Source of the DNA: Candidatus Spyradenecus sp.
Lineage (GTDB): Bacteria; Verrucomicrobiota; Verrucomicrobiia; Opitutales; UBA953
Assembly (NCBI GenBank): GCA_045535075.1
Contig: JAZSKX010000002.1
Coordinates: 27,216-91,215 of the forward strand
Length of the DNA stretch: 64,000 bases
Direction: 5' to 3'
Shown in pieces: positions 1 through 64,000 of the stretch. The notes below the pieces were generated by a model. The model was not told where the DNA came from. It ran no database searches and was given only the letters and a program-made list of their open reading frames with translations. The translations under genes were made by a program, and so were the position numbers. How positions within the stretch are numbered: position 1 is the first letter of the stretch; each line of letters begins with the position of its first letter.

Positions 1-630
1 CTCTATATCGCATTGCTCGGCGGCATCATCATTTCCGGACCTTTTATTCTCTACAAAGCGGCTCACTTCATCACCCCGGCGCTGACATTGCGGGAACGCC
101 ACCGGATTCTACCGGTTTGTATCGCGTCGACGATGCTCTTTGTCGCGGGAGCGCTACTCGCTTTTTTCAAGCTGGCTCCCGTTTCAATTGAGTTCATGTA
201 TTTTTTCTCAAATGAAATGGGCTTGCAGGTCAACTGGTTGGCGGCAGATTACTACGCCTTCATCGTCATCCTGGTACTTTTCGTCGGAGCAATTTTTGAA
301 TTTCCCCTCCTCGTCGTCGCATTGCAATACTTTGAAATTATTCCGACGAAATCACTTCTAAGCAAATGGCGCTGGGTTATCGCGGGGATTCTTATCGTCA
401 TCGCTTTCGTATCTCCGATCAGCGACCCGATTACACTTCTTGCGCTAACGGGACTACTTTTTCTTATTTTCCTCTGCGCCGTCTTCGTCGGAGATTTTCT
501 CCTAAGAAAAAAACTTGCAGCACGCGCAGCGGACGAACTTGCCTTCGAAGCCGAATTTTCGCCCGAAAAAACAAACACCGTTCCCGTCGCAGACGACGAA
601 AACGGCGATCTCAAAGTTTTAGATTCCTAA
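1..630 (+). CDS. tatC: Twin-arginine translocase subunit TatC (5' truncated by window edge)
   Basis: Multi-TM protein with FITPALTxRER, FEFP and SPISDP motifs typical of TatC; frame open from base 1. Confidence 0.85.
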   Translation, partial: LYIALLGGIIISGPFILYKAAHFITPALTLRERHRILPVCIASTMLFVAGALLAFFKLAPVSIEFMYFFSNEMGLQVNWLAADYYAFIVILVLFVGAIFEFPLLVVALQYFEIIPTKSLLSKWRWVIAGILIVIAFVSPISDPITLLALTGLLFLIFLCAVFVGDFLLRKKLAARAADELAFEAEFSPEKTNTVPVADDENGDLKVLDS

Positions 631-670
631 ACAATCGACTGTCGACAAGCTTCTCCGATACGGGAACAAA

Positions 671-702
671 AAAAGTGCCGCCTCAAACGAAGCGGCACTT
701 TT
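671..702. terminator. Bidirectional rho-independent terminator between convergent tatC and the FecR-like gene
   Basis: AAAAGTGCCGC...GCGGCACTTTT hairpin with A/T tails on both sides. Confidence 0.75.
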
Positions 703-716
703 CATCTGAAAATCAA

Positions 717-1433
717 TTAATACGAGGGAGAATTTTCAGGAATCGTGGCGAGGTTCAAGCCGTCGATTTCAACGTCTTCGCCGAACGGATCCGCATCTGC
801 CGGAGCCGAAGCTCCCGGCGTACGGAAATCTTCTTCACCTGCAGCCAAGAGGAGTTCCGCCTGCTTCTTTTCCGCGCGCGTCGCCGGACGCGGAGCCGGA
901 TTCGGATTATCTTTCGTCAGGAAAATCGTTTGTCCGGCAGCAAGCACGGAAACTTTTCCGTCCGTTCCGGCAACACGCCAACGTTCCTGCGTTGCGGTAA
1001 CGCTCATGGTAGATGCCGTAGCCGTAACGGTAACCGTTCCCTTAATTCCGGAAATCGTTCCGGCAGGGGTTTCGAGCGTAAAGCTTGAGCCTTTTTTCAA
1101 ATTCGCCTGAATTGTCGCCGCCCCACCGGAAAGCGAAGCAACCGTGGAAGTTACGCCGTCTTCTTCCGTCGAGCTTTTAACAGAAAAAGAAGCACCTTCG
1201 CCAAGGCCGACAACCGTTCCGTCCGGCAACGTGACGCGTGCAGAAGCACCTTTGGCAACTTTAACAGTGGCGCCGGCAGGAACCGTCGCGCCGGCTTTCA
1301 AGGCAGTCGCCTTCCCGTTGACAACAACGGTGACATTATCGCTGGCAACCGAAACCGTCATCGGAGCCGCAAACGCGACGGATGCGAGGAACAGCGGAGC
1401 CAGTACCAGTGTAGCCAATTTTGCTAGTTTCAT
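717..1433 (-). CDS. Secreted FecR-like domain protein
   Basis: Signal peptide ending AFA; beta-rich segment with DGTVVGLGEGAS and FTLETPAGTISGIKGT resembling the FecR domain. Confidence 0.6.
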   Translation of the reverse strand: MKLAKLATLVLAPLFLASVAFAAPMTVSVASDNVTVVVNGKATALKAGATVPAGATVKVAKGASARVTLPDGTVVGLGEGASFSVKSSTEEDGVTSTVASLSGGAATIQANLKKGSSFTLETPAGTISGIKGTVTVTATASTMSVTATQERWRVAGTDGKVSVLAAGQTIFLTKDNPNPAPRPATRAEKKQAELLLAAGEEDFRTPGASAPADADPFGEDVEIDGLNLATIPENSPSY

Positions 1434-1505
1434 AAGTAAATTTTCTTTAAGGGATTAAAACTGTGTCCGGATATTTTTAAGTAATATTCGCGAAATGCAA
1501 TACTT

Positions 1506-2774
1506 TTATTTCTTTAATTCGTGCGGTGCGCATCTTTTTTCCACGGGAACGCGGTCGAGAATCGCCATTTTCGGAATCCCGGCCTCATCCGTAAGTTGCG
1601 GTGTCCCCTGAATAAGCGGCAACGCATACTTCGCGAACTGAAAGCCGATTGTCATTCCGTTTTCGCCGACCCAATTTTGCGGGAACGTCTTAACGCCGTT
1701 TGCGATGTCTTCGAGCGGTGCTAATTCCGCCTTGATTTGATAGCGGTCCTTTTCTTCACGAACAAGAATTACCATCTTGCCGCTCTCTCCCGCAACTGCG
1801 GCTTTGACAGCCGCCGCGCCCGCCATAAATGCTTCGTCAATGTCCGTTTTAGAAGCAAAGTGCGATGCTGTACGCTGGATATGCCCTTGGCGGCAAGTAC
1901 GTGTCTTTACACCGGCAAACGATTCCTCAACGACGCTTTTCAGATACTCGCAAACTCCGCCGAGGCGCGGATGGCCGAACGCATCGAGTACCGCCATGTT
2001 GGCGCCGAGATAGTTCCCGTCTGCGTCCACCAAGCCTTCCGCCGCAACGACCACGCAGTGCTTGTTGGTCGTAAGCACATTGCGAACGGCTTCCACAAAC
2101 GCCTCGCGATTAAACGGCACTTCGGGAAGCAGAACAAGATGCGGCGCGTCTTCCGGATTTCCGCGGCGCTTCGCCAAAGACGCTCCCGCCGCGATCCAAC
2201 CCGCGCTACGACCCATCACTTCGATAATCGAAACCAAATCATTGCGCCCGAGCGACTCACAGTCGCAGGCGAGTTCCCGTACGGAAGTCGCGATGTATTT
2301 AATCGTCGAGCCGTACCCCGGGCAGTGGTCGGTGAGGACAAGGTCGTTATCAATGGTTTTCGGCACGCCGATAACGCGAATTTCGTAGCCTTGCGACGCG
2401 CAGTAATCAGCGATTTGCTTTGAAGAATCCTGAGAATCGTTCCCGCCGATGTAGTGGAAATAGCGGATATTGTGCGCTTTGAAAACTTCAAGAATGCGCG
2501 CCATGTCCTGCTCTTTTTTCAATTTATAACGGCAGGAGCCGAGGGCGGCGCCCGGTGTCGTATTCAACAAACGCACGGTTTGTTGTGATTCTGCGGCAAG
2601 ATCAATGAAATTTTCCGTCAAAATGCCCTCAACACCGTTAACGGCTCCGTAGATTTCTTCAATTTCGTCTTCAAACTGAAGTGCCGTCGTGAGAACGCCC
2701 GCCAAGCTGGCGTTAATTACCGGGGTGGGGCCACCGCTTTGAGCAACCAACAAATTTCCTTTAAGTATTTCCAT
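1506..2774 (-). CDS. pfkA: 6-phosphofructokinase (PPi/ATP-dependent family)
   Basis: AQSGGPTPVIN, IGGNDS, VPKTIDND and EVMGRSAGW motifs. Confidence 0.92.
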   Translation of the reverse strand: MEILKGNLLVAQSGGPTPVINASLAGVLTTALQFEDEIEEIYGAVNGVEGILTENFIDLAAESQQTVRLLNTTPGAALGSCRYKLKKEQDMARILEVFKAHNIRYFHYIGGNDSQDSSKQIADYCASQGYEIRVIGVPKTIDNDLVLTDHCPGYGSTIKYIATSVRELACDCESLGRNDLVSIIEVMGRSAGWIAAGASLAKRRGNPEDAPHLVLLPEVPFNREAFVEAVRNVLTTNKHCVVVAAEGLVDADGNYLGANMAVLDAFGHPRLGGVCEYLKSVVEESFAGVKTRTCRQGHIQRTASHFASKTDIDEAFMAGAAAVKAAVAGESGKMVILVREEKDRYQIKAELAPLEDIANGVKTFPQNWVGENGMTIGFQFAKYALPLIQGTPQLTDEAGIPKMAILDRVPVEKRCAPHELKK

Positions 2775-2934
2775 ATTCTGCTTCCTACTTCATTCTCTCC
2801 CGCGTTTTTTGGCAAACAAAAAGCGCCGAAACCCTTTCCCGCAAACACGTGCAATAAAACCGCTTGACACTTTCCCGAAACTAAGCCTTTATAAAGCACT
2901 TTCAATTTCAAATACATCAACCTAAAGAAACACA

Positions 2935-3201
2935 ATGCTTCGAATCAGATTGCAACGTCATGGGGCCGCACACGCTCCGAACTATCGCCTCGTTGTTTGC
3001 GAGAGCACGGCTCGTCGCGACGGTCGCTTTGTCGAAATCGTCGGTTCCTACAATCCTGCCGCTAAAGGCAAAACCGAACCGCTGAAAGTCGCTCTCGATC
3101 GCGTCGACTACTGGATGAAATGCGGTGCGCAACCCTCCGAAACGGTTGCTTCGCTCATCAAGCGCGCCCGTAAGGAAGCCGCCGCCGCTCCGGCTGCGTA
3201 A
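2935..3201 (+). CDS. rpsP: 30S ribosomal protein S16
   Basis: MLRIRLQRHG...RRDGRFVEIVGSYNP...GAQPSETV. Confidence 0.97.
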   Translation: MLRIRLQRHGAAHAPNYRLVVCESTARRDGRFVEIVGSYNPAAKGKTEPLKVALDRVDYWMKCGAQPSETVASLIKRARKEAAAAPAA

Positions 3202-3289
3202 TTGCGGGAACTTCCGACAAGTTTATTATTTACTAAAAGAAGAAAGGCGTTCCCGTGGCAAACGAGAGCGCCTTTTTCGTCTCCGTAGC

Positions 3290-3973
3290 ATGCAGATAGA
3301 TATTCTCACTCTTTTTCCCAAGATGGTTACCGGATTTTTCTCCGAAAGCATCTTAGGGCGTGCGATTGAGAAAAAAATCCTTTCCGTAAACACGCACGAC
3401 ATCCGCGATTGGACCGCCGACAAACATCGGCGGGTTGACGATCGCCCGTTCGGCGGCGGTGCCGGCATGCTAATGTCCCCGCAACCCGTTTTCGATGCCA
3501 TCGAAGCCGTTCGCGGGAACGATTCCGTCGACGAAATCATCTACCTTTGTCCGGACGGAGAACCGCTAACCAACAACCTCGCGCGCGAACTTTCTCAAAA
3601 AAAGCGTATCATTCTCCTCAGCGGGCATTACGAAGGGATCGACCAACGTATCCGCGACACACTGATTACGCGGGAAATTTCTATCGGAGATTATGTGCTG
3701 ACAAACGGCACAATCGCCGCCGCCGTCTTGGTCGATTGCCTCGCCCGGCAAATTCCCGGAGTGCTCGGCGAAGAAAATTCGTTGACTAGCGACAGTTTTA
3801 ATGCCAATCTTCTATCCTTTCCTCAGTATACGCGTCCCGAGGTTTTCCGCGGTATGCCTGTTCCGCCGGTTCTTCTTTCCGGAAATCACGCAGAAATCAA
3901 GCGTTGGCGGCATGAGCAACAGCTGAAAAAAACGCGGGAACGCAGACCTGATTTACTTTCAAAAGACATATAA
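3290..3973 (+). CDS. trmD: tRNA (guanine-N1)-methyltransferase TrmD
   Basis: IDILTLFP, VDDRPFGGGAGM, GHYEGIDQR, SIGDYVL; start taken at ATG 3290. Confidence 0.96.
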   Translation: MQIDILTLFPKMVTGFFSESILGRAIEKKILSVNTHDIRDWTADKHRRVDDRPFGGGAGMLMSPQPVFDAIEAVRGNDSVDEIIYLCPDGEPLTNNLARELSQKKRIILLSGHYEGIDQRIRDTLITREISIGDYVLTNGTIAAAVLVDCLARQIPGVLGEENSLTSDSFNANLLSFPQYTRPEVFRGMPVPPVLLSGNHAEIKRWRHEQQLKKTRERRPDLLSKDI

Positions 3974-3975
3974 CA

Positions 3976-4341
3976 ATGAGCCAGCAAATCCTTAATTCGC
4001 TTACACAAGCCCAGCTCAAAGCTGACCGCAACAACTTCCGCGTCGGCGACGGCGTTCGCGTCCACACCAAGGTTCGCGAAGGAGACAAAGAACGCATCCA
4101 GATCTTCTCCGGAATCGTCATCAGCCACAAAGGCACGGGCATTCAAGAAGCCTTCACGGTTCGCCGCATCGCCTCGGGCGAAGGCGTTGAACGCGTGTTT
4201 CCGGTTCACAGCCCGAACGTCGTCAAAATCGAAGTCGATCGCAAATCGGTTCCGATGAAAGCGCGCCTCCACTACCTGCGCAAGCGCTTGGGCAAAGCGG
4301 CAACGAAGGTCAAAGAACGCGCATTCTCGACGGAAGCCTAA
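3976..4341 (+). CDS. rplS: 50S ribosomal protein L19
   Basis: FRVGDGVRVH...EGDKERIQIFSG...GVERVFPVHSP. Confidence 0.97.
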   Translation: MSQQILNSLTQAQLKADRNNFRVGDGVRVHTKVREGDKERIQIFSGIVISHKGTGIQEAFTVRRIASGEGVERVFPVHSPNVVKIEVDRKSVPMKARLHYLRKRLGKAATKVKERAFSTEA

Positions 4342-4358
4342 TTCGCTTCGACCTTTTC

Positions 4359-4392
4359 AAAAGGCACATTCCCTGCGGAGTGTGCCTTTTTT
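4359..4392. terminator. Bidirectional terminator between rplS and xseA
   Basis: AAAAGGCACATTCC...GGAGTGTGCCTTTT hairpin. Confidence 0.75.
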
Positions 4393-4410
4393 GTTTCCCG
4401 AACGGAACCC

Positions 4411-5712
4411 TTAGCCTGCAAGATCTCTGCCTTCGACGTGCGTCGTTCCGTCGTGGAACTGCAAGACGACCCTTTGCCCGAGAGAAATTTTTCCCGCAGA
4501 ATCCAAAAGCGTTCCCGTCGCCTCGTCTTTGGCAACAGCAAAACCGCGCTTCAGGGTCGCATCCAATCCGGAGGCGGATAAGCGGGCCGCCAATTGATTC
4601 AAATGCAAGCGGGCAAGTTCCGTTCGTGTCGCAGGGAATTGCTTCTCCAAGCGGAAATTCAGCTTATCAAGTCGTTCCCGCAGAGAAGCGACTGCGGGAG
4701 CAAGCGCGCCGGAAAGTCGATGCGAAAGCAAATTCGCACGCGTTCGCATCAAAGCGAAAAGCGCGTGCGGCGAGCGGCTTTCGAGGCGGGCTTCAAGCAA
4801 ATCCAAACGCTGCGCGAAATTTTCCAGCATCGCGGTCGCACAAGCCTCCAACGACATTTCGGCAGAGTCAACCCGTTCAACGATTTCCATGCGTCCGCTC
4901 GAAATATACTCGGCGGCGGCAGAAGGCGTTTCGGCACGCAAGTCCGATGCGAAATCCGAAAGCGTAAAATCAATTTCATGCCCGACAGCGGAAATCACGG
5001 GAACGCGCGACGCACGCACGGCTCGCGCCACCGCCTCTTCATTAAAGCACCACAAATCTTCGAGCGAACCGCCGCCGCGACCGACAACCAACACGTCTAA
5101 ATCGCGTAGCGTTCCCGCAAGGCGAATGCCGCGCACGATTTCCTCCGCCGCGCCGACGCCCTGCACTTTCGCCGGAATCACGTAAAGCATTCCCACCCAA
5201 TCCCGGCGACGAAGAATGCTGATAAAATCCCGAATTGCCGCTCCCGTCGGAGACGTTACAAAGGCAATTTTTTTGGCGAATCGGGGAATCGGGCGTTTTT
5301 TCTCTTTTGCAAAAAGGCCTTCCGCTTCCAGCTTGCGCAACAATTTTTCATATTCCGCCTGAAGCCGCCCAACGCCTTCTTCCTGCAAGATGCGGACAAC
5401 AATCTGATAGTTCCCGCGCGGCGCATAAACGTCAACATCTCCGAAAACGACGATTTGCATCCCTTCCCGCAACCGAACATTCGAGCGCGCAAGCATTCCG
5501 CGAAACGCGACGGCGGAAATTTGGCTTCCCGCGTCTTTCAATGTAAAATACGCATGCCCGCTACTTTGAATGCGCAAATTAGAAATTTCTCCGCGTAGCC
5601 AAACACCGGAAAACGCCGATTCCAGGGTTGATTTTATTTGCGCGGTCAGCTCGGAAACCGTCAACGGTTCTTCCCGTAGCTCGCGAAGCTCCGAATGTTC
5701 TCCGGAAAACAT
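4411..5712 (-). CDS. xseA: Exodeoxyribonuclease VII large subunit
   Basis: GEISN...SGHAYFTLKD, GRGGGSLEDLWCFNEE, SAVGHEIDFT, ETPSAAAE. Confidence 0.96.
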   Translation of the reverse strand: MFSGEHSELRELREEPLTVSELTAQIKSTLESAFSGVWLRGEISNLRIQSSGHAYFTLKDAGSQISAVAFRGMLARSNVRLREGMQIVVFGDVDVYAPRGNYQIVVRILQEEGVGRLQAEYEKLLRKLEAEGLFAKEKKRPIPRFAKKIAFVTSPTGAAIRDFISILRRRDWVGMLYVIPAKVQGVGAAEEIVRGIRLAGTLRDLDVLVVGRGGGSLEDLWCFNEEAVARAVRASRVPVISAVGHEIDFTLSDFASDLRAETPSAAAEYISSGRMEIVERVDSAEMSLEACATAMLENFAQRLDLLEARLESRSPHALFALMRTRANLLSHRLSGALAPAVASLRERLDKLNFRLEKQFPATRTELARLHLNQLAARLSASGLDATLKRGFAVAKDEATGTLLDSAGKISLGQRVVLQFHDGTTHVEGRDLAG

Positions 5713-5725
5713 TTTCGTTCCCGCG

Positions 5726-6109
5726 TCAATTCGCTTCCCACGGGCTCAAAAAGCGCGTTCGGAAATCGTAAACATTATCAAAATCTTCAATGGAATCGCT
5801 TTCGGATTTCGCGAGAACTTTCTCATCAATCAGCGTATAAACAATGTCGCCGATATCACGCGTCTTTCCCAATCCCCACGTTTTCAAGACCTGAAATGTC
5901 ATCGGCCCGAAACGATCCAAGGCAAAATCCGCCATGCCTTCGGCGAGTTCCTGCCCCGAAACATGGCGCTTCCCCGCAGGAGATTTTTGCCTTCCCAAGC
6001 GCTTAACGGTTTCGCCGAGAGCTTCGGAAACAAAAAGATAAGCCTCGTTCGCAAATCGCGAATCGCGGCATTGAATCTTCTCAAGCACGTCTTCAATCGT
6101 TTGGTCCAT
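5726..6109 (-). CDS. Verrucomicrobia/Planctomycetes conserved protein (Minf_1886-like)
   Basis: DSRF..EAYLFV, RHVSGQEL, FGPM..VL..WG, DIGDIVY, DSIEDF; start taken at ATG 6109. Confidence 0.75.
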   Translation of the reverse strand: MDQTIEDVLEKIQCRDSRFANEAYLFVSEALGETVKRLGRQKSPAGKRHVSGQELAEGMADFALDRFGPMTFQVLKTWGLGKTRDIGDIVYTLIDEKVLAKSESDSIEDFDNVYDFRTRFLSPWEAN

Positions 6110-6225
6110 AAAAACAAGTCTATCTTCGCGCAAATTCTCCGCCCGGCGCAAGCGGAAATCCTCTCCGGAAACAACGAAGGAAGTGAAATTGAAAGTGACA
6201 GGATTGTCTCTCCCCCACAAAAAAA

Positions 6226-6253
6226 CGTTCCCGTGAAACAAATCACGGGAACG
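6226..6253 (-). terminator. Terminator formed by an inverted pair of the CGGGAACG motif, downstream of PEP-CTERM gene 1
   Basis: CGTTCCCGTGA-N6-TCACGGGAACG preceded by an A-run (U-tail on the minus strand). Confidence 0.75.
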
Positions 6254-6288
6254 CACACGTATTATGAATTAATAATCACTAAAAAAAA

Positions 6289-7011
6289 TTAGCGACGGCG
6301 ACGGCGCGTGCCGACAAGCGCCAAAGCGCCCAAGCCCGCAAGCAAACCGAACGTCGACGGCTCGGGGATAGTAATCGTACTCATCGAAATGCTGTGGACG
6401 GTTTCGTTGATACGATAGTCACCACCAGTATTTCCTCCGAGAGCAATATCCGTGATATTTCCGGTAACCGTATCTGCGAGAGTTCCCGTACCTGTCATTA
6501 CGTCGTCAACGTACAGCGTAACATTCGTGCCGATTTTAACTAAATCAACAGTGTAGATTCCTCCGGCGGCAACATTAACAAGATTGTTTTCGCCCTTGGT
6601 AAGATTTCCGTCAAGAGCGACACTATTTTCCATGTTTGTGTACGGACCGTAGCGCAGCGCAGTTCCGTTTCCCGCAATTGTAGCAAAAACAGGTCAAGCA
6701 TTACTCGCAGAAATAGTATCTCCGAGTGTAAGCGTAACACTGAATTTGAAATCTTCATCCCAACTTCCATAAACACCGCCGGCAAGGTGCGGACGATGGT
6801 TATTAGCTGTGGTCACTCCTCCCTCGTTAACGTAATTTGAGACATCCCAGAACGTCCCCGCACTATTTAACGTTCCCGTGATCTCATAGCCATTAGTGTA
6901 TCCGCTCCCGAAATTTACACTCCAAATTTCGTTCTCGGTATAGTCGACATCCGCACTTGCGACTGCCATTCCCGCGGCGAGAAGAGCCGCAATTGTAATA
7001 TATTTTTTCAT
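6289..7011 (-). pseudogene. PEP-CTERM surface protein interrupted by one in-frame TGA (6694-6696)
   Basis: ORFs 6694-7011 and 6289-6633 are in the same frame: ...SASNA*PVFATIAGNG...MENSV...; N-terminal signal peptide MKKYITIAALL; C-terminal IPEPSTFGLLAGLGALALVGTRRRRR. Confidence 0.8.
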
Positions 7012-7043
7012 GTTTTTTGTGATTGAGATTAAAAGAGGGGTCT

Positions 7044-7071
7044 ATTTTACCCCCCCCCTAAAAGTTATCAA
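7044..7071 (-). promoter_or_regulatory. Putative sigma70 promoter with a G9 tract in the spacer
   Basis: Minus strand TTGATA-acttttaGGGGGGGGG-TAAAAT (16-bp spacer) upstream of the PEP-CTERM start. Confidence 0.6.
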
Positions 7072-7190
7072 GCGGCTTTTTAAGCGCTCTTGGAGGCGGT
7101 TTTATGCGCGGAAAGAGCCGTGAAATCGGCATTCACGAATCTTCTCCGTTGCGGGAACGACCGGCAGAGCGTAGCGTTTTCAAAAGAAAT

Positions 7191-10100
7191 ATGGGCGATA
7201 GCGCGACACAGCAGGCATTTGACATTTTGGACCTTGAGCGCCCCGGCGTCATTGAAGCGTCGGCGGGAACGGGAAAGACATATTCGATTGCCGAAATCTA
7301 TCTTGCCCTGCTCTGCGGGCACACACGCTACGCCCAAAATCCGCCGAAAGATTTTGATTTCGGGAGGAATCCGAATCCGCCTTCCGTGCGGGAAATTCTC
7401 GTCGTTACATTTACGGAAGCGGCAACGAACGAGCTGACCGAACGACTCCAAAAACGAATTCGCGAAGCCGTAAAAAAAGAGCTTTCGCCCGACGCGTCGG
7501 AAAAAGAAAAAAACGAACGCCGTCTGCTTCGCCTCGCCGACGCCGAATTTGACGAAGCGGCCGTTTCGACCATTCACGGATTTTGTATGCGCGTGTTGCG
7601 GGATTTCAGCTTTGAATGCGGCTTGCCGCCGGCGCTCGTTCCCGCAGAAAATCTCACGGAGGAAATGACGCGCTTTGCCGCACGATTCCGCACGCGGGAA
7701 GCGTTGCTCGGGAACAAGCGCATTCTCGAACTTTCGACGAATGACATACGTTCGATTATCGACAAACTTGCTAAAAATCCGGACATCGCAATCGCCGAAC
7801 CGGACAACGGCGACCGCTCAGACCCCGACTTTCACGTCGCGACCCGAGGGCTCAAAGCATGGCTTACCGAACGCAAGAAAATTGAACAACTCTCGTTCGA
7901 CGAAGTACTGCTTCGCTTGCGCGATGCCCTGCGGGAAAAACCGCAACTCGCCCGGAAAATCGCCGCACGCTACCGGGTTGCGCTTGTTGACGAATTTCAG
8001 GACACAGATCCGGTTCAATGGGAAATTTTCAATCTCATTTTCGTCAGACAAAAGCGCCCGTTTTTCTGTGTCGGCGATCCGAAGCAGGCGATTTATGAAT
8101 TTCGCGGCGGAGACATCCGCACGTACACGCAAGCCGTCGGTGAAATCCTTCGAAAGAACCGCGACAATCGCCTTCGCCTAATCACCAACTGGCGCTCCGA
8201 AGCGACAATGATTGCGGCGTTCAACGAGCTTTTCCGCGCCGATTCCCAAATTGAGCCTACAGCCCAAGGCGTTCCCGTAAGCGGCAATCTGAATTACCTT
8301 GATGCCGTTCCCGCGAAGCGGAAAGAGGACTCCGAAAAAAACGCTCCCGCGATTTTTCTTCGAACCGGATTTTCCGGAGCGATTGAGGGAGCTCGCGCGA
8401 AAGTTCGGGAACGACTTGTCGAAGATATTCAAATTTTAATTACGAAACAAAAAATTCCGCCGGAAGCAATTGCCGTGCTTACACGCAAAAACAACGAAGC
8501 ATTTGCAATTTTAAGAGAGCTGACGAAAAAAGGCGTTCCCGCCGTCATGAGCGCGACGGGCTCGGTGCTTGAAACGGAAGAAGCATCTGCGATCGGCGAA
8601 ATTCTCGACGCGATGCTCAATCCGAGCAGCACGTCCGCAATTCTTCGTGCGGCGGTTTGCGAATTTTTCGGTACTTCTTTTTTTGAATCACTCGCACAAA
8701 AAGGAAGCGGAGAAAACGAAGCGCTTTCGAAGTTGCGGGAACGCCTTTTTGAAGCGCAAAAAATCTGGGAGCAGCGCGATGTGCTTTCGGCGTTTTCATT
8801 GCTGGAAAAAACATATTCGTTCCGCGAAAATCTCGCGAAACTTTCCGAGGCTTCCCGACGACTTGCCAACGCGACGCACATTTTGGAAATTCTCCAAACC
8901 GAAGCCCACCAACGCCGCCTCGCGCCGCAAGCTCTTTTCAATCGTTTTTCGGAAATGCTGCGCTCGCCGAATCCCGACTCGGAAAAAGAAGCGCTGCGCA
9001 TTGATTCCGACGCTCCCGCCGTACAAATTACCACGCTCCACAAAAGCAAAGGGCTTCAATACGAAATCGTGTTTCTCCCGAGCTTGTGGGACATGCCGAT
9101 AAGCTCGGGCGGGAGCAAAGTCCGTTGCGTCCGTAGCCAAACACAAAGCGGCGACCGCCAAATACTGCTTCGGAAAAATGCCGCAATTCAACACGCGGAA
9201 ATCGAAGAAACCGCCCAAACGCACGCCTGCCTCAATTACGTCGCGTTTACGCGTGCAAAGAAAGCCTGCGTCGCCTACCACGCGAATGAAGCCACTTCTT
9301 ACGGGAAGAAAATCGAATCCTATTTTTCAAAAATCCTTTCCGCCGCCGGCATCTGCGGGAACGCAACCGGGAACGGCGAAGCGAAGCATTGGAAAATCCT
9401 TGCCGAAGACGACGCGCTCCCGGAAATTTTATTTCTCCGAGAAAAAAAATCGACGGCGCGCAACTCGCCGGACTTTCTGTTCCCGCAAAACAAACCGAAA
9501 AACGGTGCTTGGGGAATTTTCAGCTTTTCAAAAATTATCGACGACCACGAAACGCAAAACGGCAAACTCGAACCGGAAACCGACGACGCCGAAAAAATCA
9601 TCGACGGAACGATTCAAAAATCCGAGCTCTTCCAAGCTCCGGATTATTACGATCTCGCAGCCGGGAAAGAATTCGGGACTCTCGTTCACGCTATTTTCGA
9701 ACAAGTCGATTTTAAAACGCGAAATAATCTCGATGCTCTAATCGAATTTTACAGAGAGCGTTTTCCGCAATGGCTCGCCGACGACGCTTCCCGGGAAAAA
9801 ATCAGAAAAATGATCGACGAAACGCTTGAGCTTCCCATCGACGGCAAGTCCGCCAAACTCAGCCAAATCGATTCGACGCGCGATGCATTACGGGAACTTG
9901 AATTCTTATTCCACGCCAAAAAATCCGAAAATTTGTATTCGGAACTTAATGACGTTTTTTCTTCTTGGGGCGGAATTTACAAACGCACAGCCGAAATTCA
10001 TTGGGCGAGCGGAGACGCGGGAACGCTCAAAATAGAAGGACTGATGCACGGCTATATCGACTTGGTCGCAAGAACAAACGGGCGCTATTACATCGCAGAC

Positions 10101-10385
10101 TGGAAAACCAATCGTGTGATGAAAAAAGACGAAAGAGCCATGTCACGTAAAAATCTTGAAGACGAAATCGCGGAATGCGGCTACGCGCTTCAATGGGCGA
10201 TTTACGCCGTCGCCCTAAGAAAATTCCTGCGAAAAACACTGGGAGACGGCTATTCGACCGAGCGCAATTTCGGCGGAATCGCGTACTTCTTTGTGCGTTG
10301 GAACACGGTTTTCTTTGACAACTCCCTGGACGACGGCAAACTCGACGCGCTCGAAAATATTTTATCGGAAAGGAATTCGCGATGA
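7191..10385 (+). CDS. recB: Exodeoxyribonuclease V beta subunit RecB (UvrD helicase plus nuclease)
   Basis: EASAGTGKT, VTFTEAAT, LVDEFQDTD, GDPKQAIYEFRG, TLHKSKGL, C-terminal GYIDLV...IADWKT; start at ATG 7191. Confidence 0.9.
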   Translation: MGDSATQQAFDILDLERPGVIEASAGTGKTYSIAEIYLALLCGHTRYAQNPPKDFDFGRNPNPPSVREILVVTFTEAATNELTERLQKRIREAVKKELSPDASEKEKNERRLLRLADAEFDEAAVSTIHGFCMRVLRDFSFECGLPPALVPAENLTEEMTRFAARFRTREALLGNKRILELSTNDIRSIIDKLAKNPDIAIAEPDNGDRSDPDFHVATRGLKAWLTERKKIEQLSFDEVLLRLRDALREKPQLARKIAARYRVALVDEFQDTDPVQWEIFNLIFVRQKRPFFCVGDPKQAIYEFRGGDIRTYTQAVGEILRKNRDNRLRLITNWRSEATMIAAFNELFRADSQIEPTAQGVPVSGNLNYLDAVPAKRKEDSEKNAPAIFLRTGFSGAIEGARAKVRERLVEDIQILITKQKIPPEAIAVLTRKNNEAFAILRELTKKGVPAVMSATGSVLETEEASAIGEILDAMLNPSSTSAILRAAVCEFFGTSFFESLAQKGSGENEALSKLRERLFEAQKIWEQRDVLSAFSLLEKTYSFRENLAKLSEASRRLANATHILEILQTEAHQRRLAPQALFNRFSEMLRSPNPDSEKEALRIDSDAPAVQITTLHKSKGLQYEIVFLPSLWDMPISSGGSKVRCVRSQTQSGDRQILLRKNAAIQHAEIEETAQTHACLNYVAFTRAKKACVAYHANEATSYGKKIESYFSKILSAAGICGNATGNGEAKHWKILAEDDALPEILFLREKKSTARNSPDFLFPQNKPKNGAWGIFSFSKIIDDHETQNGKLEPETDDAEKIIDGTIQKSELFQAPDYYDLAAGKEFGTLVHAIFEQVDFKTRNNLDALIEFYRERFPQWLADDASREKIRKMIDETLELPIDGKSAKLSQIDSTRDALRELEFLFHAKKSENLYSELNDVFSSWGGIYKRTAEIHWASGDAGTLKIEGLMHGYIDLVARTNGRYYIADWKTNRVMKKDERAMSRKNLEDEIAECGYALQWAIYAVALRKFLRKTLGDGYSTERNFGGIAYFFVRWNTVFFDNSLDDGKLDALENILSERNSR

Positions 10386-12112
10386 CTCACCACGGCGACG
10401 GATTTGCCGGCAGCGAAGCACATTGGCTCGGCAGCGAAATTGAACTTCTTTCAAGCGACGCAGGATTTACGCCGAAACAAGCCGCGGAAATGCGCCGACT
10501 GACGGAAGCGCTCGCTAACGCCGTTTTTTCCGAGAAGGAAACATGCCTGCCGATTTCCGCCGCAGAAGACTTGGCGTTTCTCTGCGAATTGAGCAAAAAC
10601 ACAAATCCGATTATCTCCAGCGAGCCGAATGCCCGAACGCCGCTCATCCTAGATATCGAAACCGTAACAAACGCACCGACGCTCTATTTCCGAAAACATT
10701 TCGCTGAAGAATGCTTCATTGCGCGCTCCGTTCGCGCCGCCGCAAATGCCCCGGAAGCTCCGATTTCCCCGCTTCAGGAAAACATCATCGGCGCGGGAAC
10801 GAAAGACGGATTCGGATTCGCGCTCACCGACGAACAAAAAAACGCAGTCCGGGCAATTCTCCGGAGGCAATTCACAATTATTTCCGGCGGACCGGGAACC
10901 GGGAAAACCAGCCTGCTGCTCCGGGCTCTCATCGGAATTCTTGCCGAAAATCCCGAAGCCTCAATCGAAATTGCCGCTCCGACGGGAAAAGCGGCAAACC
11001 GTATCCAAGAATCCATTACAAAACAATTTTCGGAAATCGACGACGGAAAACTGATTGCGACAGCGACAAAAAACGTTCGGGAGAAAATTTCAAAAATCGT
11101 TCCCAAAACGCTTCACCGATTGCTGTCACTTTCTGCGGGAACGACGCGTCCGAAGCCGATTCTCGCCGACGTCGTCATCATCGACGAAGCCTCCATGATT
11201 TCGCAAAACCTGATGGCAACGTTATTAAGCGCCCTTCCCGCGCACGCGAAATTGATTTTGCTCGGCGACAAAAATCAGCTCGACTCCGTCCAACCCGGAC
11301 ACGTTTTCGGCGATTTTTATAACGCTCCCGCGCTATCGCGTTCCCGCGCATCGCTCGTTAAGAGCCATCGATTCAACGACGACAATTTCGTCGGACAACT
11401 CGCCGCCGCCGTCCTCGACGGCAAAAACGAAAAAATCCCGAACCTGCTTTCGCGTGCCCCGGAAAACACGACCGTCGAGTATTGCGACGAGGCAAGCGCG
11501 CGGGAGCAAATCGAGCGCGTACTTCATCTGTGCCTTCCCGCCGAACTGAAAAATCCTTCGCCCGACATCGACCCGAAAACGATTTTGCACGCGCTGGAAA
11601 GTTCCCGCGTACTCACACCGAGCACCGAAGGCGTTTTCGGCGTACATGCTCTCAACGCCGCCGCACAAAAGATCTTTGCGCCGGCATCCCGCGGCGAACA
11701 TTTTCACGGACGCCCGATTCTCGTCACGCAAAACGCGCCGGAATTTTCGCTTAGCAACGGAGACGTCGGACTCATTTTGCGCTCGCCGGAAAACTTCAAC
11801 TTTTATGCGTGGTTTCAGGACGGGAACGGAGAGGCCCGTTCAATTCCAGTCGTGCTTTTGCCCAAACACGAAACCGCCTACGCGATGACGATTCACAAGT
11901 CGCAAGGTTCGGAATTTTCCCGCCTCGGCATTTTCTTTCCGAAAAACACGCGCCCCGGATTCTACACGCGCCAGCTTCTTTACACGGCAATTACACGCTT
12001 TAAGGAAACGCCGCAGAGCAGACTTTGCTTCTGTTGCGATCCCGAATCCGTTGCAAGCGCCGTCAGCTCCGACGCACAATCGCACTCGCTCCTTCCCGCG
12101 CGCCTGAAATAA
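10382..12112 (+). CDS. recD: Exodeoxyribonuclease V alpha subunit RecD
   Basis: SGGPGTGKT, AAPTGKAA, IIDEASM, LGDKNQL, AMTIHKSQGSEF; ATGA overlap with recB. Confidence 0.92.
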   Translation: MTHHGDGFAGSEAHWLGSEIELLSSDAGFTPKQAAEMRRLTEALANAVFSEKETCLPISAAEDLAFLCELSKNTNPIISSEPNARTPLILDIETVTNAPTLYFRKHFAEECFIARSVRAAANAPEAPISPLQENIIGAGTKDGFGFALTDEQKNAVRAILRRQFTIISGGPGTGKTSLLLRALIGILAENPEASIEIAAPTGKAANRIQESITKQFSEIDDGKLIATATKNVREKISKIVPKTLHRLLSLSAGTTRPKPILADVVIIDEASMISQNLMATLLSALPAHAKLILLGDKNQLDSVQPGHVFGDFYNAPALSRSRASLVKSHRFNDDNFVGQLAAAVLDGKNEKIPNLLSRAPENTTVEYCDEASAREQIERVLHLCLPAELKNPSPDIDPKTILHALESSRVLTPSTEGVFGVHALNAAAQKIFAPASRGEHFHGRPILVTQNAPEFSLSNGDVGLILRSPENFNFYAWFQDGNGEARSIPVVLLPKHETAYAMTIHKSQGSEFSRLGIFFPKNTRPGFYTRQLLYTAITRFKETPQSRLCFCCDPESVASAVSSDAQSHSLLPARLK

Positions 12113-12207
12113 TCGTCGTTAAGGCGCGGCCGAAAATTTTCCGCTCCCGGTTAATTCCCTTTCCCGCAAGCTCGTTTTCTGTTTTTATTGTTCTTTTACT
12201 TTTTCAA

Positions 12208-14085
12208 ATGGACAAGAAAAACACAATTATTGGAGCATTGCTGATTGCAACGGCAATCGGACTTATGTTCTGGGATGCCCGAAACCGTTCGGAAATGCCG
12301 CCCCCGGCGCCGAAACCGGCAATCGCGCAAACACAAAACGTTTCGCCCGCTCCCGTCGTAACACAAACACCGAATGCAACCGCCGTTCCCGTAGTCAAAG
12401 CGCCGCAGGAGCCGGAAAAAATCTTTTCGCTCGAAAATTCGACGCTCAAGCTCAATATCAGCTCACACAACGGCGCGTTGAAAACCGTCGAACTGAAAAC
12501 GCAACCGACCTCGCTCGAAGACAGCGCTCCGGTCGTTTTCAACGAAGGGTCTCCCGTTCCCGCGCTCCGCATGGCATCGCCGTCCGGCGTTCGCGGCGTC
12601 GAACCGATTCCGTTTGACGTAAATTTCGTTGTTGAATCTTCGACGGAAGACAGTGCTAAGCAAACGCGCACGCTAACGCTTCTCGGCAAAAAGGACGGGC
12701 TGGAAATTCGCCGTATTTACACGCTCTCGCTCGATGAAAAAGGCGAAGGCCTTCGCGACCCGTATTTGGTTAACCACGATATCAAAATCAAACGCGTCTC
12801 CGGCGAAGCAAAGGCGTTCCCGCTCCTGCTCTCGACAGGCATGCTTCCGCCGACGGAAGGCGATCGCGCCAACATTTTCCTGAATGCTTCGTGGTACAAC
12901 GGAGATGATTACGAAAAATGCCCGCCGAGCGAATTTAAAGACTCGTCCGGATTTCTCGGGCTCGGGGCGCATCGGGCGCTTCCGGACTTCGAAGCCACGG
13001 TCGGGCACGCGGACCCGTTAAGCTTTGTTGCCGTAACCAATCAATATTTCGCCGGAGTTATCGGATTTGCGGAAAGCACGCGCCCGATCGCCTCTCGCGT
13101 TTTTGTGTTCCCGCAAAAACTTCCGCCTGCAGAACAGATTAACGACATTACGCTAACGACGCAGGCTTACGCGCAACTTGACGTTCCCGCGCTCAATATC
13201 GGGCAAACCGCCAATATCGCCCTGCACTACTTTGTCGGGCCGAAAGAATATACGCGCCTCGCCGAACTCAACGACACGATTGACGGCATCGACAATGTTG
13301 TCCAATTCACAAGCCTTTTCGGCATTATCTCAGTTGATTGGCTGTGCAAGATTCTGGTCGTCGTGATGAACGCAATTCACAATCTTCTGCCGACAAGCGC
13401 ATGGGCTTGGGGCTGGTCGATTTTGGTGATGACGCTGATTGTCAAGGGCATCACGTGGCCGCTGACGATGGCGCAACAGCGCTCTGCAAAGAAGATGCAG
13501 CAGTTCAGCGAACCGATGAAGCAGATTCGCGAAAAATACAAAGACAACCCGCAGAAAATGCAGCAGGAAATGATGAAGTTGTATCGCGACAACAAAATCA
13601 ATCCGCTCGCGGGCTGTTTCCCGGTTTTGATTCAAATTCCGATTTTCTTCGGGATGTACTGCGCGTTCCAAACCTGCGCGGAGCTACGCCTGCAAGGATT
13701 CCTTTGGATTTCCGATCTTTCCATGCCGGACCTGATTCCGGGCATGGAGGATGCAACCATCCCGCTCATCGGCGCGCAAATCCACCTGCTCCCGATTCTC
13801 ATGGGTGCAACCATGCTCGCTAATATGGCGATGACGCCGATGCCGAACGCTCAGCCCGGGCAGAAAAATATGTTCTACATCATGATGGCGATTATTCCTG
13901 TCATTTGTTACACAATGCCCTCGGCGCTAACGCTCTACTGGACGATGCAAAACATCCTGACCATCTTCCAAACTTGGTTGGTACGCCGTTCCCGCGACAA
14001 GGATTCCTCGGGAACAACGGGCGGCGTTGAAATCATTCCGCCGACCAAGAAAAAAGGACGCGGAAAAGGTCTTCCCGTTCGCTAA
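12208..14085 (+). CDS. yidC: Membrane protein insertase YidC
   Basis: MDKKN N-terminal TM, WGWSI, MMKLYRDNKINPLAGCFPVLIQIP, FLWISDLS, LTLYW; start at ATG 12208. Confidence 0.95.
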   Translation: MDKKNTIIGALLIATAIGLMFWDARNRSEMPPPAPKPAIAQTQNVSPAPVVTQTPNATAVPVVKAPQEPEKIFSLENSTLKLNISSHNGALKTVELKTQPTSLEDSAPVVFNEGSPVPALRMASPSGVRGVEPIPFDVNFVVESSTEDSAKQTRTLTLLGKKDGLEIRRIYTLSLDEKGEGLRDPYLVNHDIKIKRVSGEAKAFPLLLSTGMLPPTEGDRANIFLNASWYNGDDYEKCPPSEFKDSSGFLGLGAHRALPDFEATVGHADPLSFVAVTNQYFAGVIGFAESTRPIASRVFVFPQKLPPAEQINDITLTTQAYAQLDVPALNIGQTANIALHYFVGPKEYTRLAELNDTIDGIDNVVQFTSLFGIISVDWLCKILVVVMNAIHNLLPTSAWAWGWSILVMTLIVKGITWPLTMAQQRSAKKMQQFSEPMKQIREKYKDNPQKMQQEMMKLYRDNKINPLAGCFPVLIQIPIFFGMYCAFQTCAELRLQGFLWISDLSMPDLIPGMEDATIPLIGAQIHLLPILMGATMLANMAMTPMPNAQPGQKNMFYIMMAIIPVICYTMPSALTLYWTMQNILTIFQTWLVRRSRDKDSSGTTGGVEIIPPTKKKGRGKGLPVR

Positions 14086-14100
14086 AGGCATCACTCGACA

Positions 14101-14132
14101 AAAAAATCCCTCCGAAACCGGAGGGATTTTTT
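14101..14132. terminator. Bidirectional terminator between yidC and the efflux operon
   Basis: AAAAAATCCCTCCG-AAAC-CGGAGGGATTTTTT. Confidence 0.85.
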
Positions 14133-14174
14133 ATCGGAAAGCAAACGCTGAAATTAAGCAGAGGACGCGATTTC

Positions 14175-15554
14175 TCAGCTTTCCGGATCCATTGCAATCA
14201 GATACGCGATTGCGGCAATGGCTTCGCGGTAATCGTATTCAGCCGTAACGGAAGCCGCTCTCGCCTCCGTCAACGAAACCTGCGCGTCCGTTCGGTCGAG
14301 AGCCGAAGCCTTCCCGACGCGGAATTGCTCGGTTACGATATCGAAATTTTCTTTTGACGCGCGCTCGGAGAGTTGCGCAACTTCGCGTTGCTTTTTTGCA
14401 CGCGTGAGGTTGAGCGCCGCCGTGCAAATTTTCGCATAAAGTTCCTGCTCGTAAGCAGCGACACGGCTTCGGGCAATCCGTAATTGCGCAACGGCGTTTT
14501 CAATCGCCCGGACATTTTTTCCGCCGTCGAAAACGTTCTGAGCAATCTTTGCCGTGCCGATAAGATTCCAGATTTTCGGCATATCCAAGTCGTCGCCTTC
14601 GAGTGATGCCGTAAAATTCAGGCCGAGCGACGGATACAAGTCCGCGATCGTTTTGTCGACATAAGCCGACGCCGCCTTCTCACGTGCAATCAATTCTGCA
14701 AGCCCGGGCTCGCGTTCCCGCGCAATCGTCATAAGCACTTCGACATCGCCGACAAAAGTCCCCATGACGTTCCCGCCGATTTCATAATTCGGGGATTCCG
14801 CAAAACCAAGCGCAAGATTCAATTCCGCACGCGCCGTCTTTATGCGGTTCTGCGTATTAATACTCTGGAGGACTGCGTTGTTATAGTCGACTTCCGCTTT
14901 CGTGCAATCGTATTTCGTCCCTTTTTGCGCCTCATATTTTGCGAGCATTTGCGTAAGATGCTCCTTGTATTGGGCAACCGATTGCTCGGCAACGACATTT
15001 AACTCGGTACTTCGGCGAAGCTCAAAATAAGCTTTTCTTACGTTGTAACGCACAAGATTTTCCGCCGAAAGCAGAGCTTTTTCCGCCGAAAGCAATTCGG
15101 CAAGCGCCTTTTGGAAGCGCGCGTCCGTTTTCCCGAAGTCCCAAAGCAACAATTCAAGCGATAAACCGACTTTGCTTCCGCCGTCGCTGTGGAAACTCTG
15201 CCCGTGCGAAGAATTATTATGGGTTCCGCGCGAATATGATGCCGTTGCATCAATCTTCGGCTCGTAATCCGATCGCACGTCCTTCACGGCGAGTTCCGCC
15301 GCAATAACGGCTTGGCGGGCCTGAAAGACCTTCGGATTCGCGTCGAGCGCGATTCCTTCGAAGTCGCTAAGAGACAGCGCGATTCCCGCCGGGAATCCGT
15401 ATTCGGAGAAAGAAACGGTGCGTTCGCCGCGCAAACGATTCGCCGCGTCTTGTGCTTCCCGCGCCTCCTCTACCGTCGAGCACGCCGTTCCCGCGAGCAA
15501 CGTTCCCGCCGCCAGCATCAGCCAAAAATTTTTTACTCTAAACTCAGTTTTCAT
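14175..15554 (-). CDS. TolC-family outer membrane efflux lipoprotein
   Basis: Lipobox-like LAGTAC, two OEP-type halves (LWDFGK; YPSL...FDGG); last gene of the RND operon; start at ATG 15554. Confidence 0.85.
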   Translation of the reverse strand: MKTEFRVKNFWLMLAAGTLLAGTACSTVEEAREAQDAANRLRGERTVSFSEYGFPAGIALSLSDFEGIALDANPKVFQARQAVIAAELAVKDVRSDYEPKIDATASYSRGTHNNSSHGQSFHSDGGSKVGLSLELLLWDFGKTDARFQKALAELLSAEKALLSAENLVRYNVRKAYFELRRSTELNVVAEQSVAQYKEHLTQMLAKYEAQKGTKYDCTKAEVDYNNAVLQSINTQNRIKTARAELNLALGFAESPNYEIGGNVMGTFVGDVEVLMTIAREREPGLAELIAREKAASAYVDKTIADLYPSLGLNFTASLEGDDLDMPKIWNLIGTAKIAQNVFDGGKNVRAIENAVAQLRIARSRVAAYEQELYAKICTAALNLTRAKKQREVAQLSERASKENFDIVTEQFRVGKASALDRTDAQVSLTEARAASVTAEYDYREAIAAIAYLIAMDPES

Positions 15555-18500
15555 TATTTTTCCTCTTCGTTTCGGGATTCGGCGATTTCGGCGGAAATAG
15601 CGGCAACGGCTTCCGCAGTCGGTGCGTCCGGGATATTTGCCGGTTTGCGGCAAAATTCACGCATCCGCTGGAAAAGCGCATAAAGCGCCGGGGCAAAAAT
15701 AATTCCGATAAGCGTTGCGGCGAGCATTCCCGTAAACGTCGTTACGCCGATTGCACGGCGGGAACCGGCGCCTGCGCCCGTTGCAATAACGAGCGGGAAC
15801 ACGCCGAACAGGAAGGACCACGCCGTCATCAACACGGCGCGAAAGCGCAAAGACGCTCCGAGCATTGCAGCTTCTTTGATGGAATAACCGGCTTCCCGAG
15901 ACTGTTTCGAAAATTCAATCATCAGAATTGCGTTTTTCGCGGAAAGCCCGATGAGCATGACAAGCCCGAGTTGCGCATAAATGCTCAACGACAAGCCCCA
16001 AACAAGCAGACCGACCAAAGCCCCGAATGTCGGAATCGTCACGGTCAACATAACGGGAACGGGAATCGTCCAACTTTCGTATTGAGCGACAAGGAAAAGA
16101 TACGCGAAAAGCATCGCCAGAGCCATGATAAGGACGATTTGCCCTTCGTTTTGGCGCTCCTGATAGCTTTGTCCTTTCCACTCGAAATGGTAGCCCTGCG
16201 GGAGCTTCATGTTCTCAAGCAACTCCATAACTTCGCCCGAGGTATAGCCTTCGGCAACCTGCACGGAAAGATCCGCCGCCGTCATTTTGTTGAAGCGCTG
16301 AATTTCCGTCGGCCCGACCGTGTAGCGCAATGTCGCCAGCGATGCCAACGGCACCATTTCCCCGGATTTACTTTGTATGAGCACGCCGCGAATATCATCC
16401 TGCGTCACGCGGAAAGCCTTGTCCGCCTGCATTTTTACGTAGAATGAATCCCCCGCGAAGTTAAAATCATTGATATAAAACGACGCGAGAAAACTCTGAA
16501 GCGTCGAGAAAATCGAGCTGACGGGAACGCCCAGAGACTCGGCTTTTTCGCGATCGATATCAAGAAAGAGCTGCGCGGTATCGGCGTTGTAAGAGGAGCT
16601 TGCGCGGCGCACCTGCGGGAGCTGATTCAAGTCGGCAACGAGATTTTTAACAACCGAGGAAAGCTCCGTCGGAGAAATATCGCCTTCGCCGCAAAGCACG
16701 GCGGAAACCCCGCCGACGCTTCCCAAGCCCATAATTGCAGGCGGCGTAAAGAAAATGATTTTTGCCTCGGGAATATCCGATGTAACCTCCTGCAATTTGG
16801 CGACGATCGCGCTAAGCTGCGTTTCCGGAGTTTGGCGATGTTCCCAATCTTCAAGACGAATAAAGCCCATGGCGACATTTTCGCCGTTGGCGCTCATTTG
16901 ACTGCGCCCGGGAATCGTCATCACGGACTGCACTCCGGGAACGGCACGAATGCGTTCCCGCACCTTGTCGAGCGTCGCCTCGGTGCGCATAATCGTTGCG
17001 CCCGGTGCCAACTCGATATTCATCATAACGGAGCCTTTATCCTCGTCCGGCAAAAACGACCCCGGAATTTTTTCCGAGAAAAACCAAATTCCGGCGAAGA
17101 ACAAAAGCATGAAGCCGACCGTCAACGACGCACGGCGAACGAGGCGAAGAACAAATTTAATGTAAATTTCCTTCGTTCCCGAAAGGAAATTATTGAACGC
17201 GACAAAAATGCGCGACGTGCTTTTTGTCGGCGGACGCAAAATCAAGGCGCAAAGCGCCGGGCTGAGCGTCAGCGCAACGACCGTCGAAAGCGTCAGCGCA
17301 ATACACATCGTTACCGAGAACTGCATGTAAATGCGCCCGACCATGCCGCCGTAAAACGCAAGCGGCACATAACAGGCAATCGTAACGAGCGTTGTCGCGA
17401 TAATCGCTCCCGTAATTTGAGACATGCTTTTAATCGCCGCTTCTTTTGCGCCCAGCCCTTCCCGCGACATCAGCGACTGGCAGTTTTCGACGACGACAAT
17501 CGCATCGTCCACAAGCGAACCGATAACGAGAATCAATCCGAACATCGTCAGCACGTTCACGCTGTAATCCATCAGATACATGAACGTGAACGTCCCCACA
17601 AGCGCGACGGGAATGGCGATTGCGGGAACGAGCGTCGCGCGCCAATCCTGAAGAAAAACGTAGGTCACCAAAACGACAAGCAGGAGTGCGACGATAATCG
17701 TTTCGACGATTTCATTAATCGAAACGACGATAAACTTTGTCGGATCGTAGGAAACTTCGTACGAAATTCCTGCGGGAAAACGCTTTGCCATGTCTTCGAG
17801 CAAGGCGTTGACTTTCCTGACTGTCGCCAGCGCATTGGAATCGCTGTTGCGATAAATTCCCAAGCCGACGGTTTCCTTACCGTTAAAGCTCCCGCGCCCG
17901 GCGTAAGATTTCGAGCCGAGCTCCACGCGGGCGACGTCTTTCAGGCGGAGAATACTGCCGTCGGAATCCGTCCGGACAATAATATCGCCGAATTCTTCCG
18001 CCGTTTTCAAACGTCCCTGAACGTTCAGTTTGAATTGAAGAAATTCATTGCCCTGCTCCGAGCCGAGCGTTCCCGCCGCCGCCTGAATATTTTGCGATTC
18101 AACGGCATCGGAAATGTCGTTTGTCGACAATCCCAATCCCGCCAAACGCACAGGATCGAGCCAAATACGCATCGAATAAACGTCGCCGCCCATCACATCG
18201 GCGGAAGAAACTCCGTCTACACGGGAAATCGCATCGCAAACCGTCGTTGAAATGTAATTACTCAATTCCTGCGTATTCATCGACGTCCCGTCGGTCGCAA
18301 ACGCATACATCGCAAGAATGTCGTTGCTTCGTTTACGCACCTGAACGCCGGTACGCTGAACTTCCGAGGGCAATTTCCGCTCGGCGCGTTTGATGGCATT
18401 TTGGACATTGACCATCGCAATGTCGTCGTTCACGCCCGTTTTAAATGAAATCCCGCAGGAATATTGCCCGTCGTTACTGCAGGTCGACGAGAAATAAAGC

Positions 18501-18727
18501 ATGTCTTCGAGACCGTTGATTTCGGCATCGAGCGGCGTTGCAATAACGTCGCGCACGGTTTCGGCGCTCGCGCCCGTGTAGCTGGCGGAAACTCGGATGC
18601 TCGGCGGAGCAATATCGGGATACTCCTCGACGGGAAGGCGCATCAGGCAAAGCAATCCCGCAAGGAACATTACAAGGCTGATTACCGCCGCAAAGCGCGG
18701 ACGCTCAATAAAAATTCGGGAAAACAT
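15554..18727 (-). CDS. RND efflux permease (AcrB/HAE1 family)
   Basis: [53 protein letters not shown]; start at ATG 18727. Confidence 0.95.
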
Positions 18728-18821
18728 TTTAACAACAAAACTCCGGCGGCAAGAAAGCAGGAAACCGGTCAACGCCTTTGCTCAAGCAAAAACCTCTCGC
18801 CGCACTATTATTCACAATTCG

Positions 18822-19913
18822 TTATTCGCTGACTTTGACTTTCCGCCCGGGAATCGCCTTGTGCGTCCCGTCGGTAACAATGCGCTCTCCGACTTTCAAA
18901 CCGGATTCGACAAACTGTAAATTTTTCGTCGATTGCGCGAGCACGACATTACGGCGCTCCACCTTGTTTTCTGCGTCCAAAACGTAAACGTAAGCGCTTT
19001 CGTTGTCGTGCATCACGGCAGACGGAAGCACCGCCGGCATCCGCGTTCCCGTGCTACGACCGAGGACAACCGAAACCGTGCTCCCGGGAAGCAAAACATT
19101 ATTCGGATTGGCAAAATTTGCGTAAATCTGCACCGCGTCGGTTTGTTCATTTGCGATGTTGTCGATAAAATCAATGCTTCCCGCGATATCATAGCGCCGC
19201 CCGTCCGCGAGCGTCAGCGTAACGCTTGCCTGCTCCCGCAGATTTTTTTCCGTTCCGAAAATCTGGAGAAAATCACGATTACTCAGCGAAAAACGGACGC
19301 GCACGGGATCGCGCTGGACAATCGTCGTCAGCGTTCCCGAAGCCGGCGTAACATAGCTTCCGAGCGGAGCGGCATTGACTCCGATTCGCCCGTCTGCGGG
19401 AGCGAGAATAACCGTATTTTTCAAATCATCCTGAGCAACAACCAAATCCGCCTCCGCCGCCGTCAGCATCGCCTTGTACGCTTCGTATTCACTACGCGCA
19501 CTTTCAAGCTCGTCCTGCGTCGAAACTTCCTTGTCAAAAAGCAACTGCGTGCGCTCAAAATTTGCCTTCGAGTAAGCAATGCGCGCTTTCAATTCCGCGA
19601 TTTTCGCTTCCGCGCTTTTTTGCGCCGCAACATAACGGACGTCGTCCAAGCGATAAAGGCGCTGACCTTTTTTGACGAAATCGCCTTCCTTAAACGCGAC
19701 TTCCAGCAAGTCGCCGGAAACACGCGAAGTAACGGCGACAATCGACGGCGAAACAACGCGCCCGGGATAACGATGCGTAATCACGTTTTCCGCCTCACGA
19801 ACCGTTCCCACGGCAACCAATTCCAAGCGTTCTTCCTGCGCCCGCGCGCCGGTCCCCGCCAGCATCGCGGCGAGCAAAACGACAATTCCCATCCTCCAAA
19901 TACGTGTATTCAT
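18822..19913 (-). CDS. RND efflux periplasmic adaptor (MFP)
   Basis: SRVSG...FKEGDFVKKGQRLY, ILAPADGRIG, GLKVGERIVTDG. Confidence 0.92.
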   Translation of the reverse strand: MNTRIWRMGIVVLLAAMLAGTGARAQEERLELVAVGTVREAENVITHRYPGRVVSPSIVAVTSRVSGDLLEVAFKEGDFVKKGQRLYRLDDVRYVAAQKSAEAKIAELKARIAYSKANFERTQLLFDKEVSTQDELESARSEYEAYKAMLTAAEADLVVAQDDLKNTVILAPADGRIGVNAAPLGSYVTPASGTLTTIVQRDPVRVRFSLSNRDFLQIFGTEKNLREQASVTLTLADGRRYDIAGSIDFIDNIANEQTDAVQIYANFANPNNVLLPGSTVSVVLGRSTGTRMPAVLPSAVMHDNESAYVYVLDAENKVERRNVVLAQSTKNLQFVESGLKVGERIVTDGTHKAIPGRKVKVSE

Positions 19914-20085
19914 AGGTCAAAAAAAATATTTTTTTTAGCATACAGAATAAGTATCGGCTTGGCAAAAAAGTTTTCTCAAACACGGGAACGCGCTTGCGCG
20001 GGAACACAAAAAGCACGCTCACGGAAACCCGCTTCGCGCAAGCAATATTTTTAAGACGGGAACGCGACTCCGGCGAGAGCGTCAA

Positions 20086-20742
20086 TTATTCCGCAGGCTC
20101 AAACAAATCGAGAATGTTTTCTTTCCCGACGACGAGATGGTAGGCATGCCACCCGCAGGCTTTCGCTCCCGCAACATTTGCCGCGTTGTCGTCGATAAAA
20201 AGCGATTCCGCGGGAACGACTCCCGCCGCCTGCGCCGCGCGTTCGTAAATTGCCGATTCGGGTTTTACTGAACCGAGTTCATCCGAATAAAACGTCTTCT
20301 CGAAAATCGCATCAAAATCCCCGCCGAATTGCTCACGAAACATCTCGCGAAAGCGATTTCGGTGCGGCGGATTCGTGTTGCTCAGCACAAAAATGCGATA
20401 GCGCCGTTCCCGCGCAAGCCTCCGGAGCAACTCAATGCGTGCGGGAACGAAGCCGCCGAGTAATGCATGCCACGCATTCCAAATTTTTGCTTCGGGAATA
20501 TTTTCGCCGTCGGGCAACAATTTTCGAAGTTCTTCGAGAAATTTCTCCGTCGTAATCGCGCCGCGCTCGTGAGCATCAAAAAACGTTCCCGAGCCGGCTT
20601 GCGTCTGCTCGGCGCTAAGCCTTGAGACGCCGAGTTCGACAAAAGCGGCAAGCGTACGCTCCAAATGAACATCCATAATAACGCCGCCGAAGTCGAAGAA
20701 AACATTACGAATTTCGGGAGAAAAATCCTGACGAAGTTTCAT
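20086..20742 (-). CDS. HAD-family phosphatase
   Basis: FFDFGGV, LSNTN, KP, FIDD motifs; start at ATG 20742. Confidence 0.88.
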   Translation of the reverse strand: MKLRQDFSPEIRNVFFDFGGVIMDVHLERTLAAFVELGVSRLSAEQTQAGSGTFFDAHERGAITTEKFLEELRKLLPDGENIPEAKIWNAWHALLGGFVPARIELLRRLARERRYRIFVLSNTNPPHRNRFREMFREQFGGDFDAIFEKTFYSDELGSVKPESAIYERAAQAAGVVPAESLFIDDNAANVAGAKACGWHAYHLVVGKENILDLFEPAE

Positions 20743-20979
20743 GCCGGAAACCCTATTTAAAATACACGCGAGAGCCAATAATTTTCCCGTAAAAAAATCC
20801 GAACAAAAAATCGCGGCTTGCTCGCTTAATAGATGTTTTGAGTGTTAATGAGAATAGGTTAAGTTAGAGAGAGTTGGCGGGCGTTCCTCAGCAGGAACGC
20901 CCGTTTTTTCTCCATCGAACTCATTCATTTGCTTTTTCCTTACGGGAACACTAAGCTTGCGCGCTTTAAATTTCGTATC

Positions 20980-21390
20980 ATGTCACTCAAGGAAAAACAC
21001 GCCGAAATCGTCGCCGAATTGGAACCGTTTGAAGAGCCTCAGGAACGCTTCCAATACATCATCGACTGCGCCAAATCCGCTCCCTCGCTTCCGGAAAGCC
21101 TGCGCCGCGACGAATTCCTCGTCGAAGGCTGCACGTCGCAACTGTGGCTGATTTGCGATTTCGCTGACGGGGTTTGCCGCTTCCGAGTCGACGCCGATGC
21201 CGTTATTGCCAAGGGAATCGCCCTGCTTATCTGCAATTATTTTGACGGTGCCGCTCCCGCCGAAATCGTCGCCGACGATGCCGATTTTCTCGCTTCGGTC
21301 GGTATCGACCAGCATCTTTCTCCCAATCGCCGCAACGGGCTCGCCAATCTCGTCGCCAAGATTCACGCTTTTGCCAAAAACTGCCGATGA
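20980..21390 (+). CDS. sufE: SufE-family Fe-S sulfur acceptor
   Basis: VEGCTSQLWL, DADAVIAKG, HLSPNRRNGL; start at ATG 20980. Confidence 0.9.
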   Translation: MSLKEKHAEIVAELEPFEEPQERFQYIIDCAKSAPSLPESLRRDEFLVEGCTSQLWLICDFADGVCRFRVDADAVIAKGIALLICNYFDGAAPAEIVADDADFLASVGIDQHLSPNRRNGLANLVAKIHAFAKNCR

Positions 21391-22262
21391 AACCGCTTCC
21401 GCAAGCCGTCGCCGAACTTTACCCGTTTGAACACAATTTTTTCGAAACTCCCTATGGGCGTATGCATTTCGTGGATACGAAGTCAGGAACGCGCGGGAAC
21501 GTCGTCCTGCTTCACGGCAATCCCACGTGGTCTTTCCTTTGGCGCGATTTGATCAAGGCGCTTTCAGCAGAGGGATTTCGCTGTATCGCGCCCGACCACA
21601 TCGGGATGGGGCTTTCGGACAAGCCGCAAAAATATCTCACGCTCGCCGATCGCATCGAGCACGTCGAACACTTACTCGCCCACCTGGGGATCGAAAAATT
21701 TTCACTCTGCGTACACGATTGGGGCGGAGCCATCGGAAGCGGACTCGCCGTGCGCAACCCGCAGCAAATCGACAAACTCGTCATCACCAACACGGCGGCG
21801 TTTCGCTCTAAAAACATTCCCAAACGCATCGCGCTTTGCAAAGCCGCCGGAATCGGTCCGTTTCTTGTCAAATATTTCAACGCCTTCGCGTATCCGGCGA
21901 CGTTCATGTCCGTCACGAAAAAGCTTCCTCCCGCCGTCAAAGCCGGATTTCTCCTGCCCTACGGCTCGCCGCGGGAACGCGTCGCCGTTGCCGACTTCGT
22001 CCGCGACATTCCGCTGATTAAATCCCATCCGAGCTACAAAACGCTTCTCGACATAGAATACGGGCTCGAACTTTTAAGTAAAAAACCGATATTCATTGCC
22101 TGGGGCGGTCGCGATTTTTGTTTCGACGACACGTTTTACGACGAATGGCGACGCCGCTTTCCGCGCGCACAAACACTCTACTGCGAAAACGCCGGGCACT
22201 ACCTGCTTGAAGACGCCGGAGATCGGGTCATTCCCGCAATCTGCGATTTTCTGAAACGCTAA
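21387..22262 (+). CDS. Alpha/beta hydrolase, haloalkane dehalogenase/OleB-like
   Basis: LHGNPTWSF, APDHIGMGLSDKP, VHDWGG, AGHYLLED. Confidence 0.8.
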   Translation: MKPLPQAVAELYPFEHNFFETPYGRMHFVDTKSGTRGNVVLLHGNPTWSFLWRDLIKALSAEGFRCIAPDHIGMGLSDKPQKYLTLADRIEHVEHLLAHLGIEKFSLCVHDWGGAIGSGLAVRNPQQIDKLVITNTAAFRSKNIPKRIALCKAAGIGPFLVKYFNAFAYPATFMSVTKKLPPAVKAGFLLPYGSPRERVAVADFVRDIPLIKSHPSYKTLLDIEYGLELLSKKPIFIAWGGRDFCFDDTFYDEWRRRFPRAQTLYCENAGHYLLEDAGDRVIPAICDFLKR

Positions 22263-22291
22263 ACGCGTTCCCGCCGAAACATTTTTCGCTT

Positions 22292-22657
22292 TTACGCGGG
22301 AAAACCCTGCGCATCTTCCGGGAAAAACCAAACGAAGCAGTCTTCCGGATCGCCGGAAAAGTTTTCTGCCGCCGCGATGCGGAGCGTTCCCGCGTCCGAA
22401 AGCCGGAAGAAATTTTCTTCGGGCGGACAATCGTCGAGATGAAAAATCTCCGGAGGCAGCACGATTTTTATCGGCGTTCCCGCAGGCACATCATCGCTCC
22501 CGTGCCAAGTGCCGCGCATTTCCCCAAGCGGAGTTTCCGCAAAAAATTCACAGGCGCCGGCAGCGATGATTTTTCCGTAAACCGCCTGCTCGACTTCGAG
22601 ACTTTCGACGGGAACTTCGCCGCTCAACCACGCTAAAAATTTTTTGAAAAATCCCAT
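22292..22657 (-). CDS. Hypothetical protein
   Basis: 121-aa ORF tightly following the co-oriented NUDIX gene; no recognisable motif. Confidence 0.55.
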   Translation of the reverse strand: MGFFKKFLAWLSGEVPVESLEVEQAVYGKIIAAGACEFFAETPLGEMRGTWHGSDDVPAGTPIKIVLPPEIFHLDDCPPEENFFRLSDAGTLRIAAAENFSGDPEDCFVWFFPEDAQGFPA

Positions 22658-22663
22658 TGCGCC

Positions 22664-23167
22664 TTAGCCGATAACTTCTTCTTCGACGCGCACGGGAACG
22701 CCGGAGCCGCATTGTGCGCGATAAGCAAGAAACGTTCCCGCAGCAGCATGTTTGTCAAAAACGGGCCAGACAAGCACGCGATCCGTCGGCGGAATTGCAA
22801 GCGTTTCGATTTCTTCCCGCGAAAAAAATGCAAATTGTCCTTCGTCAATTTCCGGCGGGAGCGCCTCAAGCGGCTTGCGTGCATCGAAAAGAAACATCAG
22901 CCAATGCCCGCTTCCCTCGTAGCTGCGTTCGGAAACCATCCCGAAAAGATGCAAATCGTTTTGCGTCAGCTTGATGCCGGTTTCTTCCCGCGCTTCGCGA
23001 ATTGCACATTCAAACGGCGATTCGCCGACAGCCATTTCAAGCTTGCCGCCGACAGGACTCCAACAGCCTTTATTCGGCGCTTTTTTTCGCTGAATCATCA
23101 GAAATTTTCCGTCCTTGTCTTTAATAAAAATCAGCACGGAAATCTTAAACGGCAAAGTCGTATTCAT
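22664..23167 (-). CDS. NUDIX hydrolase
   Basis: Nudix box GGKLEMAVGESPFECAIREAREETG. Confidence 0.9.
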   Translation of the reverse strand: MNTTLPFKISVLIFIKDKDGKFLMIQRKKAPNKGCWSPVGGKLEMAVGESPFECAIREAREETGIKLTQNDLHLFGMVSERSYEGSGHWLMFLFDARKPLEALPPEIDEGQFAFFSREEIETLAIPPTDRVLVWPVFDKHAAAGTFLAYRAQCGSGVPVRVEEEVIG

Positions 23168-23187
23168 TTTTCAAATACAAAGTTTAA

Positions 23188-24483
23188 TCACCAAACGATT
23201 GCCCAAAGCGCTTTCAGATAGCGACCTTCCGGATAATTCGACATCACGGGGTGATCCAAGCCCGGTCCCGTACGATCCAAAATCTGCAGGCGACGCCCAA
23301 GCCGATGCGCCACGCGCACAATCAGCGCTTCAAAGTCTTCAACTTTCAGCAAGCCGGAGCAGGAATTCGTCACAAACAAACCGCCTTCCTTCACGAGCGG
23401 AAGCACGACTTTGTTCATATCGTGATATTTCGCGTAGCCGTCTTCGTAATCTTCGCGTCCGTTGATGAGCTTCGGCGGATCGAGCACGACGACATCAAAA
23501 CGCTCGCCGTTTGCCTGCATTTGGCGTGCATACGTAAACGTATCGGAATGAACAAAATTGATACGCGTCTGATTCAGATTCGCATTGCGTTTTGCCTGCG
23601 CAACGGCGTTTTCGTCCAAATCGACACCGGTTACTTCCGCCGCGTTCCCGAGCACTTTTGCCGCAATCGAAAATCCGCCCGTGTAGCAACACAAATCCAA
23701 GACGCGCTTTCCCGCACAAAGCGCCGCAAGTTTTTTGCGGTTGTCGCGCTGGTCGCAGAAAAATCCCGTCTTGTGTCCGTTTTCAAAATCCACCGCAAAG
23801 CGCAAACCGTTTTCGCGAATTTTGACTTCCCGCAAACCCGGCGTATGCGTTTCTTCGCAGGCACGCGCGTTTTCCATACTCCCGAAGCCTTTGACGAGCT
23901 GAATCGTCTCGCGCGTCGTTCCGAGCGCCTCGTGAAAAATCGGAATCCAATCTTTAATGCGCTGATAAACGGGAAGCGAAAAAATTTCGACACTCAGAGT
24001 GTCGCCGTATTTATCGACCACCAAGCCGTTCAGCCCGTCGGCATCGCCATGCACGACGCGAAACGCGTCCGTCGCCTCCGGCAAGTGCAAAGTTTCCGTA
24101 CGCAAGCGACACGCGCGACGAATCAGCGTTTCAAAATAGTCCGCAGGAAGCGGTTCTTTGGCGTGAGAAAAAATCCGAAGCGGAATATTCGCTCCCGCGT
24201 TGTAAAAACCGTGCCCGAAGGGATTCCCTTCCTTGTCGTAAACAGTAACCTGCGCGCCGGCTTCAATTCCGCCGGAAGTCGCCCCGACAAAGCGCGGGAA
24301 CACATTCGGCGAAAACGTAAAATATTTCAGCTGAACCCAAGGCTTTTGCCACGCATCACTTCCGGGCGGGAGCGGTTTTTCCGCGCCGAAGCGGCGTTCC
24401 CGCGAAAATTCTCCGCGCCGAAAATTCCCGCGCGAAACAAAATCTTTTTTGGAAAAATGCGAATTGGAAGCGTTCCCGTTCAT
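23188..24483 (-). CDS. RlmI-family SAM-dependent rRNA methyltransferase
   Basis: GDADGLNGLVVDKY, GHKTGFFCDQRDNR, VLDLCCYTGGFS, VVLDPPK, GLDHP..PEGRYLK. Confidence 0.88.
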   Translation of the reverse strand: MNGNASNSHFSKKDFVSRGNFRRGEFSRERRFGAEKPLPPGSDAWQKPWVQLKYFTFSPNVFPRFVGATSGGIEAGAQVTVYDKEGNPFGHGFYNAGANIPLRIFSHAKEPLPADYFETLIRRACRLRTETLHLPEATDAFRVVHGDADGLNGLVVDKYGDTLSVEIFSLPVYQRIKDWIPIFHEALGTTRETIQLVKGFGSMENARACEETHTPGLREVKIRENGLRFAVDFENGHKTGFFCDQRDNRKKLAALCAGKRVLDLCCYTGGFSIAAKVLGNAAEVTGVDLDENAVAQAKRNANLNQTRINFVHSDTFTYARQMQANGERFDVVVLDPPKLINGREDYEDGYAKYHDMNKVVLPLVKEGGLFVTNSCSGLLKVEDFEALIVRVAHRLGRRLQILDRTGPGLDHPVMSNYPEGRYLKALWAIVW

Positions 24484-24548
24484 GAGCGTAAACGCTATCC
24501 GTTCCCGCCGAAACTTTCAAAGATTTTCGAGGCTCTGTTCCTGAAAAT

Positions 24549-24582
24549 AAAAAAACACCGGCATCAGAACTCCGGTGTTTTT
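24549..24582 (-). terminator. Terminator after argH
   Basis: AAAAAACACCGG...CCGGTGTTTTTT. Confidence 0.7.
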
Positions 24583-24588
24583 TCGAAA

Positions 24589-26022
24589 CTACGCCAAGCG
24601 TTTGCGCCAGTCGAGAATCTGCTTTTTCACTTGCTTCGGACCGGGCATGCCGACGCGTTCCCGCGACGCCATCGCCGTTTTTAAATCAAAAACCTTCACC
24701 CAATCTTCTCCCAGTTTCGGGTGCACTTTTTTCACTTTTTCAAACGGGAGCGCATTCAGCGGAACGCCTTCCTTTTCGGCAAGCGCAACCAAATGCCCGA
24801 CAACGTGATGCGCCTCGCGGAACGGCACGCCCGCACGCACGAGATAATCCGCCACGTCCGTCGCGAGCAAAAGCGGATCGGCAACCGCCGCCGCGCAACG
24901 CTCCGCGCGCATCGCCGCTCCCGCGAGCGTTTCGCGCAGCACATCGAGCGAAATCATCACCGTATCAAAAGAATCAAATACGGGCGGTTTGTCTTCCTGC
25001 AAATCGCGATTGTAAGTCAGCGGCAAGCCTTTAACCATCGTAACGAGCGCGACCAAATTGCCATGCAAGCGCGCGGATTTCCCGCGAAGCAGTTCGAGCG
25101 AGTCCGGGTTTTTCTTCTGCGGCATCAGCGACGAACCCGTCGTAAACGTGTCGGGAAGCGCAACGAAACCGAACTCCGAGGAATTCCACAAAATCAAATC
25201 TTCCGCGATGCGCGAAAAATGCACGCCGCAAAGCGCACACGCCGACGCAAATTCGATAAACGTGTCGCGGTCGGAAACGGCATCCATGCTGTTGCGCGTT
25301 ACGCGCGCGTTCCCGCGGTCGTCGACAAAATCCATGGCGACGGCGGAAAATTCGCGATCGATCGGAAGCGTCGTTCCCGCGATCGCGCCCGAGCCGAGCG
25401 GCGACCAGTTCGCGTGGTCAAACACGGCGGCGAAACGCTCGCGGTCGCGCGAAAACATTTCGACATAGGCGAGCAAATGATGCGCGACAGAAACCGGCTG
25501 GGCGCGTTGCAGGTGCGTGAACCCGGGAATGTAAACGTCCTGATTACGCGCGGCAACATCGAGAAGCGTGTTCATCAGCGCACCGAGTTTTTCAAAAATT
25601 TTCGCGCTCGCGTCTTTGAAAAACAGACGCATATCGGTCGCGACCTGATCGTTGCGGGAACGCGCCGTGTGCAGTTTCGCGGCGGCGGGAACGCACTTCG
25701 TCAGCGCCTGTTCGATGTTCATGTGCACGTCTTCAAGTGCGATGTTCCACTCGAATTTTCCGGCTTCGATTTCTTTCAAAATCGCGTCGAGCCCGCGCAC
25801 GATGTCGTTGCATTCTTTCTTGGAAATAATCCCGACGTGGGCGAGCATTTTCGCCTGAGCCTTGCTTCCCGCGACGTCAAACGGTGCGAGCCGCGCATCA
25901 AACGAAACGCTTTCGCTGAACTTGAGCATCAGCTCTGCGGGACCTTGCGAAAAGCGTCCGCCCCAAGTTGCCTGCTCTTTGCGAGCCGCCGTTTTTTTCG
26001 TCGTCGAAGTTTTCTTTGCCAT
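24589..26022 (-). CDS. argH: Argininosuccinate lyase
   Basis: [50 protein letters not shown]. Confidence 0.97.
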
Positions 26023-26416
26023 GGCGGGAAAGCTTAAAGATTAAAGCTCAATCCTTAAAGATTAAAGAGAGCAACCGCACCGCTTCCACGCATCGAACAT
26101 CAAGCGAAACCCGACAGTAAAACCTCCGAAAATCAACAGCTTAAAAAGTCGAACAATAATAACCGCAGGTAGCGCGAGTTACCTGCGGAACAAACGCGCA
26201 ACCGCAATGCGCTTGAAAAGCGCAACAACTCCGGGACGTTTTACGAAAGTGAAAGTCTCCCGACCTTCGCCCCAAAAGCGTTTCGATTTTCCCCCAAAAA
26301 AAGCTCTCGCAAAGAACGCTGCGGATTGCAGAAATTTTTTGCTCTGCGAAACCTTGCAAACTCTGCGAGAGAATTTATCCCCGAACGAATAAAGTGCTTC
26401 TCTTTCGGAATTTTAA

Positions 26417-27877
26417 TTACAACCCTGCGGGAACGCGGCAGGAGAAATCGTGCGCGGTCTCGAATGCGTGAGCGGCGGCGAGTACGTTCCCGTCGTCGAG
26501 GGCTTTCCCGATGAGCTGAAGCCCGATCGGCATGCCGGCGGCATCGAAGCCGCAGGGAAGCGAAACGGCGGGAAGCCCGGTCAGATTCGCGGGAACGGTG
26601 CAAATATCGCCGAGATACATTTTGAGCGGGTCGGAGGTTTTTCCGCCCTGCGGGAACGCGGTTTCCGGCGTCGTCGGCGCAAGAATCAGGTCGACATCGG
26701 CAAAGGCTTTTTCAAATTCGTTGCGGATGAGCGAGCGGATTTTTTGCGCGCGCAGGTAATATGCGTCGTAGTAGCCGGCGGAAAGCACGTAGGTGCCGAG
26801 CAAGATGCGGCGTTTGACTTCTTCGCCGAAGCCTTCGCCGCGGCTTTTTGCAAAAATGTCGATCGCGTCGGTCGCGCGCGCACTGCGATGCGTGTAGCGA
26901 ATGCCGTCGAAGCGCGCGAGGTTGGACGAGGCTTCCGCCGTTGCGATAATGTAATAAGCCGGAATCGCGAGATTAATCGACGGGAGTGAAATTTCGCGAA
27001 TTTCGCAACCTTGAGATTCATACCACGCCGCGGCTTTTTTTACGGCTTCGTCGATGGCGGAATCGCCGCCGAAAAATTCTTTCGGTAAACCGATTTTGCG
27101 CGGTTTCGCGGGAACGGAAAGTTGCGGGAACGTCGGCGTGCGCGCGCCCGGAAGCGCAGTGGAATCGTGCGCGCAAGGCGAGGCGAGCACGTCGTAAAGC
27201 GCAGCGGCGTCGGCAACACTACGCGCCATCGGTCCGACTTGTTCGAGCGAGGACGCAAACGCCACCGCGCCGTAGCGGGAAACGGTTCCGTAAGTCGGTT
27301 TGAAGCCGACAATACCGCAAAAACTCGCCGGCTGGCGGATCGACCCACCCGTGTCCGAGCCGAGCGCGAGCGGCGTCATTCCCGCCGCTACCGCCGCCGC
27401 CGAGCCGCCGGACGAACCGCCGGGAACGCAATCGGTGTTCCACGGATTGGCGGTTTTCGCGAAAGCGGAATTTTCCGTCGAGGAGCCCATCGCGAATTCG
27501 TCCATGTTGAGACGACCGAAAATGACGGCGCCGGATTTTTTCAAATTGGAAATGACGGTCGCATCGTAGGGCGAAACAAAGTTTTCGAGCATTTTCGACG
27601 CGCAGGAACATTTTTGCCCGGCAACGGCGATATTGTCTTTGATGGCGACGGGAACGCCGTCGAGCGCGCCGAGTGTCGTTCCCGCAGCGCGGCGTGCGTC
27701 GGCGGCGTCGGCTTGCGCGAGCGCGTCGGCTTCGTCCACGGAAAGAAACGCGCGAATTTTTCCGTCCGTTGCGCGAATGCGGTCGAGTTGCGCCTGCATG
27801 AGTTCCCGCGCGGAGATTTTTTTCTCCGCAAGGAGCGTTGCAAGTTCGGTTGCCGTTTTAAAATTTAAAGAATCCAT
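26417..27877 (-). CDS. gatA: Asp/Glu-tRNA amidotransferase subunit A
   Basis: NMDEFAMGSSTE, PGGSSGGSAAAVA, GSDTGGSIRQPA, SSNLARFDG, EVKRRILLG. Confidence 0.97.
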   Translation of the reverse strand: MDSLNFKTATELATLLAEKKISARELMQAQLDRIRATDGKIRAFLSVDEADALAQADAADARRAAGTTLGALDGVPVAIKDNIAVAGQKCSCASKMLENFVSPYDATVISNLKKSGAVIFGRLNMDEFAMGSSTENSAFAKTANPWNTDCVPGGSSGGSAAAVAAGMTPLALGSDTGGSIRQPASFCGIVGFKPTYGTVSRYGAVAFASSLEQVGPMARSVADAAALYDVLASPCAHDSTALPGARTPTFPQLSVPAKPRKIGLPKEFFGGDSAIDEAVKKAAAWYESQGCEIREISLPSINLAIPAYYIIATAEASSNLARFDGIRYTHRSARATDAIDIFAKSRGEGFGEEVKRRILLGTYVLSAGYYDAYYLRAQKIRSLIRNEFEKAFADVDLILAPTTPETAFPQGGKTSDPLKMYLGDICTVPANLTGLPAVSLPCGFDAAGMPIGLQLIGKALDDGNVLAAAHAFETAHDFSCRVPAGL

Positions 27878-27886
27878 AAAAAAAGA

Positions 27887-27942
27887 TGATAGATGAGAGC
27901 TGAGGGCTTAGAGGTGCGAGCTGAGGGCTTAGAGGTAAATGC
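27887..27942. repeat. Degenerate 7-bp tandem array (left flank of the four-helix-bundle gene)
   Basis: TGATAGA TGAGAGC TGAGGGC TTAGAGG TGCGAGC TGAGGGC TTAGAGG TAAATGC. Confidence 0.75.
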
Positions 27943-27943
27943 G

Positions 27944-28339
27944 TTAAAAGGTTTTGGAATTTTCGTTTTGTTCGGTTTGGCGGCGATGCCGAGAAAGCCC
28001 GCTGAGGGATTTGGCGATGCTGAGAATGAGGTTTTTCGCCTCGCTTAATTCCATTTCGGAAATGTAGTCGAGTTCCCGCGCGATTTTTATTTGGCAAAAA
28101 ACTTCCATCAACGAACCGTAGGCGATTTCGAAAAAGCGGAGTTGGTCTTTGGCGGAAAATCGTCCGTTCCCTTCTGCGATGTTTGAAGGAACGGAAACAA
28201 CTGCGCGCCGAAGTTGAGCGGAAAGCGCAAATTGCTCGTGCTCCGGAAATTTTGTCAAAAGACCGTAAACGAGCTTTACGAGGCGCATGGAATCTTGCCA
28301 CGCATAGAGTTTTTCGAATGAAAAAACCACTTCTTCCAT
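27944..28339 (-). CDS. Four helix bundle protein (23S rRNA IVS protein family)
   Basis: FEKLYAWQ..., FPEHEQFALSAQLRRAVVSVPSNIAEG, F.EIAYGSLMEV. Confidence 0.92.
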   Translation of the reverse strand: MEEVVFSFEKLYAWQDSMRLVKLVYGLLTKFPEHEQFALSAQLRRAVVSVPSNIAEGNGRFSAKDQLRFFEIAYGSLMEVFCQIKIARELDYISEMELSEAKNLILSIAKSLSGLSRHRRQTEQNENSKTF

Positions 28340-28349
28340 TTTACTAAAA

Positions 28350-28387
28350 GCAAATACCTCTCAGCTCTCAGCCATTGCCTCTCAGCG
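28350..28387. repeat. Degenerate 7-bp array inverted relative to 27887-27942
   Basis: GCAAATA CCTCTCA GCTCTCA GCCATTG CCTCTCA. Confidence 0.7.
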
Positions 28388-28405
28388 CGAAAACTTTGTT
28401 TTCGC

Positions 28406-28702
28406 TTATTCGCCGTCGTCGACGACGCGGGGGACGACGATTTGGTCTTCGCGTGCGGCAGGAGCGTTTTTCAGAAGAGCTTCGACGGGAAGTGTTTCCG
28501 CGGGAACGTCGTCGCGCAAAACATTGTAAACCGGGAACGCGTGCGCGCAGGGCTCAAGCGCGGAGACATCGACAGCGTTGAGTTTTTCGAAAAATCCGAG
28601 AATGGTTTGAAAGTCTCCGGCGAATTTTTGTTTTTCGGTATCGGAAAGTTCGATACGTGCGAGCGCGGAAACGTGTGCGAGATCGATTTGCGAATCGTTC
28701 AT
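28406..28702 (-). CDS. gatC: Asp/Glu-tRNA amidotransferase subunit C
   Basis: HVSALARIEL, NVLRDD, LLKNAP, VVPRVV; upstream of gatA. Confidence 0.93.
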   Translation of the reverse strand: MNDSQIDLAHVSALARIELSDTEKQKFAGDFQTILGFFEKLNAVDVSALEPCAHAFPVYNVLRDDVPAETLPVEALLKNAPAAREDQIVVPRVVDDGE

Positions 28703-28710
28703 AAAGCGTG

Positions 28711-29775
28711 TTATTTAATTTTAAATACGAGTTTCACGTAAAATGTGGAATCGAAGTGGCGATTGCCGACGGCGACGATGCTGTTGTAAGCATTGGTCAT
28801 TCCGATGCGAATGCCGACTTTATCTTCATAATAAGCGGTTTCGAAGTAGGATTCGTGGGAGATAACGTAATCGCCGCTCGGATCGTCAAATGAAGGACCG
28901 TAATTGACTTTATTTACGATCTTTCCGAAATCCGCCGAGTAGTAATGGTTGATTTCAAAGTCGCCCGTCGGCGTGCTGACATCTTCGATTCCGGCGTCTT
29001 CTTCGTAGCTTTCGTAGCGAAAACCCGCCCCGCAACGTACGTTCAATTTCCAATTCTCGCGGTCGATAACGCCATAGCCGAGCCCGAGCGCGGAAGTCGT
29101 GAAAAAGTTCTGCTTGGCAATTTTGTCGTAGCCGTTGTCGGTACGCCCGTACCATTGAAGCGGCGCATAAAATTTGTCTTCGTAGTCGGCGATAAGGTGA
29201 AGATTGTCCTGCGATTTGTCTCCGTTGGTTTCGCTGTAATTAAAATTTGCACACAAATGAAGCTTATCGAACTCGCCGATATTGTAGGCATTCATCCCGA
29301 AAAGCGCCTGAGCGAAATCCGTCGTCCCGGACGTTCCCGTAAAGCCGGCTTCAATCGTAAACGTCCAGTGGCGGTCTTTTTTTTGAAGCGCACGCTCGGC
29401 GGGGCTTAAATCGCCATGGCGCCACAGGTCGGCGACTTCGTCCGTTCCCGCCGCCGCAATCCCGTGAAGCGAGCTGATGCTGATCGTGTTTCCGAAGCCG
29501 GGAACGACGGTTCCGTGAAACGTCGCTCCGGAATTCGTCGTCATGAAAATCGCTTCGTCCGTCGAAAAATTTTCGACCTTTGCCATGTCGATTTTAAACT
29601 CGCTCTGCGCAAAATCAGGAACGACGATAAGCGTGCCGCCGGAAATGCTTTTGATCTTCCCGCGAATGAGCGAACCGTCGTCCAGCCGCACTTCGTCGGC
29701 ATGGGCCGCGAAGGCTCCGGCACAAAACGCAAGCGCAACAAAAAGCTTCGAAGTTTTCGAGAAAAAGACGGACAT
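28711..29775 (-). CDS. DUF481-like outer membrane beta-barrel protein
   Basis: Signal peptide; N-terminal DEVRLDDGSLIRGKI domain followed by alternating aromatic beta strands. Confidence 0.65.
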   Translation of the reverse strand: MSVFFSKTSKLFVALAFCAGAFAAHADEVRLDDGSLIRGKIKSISGGTLIVVPDFAQSEFKIDMAKVENFSTDEAIFMTTNSGATFHGTVVPGFGNTISISSLHGIAAAGTDEVADLWRHGDLSPAERALQKKDRHWTFTIEAGFTGTSGTTDFAQALFGMNAYNIGEFDKLHLCANFNYSETNGDKSQDNLHLIADYEDKFYAPLQWYGRTDNGYDKIAKQNFFTTSALGLGYGVIDRENWKLNVRCGAGFRYESYEEDAGIEDVSTPTGDFEINHYYSADFGKIVNKVNYGPSFDDPSGDYVISHESYFETAYYEDKVGIRIGMTNAYNSIVAVGNRHFDSTFYVKLVFKIK

Positions 29776-29857
29776 AAATTTCCCCTCAGTCTAATCGCAG
29801 TCGCTCAACACCTTCAAATATTAAAAACAACAAAACCGCGAACAAGCCGACAAAAAA

Positions 29858-29887
29858 ACGTTCCCGCAGACTGCTCCGCGGGAACGT
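29858..29887 (-). terminator. Terminator formed by an inverted CGGGAACG pair, downstream of PEP-CTERM gene 2
   Basis: ACGTTCCCGC-N10-GCGGGAACGT preceded by an A-run. Confidence 0.75.
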
Positions 29888-29924
29888 CGGACTAATTATG
29901 AATTAATATATCACTAAAGAAAGA

Positions 29925-30659
29925 TTAGCGACGGCGGCGACGCGAACCGACAAGCGCCAAAGCGCCCAAGCCCGCGAGCAAACCGAACGCAGACGGCTCG
30001 GGAATCGGAGCGGTCGTAGCAGCGAGGCTCGACAGATCCTTCATGTTGGTTTCATTTCCGCCCATATATTCGTTGAAATAATAGGACGTTGCGACAGAAT
30101 CGTTGAAAGTAAGTGCGGAAATACCGGCCTGGTTTGTCTTCAAGCCTCCGGCAGCAACATACGAATTCACAATTGCATTTTTGCTAGCATCCAAAAGCGT
30201 AAATGCAACGGCTGTGCCGGAAGTCGAACCAAACGAATAAACCAATCCGGCGTAAGCGACATTGTCCCAACCGGTTCCTTCCGTGTCCCCGTTAAGATCT
30301 GCGAGATCGGAACTGCCTGTCCAACAGGTGCTACTCCAATTGATATTGTCTCCCCAGCGAGCATACAATCCGGAAGTATTAACTTTTCCACCGGAAGATC
30401 CCCCGTTAACCGTAACGCCGGTAGCAGTCCCTCCGGCATCGTAGCGAACAATATCTGTTCCCCAGCTAGCGGTTACCCCTTTTTCCAGAAGCGCGCGGAG
30501 CTCCGCGACATCAAGCGTCAAAGCGACGGTAAAGCTTCCTCCGAGCGTATTGTAGCTGGTATCTCCCCCGACAGCCTTATCCGCACCGTCCAGCGAGACT
30601 GCATTTGCGAAAGCGGCGCCTGCGGCGAAAAGAGCCGCGAGTGTAATATATTTTTTCAT
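29925..30659 (-). CDS. PEP-CTERM surface protein
   Basis: Signal peptide MKKYITLAALF; C-terminal IPEPSAFGLLAGLGALALVGSRRRRR. Confidence 0.93.
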   Translation of the reverse strand: MKKYITLAALFAAGAAFANAVSLDGADKAVGGDTSYNTLGGSFTVALTLDVAELRALLEKGVTASWGTDIVRYDAGGTATGVTVNGGSSGGKVNTSGLYARWGDNINWSSTCWTGSSDLADLNGDTEGTGWDNVAYAGLVYSFGSTSGTAVAFTLLDASKNAIVNSYVAAGGLKTNQAGISALTFNDSVATSYYFNEYMGGNETNMKDLSSLAATTAPIPEPSAFGLLAGLGALALVGSRRRRR

Positions 30660-30692
30660 AAGTTTCGTGATTGAGATTAAAATGAGGGGTTC

Positions 30693-30720
30693 ATTTTACC
30701 CCCCCCTAAAATGGCGTCAA
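30693..30720 (-). promoter_or_regulatory. Putative sigma70 promoter with a G8 tract in the spacer
   Basis: Minus strand TTGACG-ccattttaGGGGGGGG-TAAAAT (16-bp spacer); homologous to 7044-7071. Confidence 0.6.
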
Positions 30721-30789
30721 GTGCATTTGAAGCGATTTTAGGGGTAATTTTGAAGCAGCACGACGCACTGTAATTTCCGGATACGAAAA

Positions 30790-30817
30790 CCGTTCCCGCG
30801 GAAAACCACGGGAACGG
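30790..30817 (-). terminator. Inverted CGGGAACG-pair hairpin (probable original acnA terminator, now after hsdR)
   Basis: CCGTTCCCGCGG-AAAA-CCACGGGAACGG. Confidence 0.65.
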
Positions 30818-30856
30818 GCAAATAAAGTAGCGCCTCCGCGAACTCTGCGAAAGACA

Positions 30857-33800
30857 CTATTTCCGCGAAAGCATTCGTGAAAATTCGTGTCTATTCGTGG
30901 TTTCGGATTCGGACGCCGCGCAATTTTTATCCCAGGATTTTGCGGAGGACGTATTGGAGAATGCCGCCTTTTTCCCGTAAGGCGCTGAAGCTTCTGAAAC
31001 GATGAGCAATGTTTCTTCGTCCGAATAGCTCACGATACTCTTTTCTTCAAGAACTCCCGAGTTGTTCTCTTCAAAATTTTCGACCTGATCCATAACCTTT
31101 CGGAAAACTTCGGGGCAGTACTGCGGCGGATAGCCGTTTTTGATCAAACAAACTTTAATGTCAAATTTAAGCCGGTCCCGAATAATCTGATTGTTGAGCC
31201 AATCAGAAAATGAAGATTTTGTATCGATAATTTCTTTCACTTTCTTTGCCAGAGACTTACACTTTTCATTAATAGAAACGCCTCCGACAAGTTTGTCTTC
31301 CCCGTACACAAAGTTGTGTCGATCGCGTAAATCCATCAAAATGTCGTAAAATGCTTTTTCCTCAAATGTAAGACCGATTTTTCTAAAGCTCTCACGATCG
31401 GCATTCATATTCTTTAAAATTTGAAGTGCCTGTTCCGTTGCATTCCGAATAATTTCGTTTGCGGTCTGTTCCTGTGTTTCTCCCGCTTCTTCTTCGGAGA
31501 GGTGTTTTCTCCTTTCGTGATATTGCCTGACGGTTTCTTCAAGCATTTCTTGGAATTTCTTCGCCGCCATTTGATTGGTCTTCCCGTATTCCCGAATCTG
31601 TTTGCGAAGCATTTTCACCAGCATTTCAAGTTTCGTGGCAGGCATCTTTACATCCGCCAGCTTTTCAAAAAACTCGGGGCTGAACAAATCTTCCTGCTCG
31701 CCGTCATCAAGAATGCTTTCGACATCATTATATTTCAGCGCTTGTTCCACCATTTCGGAGACGCGACGATTCATCGTATCGGTATCGATATCCGTGTCCG
31801 TTCCGCTCATTTTGCGGACAAATCCGGCAATCGCCATAAAGCACTGCGCCAGGGCGGATTCTTCTTCACCGAGGCCGCCGGACGGCTGACAAATGTCGTA
31901 TGCCGCGCGCATTCTTTTCACGGTTTTCAGAAAATAGGTTTTGAAAGAAACCTTGGAAACTTTCTTCCCGCGATTTGTTTCCGAACTCAGAAACCGCGCG
32001 GAAACAAAGACAAACTCCGCCGCTTTTGCCAAAAGCCTATACCGCTCCGCCGGGTCTCCGTCGGGCATGAGGAACGGACTCAGATCATACTCGTCAAAAA
32101 GGTTTTTGAGGATTTCCAACTCTTCTCTGAAAACTGCCGCCGCCTGTTCCACGTCATCCGAAGACGGGGCAACAGAGGCATCTCCACCATAGAGTTTCAT
32201 TGCTTCCCGCATGTTATCCCGAATGCCGATGTAATCGACAATGAGACCGTAATCCTTGCCCGGAAACTTTCTGTTCACCCGACTGATGGTTTGAATTAAG
32301 AGATGCTTTTTCAGCGGCTTATCGTTGTACAGGTATGTCAGCGCGGGAACGTCAAATCCGGTAATCCACATATCCACCACAATGACGATTCGGAAGTTGG
32401 AGTTTTCCTGCCTAAATGCGGCATCAAGCGCCTCCGAGCGCTCTCCGTTCTTTACTCCGCCAAGGTAGTTATACATCTCTGCGGGATCGTTGCTACCGAC
32501 ACTTGAAACCATCGCCATAAAAGGCATCGGCTTCAGTTCACGCAATTCCTCGTCAGAAACGACGGTTCCGTCCGCCACCTTCCTTTCCGCAAACCATTCG
32601 GGATACTTTTCCTGGAATTTTTTCAGAAGCGTATAGGCAATCGATCTGCCGGAACAAACGATCATAGCTTTTTGCACTCTTCCAGGATCGTTTTCACACG
32701 CAGACACATAATGATCGTGAATGTCAACGGCAAGGCGCTCCAAGCGGGACGGTTCGCCAAGAATGACCTCCATGGAGCTCATCGCACGCTTACTTGCTTC
32801 GATATCGTCTCTCGTCGCCCCGTCATCCGCACACTTCTTATAGTAATTCTCAATCTCCCTGATCTTTGCCTGATCCAACAAAACTTTGGCAATGCGCGGA
32901 TGATATTTGATGGAAACGGTAAGTCCGTCCGCAACCGCCTGATCCATCGTGTAGCGGTCAATTTCGTCCCCGAAAGTCTGATACGTTTCGGCAATCGGCG
33001 TTCCCGTGAACCCGACAAACGTCGCATTGGGCAACGCCTCTTTCAACACTTTCGCGTAGGGCTTGGAAACGACGGCACGCATATTCTCGTCCGCATCTTT
33101 GCTGAACTGAATCTTCTTCGCGTTTTCAATTTGCGTCCGGTGCGCTTCGTCGGAGAAACAGATAATATTTGCCCGGCTGTTAATCAGTCCGATCCTATCG
33201 TCTTCCCGATCACAGAATTTCTGAATCGTGCAAATGTAAAAACCGCCGCTTTCCCGTGCGCCGAGCTCTTCCCGCAACACCTTCCTGTTCGGGACAATGC
33301 AAACCTCGCCCAAATTTAAAAATTCTTTGCTCTTGGTAAAGAGCTTCGCGCCCTGCTTTTGCAATTCATCGCGGTCCACAATCATAACGATGGTGGGCGA
33401 ACCTATCGCGGGAACGTCCGCACAGCGCAGCGCCAATTGCCGGGCAAGAAACGCCATCGTGTAGGTTTTCCCGCACCCCGTAGCGCCGAAGTAAGTCCCG
33501 CCTTTCCCGCTTTTTGAAATCACGGATTTGACGATGCTCTGCTTCAGGAGCCGGGAAGCAAAGAACTGCGGATAGCGGCACACGATTTCCCGCTCGGCGT
33601 AATCGTATTCGCTGTCCTGAAAATAAATATAGTCCCGGAAAATTTCGAGAAAGCGTTCGGGCGCAAACACGCCCCGAATCATCGTCTGCGTTTCCTCAAA
33701 CGGGAGCGTCGAAACCTTGTCGCCGTCGTTCACACGCCGCCAGGCATAGAAATGCTCATAAGGCGTGCGCACCGTTCCCAAGCGCGTTTTCACACCGTCG

Positions 33801-34390
33801 GAAATACACGCCAACGGGCAGTAGTGGAGCAGGTGCGGAATATCTCGCCAATAGCGGACGTTGATTTGCTCCCACGCATCGTAAATCGTCGCCCGCGCAT
33901 CCGCCGGATTTTTCAGCTCAATGACGCACAGCGGTAAACCGTTGACATAGAGAAGCACGTCCGGACGGCGGAGTTCCCGCTGCCCGTTGTTCACATATTC
34001 GACGGGAAGCTGGTTGACGACGCGAAAGATATTGTTTCCCGGGCACTCAAAATCAATAAGCGCAACCATTCGCGCCAAGCCGCTTTGCGGCGTAAACTGC
34101 ACGCCGTTTACCATCTGCACATACAGTTTGTGCAAGGTCGCGAACTCACTTTCCGCTCCCGCGAGGCGAACGGAATTCATGACCTCGCGGATCTCTTCCG
34201 AACGCAAATCCGGATTTTCTTTACTCAAAAACTGCTCCAAGTCGTCCTCATACAAAACGTCCGTTTTCAGGTTCCGCACGACGCTCCCGCCGGGCAGATA
34301 ATGCCAACCCGCTTCCTCTAAAAACGAGATAAACGCATCCTCAAATTCCGATTCGCAGAACCGCCCGTTGTATTCTTTCAGCTTCGCCAT
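30857..34390 (-). CDS. hsdR: Type I restriction endonuclease subunit R
   Basis: RPDVLLYVNGLPLCVIELKN, GATGCGKT, DEAHR, GFTGTP, VDMWITGFDVP, QTISRVNR; start at ATG 34390. Confidence 0.95.
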   Translation of the reverse strand: MAKLKEYNGRFCESEFEDAFISFLEEAGWHYLPGGSVVRNLKTDVLYEDDLEQFLSKENPDLRSEEIREVMNSVRLAGAESEFATLHKLYVQMVNGVQFTPQSGLARMVALIDFECPGNNIFRVVNQLPVEYVNNGQRELRRPDVLLYVNGLPLCVIELKNPADARATIYDAWEQINVRYWRDIPHLLHYCPLACISDGVKTRLGTVRTPYEHFYAWRRVNDGDKVSTLPFEETQTMIRGVFAPERFLEIFRDYIYFQDSEYDYAEREIVCRYPQFFASRLLKQSIVKSVISKSGKGGTYFGATGCGKTYTMAFLARQLALRCADVPAIGSPTIVMIVDRDELQKQGAKLFTKSKEFLNLGEVCIVPNRKVLREELGARESGGFYICTIQKFCDREDDRIGLINSRANIICFSDEAHRTQIENAKKIQFSKDADENMRAVVSKPYAKVLKEALPNATFVGFTGTPIAETYQTFGDEIDRYTMDQAVADGLTVSIKYHPRIAKVLLDQAKIREIENYYKKCADDGATRDDIEASKRAMSSMEVILGEPSRLERLAVDIHDHYVSACENDPGRVQKAMIVCSGRSIAYTLLKKFQEKYPEWFAERKVADGTVVSDEELRELKPMPFMAMVSSVGSNDPAEMYNYLGGVKNGERSEALDAAFRQENSNFRIVIVVDMWITGFDVPALTYLYNDKPLKKHLLIQTISRVNRKFPGKDYGLIVDYIGIRDNMREAMKLYGGDASVAPSSDDVEQAAAVFREELEILKNLFDEYDLSPFLMPDGDPAERYRLLAKAAEFVFVSARFLSSETNRGKKVSKVSFKTYFLKTVKRMRAAYDICQPSGGLGEEESALAQCFMAIAGFVRKMSGTDTDIDTDTMNRRVSEMVEQALKYNDVESILDDGEQEDLFSPEFFEKLADVKMPATKLEMLVKMLRKQIREYGKTNQMAAKKFQEMLEETVRQYHERRKHLSEEEAGETQEQTANEIIRNATEQALQILKNMNADRESFRKIGLTFEEKAFYDILMDLRDRHNFVYGEDKLVGGVSINEKCKSLAKKVKEIIDTKSSFSDWLNNQIIRDRLKFDIKVCLIKNGYPPQYCPEVFRKVMDQVENFEENNSGVLEEKSIVSYSDEETLLIVSEASAPYGKKAAFSNTSSAKSWDKNCAASESETTNRHEFSRMLSRK
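30927..30968 (-). repeat. att-like copy of the last 14 codons (including stop) of acnA
   Basis: Minus strand reads [13 protein letters not shown]; identical to 42865-42906 except for a synonymous GGA/GGC. Confidence 0.9.
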
Positions 34391-34572
34391 TGCCCGCCTC
34401 ACTTCCCGCCGGATTAATCAACTACCGAGATTCCCGCCACGGACAATCTTCCCGCCGAGAGACGTTTTTCAGATGTGGACAAGCTTGCTTCCCGGCAGAT
34501 TTGCAGAGAGAAAAATTAAGGGATTCGGTTAGTGTGTTAGTCATAGAGGTTAAGAGATCTGAAAGCAACCAG

Positions 34573-34760
34573 CGTGGGTATTCCTAAAATTGAAACAACC
34601 ACTTTCAAGCCAATTCGTCTTCTTCAAAAATGTTCTTAAGATGTCGCTGGCGTGTTCATGCCGAACAATTCAGCCAAATAGACTTATCTTTTACAAGGGC
34701 GTTTAGCGCAATGTCTTCTTTCGACGATTTGTACAGAAGAAAATTGAATGATTTAGCTAG
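34573..34760 (-). pseudogene. Decayed 5' fragment of a RhuM-family gene
   Basis: Frameshifted pieces FNFLLYKSSKEDIALNALVKDKSIWL / AELFGMNTPA / HLKNIFEEDELA / VVVSILGIPT match the RhuM N-terminal pattern as I recall it. Confidence 0.7.
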
Positions 34761-34776
34761 ATTATTTTGTTCTACA

Positions 34777-36900
34777 TTAACAAGCTATCCCATCATAAAA
34801 ATAATCTAAAATGTAATGCTCAAAAGGATGTAAGCTTCCCTCAAGTTGTTGTTTTAATCTCTCTTTCCCAATTTTTTTTAACTGCAACAACACCTCGTGC
34901 AGAGGAATTTCATTGTCTTCCAAATTTATTATCCCCGCATTTTGAATTTTCTTACTCACCATCCTAGGGAGTCCATATTCTTCTAACTCATAAACGTTTC
35001 TGGGAAGAAACGCATGTGATGCTTTAGCGAGAAATGATGATATATTAATGTTGTCGTCAGTAATTTTGTTATGAATATTGCTTATATCTTTGAGGATTTC
35101 TGCGAATTTATAGGTCACCGCTCTCTCAAATTTGAAGAACTTGTCAATACCGATATCATAGTCCTCCAGCACTGCTAACATATCGGGAATTGTACGAGTC
35201 CAGTTTTCAGACAAACAAACAACAAATTCAACAAAACTACGATTTTCATCATATTGGCTTTTCGTAAAATCATAATCCACTAATTCGCCCTTAACAGCTG
35301 ACAACACTGTATATAAAACGCCCTTCCAGTCCTCCGGATTCTCCGAATTTAAATAGGCCAAACACTTCCACTTAGTACAATCCTCTTTTATGCCTACCGC
35401 AATTTTTCGTATAAAAGCATAACTCCCACAACGCAAATTTTCATTTATCAAACTCCTATAATTTTCTTCCCCAAGAAGTTTGCTCATAGCTTGTTTACTG
35501 CTATTAATCGAGGCAACTTGATCCTGAGATATTTTATCATAATCAGATTCACAAACATTACAAAGAACCTCCTCCGAAAGGTCTATATCAAGTTGTACTT
35601 CCGATTCCGTCGGGGGAGGCTCTAGTAGATAAATTTGCCCAACAAAGTGTTTAAACATCCTCCCTGCTCGTCCTATTATATTTTTATATGTAAAGACATC
35701 GAGTTTGGCATTACTCCCGCTACGCCGATTGCGCCAAACAATAACATTTTCAGCAGAAGTATTCACGCCTTCAATTATCGAAGATGTTGAAACAATAGCA
35801 TCTAATCCATCCTTTTCTTCAAATAAGCGCACCTGTATCTGGCTCAACGCACGATGAAGTCGCCCGTTATGAATACCAATGCCTTTTTTTATCAAACTTG
35901 TTAATTTCCAGTTTGTATCATAATTAAGGCTAAGCCAATCTGCGAAACTTGAAAGACGGTTGTTTTCTTTAGAATCCAATCTTTCATTAATCGCATTCGT
36001 TACTTTTTCTATCTGAGGGAAAGAGGCGGCATATATTAGTGACTTCGAAGATCTCGGTTTTAAAATCTCACACAATCTTTCACTTTTTTTACTCTCATCT
36101 CGTCCTATTCTCACATACTCGTCATGTTTGTTTAAAAAAACGGTATTAAAGTCTAGTTCACGCACAAACAGCATATCATGCGTGAATAAATTGGGAGAAA
36201 TATTTGAGATATTGGGAGCAAGATAATACTTCTGTACGGCCTTATCCTTGATTTTTAATATTGCATTTAAAAGACTTACAGACCGGTCTTCATATTTACT
36301 ACTTGCCTTATAAAATTCATCTATAATAAGGATATCAATTTTTTCAATCTTATCGACATACCCAAACACTCTTTCTTGTGGAAAAATAAAAATGTTTTTA
36401 TCTCCAAGCTCGACATCGCCTGTTGTAATAATCCTGTATTCGCTGGAAAATTTTTTATATATACGCCTCCTTGTTTCATCTGCTAACGCAATTGTTGGAA
36501 CGATAATTACAACATTTCGAGGCTTCTTGATTGCAATAAACGCATCTATTACAAAACTTTTTCCAAAACTTGTTGGAGCACTGACTGCGATATTCTTACC
36601 GGACAAAAGCTCTTTTAGTAAAAACGATTGCTCTCTATGTAATGTCTGCTTTTCTCTGTTTCCTGTATCTACCTTAAAAGCTTCATAGACAAACTTATCC
36701 TCCCACCCGGCGGTATCTTCTTGGATATACGGGTATAATCCTGTTTTTCGAATCAAATGATTAACAAGCGGAGAATAAGGAAGCTGCATTCTTTCATGAT
36801 CGTCCAATAATTTTATCAACTTATTCCGCGCCTCTTCCTCGTTCCCGTTGTCTAGCAAGCAATTAATCTCTCTACAATGACTAAAAACAGCTTCCTCCAT
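34777..36900 (-). CDS. hamB: Hachiman HamB-like Ski2/DEAD-box helicase
   Basis: SAPTSFGKS, IIDEFYK, GIHNG, TSSIIEGVNT, NIIGRAGR; directly downstream of the DUF1837-like gene; AT-rich. Confidence 0.85.
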   Translation of the reverse strand: MEEAVFSHCREINCLLDNGNEEEARNKLIKLLDDHERMQLPYSPLVNHLIRKTGLYPYIQEDTAGWEDKFVYEAFKVDTGNREKQTLHREQSFLLKELLSGKNIAVSAPTSFGKSFVIDAFIAIKKPRNVVIIVPTIALADETRRRIYKKFSSEYRIITTGDVELGDKNIFIFPQERVFGYVDKIEKIDILIIDEFYKASSKYEDRSVSLLNAILKIKDKAVQKYYLAPNISNISPNLFTHDMLFVRELDFNTVFLNKHDEYVRIGRDESKKSERLCEILKPRSSKSLIYAASFPQIEKVTNAINERLDSKENNRLSSFADWLSLNYDTNWKLTSLIKKGIGIHNGRLHRALSQIQVRLFEEKDGLDAIVSTSSIIEGVNTSAENVIVWRNRRSGSNAKLDVFTYKNIIGRAGRMFKHFVGQIYLLEPPPTESEVQLDIDLSEEVLCNVCESDYDKISQDQVASINSSKQAMSKLLGEENYRSLINENLRCGSYAFIRKIAVGIKEDCTKWKCLAYLNSENPEDWKGVLYTVLSAVKGELVDYDFTKSQYDENRSFVEFVVCLSENWTRTIPDMLAVLEDYDIGIDKFFKFERAVTYKFAEILKDISNIHNKITDDNINISSFLAKASHAFLPRNVYELEEYGLPRMVSKKIQNAGIINLEDNEIPLHEVLLQLKKIGKERLKQQLEGSLHPFEHYILDYFYDGIAC

Positions 36901-36902
36901 AA

Positions 36903-37820
36903 TTATCTCCCCCTATAAAAGTTAACATTCGAGACAAAATCCTTCACGATCCTTTCTTTATCAGGGATAGGGAATAGAATCAGATGAAACTTTATATCTG
37001 CATAACGAGAAACAGAACCTAACTCACGAATTTGCTTACTAAAATACTTAGACGCCTCTGAAATATGAAATTTTTTAATGTCGTTTCTATACTGAGAAGA
37101 CATCATTTCTCTATTTTTGGTTATTTTACATTCGTGCAATAGAAGTATTGGAATATGCAATCTTGGTTTGAAATCATCGATTGATTCTTGATTGTCTAAA
37201 AGAGACCTTATTCTTTTCAAGAGGGCTTCCTTGTTTCCCATGAGCCTATCCATATCGCGTGCTCCCGTAATAAGCCTATTTTCTCTTTTAAGTTTTTCTG
37301 TGCCCAATGTCTCTTTTATAGAGGCAATTGCAGCTCCCATAGCAGGACTTAACTCCTTATAAAATTTTGCCTCCCCAAACCAAATTGAAAAATCATCTTC
37401 ACCTTCAAGGACAATATGCACGCTATCAACACCTTTTGCATTATCCTGAGAGTTTTGCTTATAAAAAATCTTGGGGACCACTGGTAACCCATTATAGTGA
37501 TGCCTCATTACTCCATATAATAGAATTTCGGCTAATTCACTCCCCGCACCAACATCTTCCCCTCTGGATGTAAATCGCAAATTCTTAGCCGCCTCTTTTA
37601 ACGATGATTGATATTGTCCCGCTAATTTTTCTCTTTCTTCGTGAGACAATGCAGCTTCGATTATATTATCCCAAATAAAGTTTTGAAACTTTTCAAACCT
37701 CCATTGCCTATCTTCAAAATCATTTAATAAACTAAGAACCTTTTCATTCCCTCTTGATTCAAAAGAAGGCTCAAGACTCGACATCAACTCATCATTTATC
37801 AATACCTCGAATGTTGCCAT
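36903..37820 (-). CDS. hamA: Hachiman HamA-like (DUF1837) nuclease
   Basis: ELAEILLY, PKIFYK..DNAKGVDSVH, IWFGEAKFY, FHLILFP; paired with the helicase. Confidence 0.85.
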   Translation of the reverse strand: MATFEVLINDELMSSLEPSFESRGNEKVLSLLNDFEDRQWRFEKFQNFIWDNIIEAALSHEEREKLAGQYQSSLKEAAKNLRFTSRGEDVGAGSELAEILLYGVMRHHYNGLPVVPKIFYKQNSQDNAKGVDSVHIVLEGEDDFSIWFGEAKFYKELSPAMGAAIASIKETLGTEKLKRENRLITGARDMDRLMGNKEALLKRIRSLLDNQESIDDFKPRLHIPILLLHECKITKNREMMSSQYRNDIKKFHISEASKYFSKQIRELGSVSRYADIKFHLILFPIPDKERIVKDFVSNVNFYRGR

Positions 37821-37836
37821 ACGTTATACCTCTTTC

Positions 37837-38955
37837 TTAGTTAGATTCCAAACTGCCCCGAATCAGAATCGGGCAGATGTTTTTGATTTGTGATTTTAGT
37901 TGTTCGTTGATGCGTTTTCGTTCGGTGTAAACGTTGTAAATATCGACGATGGATTTTTGGACGTCCTTGTCCGGAATCGGGAGTTGTGTTTCGTAAAACC
38001 GATCTAAATCAAGATTAGACCGGATACTCGAATCACTCATAAACCACCCACGACGGTCGCTTTCTCTTCGGGAAAACCACATCAAAATGTATTCTTCGAG
38101 AACAGTGTCGTTCTTGCATTCAAACACCGTGTAGGCCGGAGAAATAATGATGGGCATTCCCGCCTTATTCAAAGCGATTCTGATACATTCATCCCGTCCC
38201 GTTTGCATTCCGGAAAAAGCAAACTGATTTTTTTCGACGAGTTTATACCTTGTTAAATCTACTCCGTTGGTGTCTGCGACAGACGGCATGAACTGTTTTG
38301 CAATATTTATCCCATGCGCAATTGTGATTTCGCCGCTCTCATTACGAATATCAACTTCTTTCAGTAATTCGCGGACAGGTGTTGTTTCTGATTTATGTTT
38401 AATTTCGTCAATAAAGGCATCGATCCCAAGTTTCAAATCTTCCAAGCCGCGTTCGTAGCATTGCTGATTGGCGACCATCGCTTTGTAGATATCGACGTAT
38501 TTTTGCTGCGTGAAAAGAGGCGGAAGATCGATTTCCATTTCGCACAATGCATTCCATGTGAAAACTTCTGTAGAGCTTCCCCAAGAACGGAAACACGCTT
38601 CTCGATCCCATTCCACGCGGTTGAAGTGCAAAAACAAATATTCAGGGGAAACAACCTCTTTCACTTCTTTTTTTACTCTAAAACCAATGTTGTTCCAAGA
38701 AATGATGAAGCTTTTTCCGGTACTATTGTATCCAAAACCGATATGCTTTCCATGAGTACGGGGATTAAAAACAAATTCGGTAGGATGGATAACTAAGAAT
38801 TTTTCCAAATCAGCAGTTGATACGTTAGCTTTTGTTGGAATGATTTGCTTTGTTATGGTCATTCCTTTCACATCGTTCACTCCGAACGAATTATTTTTGT
38901 TCGTTTCGGTTGTAAGTTCTATTAGCTGACCAAGTTTATATCTACTCAATGCCAT
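37837..38955 (-). CDS. hsdS: Type I RM specificity subunit S
   Basis: Two TRD-like halves each followed by a conserved helix (LPPLFTQQKYVDIY / LPIPDKDVQKSIVDIY); overlaps the hsdM stop; start at ATG 38955. Confidence 0.85.
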   Translation of the reverse strand: MALSRYKLGQLIELTTETNKNNSFGVNDVKGMTITKQIIPTKANVSTADLEKFLVIHPTEFVFNPRTHGKHIGFGYNSTGKSFIISWNNIGFRVKKEVKEVVSPEYLFLHFNRVEWDREACFRSWGSSTEVFTWNALCEMEIDLPPLFTQQKYVDIYKAMVANQQCYERGLEDLKLGIDAFIDEIKHKSETTPVRELLKEVDIRNESGEITIAHGINIAKQFMPSVADTNGVDLTRYKLVEKNQFAFSGMQTGRDECIRIALNKAGMPIIISPAYTVFECKNDTVLEEYILMWFSRRESDRRGWFMSDSSIRSNLDLDRFYETQLPIPDKDVQKSIVDIYNVYTERKRINEQLKSQIKNICPILIRGSLESN

Positions 38956-40555
38956 ATCCGATTCCTTTGAATGCGCCTGCGAGCATTTTTTGAGACTGTT
39001 TTTCTTGAGCCATGAGTTCCCGCATTTCTTTTTGGATGCGAGCCATTTCTGCGGGAAAATCGATTTCCAAGTCGTGGTCGATGAACTCGATGTATTTGCT
39101 GGGAACGAGGCTCCAGCCTTGCGCCTCGATTTCCCTGATGCCGACGCTGCGATAGAGCTCGGGAACGGCATACGCGTTCCCGTCCGTTCCCGCGCTTTGC
39201 CAAGTGTGGTAGATGTCGGCGGCTCGTCGGATTTGGGCGGCATCTAAAAGCACTTTTTTCTTTCCTTCGTTTTTCACGGGATTATCCGTCCAAGTGCGCA
39301 GGTCCATAAAGAGAATTTCGCCTTCGCGGTTGCGCAGACTGCGCCCGTGGTATTTCCCGCCTTTTTTGTTTTGGTTCAAAATCCAGAGGGTAACGCTGAT
39401 GTCCGTTGTGATAAAGAGTTCCCGCGGGAGGATAATGATGGCTTCCACTTTGTCGTTTTGAATCAGCTTTTTTCGGATTTCCACGGTGTCGCTGTCGCCG
39501 AGCGCACCGTTCGCAAGCAAGAATCCGGCAACGCCGTCCAACGGCTTCAAGTGGGAAAGCATGTGCAAAATCCAAGCATAGTTGGCATTGCTTTCGGGCG
39601 GCGTGGCGTAGTTTGCCCAGCGAGAATCGTTTTTCAGGTTTTCATCATACCAGCCTTTGAGATTAAAAGGCGGGTTTGCCATGATGTAGTTGAAGTAGAG
39701 CCCTTTGTGCAGATCGTGCGTAAAGGTGGAATCGCTTTCGCCGCCGAGGTTGTGGCTGATCCCGCGCAGGGCGAGGTTCATTTTAGCGAGGCGATAAGTC
39801 GCCGCCTCTTTTTCCTGCCCGTAAACATTGATGCGGCTGATGTCGCCGCGCTTTTCTCTGATGAGGTCGGTGCTTTGGACAAACATACCGCCCGATCCGC
39901 AACAGGGATCGTAAAGCGTGCCGTCAAAAGGCTCAATCATGGAGGCGATGAGCTGGACGACATCGTGCGGCGTGTAATATTCGCCCTCTTCTTTGGTCGC
40001 GTTGACGGCAAATTCTTTGAGGAAGTATTCGTAAACCCGCCCGATAAGGTCTTTTTCTTCGCCGAATGCCTTGTGGCTGATTTTGTTGACCTCGTCGACG
40101 ATTTGTTTGATGTCGTTGGCGGCAAGGTTGCGCGTAGTGAACGTGCCTTCCACGAAGCAACCTTTCAGCTGGGCACTGCCGGTCGCGATGCTGTGCAGAG
40201 CGGTATCGAGGGCGACGTTCAGTTTGGGTGCGGGAGTGTTAATAATCGTGGACCAACGCGCCTCTGCGGGAAGATTATAGGTCCCGTCCGTAAAAGTGGC
40301 ATCGTCGAAAAATGCCGCGAAGATTTCTTCATCGTCCGGGTCAAGACCTTGAGCGATTAGGTCTTCGCGTAGCTTCTTGATCCCATCTTCAAATTTTTCG
40401 CCGATAAAGCGCAAGAACACGAGCGTCAGCATCATGTCGCGCTTTTCAAAAAACGATCCGGAATTGCGGGCTTTGCGCAGGATATCCCGACACTTGAACA
40501 GAATCGCGTCTAAATTGATTTTATCGTCAGTCTTTTCCTTCGTTGCCTTTGCCAT
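38942..40555 (-). CDS. hsdM: Type I RM N6-adenine methyltransferase subunit M
   Basis: GEYYTP, YDPCCGSGGM, YGQE, MANPPFN. Confidence 0.95.
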   Translation of the reverse strand: MAKATKEKTDDKINLDAILFKCRDILRKARNSGSFFEKRDMMLTLVFLRFIGEKFEDGIKKLREDLIAQGLDPDDEEIFAAFFDDATFTDGTYNLPAEARWSTIINTPAPKLNVALDTALHSIATGSAQLKGCFVEGTFTTRNLAANDIKQIVDEVNKISHKAFGEEKDLIGRVYEYFLKEFAVNATKEEGEYYTPHDVVQLIASMIEPFDGTLYDPCCGSGGMFVQSTDLIREKRGDISRINVYGQEKEAATYRLAKMNLALRGISHNLGGESDSTFTHDLHKGLYFNYIMANPPFNLKGWYDENLKNDSRWANYATPPESNANYAWILHMLSHLKPLDGVAGFLLANGALGDSDTVEIRKKLIQNDKVEAIIILPRELFITTDISVTLWILNQNKKGGKYHGRSLRNREGEILFMDLRTWTDNPVKNEGKKKVLLDAAQIRRAADIYHTWQSAGTDGNAYAVPELYRSVGIREIEAQGWSLVPSKYIEFIDHDLEIDFPAEMARIQKEMRELMAQEKQSQKMLAGAFKGIGYGIE

Positions 40556-40832
40556 ATTGTGCCCGCCTTCAGACGTATTGTGTTTGGGTAGGATAAGTCT
40601 CCGTTTTGCGTTAAGAAGATTGAAGTGGTTTCACTTTGCTAAAATGACAACAAATTCCGCGCGGGAACGCAAAAGCGAACTTGCAGAAAACAGTCCCGGC
40701 AAAAGCAAAAAATCCTCAAAAAGCGCTCTCCGAATCACAGTAAGAAAAAAATATAAAAAACAACAAAAAGTAAGTTTTTTATTTTAAAAATAGAAAAATA
40801 TAAGTATTTTATATAAAAAATAAGGATTTTCT

Positions 40833-42332
40833 ATGACGCCGATCGGATACGCTTTTTTAATCAAACACTTTGACCTGAAAGTTCTGAGCCCCTACAAAAC
40901 GTCGTATTTGACATCGAAGCAGGTTCGAATGAAAGAATGCTTTGCCTCCGGCGAAATAGAATACTTCCCTTCACGCTTCAAGCTCGAAGAGAAATGGCAA
41001 GATCACTTGCGCTTCGCGATAAAGCACGAAGGAATTAACTTAAATATTTTAAAAGCTCTCTTTGAAAAACTTGATGAATCAGAGCTTAAAGCGCTCATTT
41101 GCGAACAACGGGTTAGCGTCATTTTGCGAAGAATATGGTTTTTCTATGAATTTTTAACCGGACGGCGTTTGGAAATTCCGGCTCTGAAAACCGGTGTATA
41201 CGATTATGCGCTTCCTCCGGAAGACTATTTTACAATAGACAAAGAACACGCTACACGAGCTCCACGCCAGCGCCTTTTTTGCAATCTCCCCGGCAATGCG
41301 GCGTTTTGCCCGATTGTTCATTTAACAAAAAAAATCAAATCTGCATTAAATACGGATTTCGGAGCGAAAATCTCTGCTGTTCTTTCAAAATATCCGAACG
41401 AGCTGATTTATAGGGCGAACGCTTTTCTGTATTTACGGGAAACGAAATCGTCTTTCGCGATCGAGCAACAAACGCCCTCTCAACAGCGGACAACAGTTTT
41501 CATGGAAGTTCTCAAACAAGCGGGAACAAAAGAACTGAATACACAGGCTCTCGTTCAATTGCAGAATTGTATCGTTGATGCACGGTATGCGGAATCCGGC
41601 TTTCGTCAAGATCAAGTCTACGTCGGGCAAACTTTAGCCCCGGGGCACGAATTAGTGCACTTTATCGGAGTTAAGCCTAACGACCTAAACTCTTTCATGG
41701 AGGCATTTTTTGAAATCCTGAAAAGGCTCACAGCCTCGAGCTGTAATCCGGTCATTACGGCTGCCGTTCTTTCATTTGCCTTCGTTTTCATCCACCCGTT
41801 CGATGACGGGAACGGACGGCTCCATCGTTATTTGATGCATCATATTTTAGCGATGATGAAATTTTCTCCGGAAAATCTTATTTTTCCGGTATCCGCCGTT
41901 CTGTATAAGAATCCGACATCTTACGATCGGATGCTCGAGAGCTTCTCCAAACGTTTGATGCCACTGATAAATTACGAGTTGGATACCCTCGGAGTAATGA
42001 CTGTAGAAAACGAAACGGCAGACTTTTATCGTTACATCAATTATACGGAAATAGTTGAGCTTTTCTTTGAAATCATAGAGAAAACCCTGGAAACAGAACT
42101 CGTTCCCGAACTGGATTATCTGAAGTCGTGGGAACAAGCCAGAACTCAAATGCGCAATATCGTCGATATGCCGGAAAAAAAAATAAGGCTATTTATTACT
42201 TTTGTTCAGCAAAATAATGGTTCCTTTCCCAAAAATCGCCGAAAAATGTTTGAAGAGCTGAGTGATGCGGAAATAAGTTCCCTTACCCGAGTTATCAACA
42301 AAAACATTTTATCCCGAAACTCCAAAAAGTAA
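40833..42332 (+). CDS. Fic-domain protein
   Basis: Fic motif HPFDDGNGRLHR; also LRETKSSFAIE. Confidence 0.92.
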   Translation: MTPIGYAFLIKHFDLKVLSPYKTSYLTSKQVRMKECFASGEIEYFPSRFKLEEKWQDHLRFAIKHEGINLNILKALFEKLDESELKALICEQRVSVILRRIWFFYEFLTGRRLEIPALKTGVYDYALPPEDYFTIDKEHATRAPRQRLFCNLPGNAAFCPIVHLTKKIKSALNTDFGAKISAVLSKYPNELIYRANAFLYLRETKSSFAIEQQTPSQQRTTVFMEVLKQAGTKELNTQALVQLQNCIVDARYAESGFRQDQVYVGQTLAPGHELVHFIGVKPNDLNSFMEAFFEILKRLTASSCNPVITAAVLSFAFVFIHPFDDGNGRLHRYLMHHILAMMKFSPENLIFPVSAVLYKNPTSYDRMLESFSKRLMPLINYELDTLGVMTVENETADFYRYINYTEIVELFFEIIEKTLETELVPELDYLKSWEQARTQMRNIVDMPEKKIRLFITFVQQNNGSFPKNRRKMFEELSDAEISSLTRVINKNILSRNSKK

Positions 42333-42816
42333 GTTTTTTACAACGAAAAACATAAAAAGTAAGTTTTTTGTTTAAAAAGTAAGGATTTTCTCTCGTTATC
42401 TTCCGAAAAGTAACAAAACCTGTTTTAAATGGCTTAGAAAAGGCTTTTGGCGTTGCTCAAAACTTATCTTTCTCAAAGAACCGGCAAGCAAAACATACGA
42501 GTTACTACTCCGGATTGAAAAGCGCAGCAAGAACGCGTGTCGAAAGTCGTTGTTTCATTGCGCCGTGAATGCGTCAGGGAGCAACGGTATCGTTCCCGCG
42601 GCGCAGTTTTGTCAGTTTGCTGTCCCCAAGCTCCGCTCGCGTTGCTCGCTTCGCATGGGGTTATTATTGTTAATCCTCTTCGAGGCTTTTGAATTTCCTA
42701 TAAAACAAAAAAAGGGACAGCCGAGACGGCTGTCCTCCTTTGGAAGAAATTTTCTTTCTCCTTGTTCTTTTGCGATTAAGGTTTCCGAAAGAAGTGCCAA
42801 TTCCCTTAATGCCCCA

Positions 42817-42849
42817 AAAAACTCCCCTCGCAATTTGGGGAGAGTTTTT
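42817..42849 (-). terminator. Island-supplied terminator after acnA
   Basis: AAAAACTCCCC...GGGGAGAGTTTTT hairpin immediately after the acnA stop. Confidence 0.55.
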
Positions 42850-42864
42850 CGGGAAAGTTTGGGC

Positions 42865-45516
42865 TTAGCCCAGGATTTTGCGGAGGACGTATTGGAGAAT
42901 GCCGCCGTTGGCGAGGTAATGCGATTCCGCGAGCGTGTCGATGCGGCAAAGCAAGGTCGTCTTGGCGACTTCGCCGTTGGCGCGGCGAATCACGAGCGCG
43001 ACGTTTTGCTTCGGCTTCACGGGATTTTCCAAGCCCTCGATGTCGAAAGTTTCCGTGCCGTCGAGCCCGAGCGATTCCGCGCTTTCGCCGTTTGTAAATT
43101 CGAGCGGGAGCACGCCCATGCCAATCAGGTTCGAGCGGTGGATGCGTTCAAAGCTCTGCGCGACGACTGCGCGCACGCCGAGAAGCGCGGCGCCCTTCGC
43201 CGCCCAGTCGCGGGAAGAGCCCATGCCGTAATCGACTCCGGCGAAGACGATGAGCGGCGTTCCCGCCTTTTTGTAGGCTTCGCTGGCTTCGAAAATCGTA
43301 GTCAGCGTTCCCGCGGGCTGAAGTTTGGTAAAGCCGCCTTCTTTGCCGTCCGCCATCTTGTTTTTGATGCGCACATTGGCAAAGGTGCCGCGCACCATGA
43401 TGCGGTCGTTCCCGCGACGCGAGCCGTAGGTATTGAATTTTTCGCGGGGAATGCCGCGTTCGGTGAGGTATTTCCCGGCGGGCGTTTCGGGCGCGAAGGC
43501 GCCGGCGGGAGAAATGTGGTCGGTTGTCACGGAGTCGCCGAGGATGGCGAGCGGGCGCATTCCCGAGAGTTTCGCCGGCGGCGGGAGCGTCATGCCGAAG
43601 CCGTCAAAATACGGCGGGAACTGGACGTAGGTTGAGTCGTCGCGCCAGCCGAAGAGCGCGCCCGTGGTTGCGGGAACGGTTTTCCATTCTGCCGTTGCAT
43701 CATCGAACGAAGCGTAGCGCTTGGCGAACATTTCGGGTTTGATGCCGGCGGCGATGAGCGCATCGATTTCCGCCTGTTTCGGCCAAATGTCTTTGAGGTA
43801 AACGGGTTGCCCGTTCGTTCCCGTGCCGAGCGGTTCGTTTTCCAAATCGATATCGATGCGACCCGCGAGCGCGAAGGCGACGACGAGCGGCGGCGACATG
43901 AGGAAATTTGATTTGATGAGCGGATGAATGCGCGCTTCGAAATTGCGGTTGCCGGAAAGCACACTCGCCGTAATGAGTTTGCCGTCGCGAATCGCGGTCT
44001 CGATTTCGGGCGCGAGCGGACCGGAATTGCCGATACAGGTCGCGCAGCCGTAACCGACGAGATTGAAGCCGAGTTTGTCCAAATACGGCGTCAAGCCCGC
44101 CGCGTTTAAATAATCCGTAACGACGCGGGAACCCGGCGCGAGCGAGGTTTTCACATACGCGGGAACGCGCAAACCTTTTTCCACGGCGCGTTTCGCGACC
44201 AAGCCGGCGGCGATGAGCACGCTCGGATTCGACGTGTTCGTGCAGCTCGTAATCGCGGCGATGACGACGGAGCCGTCGCGCAGCGTTCCCGCCTCGGTTG
44301 CCGCGCCTTTCGTTTCTTCGCGGAATTTGTCGAACGCGTTTTTCACGTTTCCGAGTTCGATGCGATCCTGCGGGCGTTTCGGCCCGGCAACGGAACGCGT
44401 AATCGTCGAAAGATCGAGCTCGATGACTTTCGTGTAGTTGATTTCGCCCGCTTTCGGCATGCCGAAAAGCCCCTGCGCTTGGAGATAATCGCGGACGACG
44501 GCGACTTTCTTTTCGTCGCGCCCGGTGAGGCGTAGGTAGTCGAGCGTTTTTTCGTCAACCGGGAAAAAGCCCATCGTCGCGCCGTATTCCGGAGCCATGT
44601 TGGCAACGGTCGCGCGATCGGCGAGCGAGAGCGTTGCCGCGCCTTCGCCGAAAAATTCGACAAATTTGCCGACGACCTTCGCCGCGCGGAGAATTTCCGT
44701 CACGCGGAGCGCAAGATCCGTGGCGAGCACGCCTTCCGGGAGCGTTCCCGTGAGGTGCACGCCGATAACTTCCGGCGTCTGGAAGCAAACCGGCTGTCCG
44801 AGCATTCCCGCTTCCGCCTCGATGCCGCCGACGCCCCAGCCGACGACGCCGATGCCATTGACCATTGTCGTGTGCGAGTCCGTTCCGACGACGGAATCCG
44901 GGTAGAAAACCGTTCCCGCGGGCGTTTCTTTTTCAAAAACAACACGCGCGAGATATTCCAAATTCACTTGGTGGCAAATCCCGACGGCGGGCGGCACGAC
45001 GGAAAACGTTTTGAACGCGCCCTGCCCCCACTTGAGCAATTCGTAGCGCTCCGTGTTGCGGGAAAAATCCTTTTCGATATTTTTGCGAAATGCATCCGGC
45101 GTTCCCGCGTAGTCGATTTGCACGGAGTGGTCGACGACCATATCCATCGGCACGAGCGGCTCGATGAGCGCGGGATCGCGTCCGAGCTTGGCGACGGCAT
45201 CGCGCATGGCGGCGAGATCGACGAGGAGCGCAACGCCGGTTAAATCCTGCAAAAGCACGCGCGCGACCGTGAACGGAATTTCCGTGTCGGCGGGCTTTGC
45301 GGCGTTCCAGTTGGCAAGCGCGCGAACGTCGTTTTCCGTAATCAGCGTGCCGTCGCAGTTGCGAAGCACGCTTTCAAGGACGACGCGGAGGCAGACGGGC
45401 ATTTTGGAAACTTGCCCGATTCCCGCCTGTTCAAGCGCGGGAACGCTGTAGTAAAAACCTTTTTTGCCGGCTGCCGGGCAGTTAAATTCGCGAAGCGTCT
45501 GGAAAGGATTGTTCAT
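42865..45516 (-). CDS. acnA: Aconitate hydratase AcnA
   Basis: [55 protein letters not shown]; start at ATG 45516. Confidence 0.97.
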
Positions 45517-45977
45517 AATTGGGGGGCAATCATAGAAAAACACAGGCGTTCCCGCGAGAAATTTCCACGGAAACGCATTCTCAAAAAAAGAACCGCGAAC
45601 AAACACGAATTTTCTCAAATGATCTTCATTTGCGGAATTTGCGAAAACGAGCAGTTCTGAAATCTTTTTTATCTTTCTCCCTATTGAATCAATAGATTAT
45701 TTAGCACAATACTGCTTCCCGCTATCCGCCAACTTTTTCAACTCATGAACACACATTTTTCGCCCTCCCCGCCGCACAAGTAACCGTTCCCACGGGAACA
45801 CAAAACAGCGCAGTCGGATTTTCTTTCCGTTTATCGCGGATTTTTACATGATTTCGGCTCTGCCGCGTTCGGAAACCGCAAAGAAAATCGTTGCGCTTAT
45901 GTTTTCTCCCGCCGGGCAGGAAATCTTCGAGAAAACCGGATACTTTTCCCAGCCTTAAGGCTGTTATAGCGAAACAA

Positions 45978-46014
45978 AAAACCGTTCCCGCGAAACATTC
46001 ACGGGAACGGTTTT
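45978..46014 (-). terminator. Terminator formed by an inverted CGGGAACG pair after trxA
   Basis: AAAACCGTTCCCGCGAA-ACA-TTCACGGGAACGGTTTT. Confidence 0.8.
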
Positions 46015-46038
46015 GCCTTACGAATTTCGTAACAGCGT

Positions 46039-46356
46039 TTATTTCAACGCATTCAGCAAGGTGGCTTTTTGTTGAAGCCCGACAAATTTTTGAGCAACTT
46101 CGCCGTTTTTGAAAATCAGAATCGTCGGAATATTCTGAATTCCGAAGCGAGCCGCGATTTCCATGGAATCGTCGATATTGACCTTGCAGATTTTGGCGTC
46201 GCCGCCGACTTCGTCTGCAATCTGGTCGATTGTCGGACCGAGAGCTTTGCACGGTCCGCACCAGGGAGCCCAAAAATCAACGAGTACGGGAACGTCCGCC
46301 TTGATCGCGTCGTCAAACGTATCGTTGTCTAATTCATTTACGTAGGGTGATGCCAT
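46039..46356 (-). CDS. trxA: Thioredoxin
   Basis: VDFWAPWCGPCK. Confidence 0.96.
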   Translation of the reverse strand: MASPYVNELDNDTFDDAIKADVPVLVDFWAPWCGPCKALGPTIDQIADEVGGDAKICKVNIDDSMEIAARFGIQNIPTILIFKNGEVAQKFVGLQQKATLLNALK

Positions 46357-46383
46357 ATAATTTAGAGCGTTATCGTCGCAAAA

Positions 46384-46878
46384 TTATTTGTATTCGCGCG
46401 CCATGAATTCGAGCAGGAGCAAGATGACTCCGGCGGCGGCGGCGAGGAAGAAAAGCACATCGACGACGGCGGCGAATTTGCCGACTTCCGTCGAAGCTTC
46501 GGGAATCGCGGGAGCTTCAATCGGAGCGCGAGCCGGGCGAACCGGAACCGGCGGCTTAGCAACGGCGACACGCGGACGAGCGGGAGGAGGAGGAGGAAGC
46601 GGTGAGGACATAGTCGGTTTGTTTGGAATGTTTGTTTTGGGAGGAAGTTTTGCCGTCGGTTTCGCGCTCGGCGTTTGCTTGGTTGCACCGATATATTCGA
46701 TGAGCACCAACGTCGCGCCTGAACGGTTTGCGGGAACGGGCTCTTTTGCGGGAGCCGGTTTCGGTGCCGGGGCAACTGCTTTCGGCGCGAGTTTGACACG
46801 CGGGGCGAGTTTAACGGCAGGTTTTTCAGGCGAATTTCCGAGGGGCATAACGTTGAAAGTTTCCGTAATCTTAGTCAT
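46384..46878 (-). CDS. Proline-rich protein with a C-terminal TM anchor
   Basis: Pro/Ala/Lys-rich region then hydrophobic VLFFLAAAAGVILLLL; co-oriented with trxA. Confidence 0.55.
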   Translation of the reverse strand: MTKITETFNVMPLGNSPEKPAVKLAPRVKLAPKAVAPAPKPAPAKEPVPANRSGATLVLIEYIGATKQTPSAKPTAKLPPKTNIPNKPTMSSPLPPPPPARPRVAVAKPPVPVRPARAPIEAPAIPEASTEVGKFAAVVDVLFFLAAAAGVILLLLEFMAREYK

Positions 46879-47043
46879 TTATCCCCGATAGTGAAGAATA
46901 AAATGACGGCAGGAACAGCCGTTGCGCCAAAATTCCGGAGTTCCCGCGCCCGCTCTCCCCGTTTTTCATGGACAAACCCTTCGCCTCAAGGGAGAATCTG
47001 ACTATTTCCGAAGATTCCCGATTCGAAAATTCTAGCACGCCAC

Positions 47044-49164
47044 ATGTCGGAAATTGCCGTTCGCCAGCACACGATAAAATCCTACCTGATTCGCGTTCCC
47101 GCGGAATGGGATCATCCGGATTTTTTGGATTTTCTGCTACGGCTTTCCGACGCAGAAACCTTGGCAAATGCGGAGTTGCTTCAAGGCGGACGCAATCGCG
47201 TTGTTCACACGCGGGCAAATTGCAACGGCAAGGAACGCGAAATCGTCGTTAAAACCTACGGGAACGACGGTTTTGCCCGGCGTCTTTTTTCATCCGGGAA
47301 AAAGCCCTCGAAAGCTGCCCGGGCTTTTGACGCGGCGCTCGCTCTTTGCGAAAACGGCGTCGGCACGCCGCGTCCGGTTGCGCTTGTTGAACGGCGGGAA
47401 CGCGGCAGGCTTGTCGAGAGTCGTTTTGTCAGTGAATACATTCCCGAGCTTTCGGATTTTCGGCGGGAACTCCATTTCGAGTTGTCTCAAAAACGCGATT
47501 GCGAAAGCCTGATGAATCTTGTCGAGCCCGTCGCCCGCGCAATTCGCAAACTGCATGATGCCGGCATCATTCACCGCGATTTGGGCAATCAAAACATCGG
47601 AATCACGCGCGCTGCGGACGGAACCTGCCGCATATTTTTTATCGACTTGAACCGTGCGCGCATTTTCCCGCCGAAATCGCTTACGGAAAAGCAACGCGGA
47701 AAAGACCTTTCCCGCCTGGACATACCGTCCGGAATTCTCCACGAATTCTTTCTCATTTACAACGCCTCGGAAGCTTGCCGAAAGGCGGAATCCGCCGCGC
47801 GCCGGCGTTTCAATTTTCACGCGTTCCTACGCCCGTTCCGCCATCCGTTCCGCGAATACAAATTGCGTAAACTCGACGGGCAACCCTTTATTTTCCGCTT
47901 TGCCGCTCAGCGGGAATTCCTGCGCAATCTTTGGGTTTGGGACGAACGCTCCTCGCAGGCGGCGCCAATCGTCGCATCGCGGGAACGCCGTTGGTTACGC
48001 CCCGCCGGCAATATCATCGCCTCGATTTTTCAGATTCTCCGTTGCGGCATTTCCGTGAGCAGGACGTTTCGTGAATTGAAGCGAAATTCGTTTTCCGAAC
48101 CGCTTGCATTTGCGGGAACGTTCGGAATTGCGCTCGAAGACAACCCGAAAACATGGGCGACGCAATCGGCGTTTCTCGACGAACTCCAAGGCGAACGGCG
48201 GCTTCCCGTTCTTTTGCGCGTTTATCACCACAAAGGCGCCGCGCATCACGCCCGCGTCGTCAAACAAGCACGAGAACTGAGCGCCCGCGGGAACGCCGTG
48301 GCGTTCGCCTTTGTCCAAGACCGCAACGCCCTGCTCCGCCCGGATTCGTGGAATAAAATGCTCGAAACCGTCATCGCGGGAACGCAGGATTTTGCGGATT
48401 TTTACGAAATCGGGCACGCCGTCAATCGCGGGAAATGGGGCGTTTGGGATTTTCGCGAATACAAAAAACTGCTCGCGCCCGCGCTCGAAGCGAAAAAGCG
48501 TTTCCCGCATATCCGCCTGACCGGTCCCGCATGCATTGATTTCGATTTGCATTCGCTTCCCGCCCTGCTCGGGGAAATTCCGAAAGCGAGCTTTGACGCT
48601 CTTTCGCAACATCTTTACGTCGACCGTCGCGGCGCTCCGGAAAACGCCCAAGGACAATTTGACACCGTCTCCAAATGCGCATTGCACCGCGCATTTGCCC
48701 GTGCATACAAATGCGGCAACGAAAAAATCATTGTCTCGGAAGTGAATTGGCCCTTGCTCAACACGGGACCGTGGTCGCCGGTCGGATTACTTTTCCCGAA
48801 TTCCGGGCCGTGGGAATCGCCGCCGAGTGTTTCGGAAGACGACTACGCGAAATTCATGATTCGCTACTGGCTTTTATCCGTCGCAAGCGGACACGTCTCA
48901 CGCCTGTATTGGTGGCGCCTCTCTGCTCGCGGATACGGCTTGATTGACGACACGGGAACGCCCGACAAATGGCGCCCTCGCCCCGCATTTTACGCATTAA
49001 AACAATGGATTCGCGCGCTTTCGGATACCCGATTCGAACGCCGCCTCGACAACGTTCCCGCCGGCGAATTCGCGCTCGAATTTTCCCGTAAAGACCAAAC
49101 GCGTTTTCTTGTGAAATGGACTCGCGAAACGATGCCGGAGCTTACGGAATCGCGGGAACGGTAA
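47044..49164 (+). CDS. LPS kinase (Kdo/WaaP/InaA-like) fused to a glycoside-hydrolase-like TIM-barrel domain
   Basis: N-terminal HDAGIIHRDLGNQN and FIDLNR; C-terminal SQHLYVDRRGAPE, IIVSEVNW, RLYWW, GYGL, RPAFYAL. Confidence 0.7.
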   Translation: MSEIAVRQHTIKSYLIRVPAEWDHPDFLDFLLRLSDAETLANAELLQGGRNRVVHTRANCNGKEREIVVKTYGNDGFARRLFSSGKKPSKAARAFDAALALCENGVGTPRPVALVERRERGRLVESRFVSEYIPELSDFRRELHFELSQKRDCESLMNLVEPVARAIRKLHDAGIIHRDLGNQNIGITRAADGTCRIFFIDLNRARIFPPKSLTEKQRGKDLSRLDIPSGILHEFFLIYNASEACRKAESAARRRFNFHAFLRPFRHPFREYKLRKLDGQPFIFRFAAQREFLRNLWVWDERSSQAAPIVASRERRWLRPAGNIIASIFQILRCGISVSRTFRELKRNSFSEPLAFAGTFGIALEDNPKTWATQSAFLDELQGERRLPVLLRVYHHKGAAHHARVVKQARELSARGNAVAFAFVQDRNALLRPDSWNKMLETVIAGTQDFADFYEIGHAVNRGKWGVWDFREYKKLLAPALEAKKRFPHIRLTGPACIDFDLHSLPALLGEIPKASFDALSQHLYVDRRGAPENAQGQFDTVSKCALHRAFARAYKCGNEKIIVSEVNWPLLNTGPWSPVGLLFPNSGPWESPPSVSEDDYAKFMIRYWLLSVASGHVSRLYWWRLSARGYGLIDDTGTPDKWRPRPAFYALKQWIRALSDTRFERRLDNVPAGEFALEFSRKDQTRFLVKWTRETMPELTESRER

Positions 49165-49276
49165 ACAGGAATTTCGTTTTTCTAAAAAAAACCGAAAAGC
49201 TTGAACAATAAGTAAAGCGCCGCGATAAAAACAATAAGCGCAAGAACGCGCTTTTCCCGCGGGGTAACGTCAAAAA

Positions 49277-50305
49277 TCATTGCCGAGCGGCAAAGAATTT
49301 ATCGACGCGACCGACGACAAAATCCGCCAACGCGAGCAATTGACTTACGCCGAATCCGTCGCCGTACGGAGCAACGGCTTCGCGCGCCGCCGCAATTTCT
49401 TTCATGAAATATTCGCGGCATTCATCGAAGACGCCGGCGGCCTTCATCCGGTCAGCAAGCTCGCCCGGAGCAAGCGTTCCCGCAGCGATTTCGGCAACCA
49501 ATGCCGCGCGCTCTCCGTCTGTTTTTTTCTTCAAAAACAGAATAATCGGAAGCGTGTACTTTCCGCTGGCGAGGTCGGTTCCGAGCGTTTTCCCGATGGA
49601 GGCTTCGGTTCCGAGAAAATCGACCAAGTCGTCAAAAATCTGATAGGCGCGCCCGAGCGAACGCCCGAACACTGCACAGGCTTTGCCGTGCTCGGCACCG
49701 TTCCCGCCGAGCATCGCTCCGAGCAACGCGGAAACTTCGAAAAGCTCGCCCGTTTTCATCTGAATGATGCGGAAATAATCTTCGACGGAAAGATCGGCGT
49801 TCCCGCGTTCGGAAGTCTGCCAAATCTCACCGTCGCAAATCTTACGCGTTGCCGTCGCCGTCGCACGGCAAAGTTCAATCGAATCAAGCTCCGCCATGAG
49901 ATTGAGAGCTTGCGCCAAAATCGCGTCGCCGAGAAGCACGGCCGTGTGCGAACCGTATTTGGCAAAGAGCGTCGGAGAAGCATGGCGGATTTGAGCATCG
50001 TCGAGCACGTCGTCGTGTACGAGCGTCGCCAAGTGAATCAATTCGACGATGGCAGCGGCGCGCACGAGCATCGGGTTGACGGTTTCTTCCCGCCAACCGG
50101 AGAAAAAAACAAGTGCCGGGCGCAGGCGCTTCCCGCGATGCGAAAACGTGTAGCGCACAAGCGGGCGCGTCACGGGCGCAAACAACTCGACCTGTTCATC
50201 CAAAAAAGCGTCGAGCGCTTCGAGATGCGGGCGGATCGAATCGAAAATACCGCTTTGGGAAAGCGTTTTCGTAAGCGGTTCCTGCGAGTTGTCGTGCTTA
50301 TCCAT
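49277..50305 (-). CDS. Polyprenyl diphosphate synthase
   Basis: GKRLRP, HDDVLD, GDA, KTG, FDDLVD, GTDLASGK; start at ATG 50305. Confidence 0.92.
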   Translation of the reverse strand: MDKHDNSQEPLTKTLSQSGIFDSIRPHLEALDAFLDEQVELFAPVTRPLVRYTFSHRGKRLRPALVFFSGWREETVNPMLVRAAAIVELIHLATLVHDDVLDDAQIRHASPTLFAKYGSHTAVLLGDAILAQALNLMAELDSIELCRATATATRKICDGEIWQTSERGNADLSVEDYFRIIQMKTGELFEVSALLGAMLGGNGAEHGKACAVFGRSLGRAYQIFDDLVDFLGTEASIGKTLGTDLASGKYTLPIILFLKKKTDGERAALVAEIAAGTLAPGELADRMKAAGVFDECREYFMKEIAAAREAVAPYGDGFGVSQLLALADFVVGRVDKFFAARQ

Positions 50306-50468
50306 TTCCGTAGAAAGATAAAATCCGACCGTTCCCGTTGCAAGCGACAAAGTCCGAGGAAACACGATAAAGCCGCGAGATTTCACGGGAACGCGGTCGC
50401 GGCGGTGAATTTTCCAAGTCCGACCTTGCACGCGATTTTTTTCTGTGCATGATTTGAAAAATCAATTT

Positions 50469-51287
50469 ATGCAGACACTTTTTTCTATGATTTTCTTCGC
50501 GGAAGGCGGGGCTTCGCGCCCGCCGATTTGGTATTGGGAACAATGCGACGGCGCAGCAAAATGCGTCATCGGGCTCGTCGCCGTCCTCTCGGTTTGGTCG
50601 ATTACGGCGATTATCAACAAGATGTTCGACCTTAAAAAATTTCGCCACGGGAACGCACGTTTCGAGGCGCGGCTGAATGCCGGGAAAACTCGGCTGACCC
50701 AACTTCGCCTTGAGCGCCATCCGGGAGCTTCGCCTTACGAGATGCTGACAATCGAAGCCTGCATCGCGTACTCCCGCAACGGCAAAAACATTCGCACGGA
50801 AAGTGATGTGGATATTTGCATGCGCCACATCGAAAACGCCGTGCAACGCGGAATGAGCCGCGTCATGAACACCTACGAAAAATCGCTGGTTCTATTGAGC
50901 TCGTTTTCCGCCGGCGGCCCGTTTCTCGGGCTGCTCGGCACCGTTTGGGGCATCATCGTAACGTTCGGAGAACTTTCCGAAAAAGCAACGATTTCCGACC
51001 TCGCACCGGGCGTTTCGGGCGCGCTCGTCGCGACTCTCTCCGGGCTCTTGCTCGCCATTCCCGCCGTGTTTTTCTACAATTACATCCTCACGCGAACCAA
51101 GCAACTGACGATGGAAATTGAAGCTTTTGCGTCGATGCTTCTCGATAAAATCGAGCTTGAGCTTTACGAAAATCTGCGCGCCGGCGAATCAACTCCGCCG
51201 GAGCCCTCCCGAGCCGTTCCCGCAGAAAAACCGGCTTCCGCAAACACTGCAGGAACCTTCCAAAACCCTTACGCGAACGCCGAATAA
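50469..51287 (+). CDS. MotA/TolQ/ExbB proton channel protein
   Basis: GPFLGLLGTVWGI, LAPGVSGALVATLSGLLLAIPAV. Confidence 0.92.
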   Translation: MQTLFSMIFFAEGGASRPPIWYWEQCDGAAKCVIGLVAVLSVWSITAIINKMFDLKKFRHGNARFEARLNAGKTRLTQLRLERHPGASPYEMLTIEACIAYSRNGKNIRTESDVDICMRHIENAVQRGMSRVMNTYEKSLVLLSSFSAGGPFLGLLGTVWGIIVTFGELSEKATISDLAPGVSGALVATLSGLLLAIPAVFFYNYILTRTKQLTMEIEAFASMLLDKIELELYENLRAGESTPPEPSRAVPAEKPASANTAGTFQNPYANAE

Positions 51288-51298
51288 TTCTGCCCGCC

Positions 51299-51751
51299 AT
51301 GGCACGCCGTTCCCGCACGTTTCACAGACAAAACCGCATTCAGGCGATGAGCGAAATCAACGTCACGCCGTTGCTGGACCTGTGTTTTTGTCTGTTGATT
51401 ATTTTTATGATTACAACGCCGATGCTGGAGCAAACGACGCAGATCGATCTTCCCGTCGCTTCCGACAGCATCGGCAAACCGCTCGAAACCGAAACACGAT
51501 ACGCCGTCGTCTCCCTCGACAAAAACGGCTTTTATTTCCTCGACGGCAAACAGCTTTTGCCCGAACAACTCGCAGACGAGTTTTCCCGCATCAGTGCCCT
51601 TCCCGCCGACAAGCAACCCGTTGTCCGCGTCCGCGCCGACGGCTCGCTCATGGTTCAACAGCTGATTTCGCTCTTTGACCTCGCGAAGCGCCACGGGCTC
51701 GCCAAAGTCGCATTTGACACGGAAGTCGACAACGAAAAACCCGCTCAATGA
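51299..51751 (+). CDS. ExbD/TolR family protein
   Basis: SEINVTPLLDLCFCLLIIFMITTP, VRAD. Confidence 0.93.
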   Translation: MARRSRTFHRQNRIQAMSEINVTPLLDLCFCLLIIFMITTPMLEQTTQIDLPVASDSIGKPLETETRYAVVSLDKNGFYFLDGKQLLPEQLADEFSRISALPADKQPVVRVRADGSLMVQQLISLFDLAKRHGLAKVAFDTEVDNEKPAQ

Positions 51752-52716
51752 GCCACTCTCTTTCAGCTCCCGGACTTTGCTCCGCCGTCGCACTCCACGC
51801 GGTTGTGCTCGGCATGTTGCTGTTTGCGGGAACGGAGGAAACGGCTGTTTCCGCTTCCGACGCGGATCCGATTTTACTGATGCTCGGCGGCGAAGACCCG
51901 AATAAAGACGCCGGGTTAGTCGGGCGGGAACGCGGTGTCGCACGCGGGACAGAAGACGGAACCATTCCCGAGCCGGACAACGACACAAGCCGGCTTGACG
52001 CAATTCGGGAAGCGAACGAACGCCTTGCGCAGGAGGAAGCGGCGGCGGCCGAACGCGCGGCGGAAGAAGCGGCAAGGCAGGCAAAAGCCGAAGCGGAACG
52101 TAGGCAGCGGGAACAAGCTGCCGCAGAAGCCGCGCGACAGAAAGCCGAACAGGAGGCGCGCAACAAACCGAAGTCGGCAAATGCAACCCCGCCGGCAAAC
52201 AAACCTTCCGGCGGAAGCGTCGACATTCGAAGCCTCGTCCGAAACAATCGGGATAAAGGGCTTTACAACAAGACAAATACCACGGCGTCTTCCCGTAGGG
52301 GCAACGGGAACAAGCCCGTACGCATCGGCGAAGTCAGGGTTGGACGTGTCGGGAGCGGAAGCGTTCTCGGCAAACCGAACGGCACCGGCGGGAACGGCGG
52401 CGACGGCGGCAAGCGCGTTGCCGACGCTCGCATGGCTTACGTTGAAGCCGTGCGGGAACGCTTCATCGTCCACTTTGAAAATGTCGTCGCGCAAAATCCG
52501 CCTCTGCTTCCGAACGCCGTAAGCGTTGATGCGCGCTTTTCCGTCAGCAAAAGCGGCGAAATCCGCTTCTTGGAGATTGACGGAAGCAATAATTCGCAGA
52601 TACGCGAATGCATTCGCAAAGTCTTCAGGCTCGCCTTTCCGAATCGCTTTCAACGCCCGCCCGGCGGCGAAGCTTTCACGGGGCGATTAAACAATATTGA
52701 GTTTCTTCCTCAATAA
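51748..52716 (+). CDS. TolA/TonB-like protein
   Basis: N-terminal TM with S..LH, Ala/Glu/Arg helical stalk and a C-terminal globular domain; follows the tolQR-like genes. Confidence 0.75.
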   Translation: MSHSLSAPGLCSAVALHAVVLGMLLFAGTEETAVSASDADPILLMLGGEDPNKDAGLVGRERGVARGTEDGTIPEPDNDTSRLDAIREANERLAQEEAAAAERAAEEAARQAKAEAERRQREQAAAEAARQKAEQEARNKPKSANATPPANKPSGGSVDIRSLVRNNRDKGLYNKTNTTASSRRGNGNKPVRIGEVRVGRVGSGSVLGKPNGTGGNGGDGGKRVADARMAYVEAVRERFIVHFENVVAQNPPLLPNAVSVDARFSVSKSGEIRFLEIDGSNNSQIRECIRKVFRLAFPNRFQRPPGGEAFTGRLNNIEFLPQ

Positions 52717-52727
52717 CTCCCGCCGCC

Positions 52728-53666
52728 ATGTCCGACAATGCTTGGAATCTTTTAAAGCTTTTTGCAGACCGTACGCGCCTGCGCATCCTCCATCTACTCA
52801 AGCGCGAGCAACTCTCTGTCGGTGAATTGCAGGATATCCTCGGCATGGGGCAATCCCGCATATCGACACATCTCGCGCAGTTGCTGAAACTCAAAGTCGT
52901 CTCGCTCCGACGGGAAGGGAAAAAAGCATTCTACTCGCTCGCGGGAACGCTTCCGGAAAACACGCGCAAACTGCTCGACGCAACCTTCGATTCCATCGCT
53001 TCCGACAGCGAAATCCGAAGCGACGAAGCCGCTCTCGCACGCGTCATCGAAAAACGCACGGCCGCAACGCAGGAATATTTCGACGCAATCGCCAAGCGCG
53101 ACGGGAACGCCGCCGTCCCCGGGCGCTCCGACGGCGGAATCATCCAAATGCTGTTAACGCTCGTTCCGCCGCTTACCATCGCAGACCTCGGCTCCGGACG
53201 CGGCATCATTTCGCAACGGCTCGCACTTTCCGCAAAAAAAATTTTCTGTATCGATAATTCCAAAAAGACGCTCGACGAAGGTCGCGAGTTCATGAAAAAA
53301 CACGGAGTCAAAAACGTGGAATTTATTCTCGGTGACATCCAGACCGTTCCGCTCAAAAACGCAAGCGTCGACGTCGCCCTGCTCAGCCAGTCGCTTCACC
53401 ACGCCAGCCGCCCGCAAACCGCAATTGACGAAGCATTTCGCATTCTTAAGCCCGGCGGGAAAATTATCATTTTGGATTTAAACAAACACCCTTACGAAAT
53501 CGCGCGGGAACGCTACCACGACACTTGGCTCGGCTTTACAAAAAACGATATCGAAACCTGGCTCGCCGAAAGCGGTTTTCAAAAAATTTCCTCACTGATT
53601 TTTCCCGCCGACGACAAAAAACTGAAATTCGAAACTCTTTTTGCCCACGGAGAAAAACCGCTCTGA
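52728..53666 (+). CDS. ArsR-family regulator fused to a SAM-dependent methyltransferase domain
   Basis: ADRTRLRILHLL...SVGELQ..LGMGQSRISTHL; IADLGSGRG, SQSLHH, LKPGG. Confidence 0.88.
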   Translation: MSDNAWNLLKLFADRTRLRILHLLKREQLSVGELQDILGMGQSRISTHLAQLLKLKVVSLRREGKKAFYSLAGTLPENTRKLLDATFDSIASDSEIRSDEAALARVIEKRTAATQEYFDAIAKRDGNAAVPGRSDGGIIQMLLTLVPPLTIADLGSGRGIISQRLALSAKKIFCIDNSKKTLDEGREFMKKHGVKNVEFILGDIQTVPLKNASVDVALLSQSLHHASRPQTAIDEAFRILKPGGKIIILDLNKHPYEIARERYHDTWLGFTKNDIETWLAESGFQKISSLIFPADDKKLKFETLFAHGEKPL

Positions 53667-53756
53667 GCGTTGCGCCCGCATCGCCTCATTTCCTAAAAAT
53701 AAGTTGTCGCCGCGCAACGGATAAATTTTACTATTCGCTAAAATTTATCCGTTTTC

Positions 53757-54902
53757 ATGAAGATTTCTCCCGCTCAAGCCTCACTCATTCTCAACGCACT
53801 TTCCGGAATCGGCGCCGTTGCCTGCCGTAAATTTGCCGACGCTTTTGACGGCTCGTTGCCCGAAATTTTTTACGCTTCCCGAAAGCAACTCGCCGCCATT
53901 CGCGGAATCGGAGAAAATCTCGCGGAAAAAATCGTCTCCTGGGAAAGTGAATTCGACTTAGAAAAAGAGGAAGAAAAAATGGCGAAGTTCGGCTTTGATT
54001 TCATTCCGTTTTTCGACTCGCGCTACCCTGCAATGCTCAAGGAAATTCCGGATGCGCCCATCGGCATTTACGTTTGCGGGAACGCCGACGCCCTGCAAAC
54101 GCGCCGAAGCATCGCCGTCGTCGGAACACGCAAAGCCTCGCCTTACGGCTCGTCAATGGCGCAAAAAATCGCACGGGAACTCGCCGGCGCGCGCTGGAGC
54201 ATCATTAGCGGGCTCGCACGCGGAATCGACACCGTCGCCCATAGAGGCGCGCTCGACGGGAACGGCACAACCGTCGCCGTGCTCGGCTGCGGGCTCGATA
54301 TCGTCTACCCGCCGGAAAATCTCGAGCTTTACCGGGAAATTGCGTCTCGCGGCGGCGCCGTAATCAGCGAATTTCGACTCGGCCGCTCTGCGGACAAACG
54401 CTCATTTCCCAAACGCAATCGCATTATCGCCGGACTTTCTGCGGGAATGCTCGTCGTCGAATCCGACGAAAAAGGCGGCTCCATGCTTTCCGCCGGATTT
54501 GCCGCCGATTACGGACGAACCGTTTTTGCGCTTCCCGGACGCGTTGATCAAGCCGGTTCCCGCGGTTGCCACAAACTTATCCGCGAAGGCGCGACGCTCA
54601 TCACCAACACCGCCGAAATCATCGAAGAAATGGAAAGCGTCGCCTCGCAACCGAGCCTCGCTCTTGAGTTCGGAGAAATCCCGAATTCCGTTCCCGTAAG
54701 CGCGCAAGACAAAGCGCCGCCCGAACTCTCCGGCGACGAAGCCAAAATTTTTGCAACCCTCGCCGCCGGAGACGCTCTTTCGCCTGATGCGATTGCGGAA
54801 AAAACCGCCCTTCCCGCAGCCGCCATTTTATCCAAACTCCTCCTCTTGGAGCTCGACGGCTTAGTTACCCGAAAAACAGACGGCACCTACGAAAAAAAAT
54901 AA
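53757..54902 (+). CDS. dprA: DNA-processing protein DprA
   Basis: AVVGTRKAS.YG, SGLARGID..AH, FPKRNRIIAGLS, FALPG, LIREGA. Confidence 0.96.
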   Translation: MKISPAQASLILNALSGIGAVACRKFADAFDGSLPEIFYASRKQLAAIRGIGENLAEKIVSWESEFDLEKEEEKMAKFGFDFIPFFDSRYPAMLKEIPDAPIGIYVCGNADALQTRRSIAVVGTRKASPYGSSMAQKIARELAGARWSIISGLARGIDTVAHRGALDGNGTTVAVLGCGLDIVYPPENLELYREIASRGGAVISEFRLGRSADKRSFPKRNRIIAGLSAGMLVVESDEKGGSMLSAGFAADYGRTVFALPGRVDQAGSRGCHKLIREGATLITNTAEIIEEMESVASQPSLALEFGEIPNSVPVSAQDKAPPELSGDEAKIFATLAAGDALSPDAIAEKTALPAAAILSKLLLLELDGLVTRKTDGTYEKK

Positions 54903-54917
54903 AAAGGAAAAAGAAAA

Positions 54918-54945
54918 CGTTCCCGAAAAACCAATCGCGGGAACG
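54918..54945. terminator. Inverted CGGGAACG-pair hairpin after dprA
   Basis: CGTTCCCG-N12-CGGGAACG; a second hairpin follows (AAAGCCTGCAAA...TTTGCAGGCTTT). Confidence 0.6.
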
Positions 54946-55008
54946 CGGATTTTTCACACAAAAAAGCCTGCAAATTGCAGTTTGTGCAGATTTGCAGGCT
55001 TTAAAAAT

Positions 55009-55084
55009 TGGTGGAGACGATGAGACTCGAACTCACTACCTCGACAATGCGAATGTCGCGCTCTACCAGATGAGCTACGCCCCC
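55009..55084 (-). tRNA. tRNA-Ala(CGC)
   Basis: GGGGGCGTAGCTCATCTGGTAGAGCGCGACATTCGCATTGTCGAGGTAGTGAGTTCGAGTCTCATCGTCTCCACCA; G3:U70 pair, anticodon CGC, encoded CCA. Confidence 0.95.
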
Positions 55085-55194
55085 AAAAAGGAAATATTGG
55101 GGAGAATGAAATCAGCCGCGCGGGAACGCGTCAAGATTTTATTTCCCGAAAAAATACGTTCTCTTTTTCCCGAAAAACAATTATTTACAGGGGC

Positions 55195-56568
55195 ATGGAA
55201 ATTACAGAGGTCGTAAAAAAATATATTCAATTCCCCGGCATTTCGGCAAACCCCGACGCGAAGCAAGCGATTGCGGACACGTGCCGATTTCTCGCCGGGC
55301 TTTTAGAGGAAGCCGGAGCGCGCCCGGAAATTGTTCCGACGGCGGGCAATCCTGTTGTCATGGGGCGCTACAATGCGCACCGAAGCGACCTGCCGCACAT
55401 TGTTATCTACGGGCATTACGATGTTCAGCCGGTGGATCCGCTTGAGCTTTGGGAAACACCGCCTTTTGAGCCGAGCGTTCGCAACGGAAAAATTTTCGGG
55501 CGCGGCACGGCAGACAACCGCGGACCGCACGCCGTCGCGATCGTTGCTTTCGCCAATTTATTGGCGCGGCAACCGAATTTGCCTTTACGCGTAACTTTCG
55601 TTTTTGAGGGGGAAGAAGAAATCGGGAGCGGCTCGTTCCCGCAGTTTTTACGGGAACACCGGGAAGAGCTTTCGAGCGGCGACCTTGTTTTGCTCTCCGA
55701 CACCGAAAGCCCTGCTGCGGACAAGATTGCGATTACTATCGGCTTGCGCGGTATTGTCGGCTTGGAAGTCAATCTCGAAGGTCCGAACAGCGATTTACAT
55801 TCCGGGATTCACGGCGGCGCGGTTTACAATCCGTTGCAGGCGCTTGCGGAAATTTGCGCTTCGCTTCACAATGCGGACGGTTCGGTCAACGTTCCCGGAT
55901 TTTATGACGGAATGCTCGCTCCTGCGGATTGGGAACGCGAAGAGCTAAAACGCCTCCCCGCAACGGAAGAAAGCTACAAACAATTCCTCGGCGTGGACGC
56001 GCTTCATTGCCTCCCCGGATACAACGGCATTGAAGCAACGCGCTTTGCTCCGACGCTTGAATTTAACGGCTTAGGCGGCGGCTACAACGGAGCCGGCTCC
56101 AAAACGATTGTTCCCGCGAAGGCGTTTGCAAAAATCACTTGCCGACTCGTTCCGGGCATGGATCCGAAGTCGGTTTTGGAAAAAGTTTCGGCGGCGATTC
56201 TTGCCCGCGTTCCCGCAGGAATCCGAGCTTCGATTACACCGATGCAAGGGTGCCCGCCTTATTACGTCTGCCCGCCGCATCGCCCGAATACGCCGGCGGA
56301 TATGAATCCGACTTTGGCGAAAGCATTTGACGCGGCGCACGCGATCATCACCGAACAATTCGGGAATCCTCCCGTTTACACGCGCGACGGCGGTTCAATC
56401 GGAATTATCGAAGCGTTTCGCCAAATCTGCGGGATGAACGCGCTTATGATCGGGCTCTTCCTTCCGGATTCGCTCATTCACGCGCCGAATGAGAACGTCG
56501 ATATTTCCCTGCTCGAAAAAGGCGTCAAAACCTACGAAGCAATCTTCGAAAAAATCGCCGTAAATTGA
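55195..56568 (+). CDS. M20-family dipeptidase
   Basis: YGHYDVQP, GRGTADNRG, EGEEEIGS, DLHSG, HAPNE. Confidence 0.92.
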   Translation: MEITEVVKKYIQFPGISANPDAKQAIADTCRFLAGLLEEAGARPEIVPTAGNPVVMGRYNAHRSDLPHIVIYGHYDVQPVDPLELWETPPFEPSVRNGKIFGRGTADNRGPHAVAIVAFANLLARQPNLPLRVTFVFEGEEEIGSGSFPQFLREHREELSSGDLVLLSDTESPAADKIAITIGLRGIVGLEVNLEGPNSDLHSGIHGGAVYNPLQALAEICASLHNADGSVNVPGFYDGMLAPADWEREELKRLPATEESYKQFLGVDALHCLPGYNGIEATRFAPTLEFNGLGGGYNGAGSKTIVPAKAFAKITCRLVPGMDPKSVLEKVSAAILARVPAGIRASITPMQGCPPYYVCPPHRPNTPADMNPTLAKAFDAAHAIITEQFGNPPVYTRDGGSIGIIEAFRQICGMNALMIGLFLPDSLIHAPNENVDISLLEKGVKTYEAIFEKIAVN

Positions 56569-56607
56569 TGGTGTTCCCGCAAGTTTAATTCTAAAATCTC
56601 ACTCGCT

Positions 56608-57762
56608 ATGACTAAAAAAACAGCTTCGAAATCAAACGTTCTTCTTTTTGCATCGCCGAACAACTCGGCAGACATGCGCTGGTTTGCCCGATTCGCCTGC
56701 GGCGATCCGTTTATTGCGTTTACGGCAAAAGGCAAGCGCATCGCCGCCATCACGCCTCTCGAAATCGTTCGCTGCCGCAAGGAATCCAATTTCGATGTTG
56801 TCCTCGACATCAGCGAGGAAATGGCGAAATTGCGGGAAACGCAACCGGACGCGGGAACGCCCGAGCTCATCGTCGAACTCGCCGCGCGCTACAAGGCGAA
56901 CAATTTCCTTGTGCCGCCGGATTTTCCCGCCGGGCTTTTCGTGCAGCTTCACAAACTCGGGCTCAAGCTCGAAGTCGGCGGCTCGCCCTTCTTCCCGCAA
57001 CGCGTCATCAAAACGGAGGAAGAACTCGAATATATTCGCGCCGGCAACCGCGCGTCCTGCGCCGGATTTAAGGCGGTCGAAAAAATCCTCAAAGAGTCCG
57101 TCATTGATAAAAAAGGTTTTCTGAAATACAACGGGAAAACGCTGACTTCGGAAATCCTTCGGGCGGCGATTGAACACGCTTGCCTTGATGCGGGCGGTAT
57201 CAACGTTGAAGGGCTCATTGCCGCCGGCGGCGATCAAGGGGTTGACTGCCATTGCTCCGGCTTTGGCCCGCTCCGCGCTAACGAACTGATCGTTTGCGAT
57301 ATCTTCCCGCGCATCGCCGCAACCGGGTATTTCGGCGACATGACGCGCACCTACCTCAAAGGGAAAGCCTCTCCGGAACAGAAAAAGCTCGTCGATTCCG
57401 TCAAAAAAGCGCACGACGCGGCGATTGCGCAAGTTAAGGCAGGCATTCCCGGCGTCAATGTTTATCGGGCTACGGTAGAATTTTTCCAAAAACTCGGCTA
57501 CGAGACGGGTTATCGCGACGGCGTTCCCGTGGGCTTTTTCCATGGGCTTGGGCACGGCGTCGGACTCAACGTACACGAAGCGCCGAATCTTGGCGGTCGC
57601 TCGCTCGCCGCAGAAAAGCTTCAGGAAAATATGGTCGTTACGATTGAACCCGGACTGTATTATCCGGGCATCGGCGGCTGCCGTATTGAGGACGTCGTCG
57701 TCGTGAAGAAAGACGGTTGCGAACTGCTTTCAAAGCATCCTTATAAGTGGGAAATCGCTTAG
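56608..57762 (+). CDS. M24 Xaa-Pro aminopeptidase
   Basis: GYFGDMTRT, HGLGHGVGLNVHE, TIEPGLY, GCRIED. Confidence 0.93.
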   Translation: MTKKTASKSNVLLFASPNNSADMRWFARFACGDPFIAFTAKGKRIAAITPLEIVRCRKESNFDVVLDISEEMAKLRETQPDAGTPELIVELAARYKANNFLVPPDFPAGLFVQLHKLGLKLEVGGSPFFPQRVIKTEEELEYIRAGNRASCAGFKAVEKILKESVIDKKGFLKYNGKTLTSEILRAAIEHACLDAGGINVEGLIAAGGDQGVDCHCSGFGPLRANELIVCDIFPRIAATGYFGDMTRTYLKGKASPEQKKLVDSVKKAHDAAIAQVKAGIPGVNVYRATVEFFQKLGYETGYRDGVPVGFFHGLGHGVGLNVHEAPNLGGRSLAAEKLQENMVVTIEPGLYYPGIGGCRIEDVVVVKKDGCELLSKHPYKWEIA

Positions 57763-57841
57763 GGAAACTCGTAAGCTTCGCCTTAGCGGAGTTTGCGGAG
57801 AAATCATCCGTTCCCGCTAAGGTTTATTCCAAATTTTGATT

Positions 57842-58129
57842 ATGCGTGCGGGAACACATTCCACGGTGATCGAAGCCGCCGAGTCTCTGATTCGGCAGCT
57901 TGACCGCGTTGCGCGTGTTTCCCGCGGCATCATCAAAGCAAATGCGCGTTCCCGCGCCCGGACAATCAAAATCCTTCGGCTAAAAGGCGGCTGGCGACTC
58001 ACCGTTGTCGCCAAAAACGCCAAGCAGGAATTTCATCTTTTTGATATTTCACTGGCGCAAATTCGCGCTGTTCTTGAGGAACGGGAATTTGCGTCTTTTG
58101 AAAAAATCCTTCCCGAAGAAGACGAATAA
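57842..58129 (+). CDS. Small protein, DUF2103-like
   Basis: HSTVI, SRGII, AKQEF pattern. Confidence 0.5.
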   Translation: MRAGTHSTVIEAAESLIRQLDRVARVSRGIIKANARSRARTIKILRLKGGWRLTVVAKNAKQEFHLFDISLAQIRAVLEEREFASFEKILPEEDE

Positions 58130-58161
58130 GGGACTCGCTTAGAGGCGCACGCTAACGCGCC

Positions 58162-59091
58162 TCAACGCCTTTTCTTCGTCCAAATGCGGAGGCAATTCAA
58201 CAGGAATGCTTCAACCACCGCGCCGTCCTGCATGTTGAGTTCGAGAAGTCCGTTAAGGTGTTCGAGCAATGCGCACGACCGCGCCGTTTCGTTTACAAGC
58301 GGCGTTCCCGCGTCATCGCGCAACGCCAGCCGTAAGAGAGCCTCTTGCATTTCAGCGAGCAGGCGATGGCGCACTCCGCGGGAAGCGCCGACCTGCATTG
58401 CATCTTTTTGTTCCGCATTTACTCCTGCCGGAAGCGCGTCTTCAATGCGCTTCCACTCAGAATCGGAAATTTCCTTCACAAGCGCCTGAAAGCGTACTGT
58501 GAGCGCATAAACAGAAAAGACGGATTTCCCGATATCGGCAGCCCCGCTCCCGTCGAGTAGCGCGCCGATCCATTTTTCGAAATCATTAAGCCACAGGTGC
58601 CATTCTTCGTGCTCGATACGTTCTTCTCCCGGAATGCGAAAATGGAGACAACGGGAATGAATCGTCGGCAAAATCTTGTTGATTGCCGTCGTCATCAAAA
58701 AAATAAACGTTCCCGCCGGCGGCTCCTCAAGTGTTTTTAAAAAAGCATTGGCGGAATCGCGCCCGAGACGATCCGCGTCGTAAATGCACGCAACTTTGCG
58801 ATCGCCGAATGCCGGCGATTGCTGAATCTCCCGCACAAGCGCGAGCACGTTTTCGATCCCGATTGTCCGTGATTTATTCGCCGGACGCACAACATGAAAA
58901 TCAAGAGATTTCTCCGCGGGAACGCCCAAAATTGCCGATGCGAGGCTAAGGCAAACCTGCTCAAGTGCTTTTGCCGAACCACCGTAAAAAAGAATTCCGT
59001 GCGGCAGGCGGTTTTTCTCCACGGCATCAAAGAGCACACGCACGGAACGTGCTTTTGCAAGGCGAGGCGGCAGACTTTCGAGAATTTCCAT
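58162..59091 (-). CDS. holB: DNA polymerase III delta' subunit
   Basis: RLPHGILF, ANAFLKTLEEPP, ILPTIHSRC; start at ATG 59091. Confidence 0.88.
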   Translation of the reverse strand: MEILESLPPRLAKARSVRVLFDAVEKNRLPHGILFYGGSAKALEQVCLSLASAILGVPAEKSLDFHVVRPANKSRTIGIENVLALVREIQQSPAFGDRKVACIYDADRLGRDSANAFLKTLEEPPAGTFIFLMTTAINKILPTIHSRCLHFRIPGEERIEHEEWHLWLNDFEKWIGALLDGSGAADIGKSVFSVYALTVRFQALVKEISDSEWKRIEDALPAGVNAEQKDAMQVGASRGVRHRLLAEMQEALLRLALRDDAGTPLVNETARSCALLEHLNGLLELNMQDGAVVEAFLLNCLRIWTKKRR

Positions 59092-59111
59092 ATCGCAAAT
59101 TATTTCGGAGC

Positions 59112-59615
59112 TTATTCGGCACGTTCCCGCTTGCAACGAAAATATGCTTGGACAATTTCCCGGCAAGCCTCCTCCATCACACCGAAATCAACCTGCGGAC
59201 GATGATTCGTCTTGGGCAAATCCTGAAGCGCCGTTGCTCCGCCGAGACAACCCATTTTCGGATCCCCCCACGCATAAACCACGCGCCCGACTCGCGCGAC
59301 GAGCATCGCTCCTGAACACATCGGGCAAGGCTCTTTCGTAACATAAAGCGTGCATTCATTGAGCCGCCAATCGCCGATCGCCTGAGCCGCCTGCGTAATT
59401 GCAAGCATTTCGGCGTGCGCGGTCGGATCTGTCGCCGCAATCGTCCGGTTATGCGCCGAGGCAATAATAATCCCGTCGGAAACGATAACCGCTCCGACGG
59501 GAACTTCATCTTCTTTCCAAGCTTCAATCGCCTCATTGAACGCGTGTGCCATAAAATAGGCGTCGTCGCGGACAAGTTCGGACGGGAAGATTTTCTGGAA
59601 GGGACACGGAATCAT
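59112..59615 (-). CDS. tadA: tRNA adenosine deaminase TadA
   Basis: EVPVGAV, DPTAHAE, TKEPCPMC. Confidence 0.93.
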   Translation of the reverse strand: MIPCPFQKIFPSELVRDDAYFMAHAFNEAIEAWKEDEVPVGAVIVSDGIIIASAHNRTIAATDPTAHAEMLAITQAAQAIGDWRLNECTLYVTKEPCPMCSGAMLVARVGRVVYAWGDPKMGCLGGATALQDLPKTNHRPQVDFGVMEEACREIVQAYFRCKRERAE

Positions 59616-59674
59616 GGCTTCAAGCCTAACACGCTTCCGCCATTTTCCGAAATCTTTTAATAAAAACGCGAGAA

Positions 59675-59938
59675 TTAACGGGCTGCTTTTTTCTTTTTAG
59701 CCGCGTTTTCTTCACGCTTTTTGCGCTTGTCCGACTCTTTGATGCGGTTCGGAAGGTCCGTGCGAGCACCCCAATAGGTGTTTTCATCGCTAACCGTCTT
59801 GCCGAGCGAGCGCAATTTCTCGATTACCGAGATGCGGACGAATTTCGAAACCGGCATCCGGAGCTCTTTCGAGATTTCATGGAGCTTGTCAACAAGCTCC
59901 GCGTTAATAGAGATGTTGTATCTGACTGACATACCCAT
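59675..59938 (-). CDS. Small ribbon-helix-helix-like DNA-binding protein
   Basis: RYNISIN strand then helices (PVSKFVR) and a basic tail. Confidence 0.55.
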   Translation of the reverse strand: MGMSVRYNISINAELVDKLHEISKELRMPVSKFVRISVIEKLRSLGKTVSDENTYWGARTDLPNRIKESDKRKKREENAAKKKKAAR

Positions 59939-60403
59939 AGGACTTTTAATGTAGACGTTCTTTTAATCACAAGCGAGACAAAAAGAAAAAATCGTTTGAT
60001 TTCGATGTCATTTAAGCGTATTTGACGATAAATTCCCTCGAAAATGCACTTCTCCGACCTCTCGAACTCTCACGGGAACACGGATGTCGGAACGCGTTCC
60101 CGCAACGATATTTTGCCCCGGAACACACGGCAACTGCGGAATCCGGATAAACCCTCTCGCCAAGCTTCACAAAGTTTTCCTTAGCTCTCTTTGAAAAATT
60201 AGCGAAATTTCCCGCGTTCCCGCAAAACTTCGTGGTCGCCCGAAAAATCGCCCCGCTTCCCCGCGCCACACACCCTAATTTCGCTTTCCGCTTGAAAACC
60301 GTTTTTTTGCACAATCAGACGGACGCAAAACCGGGGTATTTTCGCGAGTTTAACGCGAATCCCGATTTTGCTCTTTTTAGCAACCTTCTAACACCGAAAA
60401 TTG

Positions 60404-61168
60404 ATGAAACACGCAGAAATTCTGATTCTTTTAACTTTCGCGGCGACGGCGTTTTCCGCCGTTCCCGCTTCCGCGTTCCCGTGGGAAAACGAGCGCAAGC
60501 CGCGCATCGTGCGCGAAGCCGAACGGCGGGAACGCGAGCGACAGGACTCGACGTGGACTCCGGAAAATATTCGCGACAATCCCGTGCTTTTCCTGCAGGA
60601 AACCATCGGCGCGTGCGATTTGCTGAAGGACAAAATCGAGGCTCAGGAAATCGCGTTTATTCGCCTGAAGAAACAGGCGGAGCGTAAAGTTTCCGAAGCC
60701 GAAAGCACGATTCGCCGCTACACCAAGTTTTTGGACGAAGCGAAAAAACAATACAAAGCCGCTAAGGAAAACGACGCGTTCCCGGTCGAAATCAACGGAT
60801 TTGAGCTTTCGGAGGAAGATCTTGCCGACAAAGTCGCCGACGCGCTCGAACGCGTCGAGCTCGCGAAAAGCCAGAAGAAGACGAACAGCGTCGTCGTCAA
60901 AAAAGTGAAAATCCGCCAAGGCGTTTTGAAAACGAAAACGCGGGAATTGCGTTCGATTCGCCGCAAGCTGGTTTTGCAACTCGAACAGGTGAAAATGAAC
61001 GAAGCTCTCGGAGAAATCGACGAACTGACAAACGTCCTCGGCACCATCAAGGATATGCAGCTCGAACTCTCGGAAGACCCGACGAAACTTTCGCTCGACG
61101 ACATCACGGAAGAAGATCCCGACGCCGAACGCAAGCAATCCGCCGAGGAATTTCTCGAAGGAGAGTAA
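60404..61168 (+). CDS. Secreted coiled-coil protein
   Basis: Signal peptide; long charged helices reminiscent of PspA-like proteins. Confidence 0.65.
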   Translation: MKHAEILILLTFAATAFSAVPASAFPWENERKPRIVREAERRERERQDSTWTPENIRDNPVLFLQETIGACDLLKDKIEAQEIAFIRLKKQAERKVSEAESTIRRYTKFLDEAKKQYKAAKENDAFPVEINGFELSEEDLADKVADALERVELAKSQKKTNSVVVKKVKIRQGVLKTKTRELRSIRRKLVLQLEQVKMNEALGEIDELTNVLGTIKDMQLELSEDPTKLSLDDITEEDPDAERKQSAEEFLEGE

Positions 61169-61206
61169 AAACAAACCGCAGATTTAACGCGAATCTACGC
61201 AAATTT

Positions 61207-61875
61207 ATGAAACCGACAAAACTATTAACCGTCCTTGCTCTGGCGACACTCCCGTTTCTGGTGGGGTGCGTTTCGGAAGCCGAACGCGCACGACGTGCGG
61301 CAGAAGAAGCGTGGCAGGCGAAAATTGCCGCGCAAAAAGTGCTGAAGGATTTTGAAAAAACGGAAAAGAATTATGTTCGTTGCCGTTTAGAAGGAGAAAT
61401 TTTCCCGTCAGAACAAAAGCTATCCGAAGAAGAGCGATCTCGTGGATGGGCTCTTTTGGAAACTTTCGGAGAGGAACAAATGCCCGTCCTTGCGGAAAAA
61501 TGCAAGACGGCTCGACGAAATTGTTTCGAAGCCGAAGCAAACTTGAAAGAGTTGATTATAGCACTGAAAGCGGAAGATACGAATTTTAATCCGAATTCGG
61601 AGGAGAACGAGAGTTCCCATCGTAGCCGTGATCGTGATGGCGAGGCTCAAAAGGTGAATCCGATTTTTGATGCGGCGAAAAATCGGTGGCTGGATTTGGC
61701 GGCGGAATATTGGTGGTTGCGCTACAAGCTGACGGATTTTTACTCGCAGTTTAAGATTGGTGCGATTACGCCGGACGAACTTGCCGCCAAAGACGCGGAA
61801 TTTGCCAGCGCAGGGTGGAGCGAAGCGAAACCCTACGATTCGGGAACAAAAAAACAAAGCCCTGAAAGGGCGTAA
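61207..61875 (+). CDS. Predicted lipoprotein
   Basis: Lipobox LVGC; helical body. Confidence 0.7.
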   Translation: MKPTKLLTVLALATLPFLVGCVSEAERARRAAEEAWQAKIAAQKVLKDFEKTEKNYVRCRLEGEIFPSEQKLSEEERSRGWALLETFGEEQMPVLAEKCKTARRNCFEAEANLKELIIALKAEDTNFNPNSEENESSHRSRDRDGEAQKVNPIFDAAKNRWLDLAAEYWWLRYKLTDFYSQFKIGAITPDELAAKDAEFASAGWSEAKPYDSGTKKQSPERA

Positions 61876-61978
61876 TTGTGTTCTACGCATGGCAATGTCG
61901 CTCTTTCAGAGCTCAATGATTTTTCCCTTCGTTCCGTAGGGTTTCACCCTACGCTGACCAATTTCGCCCCGTTGGGGC
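61859..61978. repeat. REP/BIME-like cluster of short palindromes
   Basis: GCCCTGAAAGGGC, GCTCTTTCAGAGC, CGTAGGGTTTCACCCTACG, GCCCCGTTGGGGC. Confidence 0.65.
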
Positions 61979-62025
61979 TTTTGACACACAGAATCTTTTT
62001 TCAAAAACAAAATTAAAAATTCATT

Positions 62026-62916
62026 ATGAAAACTTTATTAAAATCTATACTTTTTGCTGTAATCACGGCGTTTGGCGTTCCCGCGTTTGCCGCGCCGGAA
62101 AACCACGAAGAATTTGCACAGCAATACATGCCGGAATCGCAAGCCGTGTTTGAACGTTTCCGCAAAGACTGCGCAGAAACACAAAAACTTCGCGAATCGC
62201 TCGCAGAGGATCTTCGCGTAATGAATCGTGTGCCTGATGAAGATGCCGGCTACTGCTCGCTTTCCGAAAAAATCACGGAACTCGAAAAACGCGAAGCCGA
62301 GTGGGCGAACACAATCAAAGACGCTTTTTTCAAGCACACGGCGGGGATGGCTACGTCCGAAAAACTCAACGATGCGGATGCCGAACTCGCGAAGAAATCC
62401 ATCGCGTGGGGGCAAAACTTTCTAGGTGGAATTCTTAAAAAAACAATAGCGAATTATGGCTCGCCAACAATGATGAAAATTCCCGGAAGCAGTCATTCAA
62501 TCGCAAAGTCTGTTGTTCCACTTACACTTTACAGGGCAATTACAGGAAGAAAGCCGTCGCAAGCATGGAAGGAAAACTCTCAATGGGTAGGCAGCGTCTC
62601 ATGGTACGAAGCAGTAGAATTTTGTAAAAAATTGACAACGCGAGATCGCGCCCTAGGACGAATTTCAAAAAATCAGGAATATCAACTTCCCGAGCTATAC
62701 GAGCTGCATCGCGCCGTAGAGACGGGGTTAGTTTCAGCGAACGGCGCAGAGTGGACAAGTACGGATCCGGATTACAGGGACACTGGCGTTCTTTATACAA
62801 GGTCATGGACGCCTGGGTTTGAGAAGCCTCATCAAAAGAAGGTGCACGATTGTCTATTCCGAGTCATCCTTGCTCCCACAAGCTTTTTCTCAATTTTTCA
62901 ACAAAGCCTTCAATAA
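62026..62916 (+). CDS. Secreted protein with a helical N-domain and a degenerate FGE/SUMF1-like C-domain
   Basis: Signal peptide ending AFA; VSWYEAVEFCKKLT...YQLP...AEWT...FRVIL. Confidence 0.65.
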   Translation: MKTLLKSILFAVITAFGVPAFAAPENHEEFAQQYMPESQAVFERFRKDCAETQKLRESLAEDLRVMNRVPDEDAGYCSLSEKITELEKREAEWANTIKDAFFKHTAGMATSEKLNDADAELAKKSIAWGQNFLGGILKKTIANYGSPTMMKIPGSSHSIAKSVVPLTLYRAITGRKPSQAWKENSQWVGSVSWYEAVEFCKKLTTRDRALGRISKNQEYQLPELYELHRAVETGLVSANGAEWTSTDPDYRDTGVLYTRSWTPGFEKPHQKKVHDCLFRVILAPTSFFSIFQQSLQ

Positions 62917-62924
62917 CGCAAACT

Positions 62925-63581
62925 ATGGCAGCATACAATTCTTTCATAACGAAACATTACGATATAGACTTCAACGATTTAAAAAATAAGAAGTTCTTAT
63001 CGTTTTTTCCGTGGGTTGGAGTAAGGTATTTAGAAAACCGTGTCGTCGTTGTCGGTAAATGGCATTTCGGAAACGATAATGCGTCCCATGAAGAATATAC
63101 GCGAGAAAGAGTTGCAGATAACGGGATACAGAAAAACGATGAAAATCCGTATAAACGTGCGACAAAAGTTCTCTTAGGAAGGGACCTTTCTACGATTGCG
63201 GATCGGGAAGCACTTTGGTCTCAACTCGCGTTTTTCAACTTAAAAAAAGGACAATATCCTGGGAACGATGTAAAAAATCACTTACTGGTAGAAGACGATT
63301 TTTATACGTTCGTAGAAATCGCAAAAATCATGCTTCCTAGATTCTTGTTGTTTGTTGATGTTTAGCTCGAAAACTACGGCAGCAAAGATTTTCTAGAAAA
63401 ATCGGGTGTCTCGGTGACTCCCATTAATTCTTTTGATGAAAAAGGAACGAACATAAAGGTCGAAATGGCACTCCTTTCGACAAGAACATGGAGTGCAATT
63501 TCAGTATTTACGAAGCTCTGTAACCAACCTTTCGTAGGGAATATCGATTCTGTAGAACGTTATATGCCTAAATTCTTTTGA
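62925..63581 (+). pseudogene. AT-rich gene (possibly UDG-like fold) interrupted by an in-frame TAG at 63363-63365
   Basis: FFPWVG..Y...VVVVG and W..LAFFN pattern; the same frame stays open 71 codons past the TAG to TGA at 63579. Confidence 0.5.
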
Positions 63582-64000
63582 TAGAGCCACAGGAAACAAA
63601 CGTTCCTCCGTGACGAAATCCGCAGCACGGGAACGTTTTTTCTAAATAAAATCTGTGGCCATCTGTTTTTATTCGTAGGTGAAAGGTTCCTATTCCATCG
63701 CGCTGCAGGAACTCCGACAGAGGGAACGGAGTCGTTTATGCGGCGCGTTTTTGTTGTTCGCGCCCCCCAAGCTCCGCTCGCGTGAAGTCTCTCCGAGGCA
63801 TTAGACACACCTCGTAAGGAGCATCCGAATCTTCGTCGTTTTGGGGCTTAATTTTGTTTCCGCGTAATTATCTACGTGGGAACGTTTTTTAGTCATTCAC
63901 TCCACACTCTTCCTTTTTTTTCCCATTTCTCCCGGTTGCTCCTTTTCAAGCCAGAGGCTTTTAATTCGTCCTTGCTTTTTTTAAATGCGAGGAGCCCGTT

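Follow-up and report, generated by a model that had tools for sequence, protein, structure and literature searches.

A hyper-abundant octamer across one genus of gut Verrucomicrobiota as a candidate DNA uptake sequence

The motif in the window and the genome

The window analysed here, a stretch of 64,000 nucleotides from a Candidatus Spyradenecus genome (G000, 1,949,087 bp; 1.95 Mb), contains a low-GC defence island, recombination helicase genes and, as the preliminary description had said, dprA (Table 1). Superimposed on these genes are 166 copies of the octamer CGGGAACG, 78 on the plus strand and 88 on the minus strand, at 2.86 copies/kb in positions 1-30800 and 3.10 copies/kb in 42401-64000.

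Table 1. Positions of the motif, inverted motif pairs and selected genes in the window (hairpin energies are predictions)
Feature	Position	Strand	Remarks
Dispersed CGGGAACG copies (n=166)	91..63635	both	Extended consensus Y-Y-R-CGGGAACG-C
Inverted pair CGTTCCCG-N12-CGGGAACG	6226..6253	 	A-tract before pair, terminator-like; -19.6 kcal/mol
RecB/AddA-like helicase-nuclease and RecD-like helicase	7104..12112	+	Motif at ordinary density
Inverted pair	29859..29886	 	At 3' end of PEP-CTERM gene (29925-30659, -); -21.1 kcal/mol
Inverted pair	30791..30816	 	Adjoins 3' end of hsdR; -21.0 kcal/mol
Low-GC, motif-poor defence island	30857..42332	-	0.95 copies/kb in 30801-42400; 0.21/kb and 38% GC in 34403-39100
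hsdR (type I), in defence island	30857-34402	-	
Hachiman pair, in defence island	helicase 34777-36900; HamA 36903-37820	-	
hsdS and hsdM	in defence island 30857..42332	-	
Fic gene, in defence island	40833-42332	+	
Aconitase gene	42865..45618	-	12 motif copies; within block 96-97% identical to three species whose identity elsewhere is 71-76%
Inverted pair	45983..46009	 	A-tract upstream and T-tract downstream, bidirectional-terminator-like; -23.5 kcal/mol
dprA (DNA-processing protein A)	53757..54902	+	PF02481 E 1.6e-77; TIGR00732 243 bits (cut-off 191)
Inverted pair	54918..54945	 	16 bases downstream of dprA; -16.2 kcal/mol

Genome-wide, CGGGAACG is the top-ranked 8-mer, with 5159 copies (2.65/kb), approximately 75 times the 68.8 predicted from base composition. 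Within ORFs the excess is ninefold over codon usage, with 4463 copies observed against 503 +/- 21 in ten synonymous-codon shuffles of a crude ORF set of the genome, and in the window the heptamer GGGAACG, counted on both strands, is found 177 times, compared with 13.03 +/- 3.13 (maximum 21) in 100 dinucleotide-preserving shuffles. The preliminary description had counted about 28 such heptamers in the first 10 kb, some 14 on each strand, and had claimed an excess over chance; our recount gave 27 (13 plus, 14 minus), all eight of its example positions were recovered in the motif list, and the excess holds against both the dinucleotide and the codon shuffles.

The motif is short and sharply delimited. 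Immediately 5' of the core, 63% of copies have G and 25% have A, in agreement with the (G/A) of the earlier consensus; C or T is favoured at -3 and -2 and C at +1, and information content is close to zero outside -3..+1 (three bases 5', one base 3'). Because flank information is confined to these positions, the motif does not belong to a longer mobile repeat. CGGGAACG is non-palindromic, its reverse complement CGTTCCCG being a different word. Single-base variants at core positions 1, 2 and 5 occur at about 0-2 times background and those at position 3 at 3-4 times, and positions 4, 6 and 8 each tolerate one change (608, 857 and 800 copies).

Strand symmetry and frame independence, both part of the earlier account, were borne out. 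The G-rich strand carries a small majority, 54.7%, of copies (2550 versus 2114; 363 versus 328 for intergenic copies), roughly the weak polarity expected from the excess of G in the word itself together with the local GC skew. All six reading frames are used (420/1453/756 sense and 353/301/1170 antisense in the crude ORF set), as is intergenic DNA (706 copies), and although 86% of copies lie within ORFs, density is still higher between genes (3.86/kb) than inside them (2.52/kb). Spacing evenness had also been raised, and copies in native DNA are slightly under-dispersed relative to random placement (CV 0.86), with 492 gaps of 800-2500 bp where 660 were expected. Separately, one giant gene (C5:125844-140217 of G000, encoding 4791 aa) has some 60 copies, every one on the coding strand and often spaced by multiples of 3; a repeated peptide does contribute to the copies there.

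Terminator pairs, motif-poor DNA and phylogenetic range

The preliminary description had placed the motif in terminator stems. The genome contains 171 inverted pairs of the form CGTTCCCG..CGGGAACG, of which 127 are intergenic and 140 carry terminator-type tracts (A upstream, T downstream, or both); with the two words in the reverse order there are 26 pairs, one of them with a tract. The pairs are predicted to form stems of the intrinsic terminator type. Inverted-repeat DUS and USS are used as terminators in the same way, according to the accessible text of 10.1101/2025.10.24.684340.

The motif is depleted in recently acquired DNA. In G000, 27 motif-free gaps of at least 2.5 kb contain a Mu-like prophage and restriction-modification, abortive-infection, reverse-transcriptase and TIR genes, as well as rpoB and ribosomal-protein genes, and most of the resident prophage region is taken up by gaps of 3.2-4.8 kb that lack the motif. 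Nineteen viral contigs that carry the terminator pair, with no host assigned, have 0.10-0.63 motif copies/kb. An rRNA was considered for one GC-rich motif-free gap and discarded after no Rfam match was obtained.

Copies arise through point substitution at orthologous sites, not through insertion. An alignment of G000 with its relative G013 (649.6 kb, 79.6% identity) contains 350 shared motif sites, 1252 found in G000 only and 97 in G013 only; 1699 of 1775 sites are ungapped, the unshared ones differing by substitutions, and the remaining 76 touch a gap. Five-way alignments (34.9 kb) hold 15 sites private to G000, 25 private to G018 and 3 specific to three low-density species, a pattern of lineage-specific gain and decay. 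In the 650 kb alignment of G000 and G013, stretches with at least 93% identity did not exceed 775 bp, and no long tract indicative of recent recombination was detected. Synteny between these two genomes is weak (921 kb of G013, about 44% of its genome, was compared).

The motif is common to one genus and missing from sister genera and from the sampled rest of the phylum. All 18 other species of the genus contain the 10-mer GCGGGAACGC, with 138-3301 copies; 22 genomes from other genera have 0-49, and the 299 extra-genus genomes in a sample covering 148 genera of the phylum have no more than 96. Core and flanks are identical across species of 50-65% GC, and motif density in the other species of the genus ranges from 0.3 to 4.1 copies/kb. 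Dialects, a possibility raised by the preliminary description for related genomes, do not occur inside the genus: where 10-mer counts are low, the word is unchanged and simply sparser. A candidate alternative word in G014, GGGTTGGTGGTG, was set aside, as it forms locally clustered arrays and is not dispersed. In sister genera, sampled over 26-60 kb in six genomes, no hyper-abundant word of their own emerged; the top word of G024, GGAGGAAA, resembles a ribosome-binding site. Apparent occurrences outside the genus, in records labelled Enterobacteriaceae, Sphaerochaetaceae and Spyradenecus, were rejected, their 10-mer counts matching those of five genus members; these records are probably the same genus assemblies under other labels.

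Competence genes and explanations for the motif

By homology, the genes of a retractile type IV pilus are present in G000, which carries two PilB proteins, PilT (435 bits against a cut-off of 319), PilC, a PilM-like protein, a secretin and six pilin-like genes, with a four-gene pilin cluster, together with ComEC (the Competence domain alone in Pfam), DprA and ComM. ComF is matched only weakly, at 80 bits where the cut-off is 233. Of the genes named in the preliminary description as those to look for, ComEC and type IV pilins were therefore recovered, but not ComEA, for which the best TIGR00426/PF12836 match was a Tex-like frame of 805 aa below the cut-off, nor a ComP homologue, with no match to the ComP_DUS domain (PF16732) in G000 at E <= 1; the analysis yielded no receptor for the motif. 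ComEC is found in 41 of 41 genomes of the order, and so has no discriminating value for an uptake reading.

Four species (G001, G002, G013 and G014) have 4- to 9-fold fewer copies, and all four keep ComEC. The first three (0.62-0.68 copies/kb) are sister to G000 and retain 16 proteins: both PilB proteins, PilT, PilC, the PilM-like protein, the secretin, the six pilin-like proteins, two unnamed operon ORFs, ComEC and DprA, the last seen whole in G002 and as its C-terminal third only in the compared loci of G001 and G013. For G014 the uptake genes were compared in part only. A single aligned stop was seen in the low-density species, in PilB1, and the same stop occurs in high-density G018. Loss of these 16 proteins was rejected as the cause of low density in G001, G002 and G013, and a four-fold difference in density between genomes that share them counts against the uptake reading.

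Our data are consistent with a reading in which CGGGAACG is an actively maintained, genus-wide mark of self DNA and, on balance, probably an independently evolved uptake sequence of the DUS/USS type. The terminator pairs, the depletion in foreign DNA and the conservation throughout the genus fit such an element. Of the five outcomes that the preliminary description had named as contrary to its proposal, four were examined and none of these was obtained: the motif is enriched, it lacks strong polarity, it does not belong to a longer mobile repeat and most competence genes are encoded. Its proposal of sequence-specific uptake of self DNA is partly supported: the genomic hallmarks and most competence genes match it, but neither ComEA nor a ComP homologue was found. 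In the model that we favour, a component of the type IV pilus competence apparatus, at the cell surface or in the periplasm, would bind double-stranded DNA bearing the motif, and PilT-driven retraction would bring the bound DNA through the secretin. One strand would then enter the cell via ComEC and be loaded with recombinase by DprA, and the incoming strand would replace the homologous stretch of the chromosome. As motif-bearing alleles would be taken up more often, point substitutions that the protein can accommodate would gradually turn near-motif sites into the motif, in a form of molecular drive. Inverted pairs would be recruited as terminator stems, and DNA of recent arrival would remain motif-free, as would the genes under the strongest constraint. 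The uptake bias, the receptor and the drive are the parts of this model that we infer.

The most serious competitor is an intracellular drive of the HIP1 type, in which a conserved modification or mismatch-correction activity would bias repair towards the perfect word, with no DNA uptake. The origin of copies by substitution, the sharp specificity, the depletion in acquired DNA and the lineage-specific gain and decay fit this explanation as well as they fit uptake, and it would also account for the intact pilus genes of the low-density species; methylases recognise HIP1 of cyanobacteria, itself an octamer with an abundance like that of CGGGAACG (accessible text of PMC13756078). We nevertheless regard it as unlikely. 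Vsr is encoded in one of 19 genomes of the genus, and Vsr-type repair was rejected on that count. A conserved C5 or N4/N6 methylase was also rejected for the two families tested, neither being present in all motif-rich genomes: PF00145 occurs in 10 of 19 genomes and is absent from eight high-density species, and PF01555 occurs in 16 of 19 and is absent from G000, G004 and G006. The methylases seen in G000 sit in motif-free islands or prophage, the motif is non-palindromic, and the mostly motif-free prophage region and, weakly, the sparse motif of the viral contigs speak against an activity of this kind.

Known Chi sites are G-rich words of 8 bp, as is CGGGAACG, and the window encodes RecB-like and RecD-like proteins. 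A RecBCD/AddAB-type enzyme that recognised the motif, sparing and recombining the DNA that carries it, could in principle drive it upward by stimulating recombination on the donor side. Known Chi and KOPS words, however, show far stronger skew and far lower enrichment, and paired terminator stems are not a Chi trait; with just 54.7% of copies on the G-rich strand and a near balance between genes, Chi and KOPS were rejected on polarity, and we hold a Chi-like signal to be quite improbable. Marginally less probable again is a site for an abundant, genus-specific DNA-binding protein (organising the nucleoid or marking self DNA), each copy kept by ordinary selection. The even or slightly under-dispersed spacing and the presence of the motif in all native DNA, with its absence from foreign DNA, would suit such a protein, but individual selection on thousands of sites inside coding frames would be very costly, the analysis yielded no candidate protein, and we are aware of no other case in which site-by-site selection holds an exact 8-mer at 75 times expectation. 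As for an origin in codon usage, a peptide motif or a small mobile repeat, the giant 4791-aa gene with its repeated peptide is a local instance; as a general cause a coding artefact was rejected in view of the codon shuffles and the use of six frames and intergenic DNA, and a longer mobile repeat in view of the uninformative flanks and the origin by substitution, with few orthologous sites touching a gap. We give this last explanation very little credence.

Relation to known elements and implications

Like the DUS of Neisseriaceae (GCCGTCTGAA and its dialects, read by the minor pilin ComP; DUS sequence as given in the accessible text of 10.1101/2025.10.24.684340), CGGGAACG is short and non-palindromic, with copy numbers in the hundreds to thousands; it is likewise found on both strands and within genes, forms inverted-pair terminators, is common to related species, is missing from foreign DNA, and accompanies a type IV pilus, ComEC and DprA. 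Unlike DUS, it has a core of 8 bp rather than 10-12, a higher density (2.65/kb, and up to about 4/kb in relatives) and no dialects within the genus, it belongs to another phylum, and neither a ComP_DUS domain nor ComEA was found. The USS of Pasteurellaceae has the same genomic hallmarks, with the four-gene pilin cluster of G000 as a possible further parallel. USS has strong and weak positions, which the graded core tolerance of CGGGAACG recalls. Isolated CGGGAACG copies, unlike USS, lack AT-rich flanking segments; the core is shorter than those of both DUS and USS, and the sequence is unrelated to either, as the preliminary description had stated. The USS receptor is not settled; the minor pilin ComN is predicted to serve as such (10.1101/2025.06.16.659825).

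Outside these two families, the cyanobacterial HIP1 (GCGATCGC) is an octamer of comparable density whose function has long been debated and which recent work, in its accessible parts, ties to transformation and gene transfer (10.1101/2024.09.10.611283, PMC13756078). In contrast to CGGGAACG, HIP1 is palindromic and has conserved methylases, whereas neither family tested here is conserved. The polar octamers Chi and KOPS share with CGGGAACG a G-rich 8-mer and a genome with RecB-like and RecD-like genes, but CGGGAACG has no real polarity, is far more enriched and is used in inverted pairs. Some copies lie in intergenic hairpins, as do REP, BIME and MITE elements, from which CGGGAACG differs in its predominance within ORFs, its lack of conserved flanks and its spread by substitution and not insertion.

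The accessible text of 10.1101/2025.10.24.684340 treats uptake sequences as known from two families only, Neisseriaceae and Pasteurellaceae. We would put at about even chances the stronger proposition that CGGGAACG represents a third independently evolved uptake-sequence system, the first outside Proteobacteria, with a receptor unrelated to ComP and the highest known density for such a signal. An independent origin in another phylum would imply that self-specific uptake evolves repeatedly, and would predict natural competence in gut Verrucomicrobiota; our literature searches found no report of it, and no publication dealing with transformation or with uptake sequences in this phylum. If the uptake reading is correct, a tag of 8-12 bases on constructs could make a largely uncultured gut Opitutales genus genetically tractable, and the motif would serve as a compositional marker of native versus acquired DNA in genomes and metagenome bins. 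Comparison with the low-copy species whose pilus genes are intact could lead, whichever mechanism holds, to the receptor or driver; under the uptake reading, sister lineages with a weakened or switched-off drive would amount to a natural experiment for finding the receptor.

One further feature of the window concerns possible exchange between species. The block from hsdR through hsdS and hsdM to the aconitase gene is 90-98% identical to its counterparts in species that are otherwise 71-76% identical, which may reflect interspecies exchange and would fit the uptake reading.

Abundance and anatomy of the motif

The abundance of GGGAACG first described by eye was confirmed, and proved to be much stronger than could be seen in that way. 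The 7-mer and its complement occur 177 times in the 64 kb window, against 13.03±3.13 (maximum 21) in 100 dinucleotide-preserving shuffles, and the preliminary hand count for the first 10 kb agrees with the computed 27 copies (13 on the forward and 14 on the reverse strand). The 8-mer core of the candidate uptake motif, CGGGAACG, is found 166 times in the window (78 forward, 88 reverse) and is the top-ranking 8-mer of the genome that holds it (G000; 1,949,087 bases in 18 contigs, 99.45% complete), with 5159 copies, or 2.65 per kb, where base composition predicts 68.8. A crude longest-ORF caller gave 1509 ORFs, which span 90.6% of the genome and contain 4463 copies, compared with 503±21 in 10 within-gene synonymous-codon shuffles. 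The word exceeds both expectations, and the codon null is a generous one because codon usage is itself shaped by the motif. All six reading frames are occupied (sense 420/1453/756, antisense 353/301/1170), and 706 copies are intergenic, giving a density of 3.86 per kb between genes vs 2.52 per kb within them.

The flank logo of all copies holds information at four positions only: at −3 and −2, C or T is favoured and A makes up just 14 and 6%, respectively; G (63%) and A (25%) predominate at −1, and C reaches 47% at +1. Because the flanks outside −3 to +1 carry 0.00–0.03 bits, the unit is at most about 12 bases long and is no fragment of a longer repeat, which is thereby ruled out as the source of the copies. 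Single-base variants occur at about 0–2 times expectation when positions 1, 2 or 5 are changed and at 3–4 times expectation for position 3, so the sequence requirement is graded along the word. Four variants are moderately enriched, CGGAAACG (608 copies), CGGCAACG (572), CGGGAGCG (857) and CGGGAACA (800), the perfect word being far commoner.

Terminator pairs, motif-free DNA and a probably transferred block

Neighbouring copies no more than 25 bases apart are mainly arranged as CGTTCCCG...CGGGAACG (167 cases, vs 21 in the opposite inverted arrangement and 37 and 47 in the direct ones), and their start-to-start distances show a sharp peak at 20. With a loop of 0–20 bases there are 171 such pairs, 127 of them intergenic and mostly located after gene 3′ ends (77 between co-directional, 45 between convergent and 5 between divergent genes). 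Of the 171, 140 are preceded by an A-tract and/or followed by a T-tract, 66 of them having both; the opposite inverted arrangement had a tract at 1 of 26 pairs. The window contains five CGTTCCCG...CGGGAACG pairs, with predicted hairpins of −16 to −23.5 kcal/mol, one of which begins 16 bases past dprA. Since A is disfavoured at motif positions −2 and −3, a T-tract could follow on the 3′ side only, and if this one-sided arrangement is read correctly, the terminator copies would obey the same flank rule as the genic copies.

Spacing between copies is near exponential overall (CV 1.10), with 18 gaps longer than 3 kb where 1.65 are expected. The evenness of spacing, which the preliminary description proposed to test, is slight within native DNA (pairs collapsed, gaps above 2.5 kb excluded), where variation is somewhat below random (CV 0.86) and gaps of 800–2500 bases number 492 vs 660 expected. 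We annotated 20 stretches spanning motif-free gaps of at least 2.5 kb outside the window. Their contents include a reverse transcriptase with a T5orf172 protein, a DEAD/UvrD helicase of 1617 aa, a C5 methylase with an NgoBV-type endonuclease and an AAA_15 ATPase, a type I S subunit with an Abi_C protein, a TIR protein and a PD-(D/E)XK protein, and a Mu-like prophage (see table), as well as radical-SAM, polymorphic-membrane-protein and glycosyltransferase genes, rpoB and ribosomal-protein genes. No Rfam family was found in the six gap stretches scanned. One ORF of the prophage region has an ADP-ribosyltransferase domain; the region also encodes a YadA-head repeat protein.

Features located in the genome holding the window (C, contigs of that genome; L, fetched loci)
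Feature	Location	Observation
Giant ORF, 4791 aa	C5:125844-140217 (-)	about 60 copies, all on the coding strand, often spaced by multiples of 3
Motif-free stretch (L240)	C8:27053-31779	4.7 kb, 59% GC, without Pfam or Rfam match
PilM-like protein and secretin (L141)	C12:6713-15380	families named after Akkermansia Amuc_1101 and Amuc_1098
Mu-like prophage (L248, L249)	C16:191869-221091	gp27, terminase, Mu portal, D12 methylase; largely motif-free gaps of 3.2–4.8 kb
Type I restriction/Hachiman/Fic island	window 30.8-42.3 kb	0.95 copies/kb; 38%-GC core 0.21/kb; flanking DNA 2.86 and 3.10/kb
hsdR-hsdS-hsdM-aconitase block	window 30857-45791	90–98% identical to G007, G010, G011, G017
Hachiman pair	window 34777-37820	missing from the G007, G010, G011, G017 copies of the block
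Fic gene	window 40833-42332	missing from the same four copies
Stretch of about 190 bp	window 42549-42739	between Fic and aconitase genes; many 77–83% copies in G010, G011, G017

The four species that match the hsdR-hsdS-hsdM-aconitase block belong to the other main clade of the genus, and are just 71–76% identical to the remainder of the tested 17 kb; the aconitase gene alone has a similarly high match in a fifth species (G016). This single case looks like a recent interspecies transfer in which a defence island moved along with a core gene. The alignment with the related species G013 contained no long tract of high identity. The sequence of some 190 bp between the Fic and aconitase genes is possibly a small mobile repeat, and the aconitase gene of G007 (L148) has two in-frame TGA codons within its match to query residues 10–917.

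Distribution and turnover within the genus

The 10-mer GCGGGAACGC is present in 1614 copies in this genome, against 8 for a backwards-read control word, and in 138–3301 copies in each of the 18 other species of the genus. Counts in 22 sampled genomes from other genera of the family and order were 0–49, not above controls, and in an even sample of the phylum (301 genomes, 148 genera) two members of the genus alone stood out, the next highest count being 96. Six sister-genus genomes, sampled over 26–60 kb, showed no hyper-abundant 8-mer of their own. A scan for the terminator-type pair across all prokaryotes, with one genome per species, matched at least 116 loci; among the matches listed, the multi-match records are Opitutales, Verrucomicrobia, Candidatus Spyradosoma (placed in Opitutia, Verrucomicrobiota) or bear an odd label with genus-member counts, and high-GC phyla gave scattered single chance matches. 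One RefSeq-style record among these matches bears the name of a strain and not of a MAG. Four loci labelled Enterobacteriaceae, Sphaerochaetaceae or Candidatus Spyradenecus (L009, L018, L022 and L028) have the 10-mer counts of Opitutales genus members, and the labels of these public records look wrong. Core and flanks are identical across all species of the genus, from 50 to 65% GC; the dialects that the preliminary description had envisaged in related genomes were not found within it.

Motif density is 2.2–4.1 copies/kb in 14 of the 18 other species, 0.62–0.68/kb in G001, G002 and G013, and 0.29/kb in G014. A PilT+PilB2 tree makes the first three the sister group of G000 (support 100/99) and places G014 beside two high-density species, so low density is seen on two or more branches of a genus that is otherwise of high density. 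In 649.6 kb aligned between G000 and G013 at 79.6% identity, 350 motif sites are common, 1252 are specific to G000, 97 are specific to G013 and 76 touch a gap. One substitution separates the two genomes at 603 of the unshared sites, two at 395 and more at the remainder. With 350 shared copies vs 97 of its own, 78% of the aligned G013 copies are also motif in G000 and few were made in G013. A five-way alignment of 34.9 kb, comprising G000, G001, G002, G013 and the high-density outgroup G018, has 15 sites specific to G000, 25 to G018 and 3 to the three low-density species; 11 sites are common to G000 and G018 and missing in all three low-density species, and the reverse pattern (G018 with a low-density species, missing in G000) occurs at 3. 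Taken together, the two alignments indicate that copies are gained and lost by point substitution, and that some lineages create the motif actively, others weakly or not at all. Near-motif sites could plausibly gain the motif in parallel, and a low state reached by loss and a high state reached in parallel are both compatible with the data.

G014 also has arrays of GGGTTGGTGGTG-like words that form local clusters, on either strand and frequently close to the ends of contigs (L132–L136, L272 and L273), with 60 copies of GGTTGGTGGT in 93 kb. These arrays are a different repeat family, found among the sampled species only in this low-density genome.

Uptake genes and competing explanations

G000 encodes two PilB/GspE-type ATPases, a PilT-family ATPase (435 bits against a cut-off of 319), PilC, the PilM-like protein and secretin, ComEC, DprA and ComM. 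A cluster adjoining ruvX and recJ consists of three N-methyl pilin genes plus an ORF without assignment, and there are two further pilin-like genes. Of the components that the preliminary description proposed to look for, ComEC and pilins were found; no ComEA exceeded the cut-off (the best match was a Tex-like protein), and neither a ComP_DUS domain nor a clear ComF was found in this genome. The PilM-like/secretin operon, whose families take their names from the Akkermansia Amuc_1098-1101 pilus-like cluster, is followed by two paralogous ORFs of 311 and 243 aa, about 50% identical to one another and of no family, the shorter being 96–97% identical in G001, G002 and G013.

ComEC is non-discriminating, as it is present in 41 of the 41 relatives searched. 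All checked uptake genes are present in G001, G002 and G013, with G014 examined in part; DprA is whole in G002 and represented by its C-terminal third alone within the fetched loci of G001 and G013. A single stop falls within the alignments of these three species, in PilB1, and one high-density species shares it. Because the checked genes are kept, loss of known uptake genes does not explain low density, a result that is neutral to mildly against a role in uptake.

In each computable genomic respect the element behaves like the DUS of Neisseriaceae and the USS of Pasteurellaceae. The likeness extends to inverted pairs at terminators, where a recent preprint places most inverted-repeat uptake sequences of both families (10.1101/2025.10.24.684340). 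However, it belongs to neither family, since its word is another, as was noted at the outset, ComP was not found and the phylum differs. From these genomic traits we propose that CGGGAACG is somewhat likely to function as a DNA uptake sequence. Among the matches listed in open-access papers and bioRxiv, none tied the motif words to an uptake signal, and the same sources held nothing relevant on uptake sequences or natural competence in Verrucomicrobia, Opitutales, Akkermansia or Spyradosoma; the 2025 preprint still attributes uptake sequences to Neisseriaceae and Pasteurellaceae (10.1101/2025.10.24.684340).

An intracellular drive toward the word, of a modification or repair type, seems unlikely as the source of the copies. 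Vsr occurs in 1 of the 19 genomes of the genus, C5 methylases in 10 and PF01555 methylases in 16, G000 being without the last, and this patchiness leaves a Vsr-type drive, or one by a conserved methylase of these families, unsupported; the methylases that G000 does have lie in motif-free islands or the prophage. Nineteen viral contigs with the terminator pair carry 0.10–0.63 copies/kb, well under the level of their presumed hosts. A Chi-like or a DNA-binding-site role, taken together, is less likely again. When strands were told apart by the GC skew of each of 88 successive 20 kb windows, the G-rich strand of G000 carries 2550 copies and the C-rich strand 2114 (54.7% on the G-rich strand; intergenic copies 363 vs 328), so that the leading-strand polarity of Chi or KOPS, the objection foreseen in the preliminary description, did not materialize. 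This small excess is explicable by base content and skew, since a word with four G and two C at a GC skew of about 0.06 would fall on the G-rich strand in roughly 56% of cases without other bias. A single 20 kb stretch is strongly skewed (9 vs 66 copies by strand); it contains the giant ORF, and the skew at this gene is a local peptide-repeat effect.

Follow-up and report, generated by a model that had tools for sequence, protein, structure and literature searches.

Genes A (6289-7011) and B (29925-30659), which lie on the minus strand of the 64-kb stretch analysed here (hereafter the window), are probably two of a large, lineage-specific set of small exosortase-sorted PEP-CTERM proteins in gut Verrucomicrobiota (Opitutae-like), with stable payloads and with ends that are alike by common machinery and DNA ancestry. 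PEP-CTERM proteins abound in gut Verrucomicrobia, and little is understood of them. The original prediction regarded the two genes as cassettes of a dispersed surface-protein family whose conserved ends permit domain swapping; the dispersed family with conserved ends is retained here together with past gene conversion, whereas active swapping is not, the ends being no more alike on one contig than on different contigs.

In the proposed organization, each family gene would form its own transcription unit with a product of about 240 aa. The 5' part would consist of a sigma-70-type promoter (TTGAYN, a 16-nt spacer with G8 or G9, TAAAAT), followed by a leader that measures some 26-33 nt and lacks a Shine-Dalgarno run, and by a Sec signal peptide. 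The middle, about 190 aa long, would fold as a beta-sandwich like those of ConA/LamG lectins, and the 3' part would run from PEP motif, membrane helix and Arg cluster through a short 3' UTR to an intrinsic terminator that is composed of CGGGAACG. The ends of A and B would be alike because the genes use the same promoter type, export route and sorting enzyme and because their end modules descend from common DNA, and this similarity has probably been maintained by gene conversion or module exchange taking place now and then in the course of evolution.

Architecture of genes A and B

All elements quoted for the two loci in the original prediction were located where it had placed them, and the common ends include promoter, leader, signal peptide, sorting signal, 3' UTR block and terminator, all features being on the minus strand. 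In gene A, the promoter-like site (7044..7071) contains TTGATA and TAAAAT around a 16-nt spacer with G9 (C9 on the plus strand at 7050-7058) and matches 10 of 12 consensus positions. The leader (7012..7043) reads AGACCCCTC-TTTTAATCTCAATCAC-AAAAAAC and has no Shine-Dalgarno-like run. The coding sequence of 240 codons plus stop (6289..7011) encodes a family-A PEP-CTERM protein that begins with a signal peptide judged by eye (6952..7011, MKKYITIAALLAAGMAVASA) and finishes with the sorting signal (6289..6366, PEPSTFGLLAGLGALALVGTRRRRR), directly followed by the stop. Downstream are the conserved 3' UTR block (6261..6283) and an intrinsic terminator (6225..6254) made of an inverted CGTTCCCG/CGGGAACG pair and a T run.

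An in-frame TGA at codon 106 (6694..6696, minus strand) breaks the coding sequence of gene A, at a position where Trp is invariant in 17 of 17 aligned homologues. TGA is an ordinary stop here because it terminates 10 of the 34 long ORFs of the window, and its reading as a sense codon was rejected on the same count. Gene A is therefore broken, being disabled at present by a nonsense mutation in the codon of this invariant Trp.

Gene B repeats this layout with an intact coding sequence of 244 codons plus stop (29925..30659) for a family-B PEP-CTERM protein. Its promoter-like site (30693..30720) combines TTGACG, a 16-nt spacer with G8 (C8 on the plus strand at 30699-30706) and TAAAAT, again matching 10 of 12 consensus positions, and leads into a leader at 30660..30692 (GAACCCCTCATTTTAATCTCAATCACGAAACTT). 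The signal peptide, also judged by eye, occupies 30600..30659 (MKKYITLAALFAAGAAFANA), the sorting signal 29925..30002, the conserved 3' UTR block 29895..29918 and the intrinsic terminator 29857..29888, with the same inverted CGTTCCCG/CGGGAACG pair and T run. Each gene thus has its own promoter-like site, start codon and terminator, where promoters and terminators were called only by their match to a consensus. Both terminators are inverted pairs of the hyper-abundant, uptake-sequence-like 8-mer of this genome, CGGGAACG. Rfam gave no match at the leaders of A and B, and at a related locus (L004) only chance matches below threshold.

Comparison of the two loci delimits the shared segments. Identity is 48/61 (79%) from the -35 element to ATG, 18/18 in the first six codons, 31/45 in the remainder of the signal peptide, 71/78 (91%) from the PEP motif to the stop and 55/73 (75%) in the 3' UTR and terminator, with longest exact runs of 29, 18 and 16 nt. 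The payloads show 39% identity, the background level of a forced global alignment, and the DNA beyond the shared segments 26-39%. The two flank blocks, of 111 and 89 nt (repeat families D1 and D4), rank with the window's longest direct repeats. Loci A and B are precisely the sites of the leader 16-mer and of the G-tract/-10 block, for which chance would give 0.67 and 0.04 matches per window, respectively, at up to 3 mismatches; further partial copies were not found in the 64 kb. Both genes are monocistronic units between unrelated genes, and their insertion there, as supposed in the original prediction, is only conjectural. By their neighbours, the loci can be described as xseA|addA-like and DUF481|aconitase.

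Membership in the PEP-CTERM group is clear from profile scores, with A and B at 25.0 and 21.6 bits against Pfam PF07589 (cut-off 20.7) and at 20.6 and 16.9 bits against NCBIfam TIGR02595 (cut-off 16). Among the named NCBIfam PEP-CTERM subfamilies (FxDxF, NF038129 and others), the best score of 25.6 bits stays below the cut-off of 50. Both proteins end in a PEP motif, a hydrophobic helix and a basic cluster, with the motif abutting the stop codon. At the N-terminus, MKKYIT is followed by a hydrophobic run and by A-x-A as judged by eye, features that are kept in homologues. A and B are the sole two PEP-CTERM ORFs of the window, and a sorting partner is assumed, since a Pfam scan of 42 window ORFs revealed no exosortase gene. 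The density is 2 members in 64 kb here and 1-4 per 5-20 kb at related loci; the family thus has several members, mostly in single-gene operons with common upstream DNA.

Such an organization has been known since 2006, as Haft et al. 2006 (PMC1569441) describe PEP-CTERM genes as mostly single-gene operons with common upstream DNA and their C-terminal domain as forming species-specific clades. Exosortase (EpsH, Xrt) substrates in that paper resemble A and B in their PEP motif, helix and basic cluster, in a signal peptide such as is seen by eye in A and B, and likewise in having many diverse paralogues per genome without homology outside the tail. A and B mostly re-describe this known build of a gene family in a new lineage. 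Differences are also apparent: the upstream element in PMC1569441 is a sigma-54 site with PrsR/PrsK/PrsT regulators in Proteobacteria, whereas the promoters of A and B are sigma-70-like with poly-G in the spacer, and leader, signal-peptide DNA and a 3' UTR block are conserved between them as well.

Payload families and predicted folds

The payloads had been called unrelated, which holds for sequence but apparently not for the predicted fold. In BLASTP, the alignment of A with B was confined to the C-terminal 45 residues, and profile-profile comparison of the trimmed middles gave a probability of 0.6%. An apparent homology from the full-length profile comparison (99.5%) was rejected, the signal being carried by the ends. 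Transitive homology linking the two payloads was rejected as well, with separate components retained among 361 proteins. Family A comprises 43 full-length-type matches (E 9e-101 to 4e-45) and family B about 90 matches at E<=1e-40; both payloads have dozens of full-length relatives at 45-77% identity in related gut MAGs. Each middle is a separate, stably inherited family.

The predicted models of A and B (pLDDT 83.6 and 83.5) suggest that both middles are beta-sandwiches of the ConA/LamG type. The A model matched lectin-like jelly-roll domains in 296 PDB chains at E<=1e-3, with a weak fold match (E 8.7e-6, TMq up to 0.51), and the B model matched the PilC lectin module, pentraxins, CBM40 and legume lectins, again weakly (E 9.1e-5, TMq 0.35). 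Laminin_G_3 (PF13385) was hit weakly by 4 of 17 family-A members (best E 0.0013) and by none of 26 family-B members. Because the fold matches are weak (TM 0.35-0.51), a lectin function is a guess; the two payload families are probably glycan-binding surface proteins.

Distribution and origin of the shared ends

The anticipated family, large and dispersed, with conserved ends round middles that are unrelated in sequence, is indeed present in public data, with 328 representatives (50%-identity clusters at E<=1e-3 with B as query) and at least 54 payload families carrying the shared ends, counted as components among 361 proteins. The ends exist in two lineage-specific versions, and the N- and C-end versions always match: among 239 proteins, 124 were N1-C1, 67 were N2-C2 and none was mixed, a further 118 proteins also contained no mixed type, and no genome among nine DNA sources had both types. 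The ends of B are identical to those of homologues P0004 and P0011. A narrow family-B alignment yielded eight related loci, none of whose flanking ORFs matches an ORF of the window, and a search of the genome contigs with the 23-nt leader gave 0 loci. Public protein sets contain relatives of ArgH at 97% and 90% identity. The two lineage-specific end sets constitute a natural experiment on the co-evolution of sorting signals, signal peptides and promoters with the exosortase machinery.

One way to account for the similar ends is purifying selection on promoter, signal peptide and sorting signal, never recombination. This would agree with type-1 protein ends that are about 87% identical regardless of genome, with the core promoter and its G-tract kept across species in the B orthologue L001 of a Ca. 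Spyradenecus MAG, and with end variants that track orthology. It is nevertheless improbable as a full account, given that synonymous sites, the non-core leader and the 3' UTR are common to A and B but not to B's orthologue, that both payload families are found with both end types and then with wholly different upstream DNA, and that three different payload genes at locus L004 have a common 128 nt upstream at 82-84%. Synonymous differences between the ends of A and B number 10/38, against 23.9 expected from codon usage, and none of 20000 simulations was as low; between B and L001, the one outgroup locus on which this excess rests, they reach 22/44 for the ends and 75/124 for the payload. The excess codon identity hints at past gene conversion or at nucleotide-level constraint, and mRNA selection or a genome-specific mutation bias could alternatively produce it. 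The gene conversion envisaged originally thus fits as a matter of past events, with no sign of active swapping.

An operating domain-swapping system for surface variation is not supported, given stable payload families (45-77% identity), no silent copies in the window and ends that track orthology. In such a system, conserved ends would act as recombination handles for the exchange of payloads between loci or with imported DNA. The flank homology of A and B is real, the ends show the synonymous excess described above, and the genome is saturated with the uptake-sequence-like 8-mer and encodes DprA. The payload tree of family A implies 5 changes of end type, at least 3 of them forced by well-supported branches, and protein P0133 is a mosaic between relatives with type-1 and type-2 ends. 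Each of these phylogenetic signals has a counterweight: for family A, one origin of type 2 is still compatible with the AU test (p 0.06), so repeated switches are suggestive only, supported branches of the family-B tree force only 1 change, and mosaics such as P0133 derive from metagenome assemblies in which chimeras are possible. Moreover, the window holds only two copies, both with full promoter and start codon, and no promoterless donor cassettes; exact identity runs are short, and the payloads are conserved families. Protein-level end similarity was 0.864 on one contig and 0.866 on different contigs, an argument against frequent homogenisation. Active swapping is therefore regarded as very unlikely, and common machinery with common DNA ancestry remains the preferred reading.

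In the antigenic variation by gene conversion of neisserial pilE/pilS and Borrelia vlsE, a single expression site is accompanied by numerous silent cassettes that lack promoters and all belong to the same homologous family. A and B recall them in having conserved flanks round a variable middle in a host-associated organism, but all their copies are complete and their middles are unrelated families. Since both copies have a complete promoter, the layout is not one of silent donors and an expression site, and neither silent promoterless donors nor a single expression site of cassette-type antigenic variation was found in the window. In Neisseria and Pasteurellaceae, inverted pairs of uptake sequences serve as terminators. 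A and B are similar in that inverted pairs of a hyper-abundant short word form their putative intrinsic terminators, and differ in the word itself (CGGGAACG), whose role in uptake would be hypothetical, and in the phylum. A literature search on DNA uptake sequences in Verrucomicrobia found nothing apparently relevant.

The poly-G promoter tract

Possible phase variation through the conserved poly-G tract of the promoter is the only new lead. Slipped-strand mispairing that changes the length of the G8/G9 tract would alter the -35/-10 spacing and switch or tune each gene independently, a proposal that we consider conceivable though rather doubtful. It would be compatible with the preferred explanation by common machinery and ancestry, with combinatorial surface variation as the family-wide result. 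If the tract were a switch, the outcome would be a phase-variable lectin repertoire with a bearing on colonisation and on immune or phage evasion. A more ambitious version, in which one conserved expression-and-sorting module (phase-variable poly-G promoter, leader, signal peptide, sorting tail and 3' UTR) is carried by dozens of unrelated lectin-like PEP-CTERM genes in a clade of gut Verrucomicrobiota, independently switched by G-tract slippage and kept uniform within a lineage by gene conversion, appears unlikely; if true, it would provide a combinatorial, reversible surface-lectin repertoire and a Vlp-like strategy in a PVC-group commensal.

The tract between -35 and -10 is G9 in A, G8 in B and G9 in L001, with spacers of 16, 16 and 17 nt, so a homopolymer of about 8 or more, as phase variation by slipped-strand mispairing would require, sits in the spacer of all three. 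These tracts are the only G/C runs of >=7 in the window (2/2) and likewise in L001 (1/1). On the other hand, the tract adjoins a complementary CCCC(TC) run and was also read by the scan as a hairpin, so that it could be an operator or a structural element, and homopolymer lengths in assemblies are error-prone.

In the Vlp family of Mycoplasma hyorhinis, a number of single genes have the 5' region and the signal peptide conserved while their surface domains diverge, an arrangement that A and B would share. Vlp proteins are lipoproteins, their host is a pathogen lacking a cell wall, and the family has a poly-A tract, repetitive external domains and demonstrated switching, whereas A and B have a poly-G tract, PEP-CTERM anchoring, folded domains modelled as beta-sandwiches and switching that is only proposed. 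The available portion of PMC3048395 does not link PEP-CTERM with phase variation. That of PMC2268961 contains a promoter-adjacent homopolymer without switching and, in favour of the proposal, vlp genes of M. hyorhinis whose expression is switched by indels in the -35/-10 spacer.

Two PEP-CTERM genes with common ends

Gene A (6289-7011, minus strand) and gene B (29925-30659, minus strand) are the window's sole PEP-CTERM ORFs, and both proteins exceed the curated PEP-CTERM cut-offs. Each gene is a self-contained unit, with a predicted promoter (TTGATA-16-TAAAAT in A and TTGACG-16-TAAAAT in B, each with 10/12 consensus matches in a consensus scan), a leader of ~33 nt from the -10 hexamer to the ATG that contains no Shine-Dalgarno-like run, and, after the stop codon, a conserved AT-rich block followed by a predicted terminator hairpin with the arms CGTTCCCG and CGGGAACG. 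Aligned segment by segment along the coding (minus) strand, the two loci are identical at 48 of 61 positions in the stretch that runs from the -35 hexamer up to the ATG, at all 18 positions of the first six codons, at 31 of 45 in the remaining signal peptide, at 71 of 78 in the tail (PEP motif through stop), and at 55 of 73 in the 3' UTR and terminator; the payload, namely the ~190-aa middle between signal peptide and sorting tail (39%), and the outer flanks (26-39%) lie at the background level of a forced global alignment. The exact leader 16-mer (0.67 matches expected by chance) and the exact G-tract/-10 block (0.04 expected) occur in the window only at these two loci, whose flank blocks rank among its longest direct repeats. 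The alignment bears out the original prediction of two loci with a common promoter, leader, signal-peptide start, sorting-signal DNA, 3' UTR and terminator.

Haft et al. 2006 (PMC1569441) describe PEP-CTERM proteins as numerous per genome, equipped with signal peptides and diverse outside the tail, which itself forms species-specific clades, and their genes as mostly single-gene operons with large upstream regions that share a sigma-54 element in Proteobacteria. Two further papers (PMC3048395, PMC4960237) report 21-23 such genes dispersed through the genome of A. muciniphila. The A/B pair fits this picture, but differs in promoter type, the G tract and the extent of DNA-level conservation.

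Gene A is broken by a single in-frame TGA (6694-6696) but is otherwise intact; the TGA is a nonsense change, or else a variant of the assembly or the population. All 17 rows of an alignment with 16 homologues have Trp at this position. Recoding does not explain this TGA, since TGA terminates 10 of the 34 long ORFs of the window.

Housekeeping or defence genes flank both loci, with xseA and an unknown ORF on one side of gene A and a UvrD/PD-(D/E)XK helicase-nuclease gene on the other, and with gatC-DUF481 to one side of gene B and a type I restriction gene to the other. A gene of the '23S rRNA intervening sequence protein' family (27944-28339, E 8e-34) lies between the gatA-like amidase gene and gatC. 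Directly upstream of gene B, a region of ~11.9 kb resembles a defence island that has integrated with duplication of its target site; it carries the type I restriction-modification genes hsdR, hsdS and hsdM, a Hachiman-like pair (HamA and a DEAD helicase) and a gene for a Fic protein, and is bounded by a 45-nt direct repeat (30927-30971 and 42865-42909, 96% identical) whose sequence is the 3' end of the aconitase gene. The hsdR frame crosses the left repeat copy in another frame.

Payload families and two versions of the ends

The payload relatives of gene A (family A) comprise 43 homologues (E 9e-101 to 4e-45, identity 44-75%) and those of gene B (family B) ~90 at E<=1e-40 (identity 43-76%), nearly all from gut metagenomes and MAGs. 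The two payloads, originally predicted to be unrelated, are indeed so in sequence: only the tails align in BLASTP, and the profiles of the trimmed middles give 0.6% probability, with no detectable homology. The 99.5% probability of the full-length profile comparison is not payload homology, its signal being carried by the ends. The prediction does not extend to the fold, as both AlphaFold models, which have high confidence (pLDDT 83.6 for A and 83.5 for B), are beta-sandwiches. Model A resembles lectin-like jelly-roll domains (E from 8.7e-6, TMq up to 0.51), namely those of trans-sialidases, the generic jelly-roll half of the binding domains of clostridial neurotoxins, and a GH43 accessory domain; Laminin_G_3 is weakly matched by 4 of 17 family A members. 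Model B resembles the PilC lectin module, pentraxins, CBM40 and legume lectins (E from 9.1e-5, TMq ~0.35). Considering these model matches, the middles probably belong to one broad fold class although unrelated in sequence, and the payloads may bind carbohydrates.

A full HMMER pass with the gene B protein across 1.84 billion cluster representatives retrieved 328 matches at E<=1e-3, 30 at <=1e-10 and 7 at <=1e-30, a steep fall indicating that most of them have little in common beyond the ends. The median length of the 118 proteins that this pass added is 240 aa. Among 361 retrieved proteins, phmmer resolved 54 payload components, and A and B do not fall into the same one.

The ends exist in two versions. 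Type 1 combines the N-terminal MKKYIT..AALLAAG..FANA with the C-terminal PEPS.FGLLAGLGALALVG.RRRR, and type 2 combines MKKTLI..AMA with PEPTTATLSLLALAGLAARRRR. Among 239 proteins, 124 were N1-C1, 67 N2-C2 and none mixed, with 48 left unclassified by end pattern, mostly because of alternative start calls; mixed ends were also absent from 118 further proteins. Both versions are seen in family A and in family B. Of the DNA sources, the window and L001 (a locus with a gene B orthologue from a MAG named Ca. Spyradenecus) have type 1, and seven MAGs named Akkermansia sp. have type 2; none of these sources carried both. The upstream DNA of type 2 is wholly unlike that of type 1, and several type-2 MAG loci have a common promoter-like TTGCTA..TACTAT and a ~100-nt leader with a conserved CAT-GCGC-AGGRA element that matched no Rfam family. 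Another related locus (L007, 9055-11654) shows that one payload family has expanded locally: it contains three family-B paralogues in tandem, whose payload DNA is 87-91% identical, and a fourth copy that has diverged and lies on the opposite strand.

A scan of genome contigs with the leader returned zero loci, and a second genome scan returned 8 loci without synteny to the window. The nearest named relatives of the window's ArgH are from Puniceicoccales and Opitutales (70-75% identity), so the organism looks like an Opitutae-type member of Verrucomicrobiota; NCBI places Ca. Spyradenecus under Lentisphaerota.

Exchange, conversion or constraint of the ends

Several sequence comparisons are evidence for some recombination of the ends. 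Between A and B, only 10 of 38 degenerate same-residue codons in the ends differ, against 23.9 expected from window codon usage (none of 20000 simulations fell that low); for B and its L001 orthologue, the differing codons number 22 of 44 (ends) and 75 of 124 (payload). All three genes have the core promoter (TTGAC..G-tract..TAAAATGAACCCCTCATTTTAA) in common; the L001 orthologue lacks the distal leader and 3' UTR block that A and B share. At the related locus L004, 128 nt of upstream DNA are 82-84% identical in three genes with different payloads; the copies (9881-10008, 12365-12492 and 15089-15216) belong to three PEP-CTERM genes inside 6 kb, which are also alike in signal peptide and tail. 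The family-A payload tree contains 5 end-type changes, at least 3 of them forced by supported branches. P0133, a family A protein from a metagenome, is a mosaic whose N-terminal part and tail resemble type-1 relatives and whose central 45 residues are 90-93% identical to a type-2 relative and 37-40% to type-1 relatives, reflecting either recombination or an assembly chimera.

Against a shuffling system at work, the AU test did not reject a single origin of type 2 in family A (p 0.06), the family B tree gave no supported signal of end-type change, the longest exact identities between the A and B loci are 29, 18, 17 and 16 nt, and the likeness between ends of different genes is no greater within a contig (0.864, n=10 pairs) than across contigs (0.866, n=126), the same-contig value being reached in 2782 of 5000 shuffles over eight contig groups. 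The mosaics stem from metagenome assemblies and may be chimeras. The further claim, that the shared ends serve a working domain-swapping system for surface variation, is unsupported: no promoterless copies occur in the window, the end variants of B recur unchanged in its homologues P0004 and P0011, and the contig comparison is flat. The evidence is read as payload families that are stable, set in a common module under functional constraint that has occasionally been exchanged or converted, and not as a variation engine.

The promoter G tract and a hyper-abundant 8-mer

The promoter spacers carry G9 in gene A and G8 in gene B, the window's only G/C runs of >=7, and the only long G/C run of L001 is likewise its promoter tract. 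The position between -35 and -10 is conserved in the A, B and L001 promoters, whose tracts measure 9, 8 and 9 nt in spacers of 16, 16 and 17 nt. This layout is that of spacer-length phase variation, which PMC2268961 reports, for instance, for the vlp genes of M. hyorhinis; by analogy, the PEP-CTERM promoters might switch as well. The same source also describes a homopolymer next to a promoter that fails to switch. No paper linking PEP-CTERM genes with phase variation was found in the literature searched. Alternatively, the tract could act as an operator or hairpin, since it pairs with the downstream CCCCTC.

The 8-mer CGGGAACG/CGTTCCCG occurs 166 times in the 64 kb, against ~5 expected under a first-order Markov model (maximum 15), with the extended consensus YYG-CGGGAACG-C; example sites are 6226-6253, 29859-29886, 30791-30816, 45983-46009 and 54918-54945. 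Seven convergent inverted pairs lie in the window, several followed by T runs as in terminators. The word is also enriched in L001 (0.97 per kb), whereas the type-2 MAG loci show no enrichment (<=0.09 per kb); it looks like an uptake-sequence-type word. The same window encodes DprA (53757-54902; DNA_processg_A, E 1.6e-77), a transformation-associated recombination mediator.

Follow-up and report, generated by a model that had tools for sequence, protein, structure and literature searches.

Gene content of the interval beside acnA

We analyzed a 64,000-nt window from a genome of Candidatus Spyradenecus sp. (genome G000, contig C9), in which acnA, encoding aconitate hydratase A, lies on the minus strand at 42865..45618. 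The acnA ORF comprises 917 codons when read from a TTG, and AcnA models match over the full length; the model match begins at about residues 38-53, and the start is likely an ATG near 45516. Also on the minus strand are hsdM (38942..40555), which matches domain models of the type I methyltransferase (537 aa), an hsdS ORF (37837..39243), and hsdR (30857..34402; 1,181 codons), identified as the type I restriction subunit by its ORF, domain models, and comparison with relatives. Because the hsdS model match begins at residue 101, the hsdS start is likely near 38943, at the hsdM stop. All three genes carry full domain sets in Pfam, PADLOC, and NCBIfam and are predicted to constitute a type I restriction-modification (R-M) system.

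Placed between hsdS and hsdR are two minus-strand genes that are predicted to form a Hachiman system. The first, hamA (36903..37820), would encode the DUF1837 effector (305 aa; PF08878, 4e-55; PADLOC HamA, 1.6e-129, full length) and the second, hamB (34777..36900), the helicase (707 aa; PADLOC HamB, 1.4e-224, full length), with 2 nt between them. The adjacency of a DUF1837 protein and a helicase, together with the full-length matches, is as in known Hachiman systems; particular to this pair are its embedding in an R-M operon, its low GC content (0.33-0.39 vs. 0.5-0.6), and its being the sole copy found among 19 genomes of the genus. Also recognized, by comparison with relatives, is a degenerate stretch (34575..34766, minus strand), interrupted by stops and a frameshift, that is left over from the 5' end of a RhuM-family gene and represents older displaced cargo.

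Upstream of hsdM, on the plus strand, a gene at 40833..42332 would encode a Fic-domain protein (Fic domain at residues 235-339) that matches the PDC-S24 model over essentially its full length (PDLC04966, 2.1e-163, residues 2-492 of 499), a family that is itself only a PADLOC candidate. The gene is flanked by a direct repeat of 75 nt, the left member of which (40758..40832, plus strand) comprises AAAAAGTAAG units and is 77% identical to the right member (42317..42391, plus strand). In two congeners (G007 and G010) the Fic gene is absent at the corresponding position, in three others (G011, G013, and G001) its place is taken by an AAA_14-DUF4143 gene, and the repeat is single copy in G007, G010, and G011. 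The RhuM remnant and the Fic-flanking repeats are further scars of sloppy cassette exchange in the operon. Collectively, the domain and defense-model matches to R-M, Hachiman, and PDC-S24/Fic agree with the proposal of the first-pass annotation that the interval is a defense island, as it is predicted to be from its gene content.

The 42-bp repeat and its joint with hsdR

The last 13 codons and the stop codon of acnA (42865..42906, minus strand; assigned by repeat match and AcnA models) recur at 30927..30968 (minus strand) as a 42-nt stub of 13 codons plus TAA. Direct-repeat comparison revealed that 41 of the 42 bases are identical (38 nt exact), with TTA(T/G)CCCAGG...GCCGCC at both sites, and extension to 30971 and 42909 gives an identity of 43/45. 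The sole mismatch between the copies is synonymous (GGC/GGA, Gly), the repeat boundary coincides exactly with the acnA stop codon, and both copies have a base private to G000 at the position equivalent to 42898. The pair contains the longest exact direct repeat of the window, compared with 14-18 nt in 20 block shuffles, and the expected number of such pairs under a uniform model is about 1e-14. Across the 1.95-Mb genome the 38-mer occurs exactly twice (reversed control pattern, zero occurrences), and the only further isolated pair of 38 nt belongs to two paralogous genes. The 42-bp duplication that had been claimed is therefore real, given the match, the two genomic occurrences, and the contigs from other samples that span it (see below). 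Both copies correspond, as claimed, to the AcnA C-terminus and stop, with the correction that the left copy is not free-standing, as hsdR reads through it in another frame.

To describe this junction, we aligned the hsdR 3' ends of G000, G007, G010, G011, G013, and G001 with acnA. Over residues 1-1143, the window's HsdR aligns colinearly with its 1144-aa counterpart in relatives, and colinearity ends inside the last codon; the HsdR domains are complete up to residue 1112-1114. The gene lacks its own stop and continues into a 38-aa tail that crosses the junction, reads the stub in another frame, and ends in the stub flank. The joint is abrupt on the hsdR side, where at most 6 nt (30969..30974; AAAAAG-type) can be assigned by alignment to neither hsdR nor acnA. 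There is no clean microhomology of 3-10 bp, and an ‘ACGG’ near the joint that is common to hsdR and acnA is not cleanly used. An order-wide search for the ancestral HsdR C-terminus matched 9 of 201 genomes, with the last ~27 residues unalignable beyond the close clade. Beyond the stub, three CACGAAT units with 10-nt spacing lie 28 nt past the stub stop (30873..30899, minus strand). They are followed by a terminator-like hairpin of 12 pairs, nine of them G-C (30790..30817, minus strand), which corroborates the terminator that had been noted at 30790; hairpins of this type are dispersed across the genus, and this one is now downstream of the hsdR read-through stop.

The repeat might in principle be an artifact of assembling or binning a metagenome-assembled genome (MAG), a possibility that the first-pass annotation had itself raised and that is consistent with the relatives being MAGs as well and with the mosaic of identities to different species across the locus. 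Contigs from other studies contradict this. The left junction is spanned in three runs (X1, X6, and X19), including a 70.5-kb contig from X1 that is unbroken over 28500-34403, and the right junction is also spanned in X1; these contigs are 98% identical to the window, with strain differences elsewhere. Moreover, the joint contains no shared sequence of k-mer length that could mislead an assembler, and contigs from a further run (X2) break within both copies, as is expected of a repeat. An artifact is thus scarcely credible.

These contigs reveal that the junction is present in several strains and that the cargo has since turned over. Strains carrying the junction in X1 and X6 have ~2.3 kb of cargo vs. 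3.45 kb in the window, the junction was found both with and without a PEP-CTERM gene, and the Hachiman region is nearly uncovered in the contigs of four runs. Searches of JGI metagenome contigs, with the left flank/repeat boundary and separately with the degenerate 38-mer, returned no match, which says nothing about strains.

The same locus in related genomes

The R-M/acnA neighborhood was compared over ~18 kb in nine congeners. The R-M operon adjoins acnA in five of them (G007, G010, G011, G013, and G001), with 88-97.6% identity to the window across the hsdR and hsdM blocks. The acnA-proximal junction and terminator are the same in G007, G010, G013, and G001 and occur in variant form in G011 and G017. 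The cargo between hsdS and hsdR, on the other hand, differs by congener and includes a kinase, an MBL-fold protein, RhuM with an AAA_13 or SMC-like protein, or an SLFN/AlbA_2 protein. On the reading that we favor, type I R-M is a long-standing neighbor of acnA in this genus of the Opitutales, and the operon is a landing pad for other defense genes. The hsdR of relatives (1144-1150 aa) keeps its own stop and is followed either by a NERD-ankyrin gene (in G011, G013, and G001) or by Endonuclease_NS and tyrS. The latter adjacency is broken in G000, where tyrS is on contig C12 and its neighbor is gone.

None of these relatives has the second acnA end. Genome-wide, copies of the acnA end number two in G000 and one each in the genomes with the five closest alleles (G007, G010, G011, G016, and G017), and in the other 13 genomes of the genus no match was found within three mismatches. 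One relative, G016, encodes an acnA that is 97% identical, is without the island, and ends GGATAAAAA. Beyond the stop, the stub flank matches G016 only in ‘AAA’ and a 31-nt dispersed motif in the same orientation, the CACGAAT motif that also follows acnA there (local alignment score of 42 vs. a shuffle maximum of 24). Only the first ~80 nt of G016 at this point resemble the left flank. The empty-site comparison that the first-pass annotation had recommended is partly in favor of its reading, in that an island-free allele does exist, although farther out the flank of this allele shows no synteny with the window. In 5/5 relatives the gatA-DUF481 left flank is on other contigs, and empty-site synteny is hence uninformative there. 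Alignment of the window with G013 yields a patchwork of 1-6 kb blocks, indicating a heavily rearranged genus; in G013, the DUF481 gene is adjacent to a homolog of 47428-49148, which suggests a larger rearrangement.

Identity to G007 and G010 is 95-97.6% over the block from 30975 to ~45795. For most of the remaining genes in the tested 40 kb of the window, it is 66-83%, and these genes are on other contigs. Within the block, acnA is a fine mosaic in which G016-type runs alternate with G007/G010-type runs. The high identity of the block and the mosaic structure of acnA suggest that the locus recombines across species. Recombination at a defense hotspot could produce such a pattern, with cross-species similarity far higher for acnA than for most other genes of the window.

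Islands and prophages that carry integrases restore the 3' ends of their target genes, among them tRNA genes, icd, and guaA. The first-pass annotation accordingly read the repeat as the target duplication of an element of the tyrosine-integrase type. Several features fit such a reading, according to which a site-specific element with a lost or borrowed tyrosine integrase, whose attP held the last 42 bp of acnA, would have restored acnA upon integration, the integrase end being deleted later up to the hsdR stop. The target 3' end is directly repeated at both ends of the interval up to the stop, with the product unchanged, as is classical for such islands; foreign, low-GC cargo lies between; and the left copy has the same kind of ending as acnA in G016, which lacks the island. 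Of four tyrosine recombinase matches in the genome (PF00589), two are non-Xer-like and are encoded on contigs C14 and C15.

None of the four matches, however, is on contig C9, and no serine recombinase (PF00239) was detected in the whole genome. The first-pass annotation had correctly observed that the interval itself lacks a recombinase: zero of the seven large ORFs from hsdR through acnA have a recombinase domain in Pfam, and the scan found none in the large ORFs of the flanks either. A search for an RNA gene as target found no tRNA and a single Rfam match far below the gathering score, and acnA was not found as a described integration target in the literature searched. The distribution among relatives argues against integration, because the block is in the same place beside acnA in five relatives without a second copy and with housekeeping-type genes after hsdR; an integrase model would therefore have to assume that the left site was lost independently several times. 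Neither relatives with both copies nor relatives with joined flanks were found (G007, G010, G011, and G017 carry the block or its flank with one copy each). Unlike in integrase islands, moreover, one copy is joined to the terminal codon of a cargo gene, and the read-through tail of hsdR takes up the non-coding space that an att arm would need. Across species, the flank next to acnA, which includes a terminator of its own, is 85-98% conserved, like ordinary chromosome. No empty or circular joint, and none linking 30927-30968 with 42865-42906, was found among the 15 of 31 joints listed for four runs, in contigs that drop rare variants, which does not speak against excision. Collectively, the lack of a recombinase, the distribution among relatives, the fused joint, and the conserved flank do not bear out an att-type duplication, and we consider an integrase origin quite unlikely.

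Origin of the left copy and turnover of the cargo

We lean toward the view, with only a little more confidence than doubt, that the left copy is what remains, as a stub, of a second acnA allele without the island, left behind by one homology-anchored recombination event. In the island-free allele, the order would have been the acnA stop, AAA, the CACGAAT motif, and the terminator. A single event in the species lineage would then have joined an island-bearing allele (acnA-R-M-hsdR) to the island-free one. One side would have been anchored by homology in or beyond acnA; on the other, the incoming DNA, which ended at the last hsdR codon, would have been linked to the resident acnA at a point 42 bp ahead of the acnA stop. 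This may have taken place by homology-facilitated illegitimate recombination (HFIR) or by a single crossover of a circularized fragment via the 42-bp homology, routes that are indistinguishable here. Cargo turnover would have followed once the junction had formed. We infer both the direction of the event, as import, and its enzymology. The event is of an ordinary kind and represents no new class of mechanism.

Several observations are consistent with this scenario. The G016 acnA end, followed by the same dispersed motif, indicates that an island-free allele of the left-copy type exists, and the G000-private base in the stub suggests that the stub derived from an allele of this lineage rather than a distant one. 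The acnA side of the insert is continuous and mosaic, and the hsdR side is the abrupt joint. Alleles of the donor type, with hsdR followed by the NERD-ankyrin gene, occur in G011, G013, and G001, and the recipient type is approximated by G016, although neither was found within the species in the run contigs or the JGI contigs. The window also encodes dprA, which was counted for the import model; natural competence is putative.

HFIR has been described as combining one homologous end with one illegitimate end, and a single crossover with a circular molecule as duplicating the homologous segment so that it borders the insert at either end (PMC3240628). The locus resembles these cases in that one side is anchored by homology, the other is an arbitrary incoming end, and the shared segment is doubled. 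It differs in scale from the cases in that source, which reports duplications of 109-950 bp and HFIR microhomology of 3-10 bp, as compared with 42 bp and at most six unassigned bases here. A partial parallel is also provided by displacement of T6SS effector-immunity modules, after which orphan genes and the 3' ends of effectors remain (PMC5361080). In both, a conserved gene is the anchor, entry of a new module shifts the old 3' end downstream, and what is left as a stub records an earlier exchange; here, unlike in the T6SS modules described there, the anchor is a core metabolic gene, the module is a defense operon, and there is one stub and no array.

Other observations count against a recombination scar. 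The predicted recipient, a full acnA followed by sequence from 30926 leftwards, was found in no strain or relative, and the likeness of the G016 flank amounts to three bases and a dispersed motif. The junction lacks the clean microhomology of HFIR, which, in the cases that PMC3240628 reports, for the most part removes recipient DNA instead of duplicating it. All genomes used here are metagenome-assembled. Furthermore, the lineage-private base shared by the copies fits in situ duplication or gene conversion equally well. Rearrangement in place, without import, is another possible source of the joint: template switching, or a duplication with a subsequent deletion, would have repaired a break at the hsdR end and in doing so copied the lineage's own acnA end, 12 kb away, into the joint. 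The single-base difference between the copies, the short filler, the many rearrangements in the genus, and the broken hsdR-Endonuclease_NS-tyrS adjacency are all compatible with such a repair. Against it, a templated patch would have no reason to stop exactly at a stop codon or to precede a G016-like flank, and the genome has no other isolated repeat of this kind apart from the paralogous gene pair. Rearrangement in place appears unlikely.

We also considered that the 42-bp pair is a working site rather than a dead scar, at which an integrase-less R-M/Hachiman cassette is captured, and can be precisely lost, at the acnA end by short-homology recombination. We regard this as unlikely; if true, acnA would be a conserved anchor that carries defense cargo, along with its own allele, across species of gut Opitutales.

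If the left copy is a recombination scar, as we favor, then a clean repeat that restores a gene 3' end around a defense island can arise without an integrase, and callers of islands or att sites that use flanking repeats alone will mislabel such loci.

The arrangement of the cargo also has a counterpart in TgvAB of Vibrio cholerae VPI-2, where defense genes are embedded in a type I R-M operon, and a survey of such embedded genes is cited in the same source (PMC11411939). The two loci are alike in carrying defense genes on the same strand within an hsdM/hsdS...hsdR operon, which in the window is recognized from the genes alone. Unlike in the TgvAB case as described there, the cargo here is a predicted Hachiman system, and it varies among congeners and strains around a constant R-M frame. 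In this uncultured lineage of gut Verrucomicrobiota, the type I R-M frame is thus kept and the embedded defense cargo is swapped between strains and species.

The repeated acnA end and the genes between its copies

The C-terminal codons and stop of acnA are present twice as a direct repeat of 42 nt, at 30927-30968 (left copy, or stub) and 42865-42906 (right copy), as the first-pass annotation had claimed, with one base different (T at 30930 versus G at 42868). The right copy is the end of a 917-codon minus-strand ORF that matches AcnA models end to end; the difference falls in a synonymous Gly codon, and both copies encode ...RKILG-stop. The 38 exact bases of the pair are the longest exact direct repeat of the window, versus at most 18 nt in block shuffles (n = 20), and ~1e-14 pairs of 38 exact nt are expected under a uniform model. 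This 38-mer was found twice in the 1.95-Mb assembly, and a reversed control pattern was not found there.

All genes in the interval are encoded on the minus strand except a Fic gene. These comprise hsdM (38942-40555; PADLOC, Pfam, and NCBIfam model matches), an hsdS ORF (37837-39243; model match from residue 101 onward), the Hachiman genes hamA (36903-37820) and hamB (34777-36900), and hsdR (30857-34402; 1181 codons). The plus-strand gene (40833-42332) encodes a 499-aa Fic-domain protein with a full-length match to the PADLOC candidate PDC-S24; Hachiman and PDC-S24 are both catalogued in PADLOC. In type I R-M systems, HsdM2S methylates a bipartite site and, with HsdR, unmodified DNA is translocated and cut. 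In Hachiman, the HamA nuclease is held back by the HamB helicase until aberrant DNA is sensed, and the usual activity of Fic proteins is target AMPylation. The GC fraction is 0.33-0.43 from hamB to hsdS, 0.48-0.55 in hsdR and hsdM, and ~0.6 in acnA.

A degenerate minus-strand remnant of a RhuM-family gene (about 34575-34766) separates the end of hamB from the start of hsdR; it retains roughly the first 75 codons, with stops and a frameshift, and in relatives G011 and G013 the RhuM gene in this place is intact. A second type I hsdR homolog in the source genome (contig C2, 130711-131298) is 33% identical over the C-terminal part and has one in-frame TGA.

The Fic gene is surrounded by 75-nt direct repeats (40758-40832 and 42317-42391, 77% identity) composed of AAAAAGTAAG(T/G) units at a spacing of about 30 nt. 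In relatives G007, G010, and G011, the repeat sequence is single and the Fic gene is absent. Recombination in the repeat array upstream of hsdM appears to have brought the gene in or removed it.

The acnA locus in relatives and the junction at hsdR

The acnA genes of genus relatives are 96-97% (G016, G007, and G010), 90% (G011 and G017), or 85-86% (G013, G001, G003, G018, G004, and G006) identical to that of the source genome. In nine relatives, we compared the ~18 kb that follow acnA. The R-M operon is absent there in four (G016, G003, G018, and G004) and lies beside acnA, in the same place, in the other five (G007, G010, G011, G013, and G001); a second acnA end was detected in none of the nine loci (≤10 substitutions). 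In these five, hsdR is 88-97.6% identical and the cargo between hsdS and hsdR varies. Genome-wide (≤3 mismatches), the acnA end occurs twice in the source genome and once each in G007, G010, G011, G016, and G017. In the source genome, G007, G010, G013, and G001, the acnA stop is followed by a shared sequence consisting of GCCCAAACTTTCCCG..., a small hairpin, and a T-run; G011 and G017 have a variant of it, and the 300 nt downstream of acnA differ in each of six further genus members. Because relatives have a single acnA end with the operon in the same place, placement of the operon beside acnA predates the left junction, which is peculiar to the lineage of the source genome.

Alignment of hsdR 3' ends from the source genome and the five relatives reveals the anatomy of this junction. 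The source hsdR is colinear with those of G011, G013, and G001 until ...GCGCCTTACGG, within the last codon. After this point, hsdR of the three relatives runs one more codon to TAG, with a NERD-ankyrin gene starting (ATG) after 22 nt; the source genome has ≤6 unassignable bases followed by the acnA 42-mer. The hsdR ORF then continues through the left copy in a different frame to 30857. HsdR has thereby gained 38 read-through residues and lost one residue and its stop. G007 and G010 have a third type of hsdR end, downstream of which lie a dispersed terminator, Endonuclease_NS, and tyrS; in the source genome, tyrS is on another contig and the Endonuclease_NS ortholog is missing.

These observations speak against the earlier interpretation of the repeat as the target duplication of an integrase-type element, since the operon accompanies a single acnA end in relatives and the left copy adjoins hsdR coding sequence. 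The interval was correctly described as lacking a recombinase: no such domain was found in its ORFs, the four tyrosine-recombinase matches in the genome are all off the window's contig, no serine recombinase was found genome-wide, and no tRNA or credible Rfam family was found in 28-48 kb. Insertion by an integrase since lost or acting in trans is improbable, as the left site would have to be lost repeatedly in relatives and an att site would touch coding sequence. No account of acnA as an integration target was found in the literature searched, and the evidence here does not make it one.

Origin of the stub

The repeat boundary coincides exactly with the acnA stop codon. The stub is followed by AAA, 25 nt, and three CACGAAT units at 10-nt spacing (30873-30899, minus strand); the corresponding stretch of the island-free G016 is GGATAAAAA, ~50 nt, and this motif, likewise oriented (as a CACGGAT variant). 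The motif local alignment score is 42, versus no more than 24 for any of 200 shuffles, and the two flanks have no similarity besides these features. Both the motif and a hairpin (30790-30817) are members of families scattered across the genus, and a strict search found the motif once in the source genome. The stub also shares a private acnA base of the source genome, at the position equivalent to 42898. Taken together, these features are consistent with a stub left over from a complete acnA allele of this lineage that had an island-free downstream flank, and a random copied patch would fit them less well. In-situ rearrangement with a templated patch is unlikely, leaving the stop-codon boundary and the G016-like flank unexplained.

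We give somewhat better than even chances that a single recombination event, between island-bearing and island-free acnA alleles, left the stub as a scar. The acnA side would have been anchored by homology and the hsdR end closed illegitimately, either through homology-facilitated illegitimate recombination (HFIR) or after circularisation of a fragment that then crossed over once via the 42-bp homology. Both routes are described in PMC3240628, in which single crossovers duplicate the shared segment. Counting against a scar are the near-identity of the copies, a joint with no clean microhomology, and a recipient allele that was not found. The stub resembles the 3' stubs that PMC5361080 describes in T6SS clusters, and the embedding of defence genes in type I R-M operons is already known (PMC11411939). 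The locus is a new case of kinds already known: a core gene neighbours a defence hotspot, and a probable recombination scar imitates an att pair.

BLAST with a 267-nt motif-bearing query yielded 20-44 matches in several congeners (G007, G016, G004, and G018), mostly to the motif itself. The motif is often close to PEP-CTERM genes and may serve as a promoter element or as a binding site for a regulator.

Strain contigs and recombination background

Twenty public sequencing runs contain part of 30500-31500; they come from 12 animal gut or faecal studies, and we compared the contigs of four across 28500-46500. In run X1, a 70.5-kb contig is unbroken over 28500-34403 (121 differences) and then covers 38930-42654, and a second covers 42633-45635 and 45777-46500. 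An X6 contig joins 29887 to 30820 via 82 other letters and continues through the stub into hsdR, an X19 contig spans 30881-31727, and X2 contigs end within each of the two repeat copies. Between hsdR and hsdS, X1 and X6 carry ~2.3 kb in place of 3.45 kb. All four runs leave the Hachiman stretch almost uncovered, and HamA was found, with the query used, in one of 19 genus genomes. Contigs of X1, X6, and X19 cross the junction, and the cargo of X1 and X6 differs; the junction is therefore real, common to several strains, and of greater age than the cargo now present. An assembly artefact, named earlier as what would refute the insertion, has a negligible probability. Among the joints listed for the four runs, none is an empty-site or circle joint, which with contigs is no evidence against excision.

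The 82 letters in X6 replace a PEP-CTERM gene and terminator (29887-30820), so this gene is a strain-level indel beside the stub. In X1 and X6, the hsdS target-recognition domains (37959-38427 and 38512-38930) are exchanged for unrelated sequence of similar length and the central and terminal conserved parts are retained, which is typical specificity swapping.

In the window flanks (40 kb tested), most genes are 66-83% identical to those of G016, G007, G010, G011, and G013, where they are on scattered contigs. For the block spanning 30975 to about 45795, identity to G007 and G010 is 95-97.6%. Within acnA, G016-type and G007/G010-type runs alternate (76 informative sites). Identity reaches 98% (G016) and 96% (G007) for argH (24589-26022) and 98% (G007) for gatA (26417-27877), against only 74-79% for the adjoining methyltransferase and NUDIX genes. 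Core genes appear to have been swapped between species in patches; argH and gatA show a like excess of identity, so exchange between these species is not restricted to the acnA locus.

A dprA gene (DNA-processing protein A; 53757-54902) lies 8 kb from acnA and is compatible with DNA uptake and recombination, competence not being thereby proven. A stretch of ~160 nt (45792-45954), which matched no tRNA or Rfam family, is 84-90% identical in five relatives. There it lies ~1-1.6 kb farther from acnA, and the source genome therefore lacks a gene-sized piece upstream of acnA.
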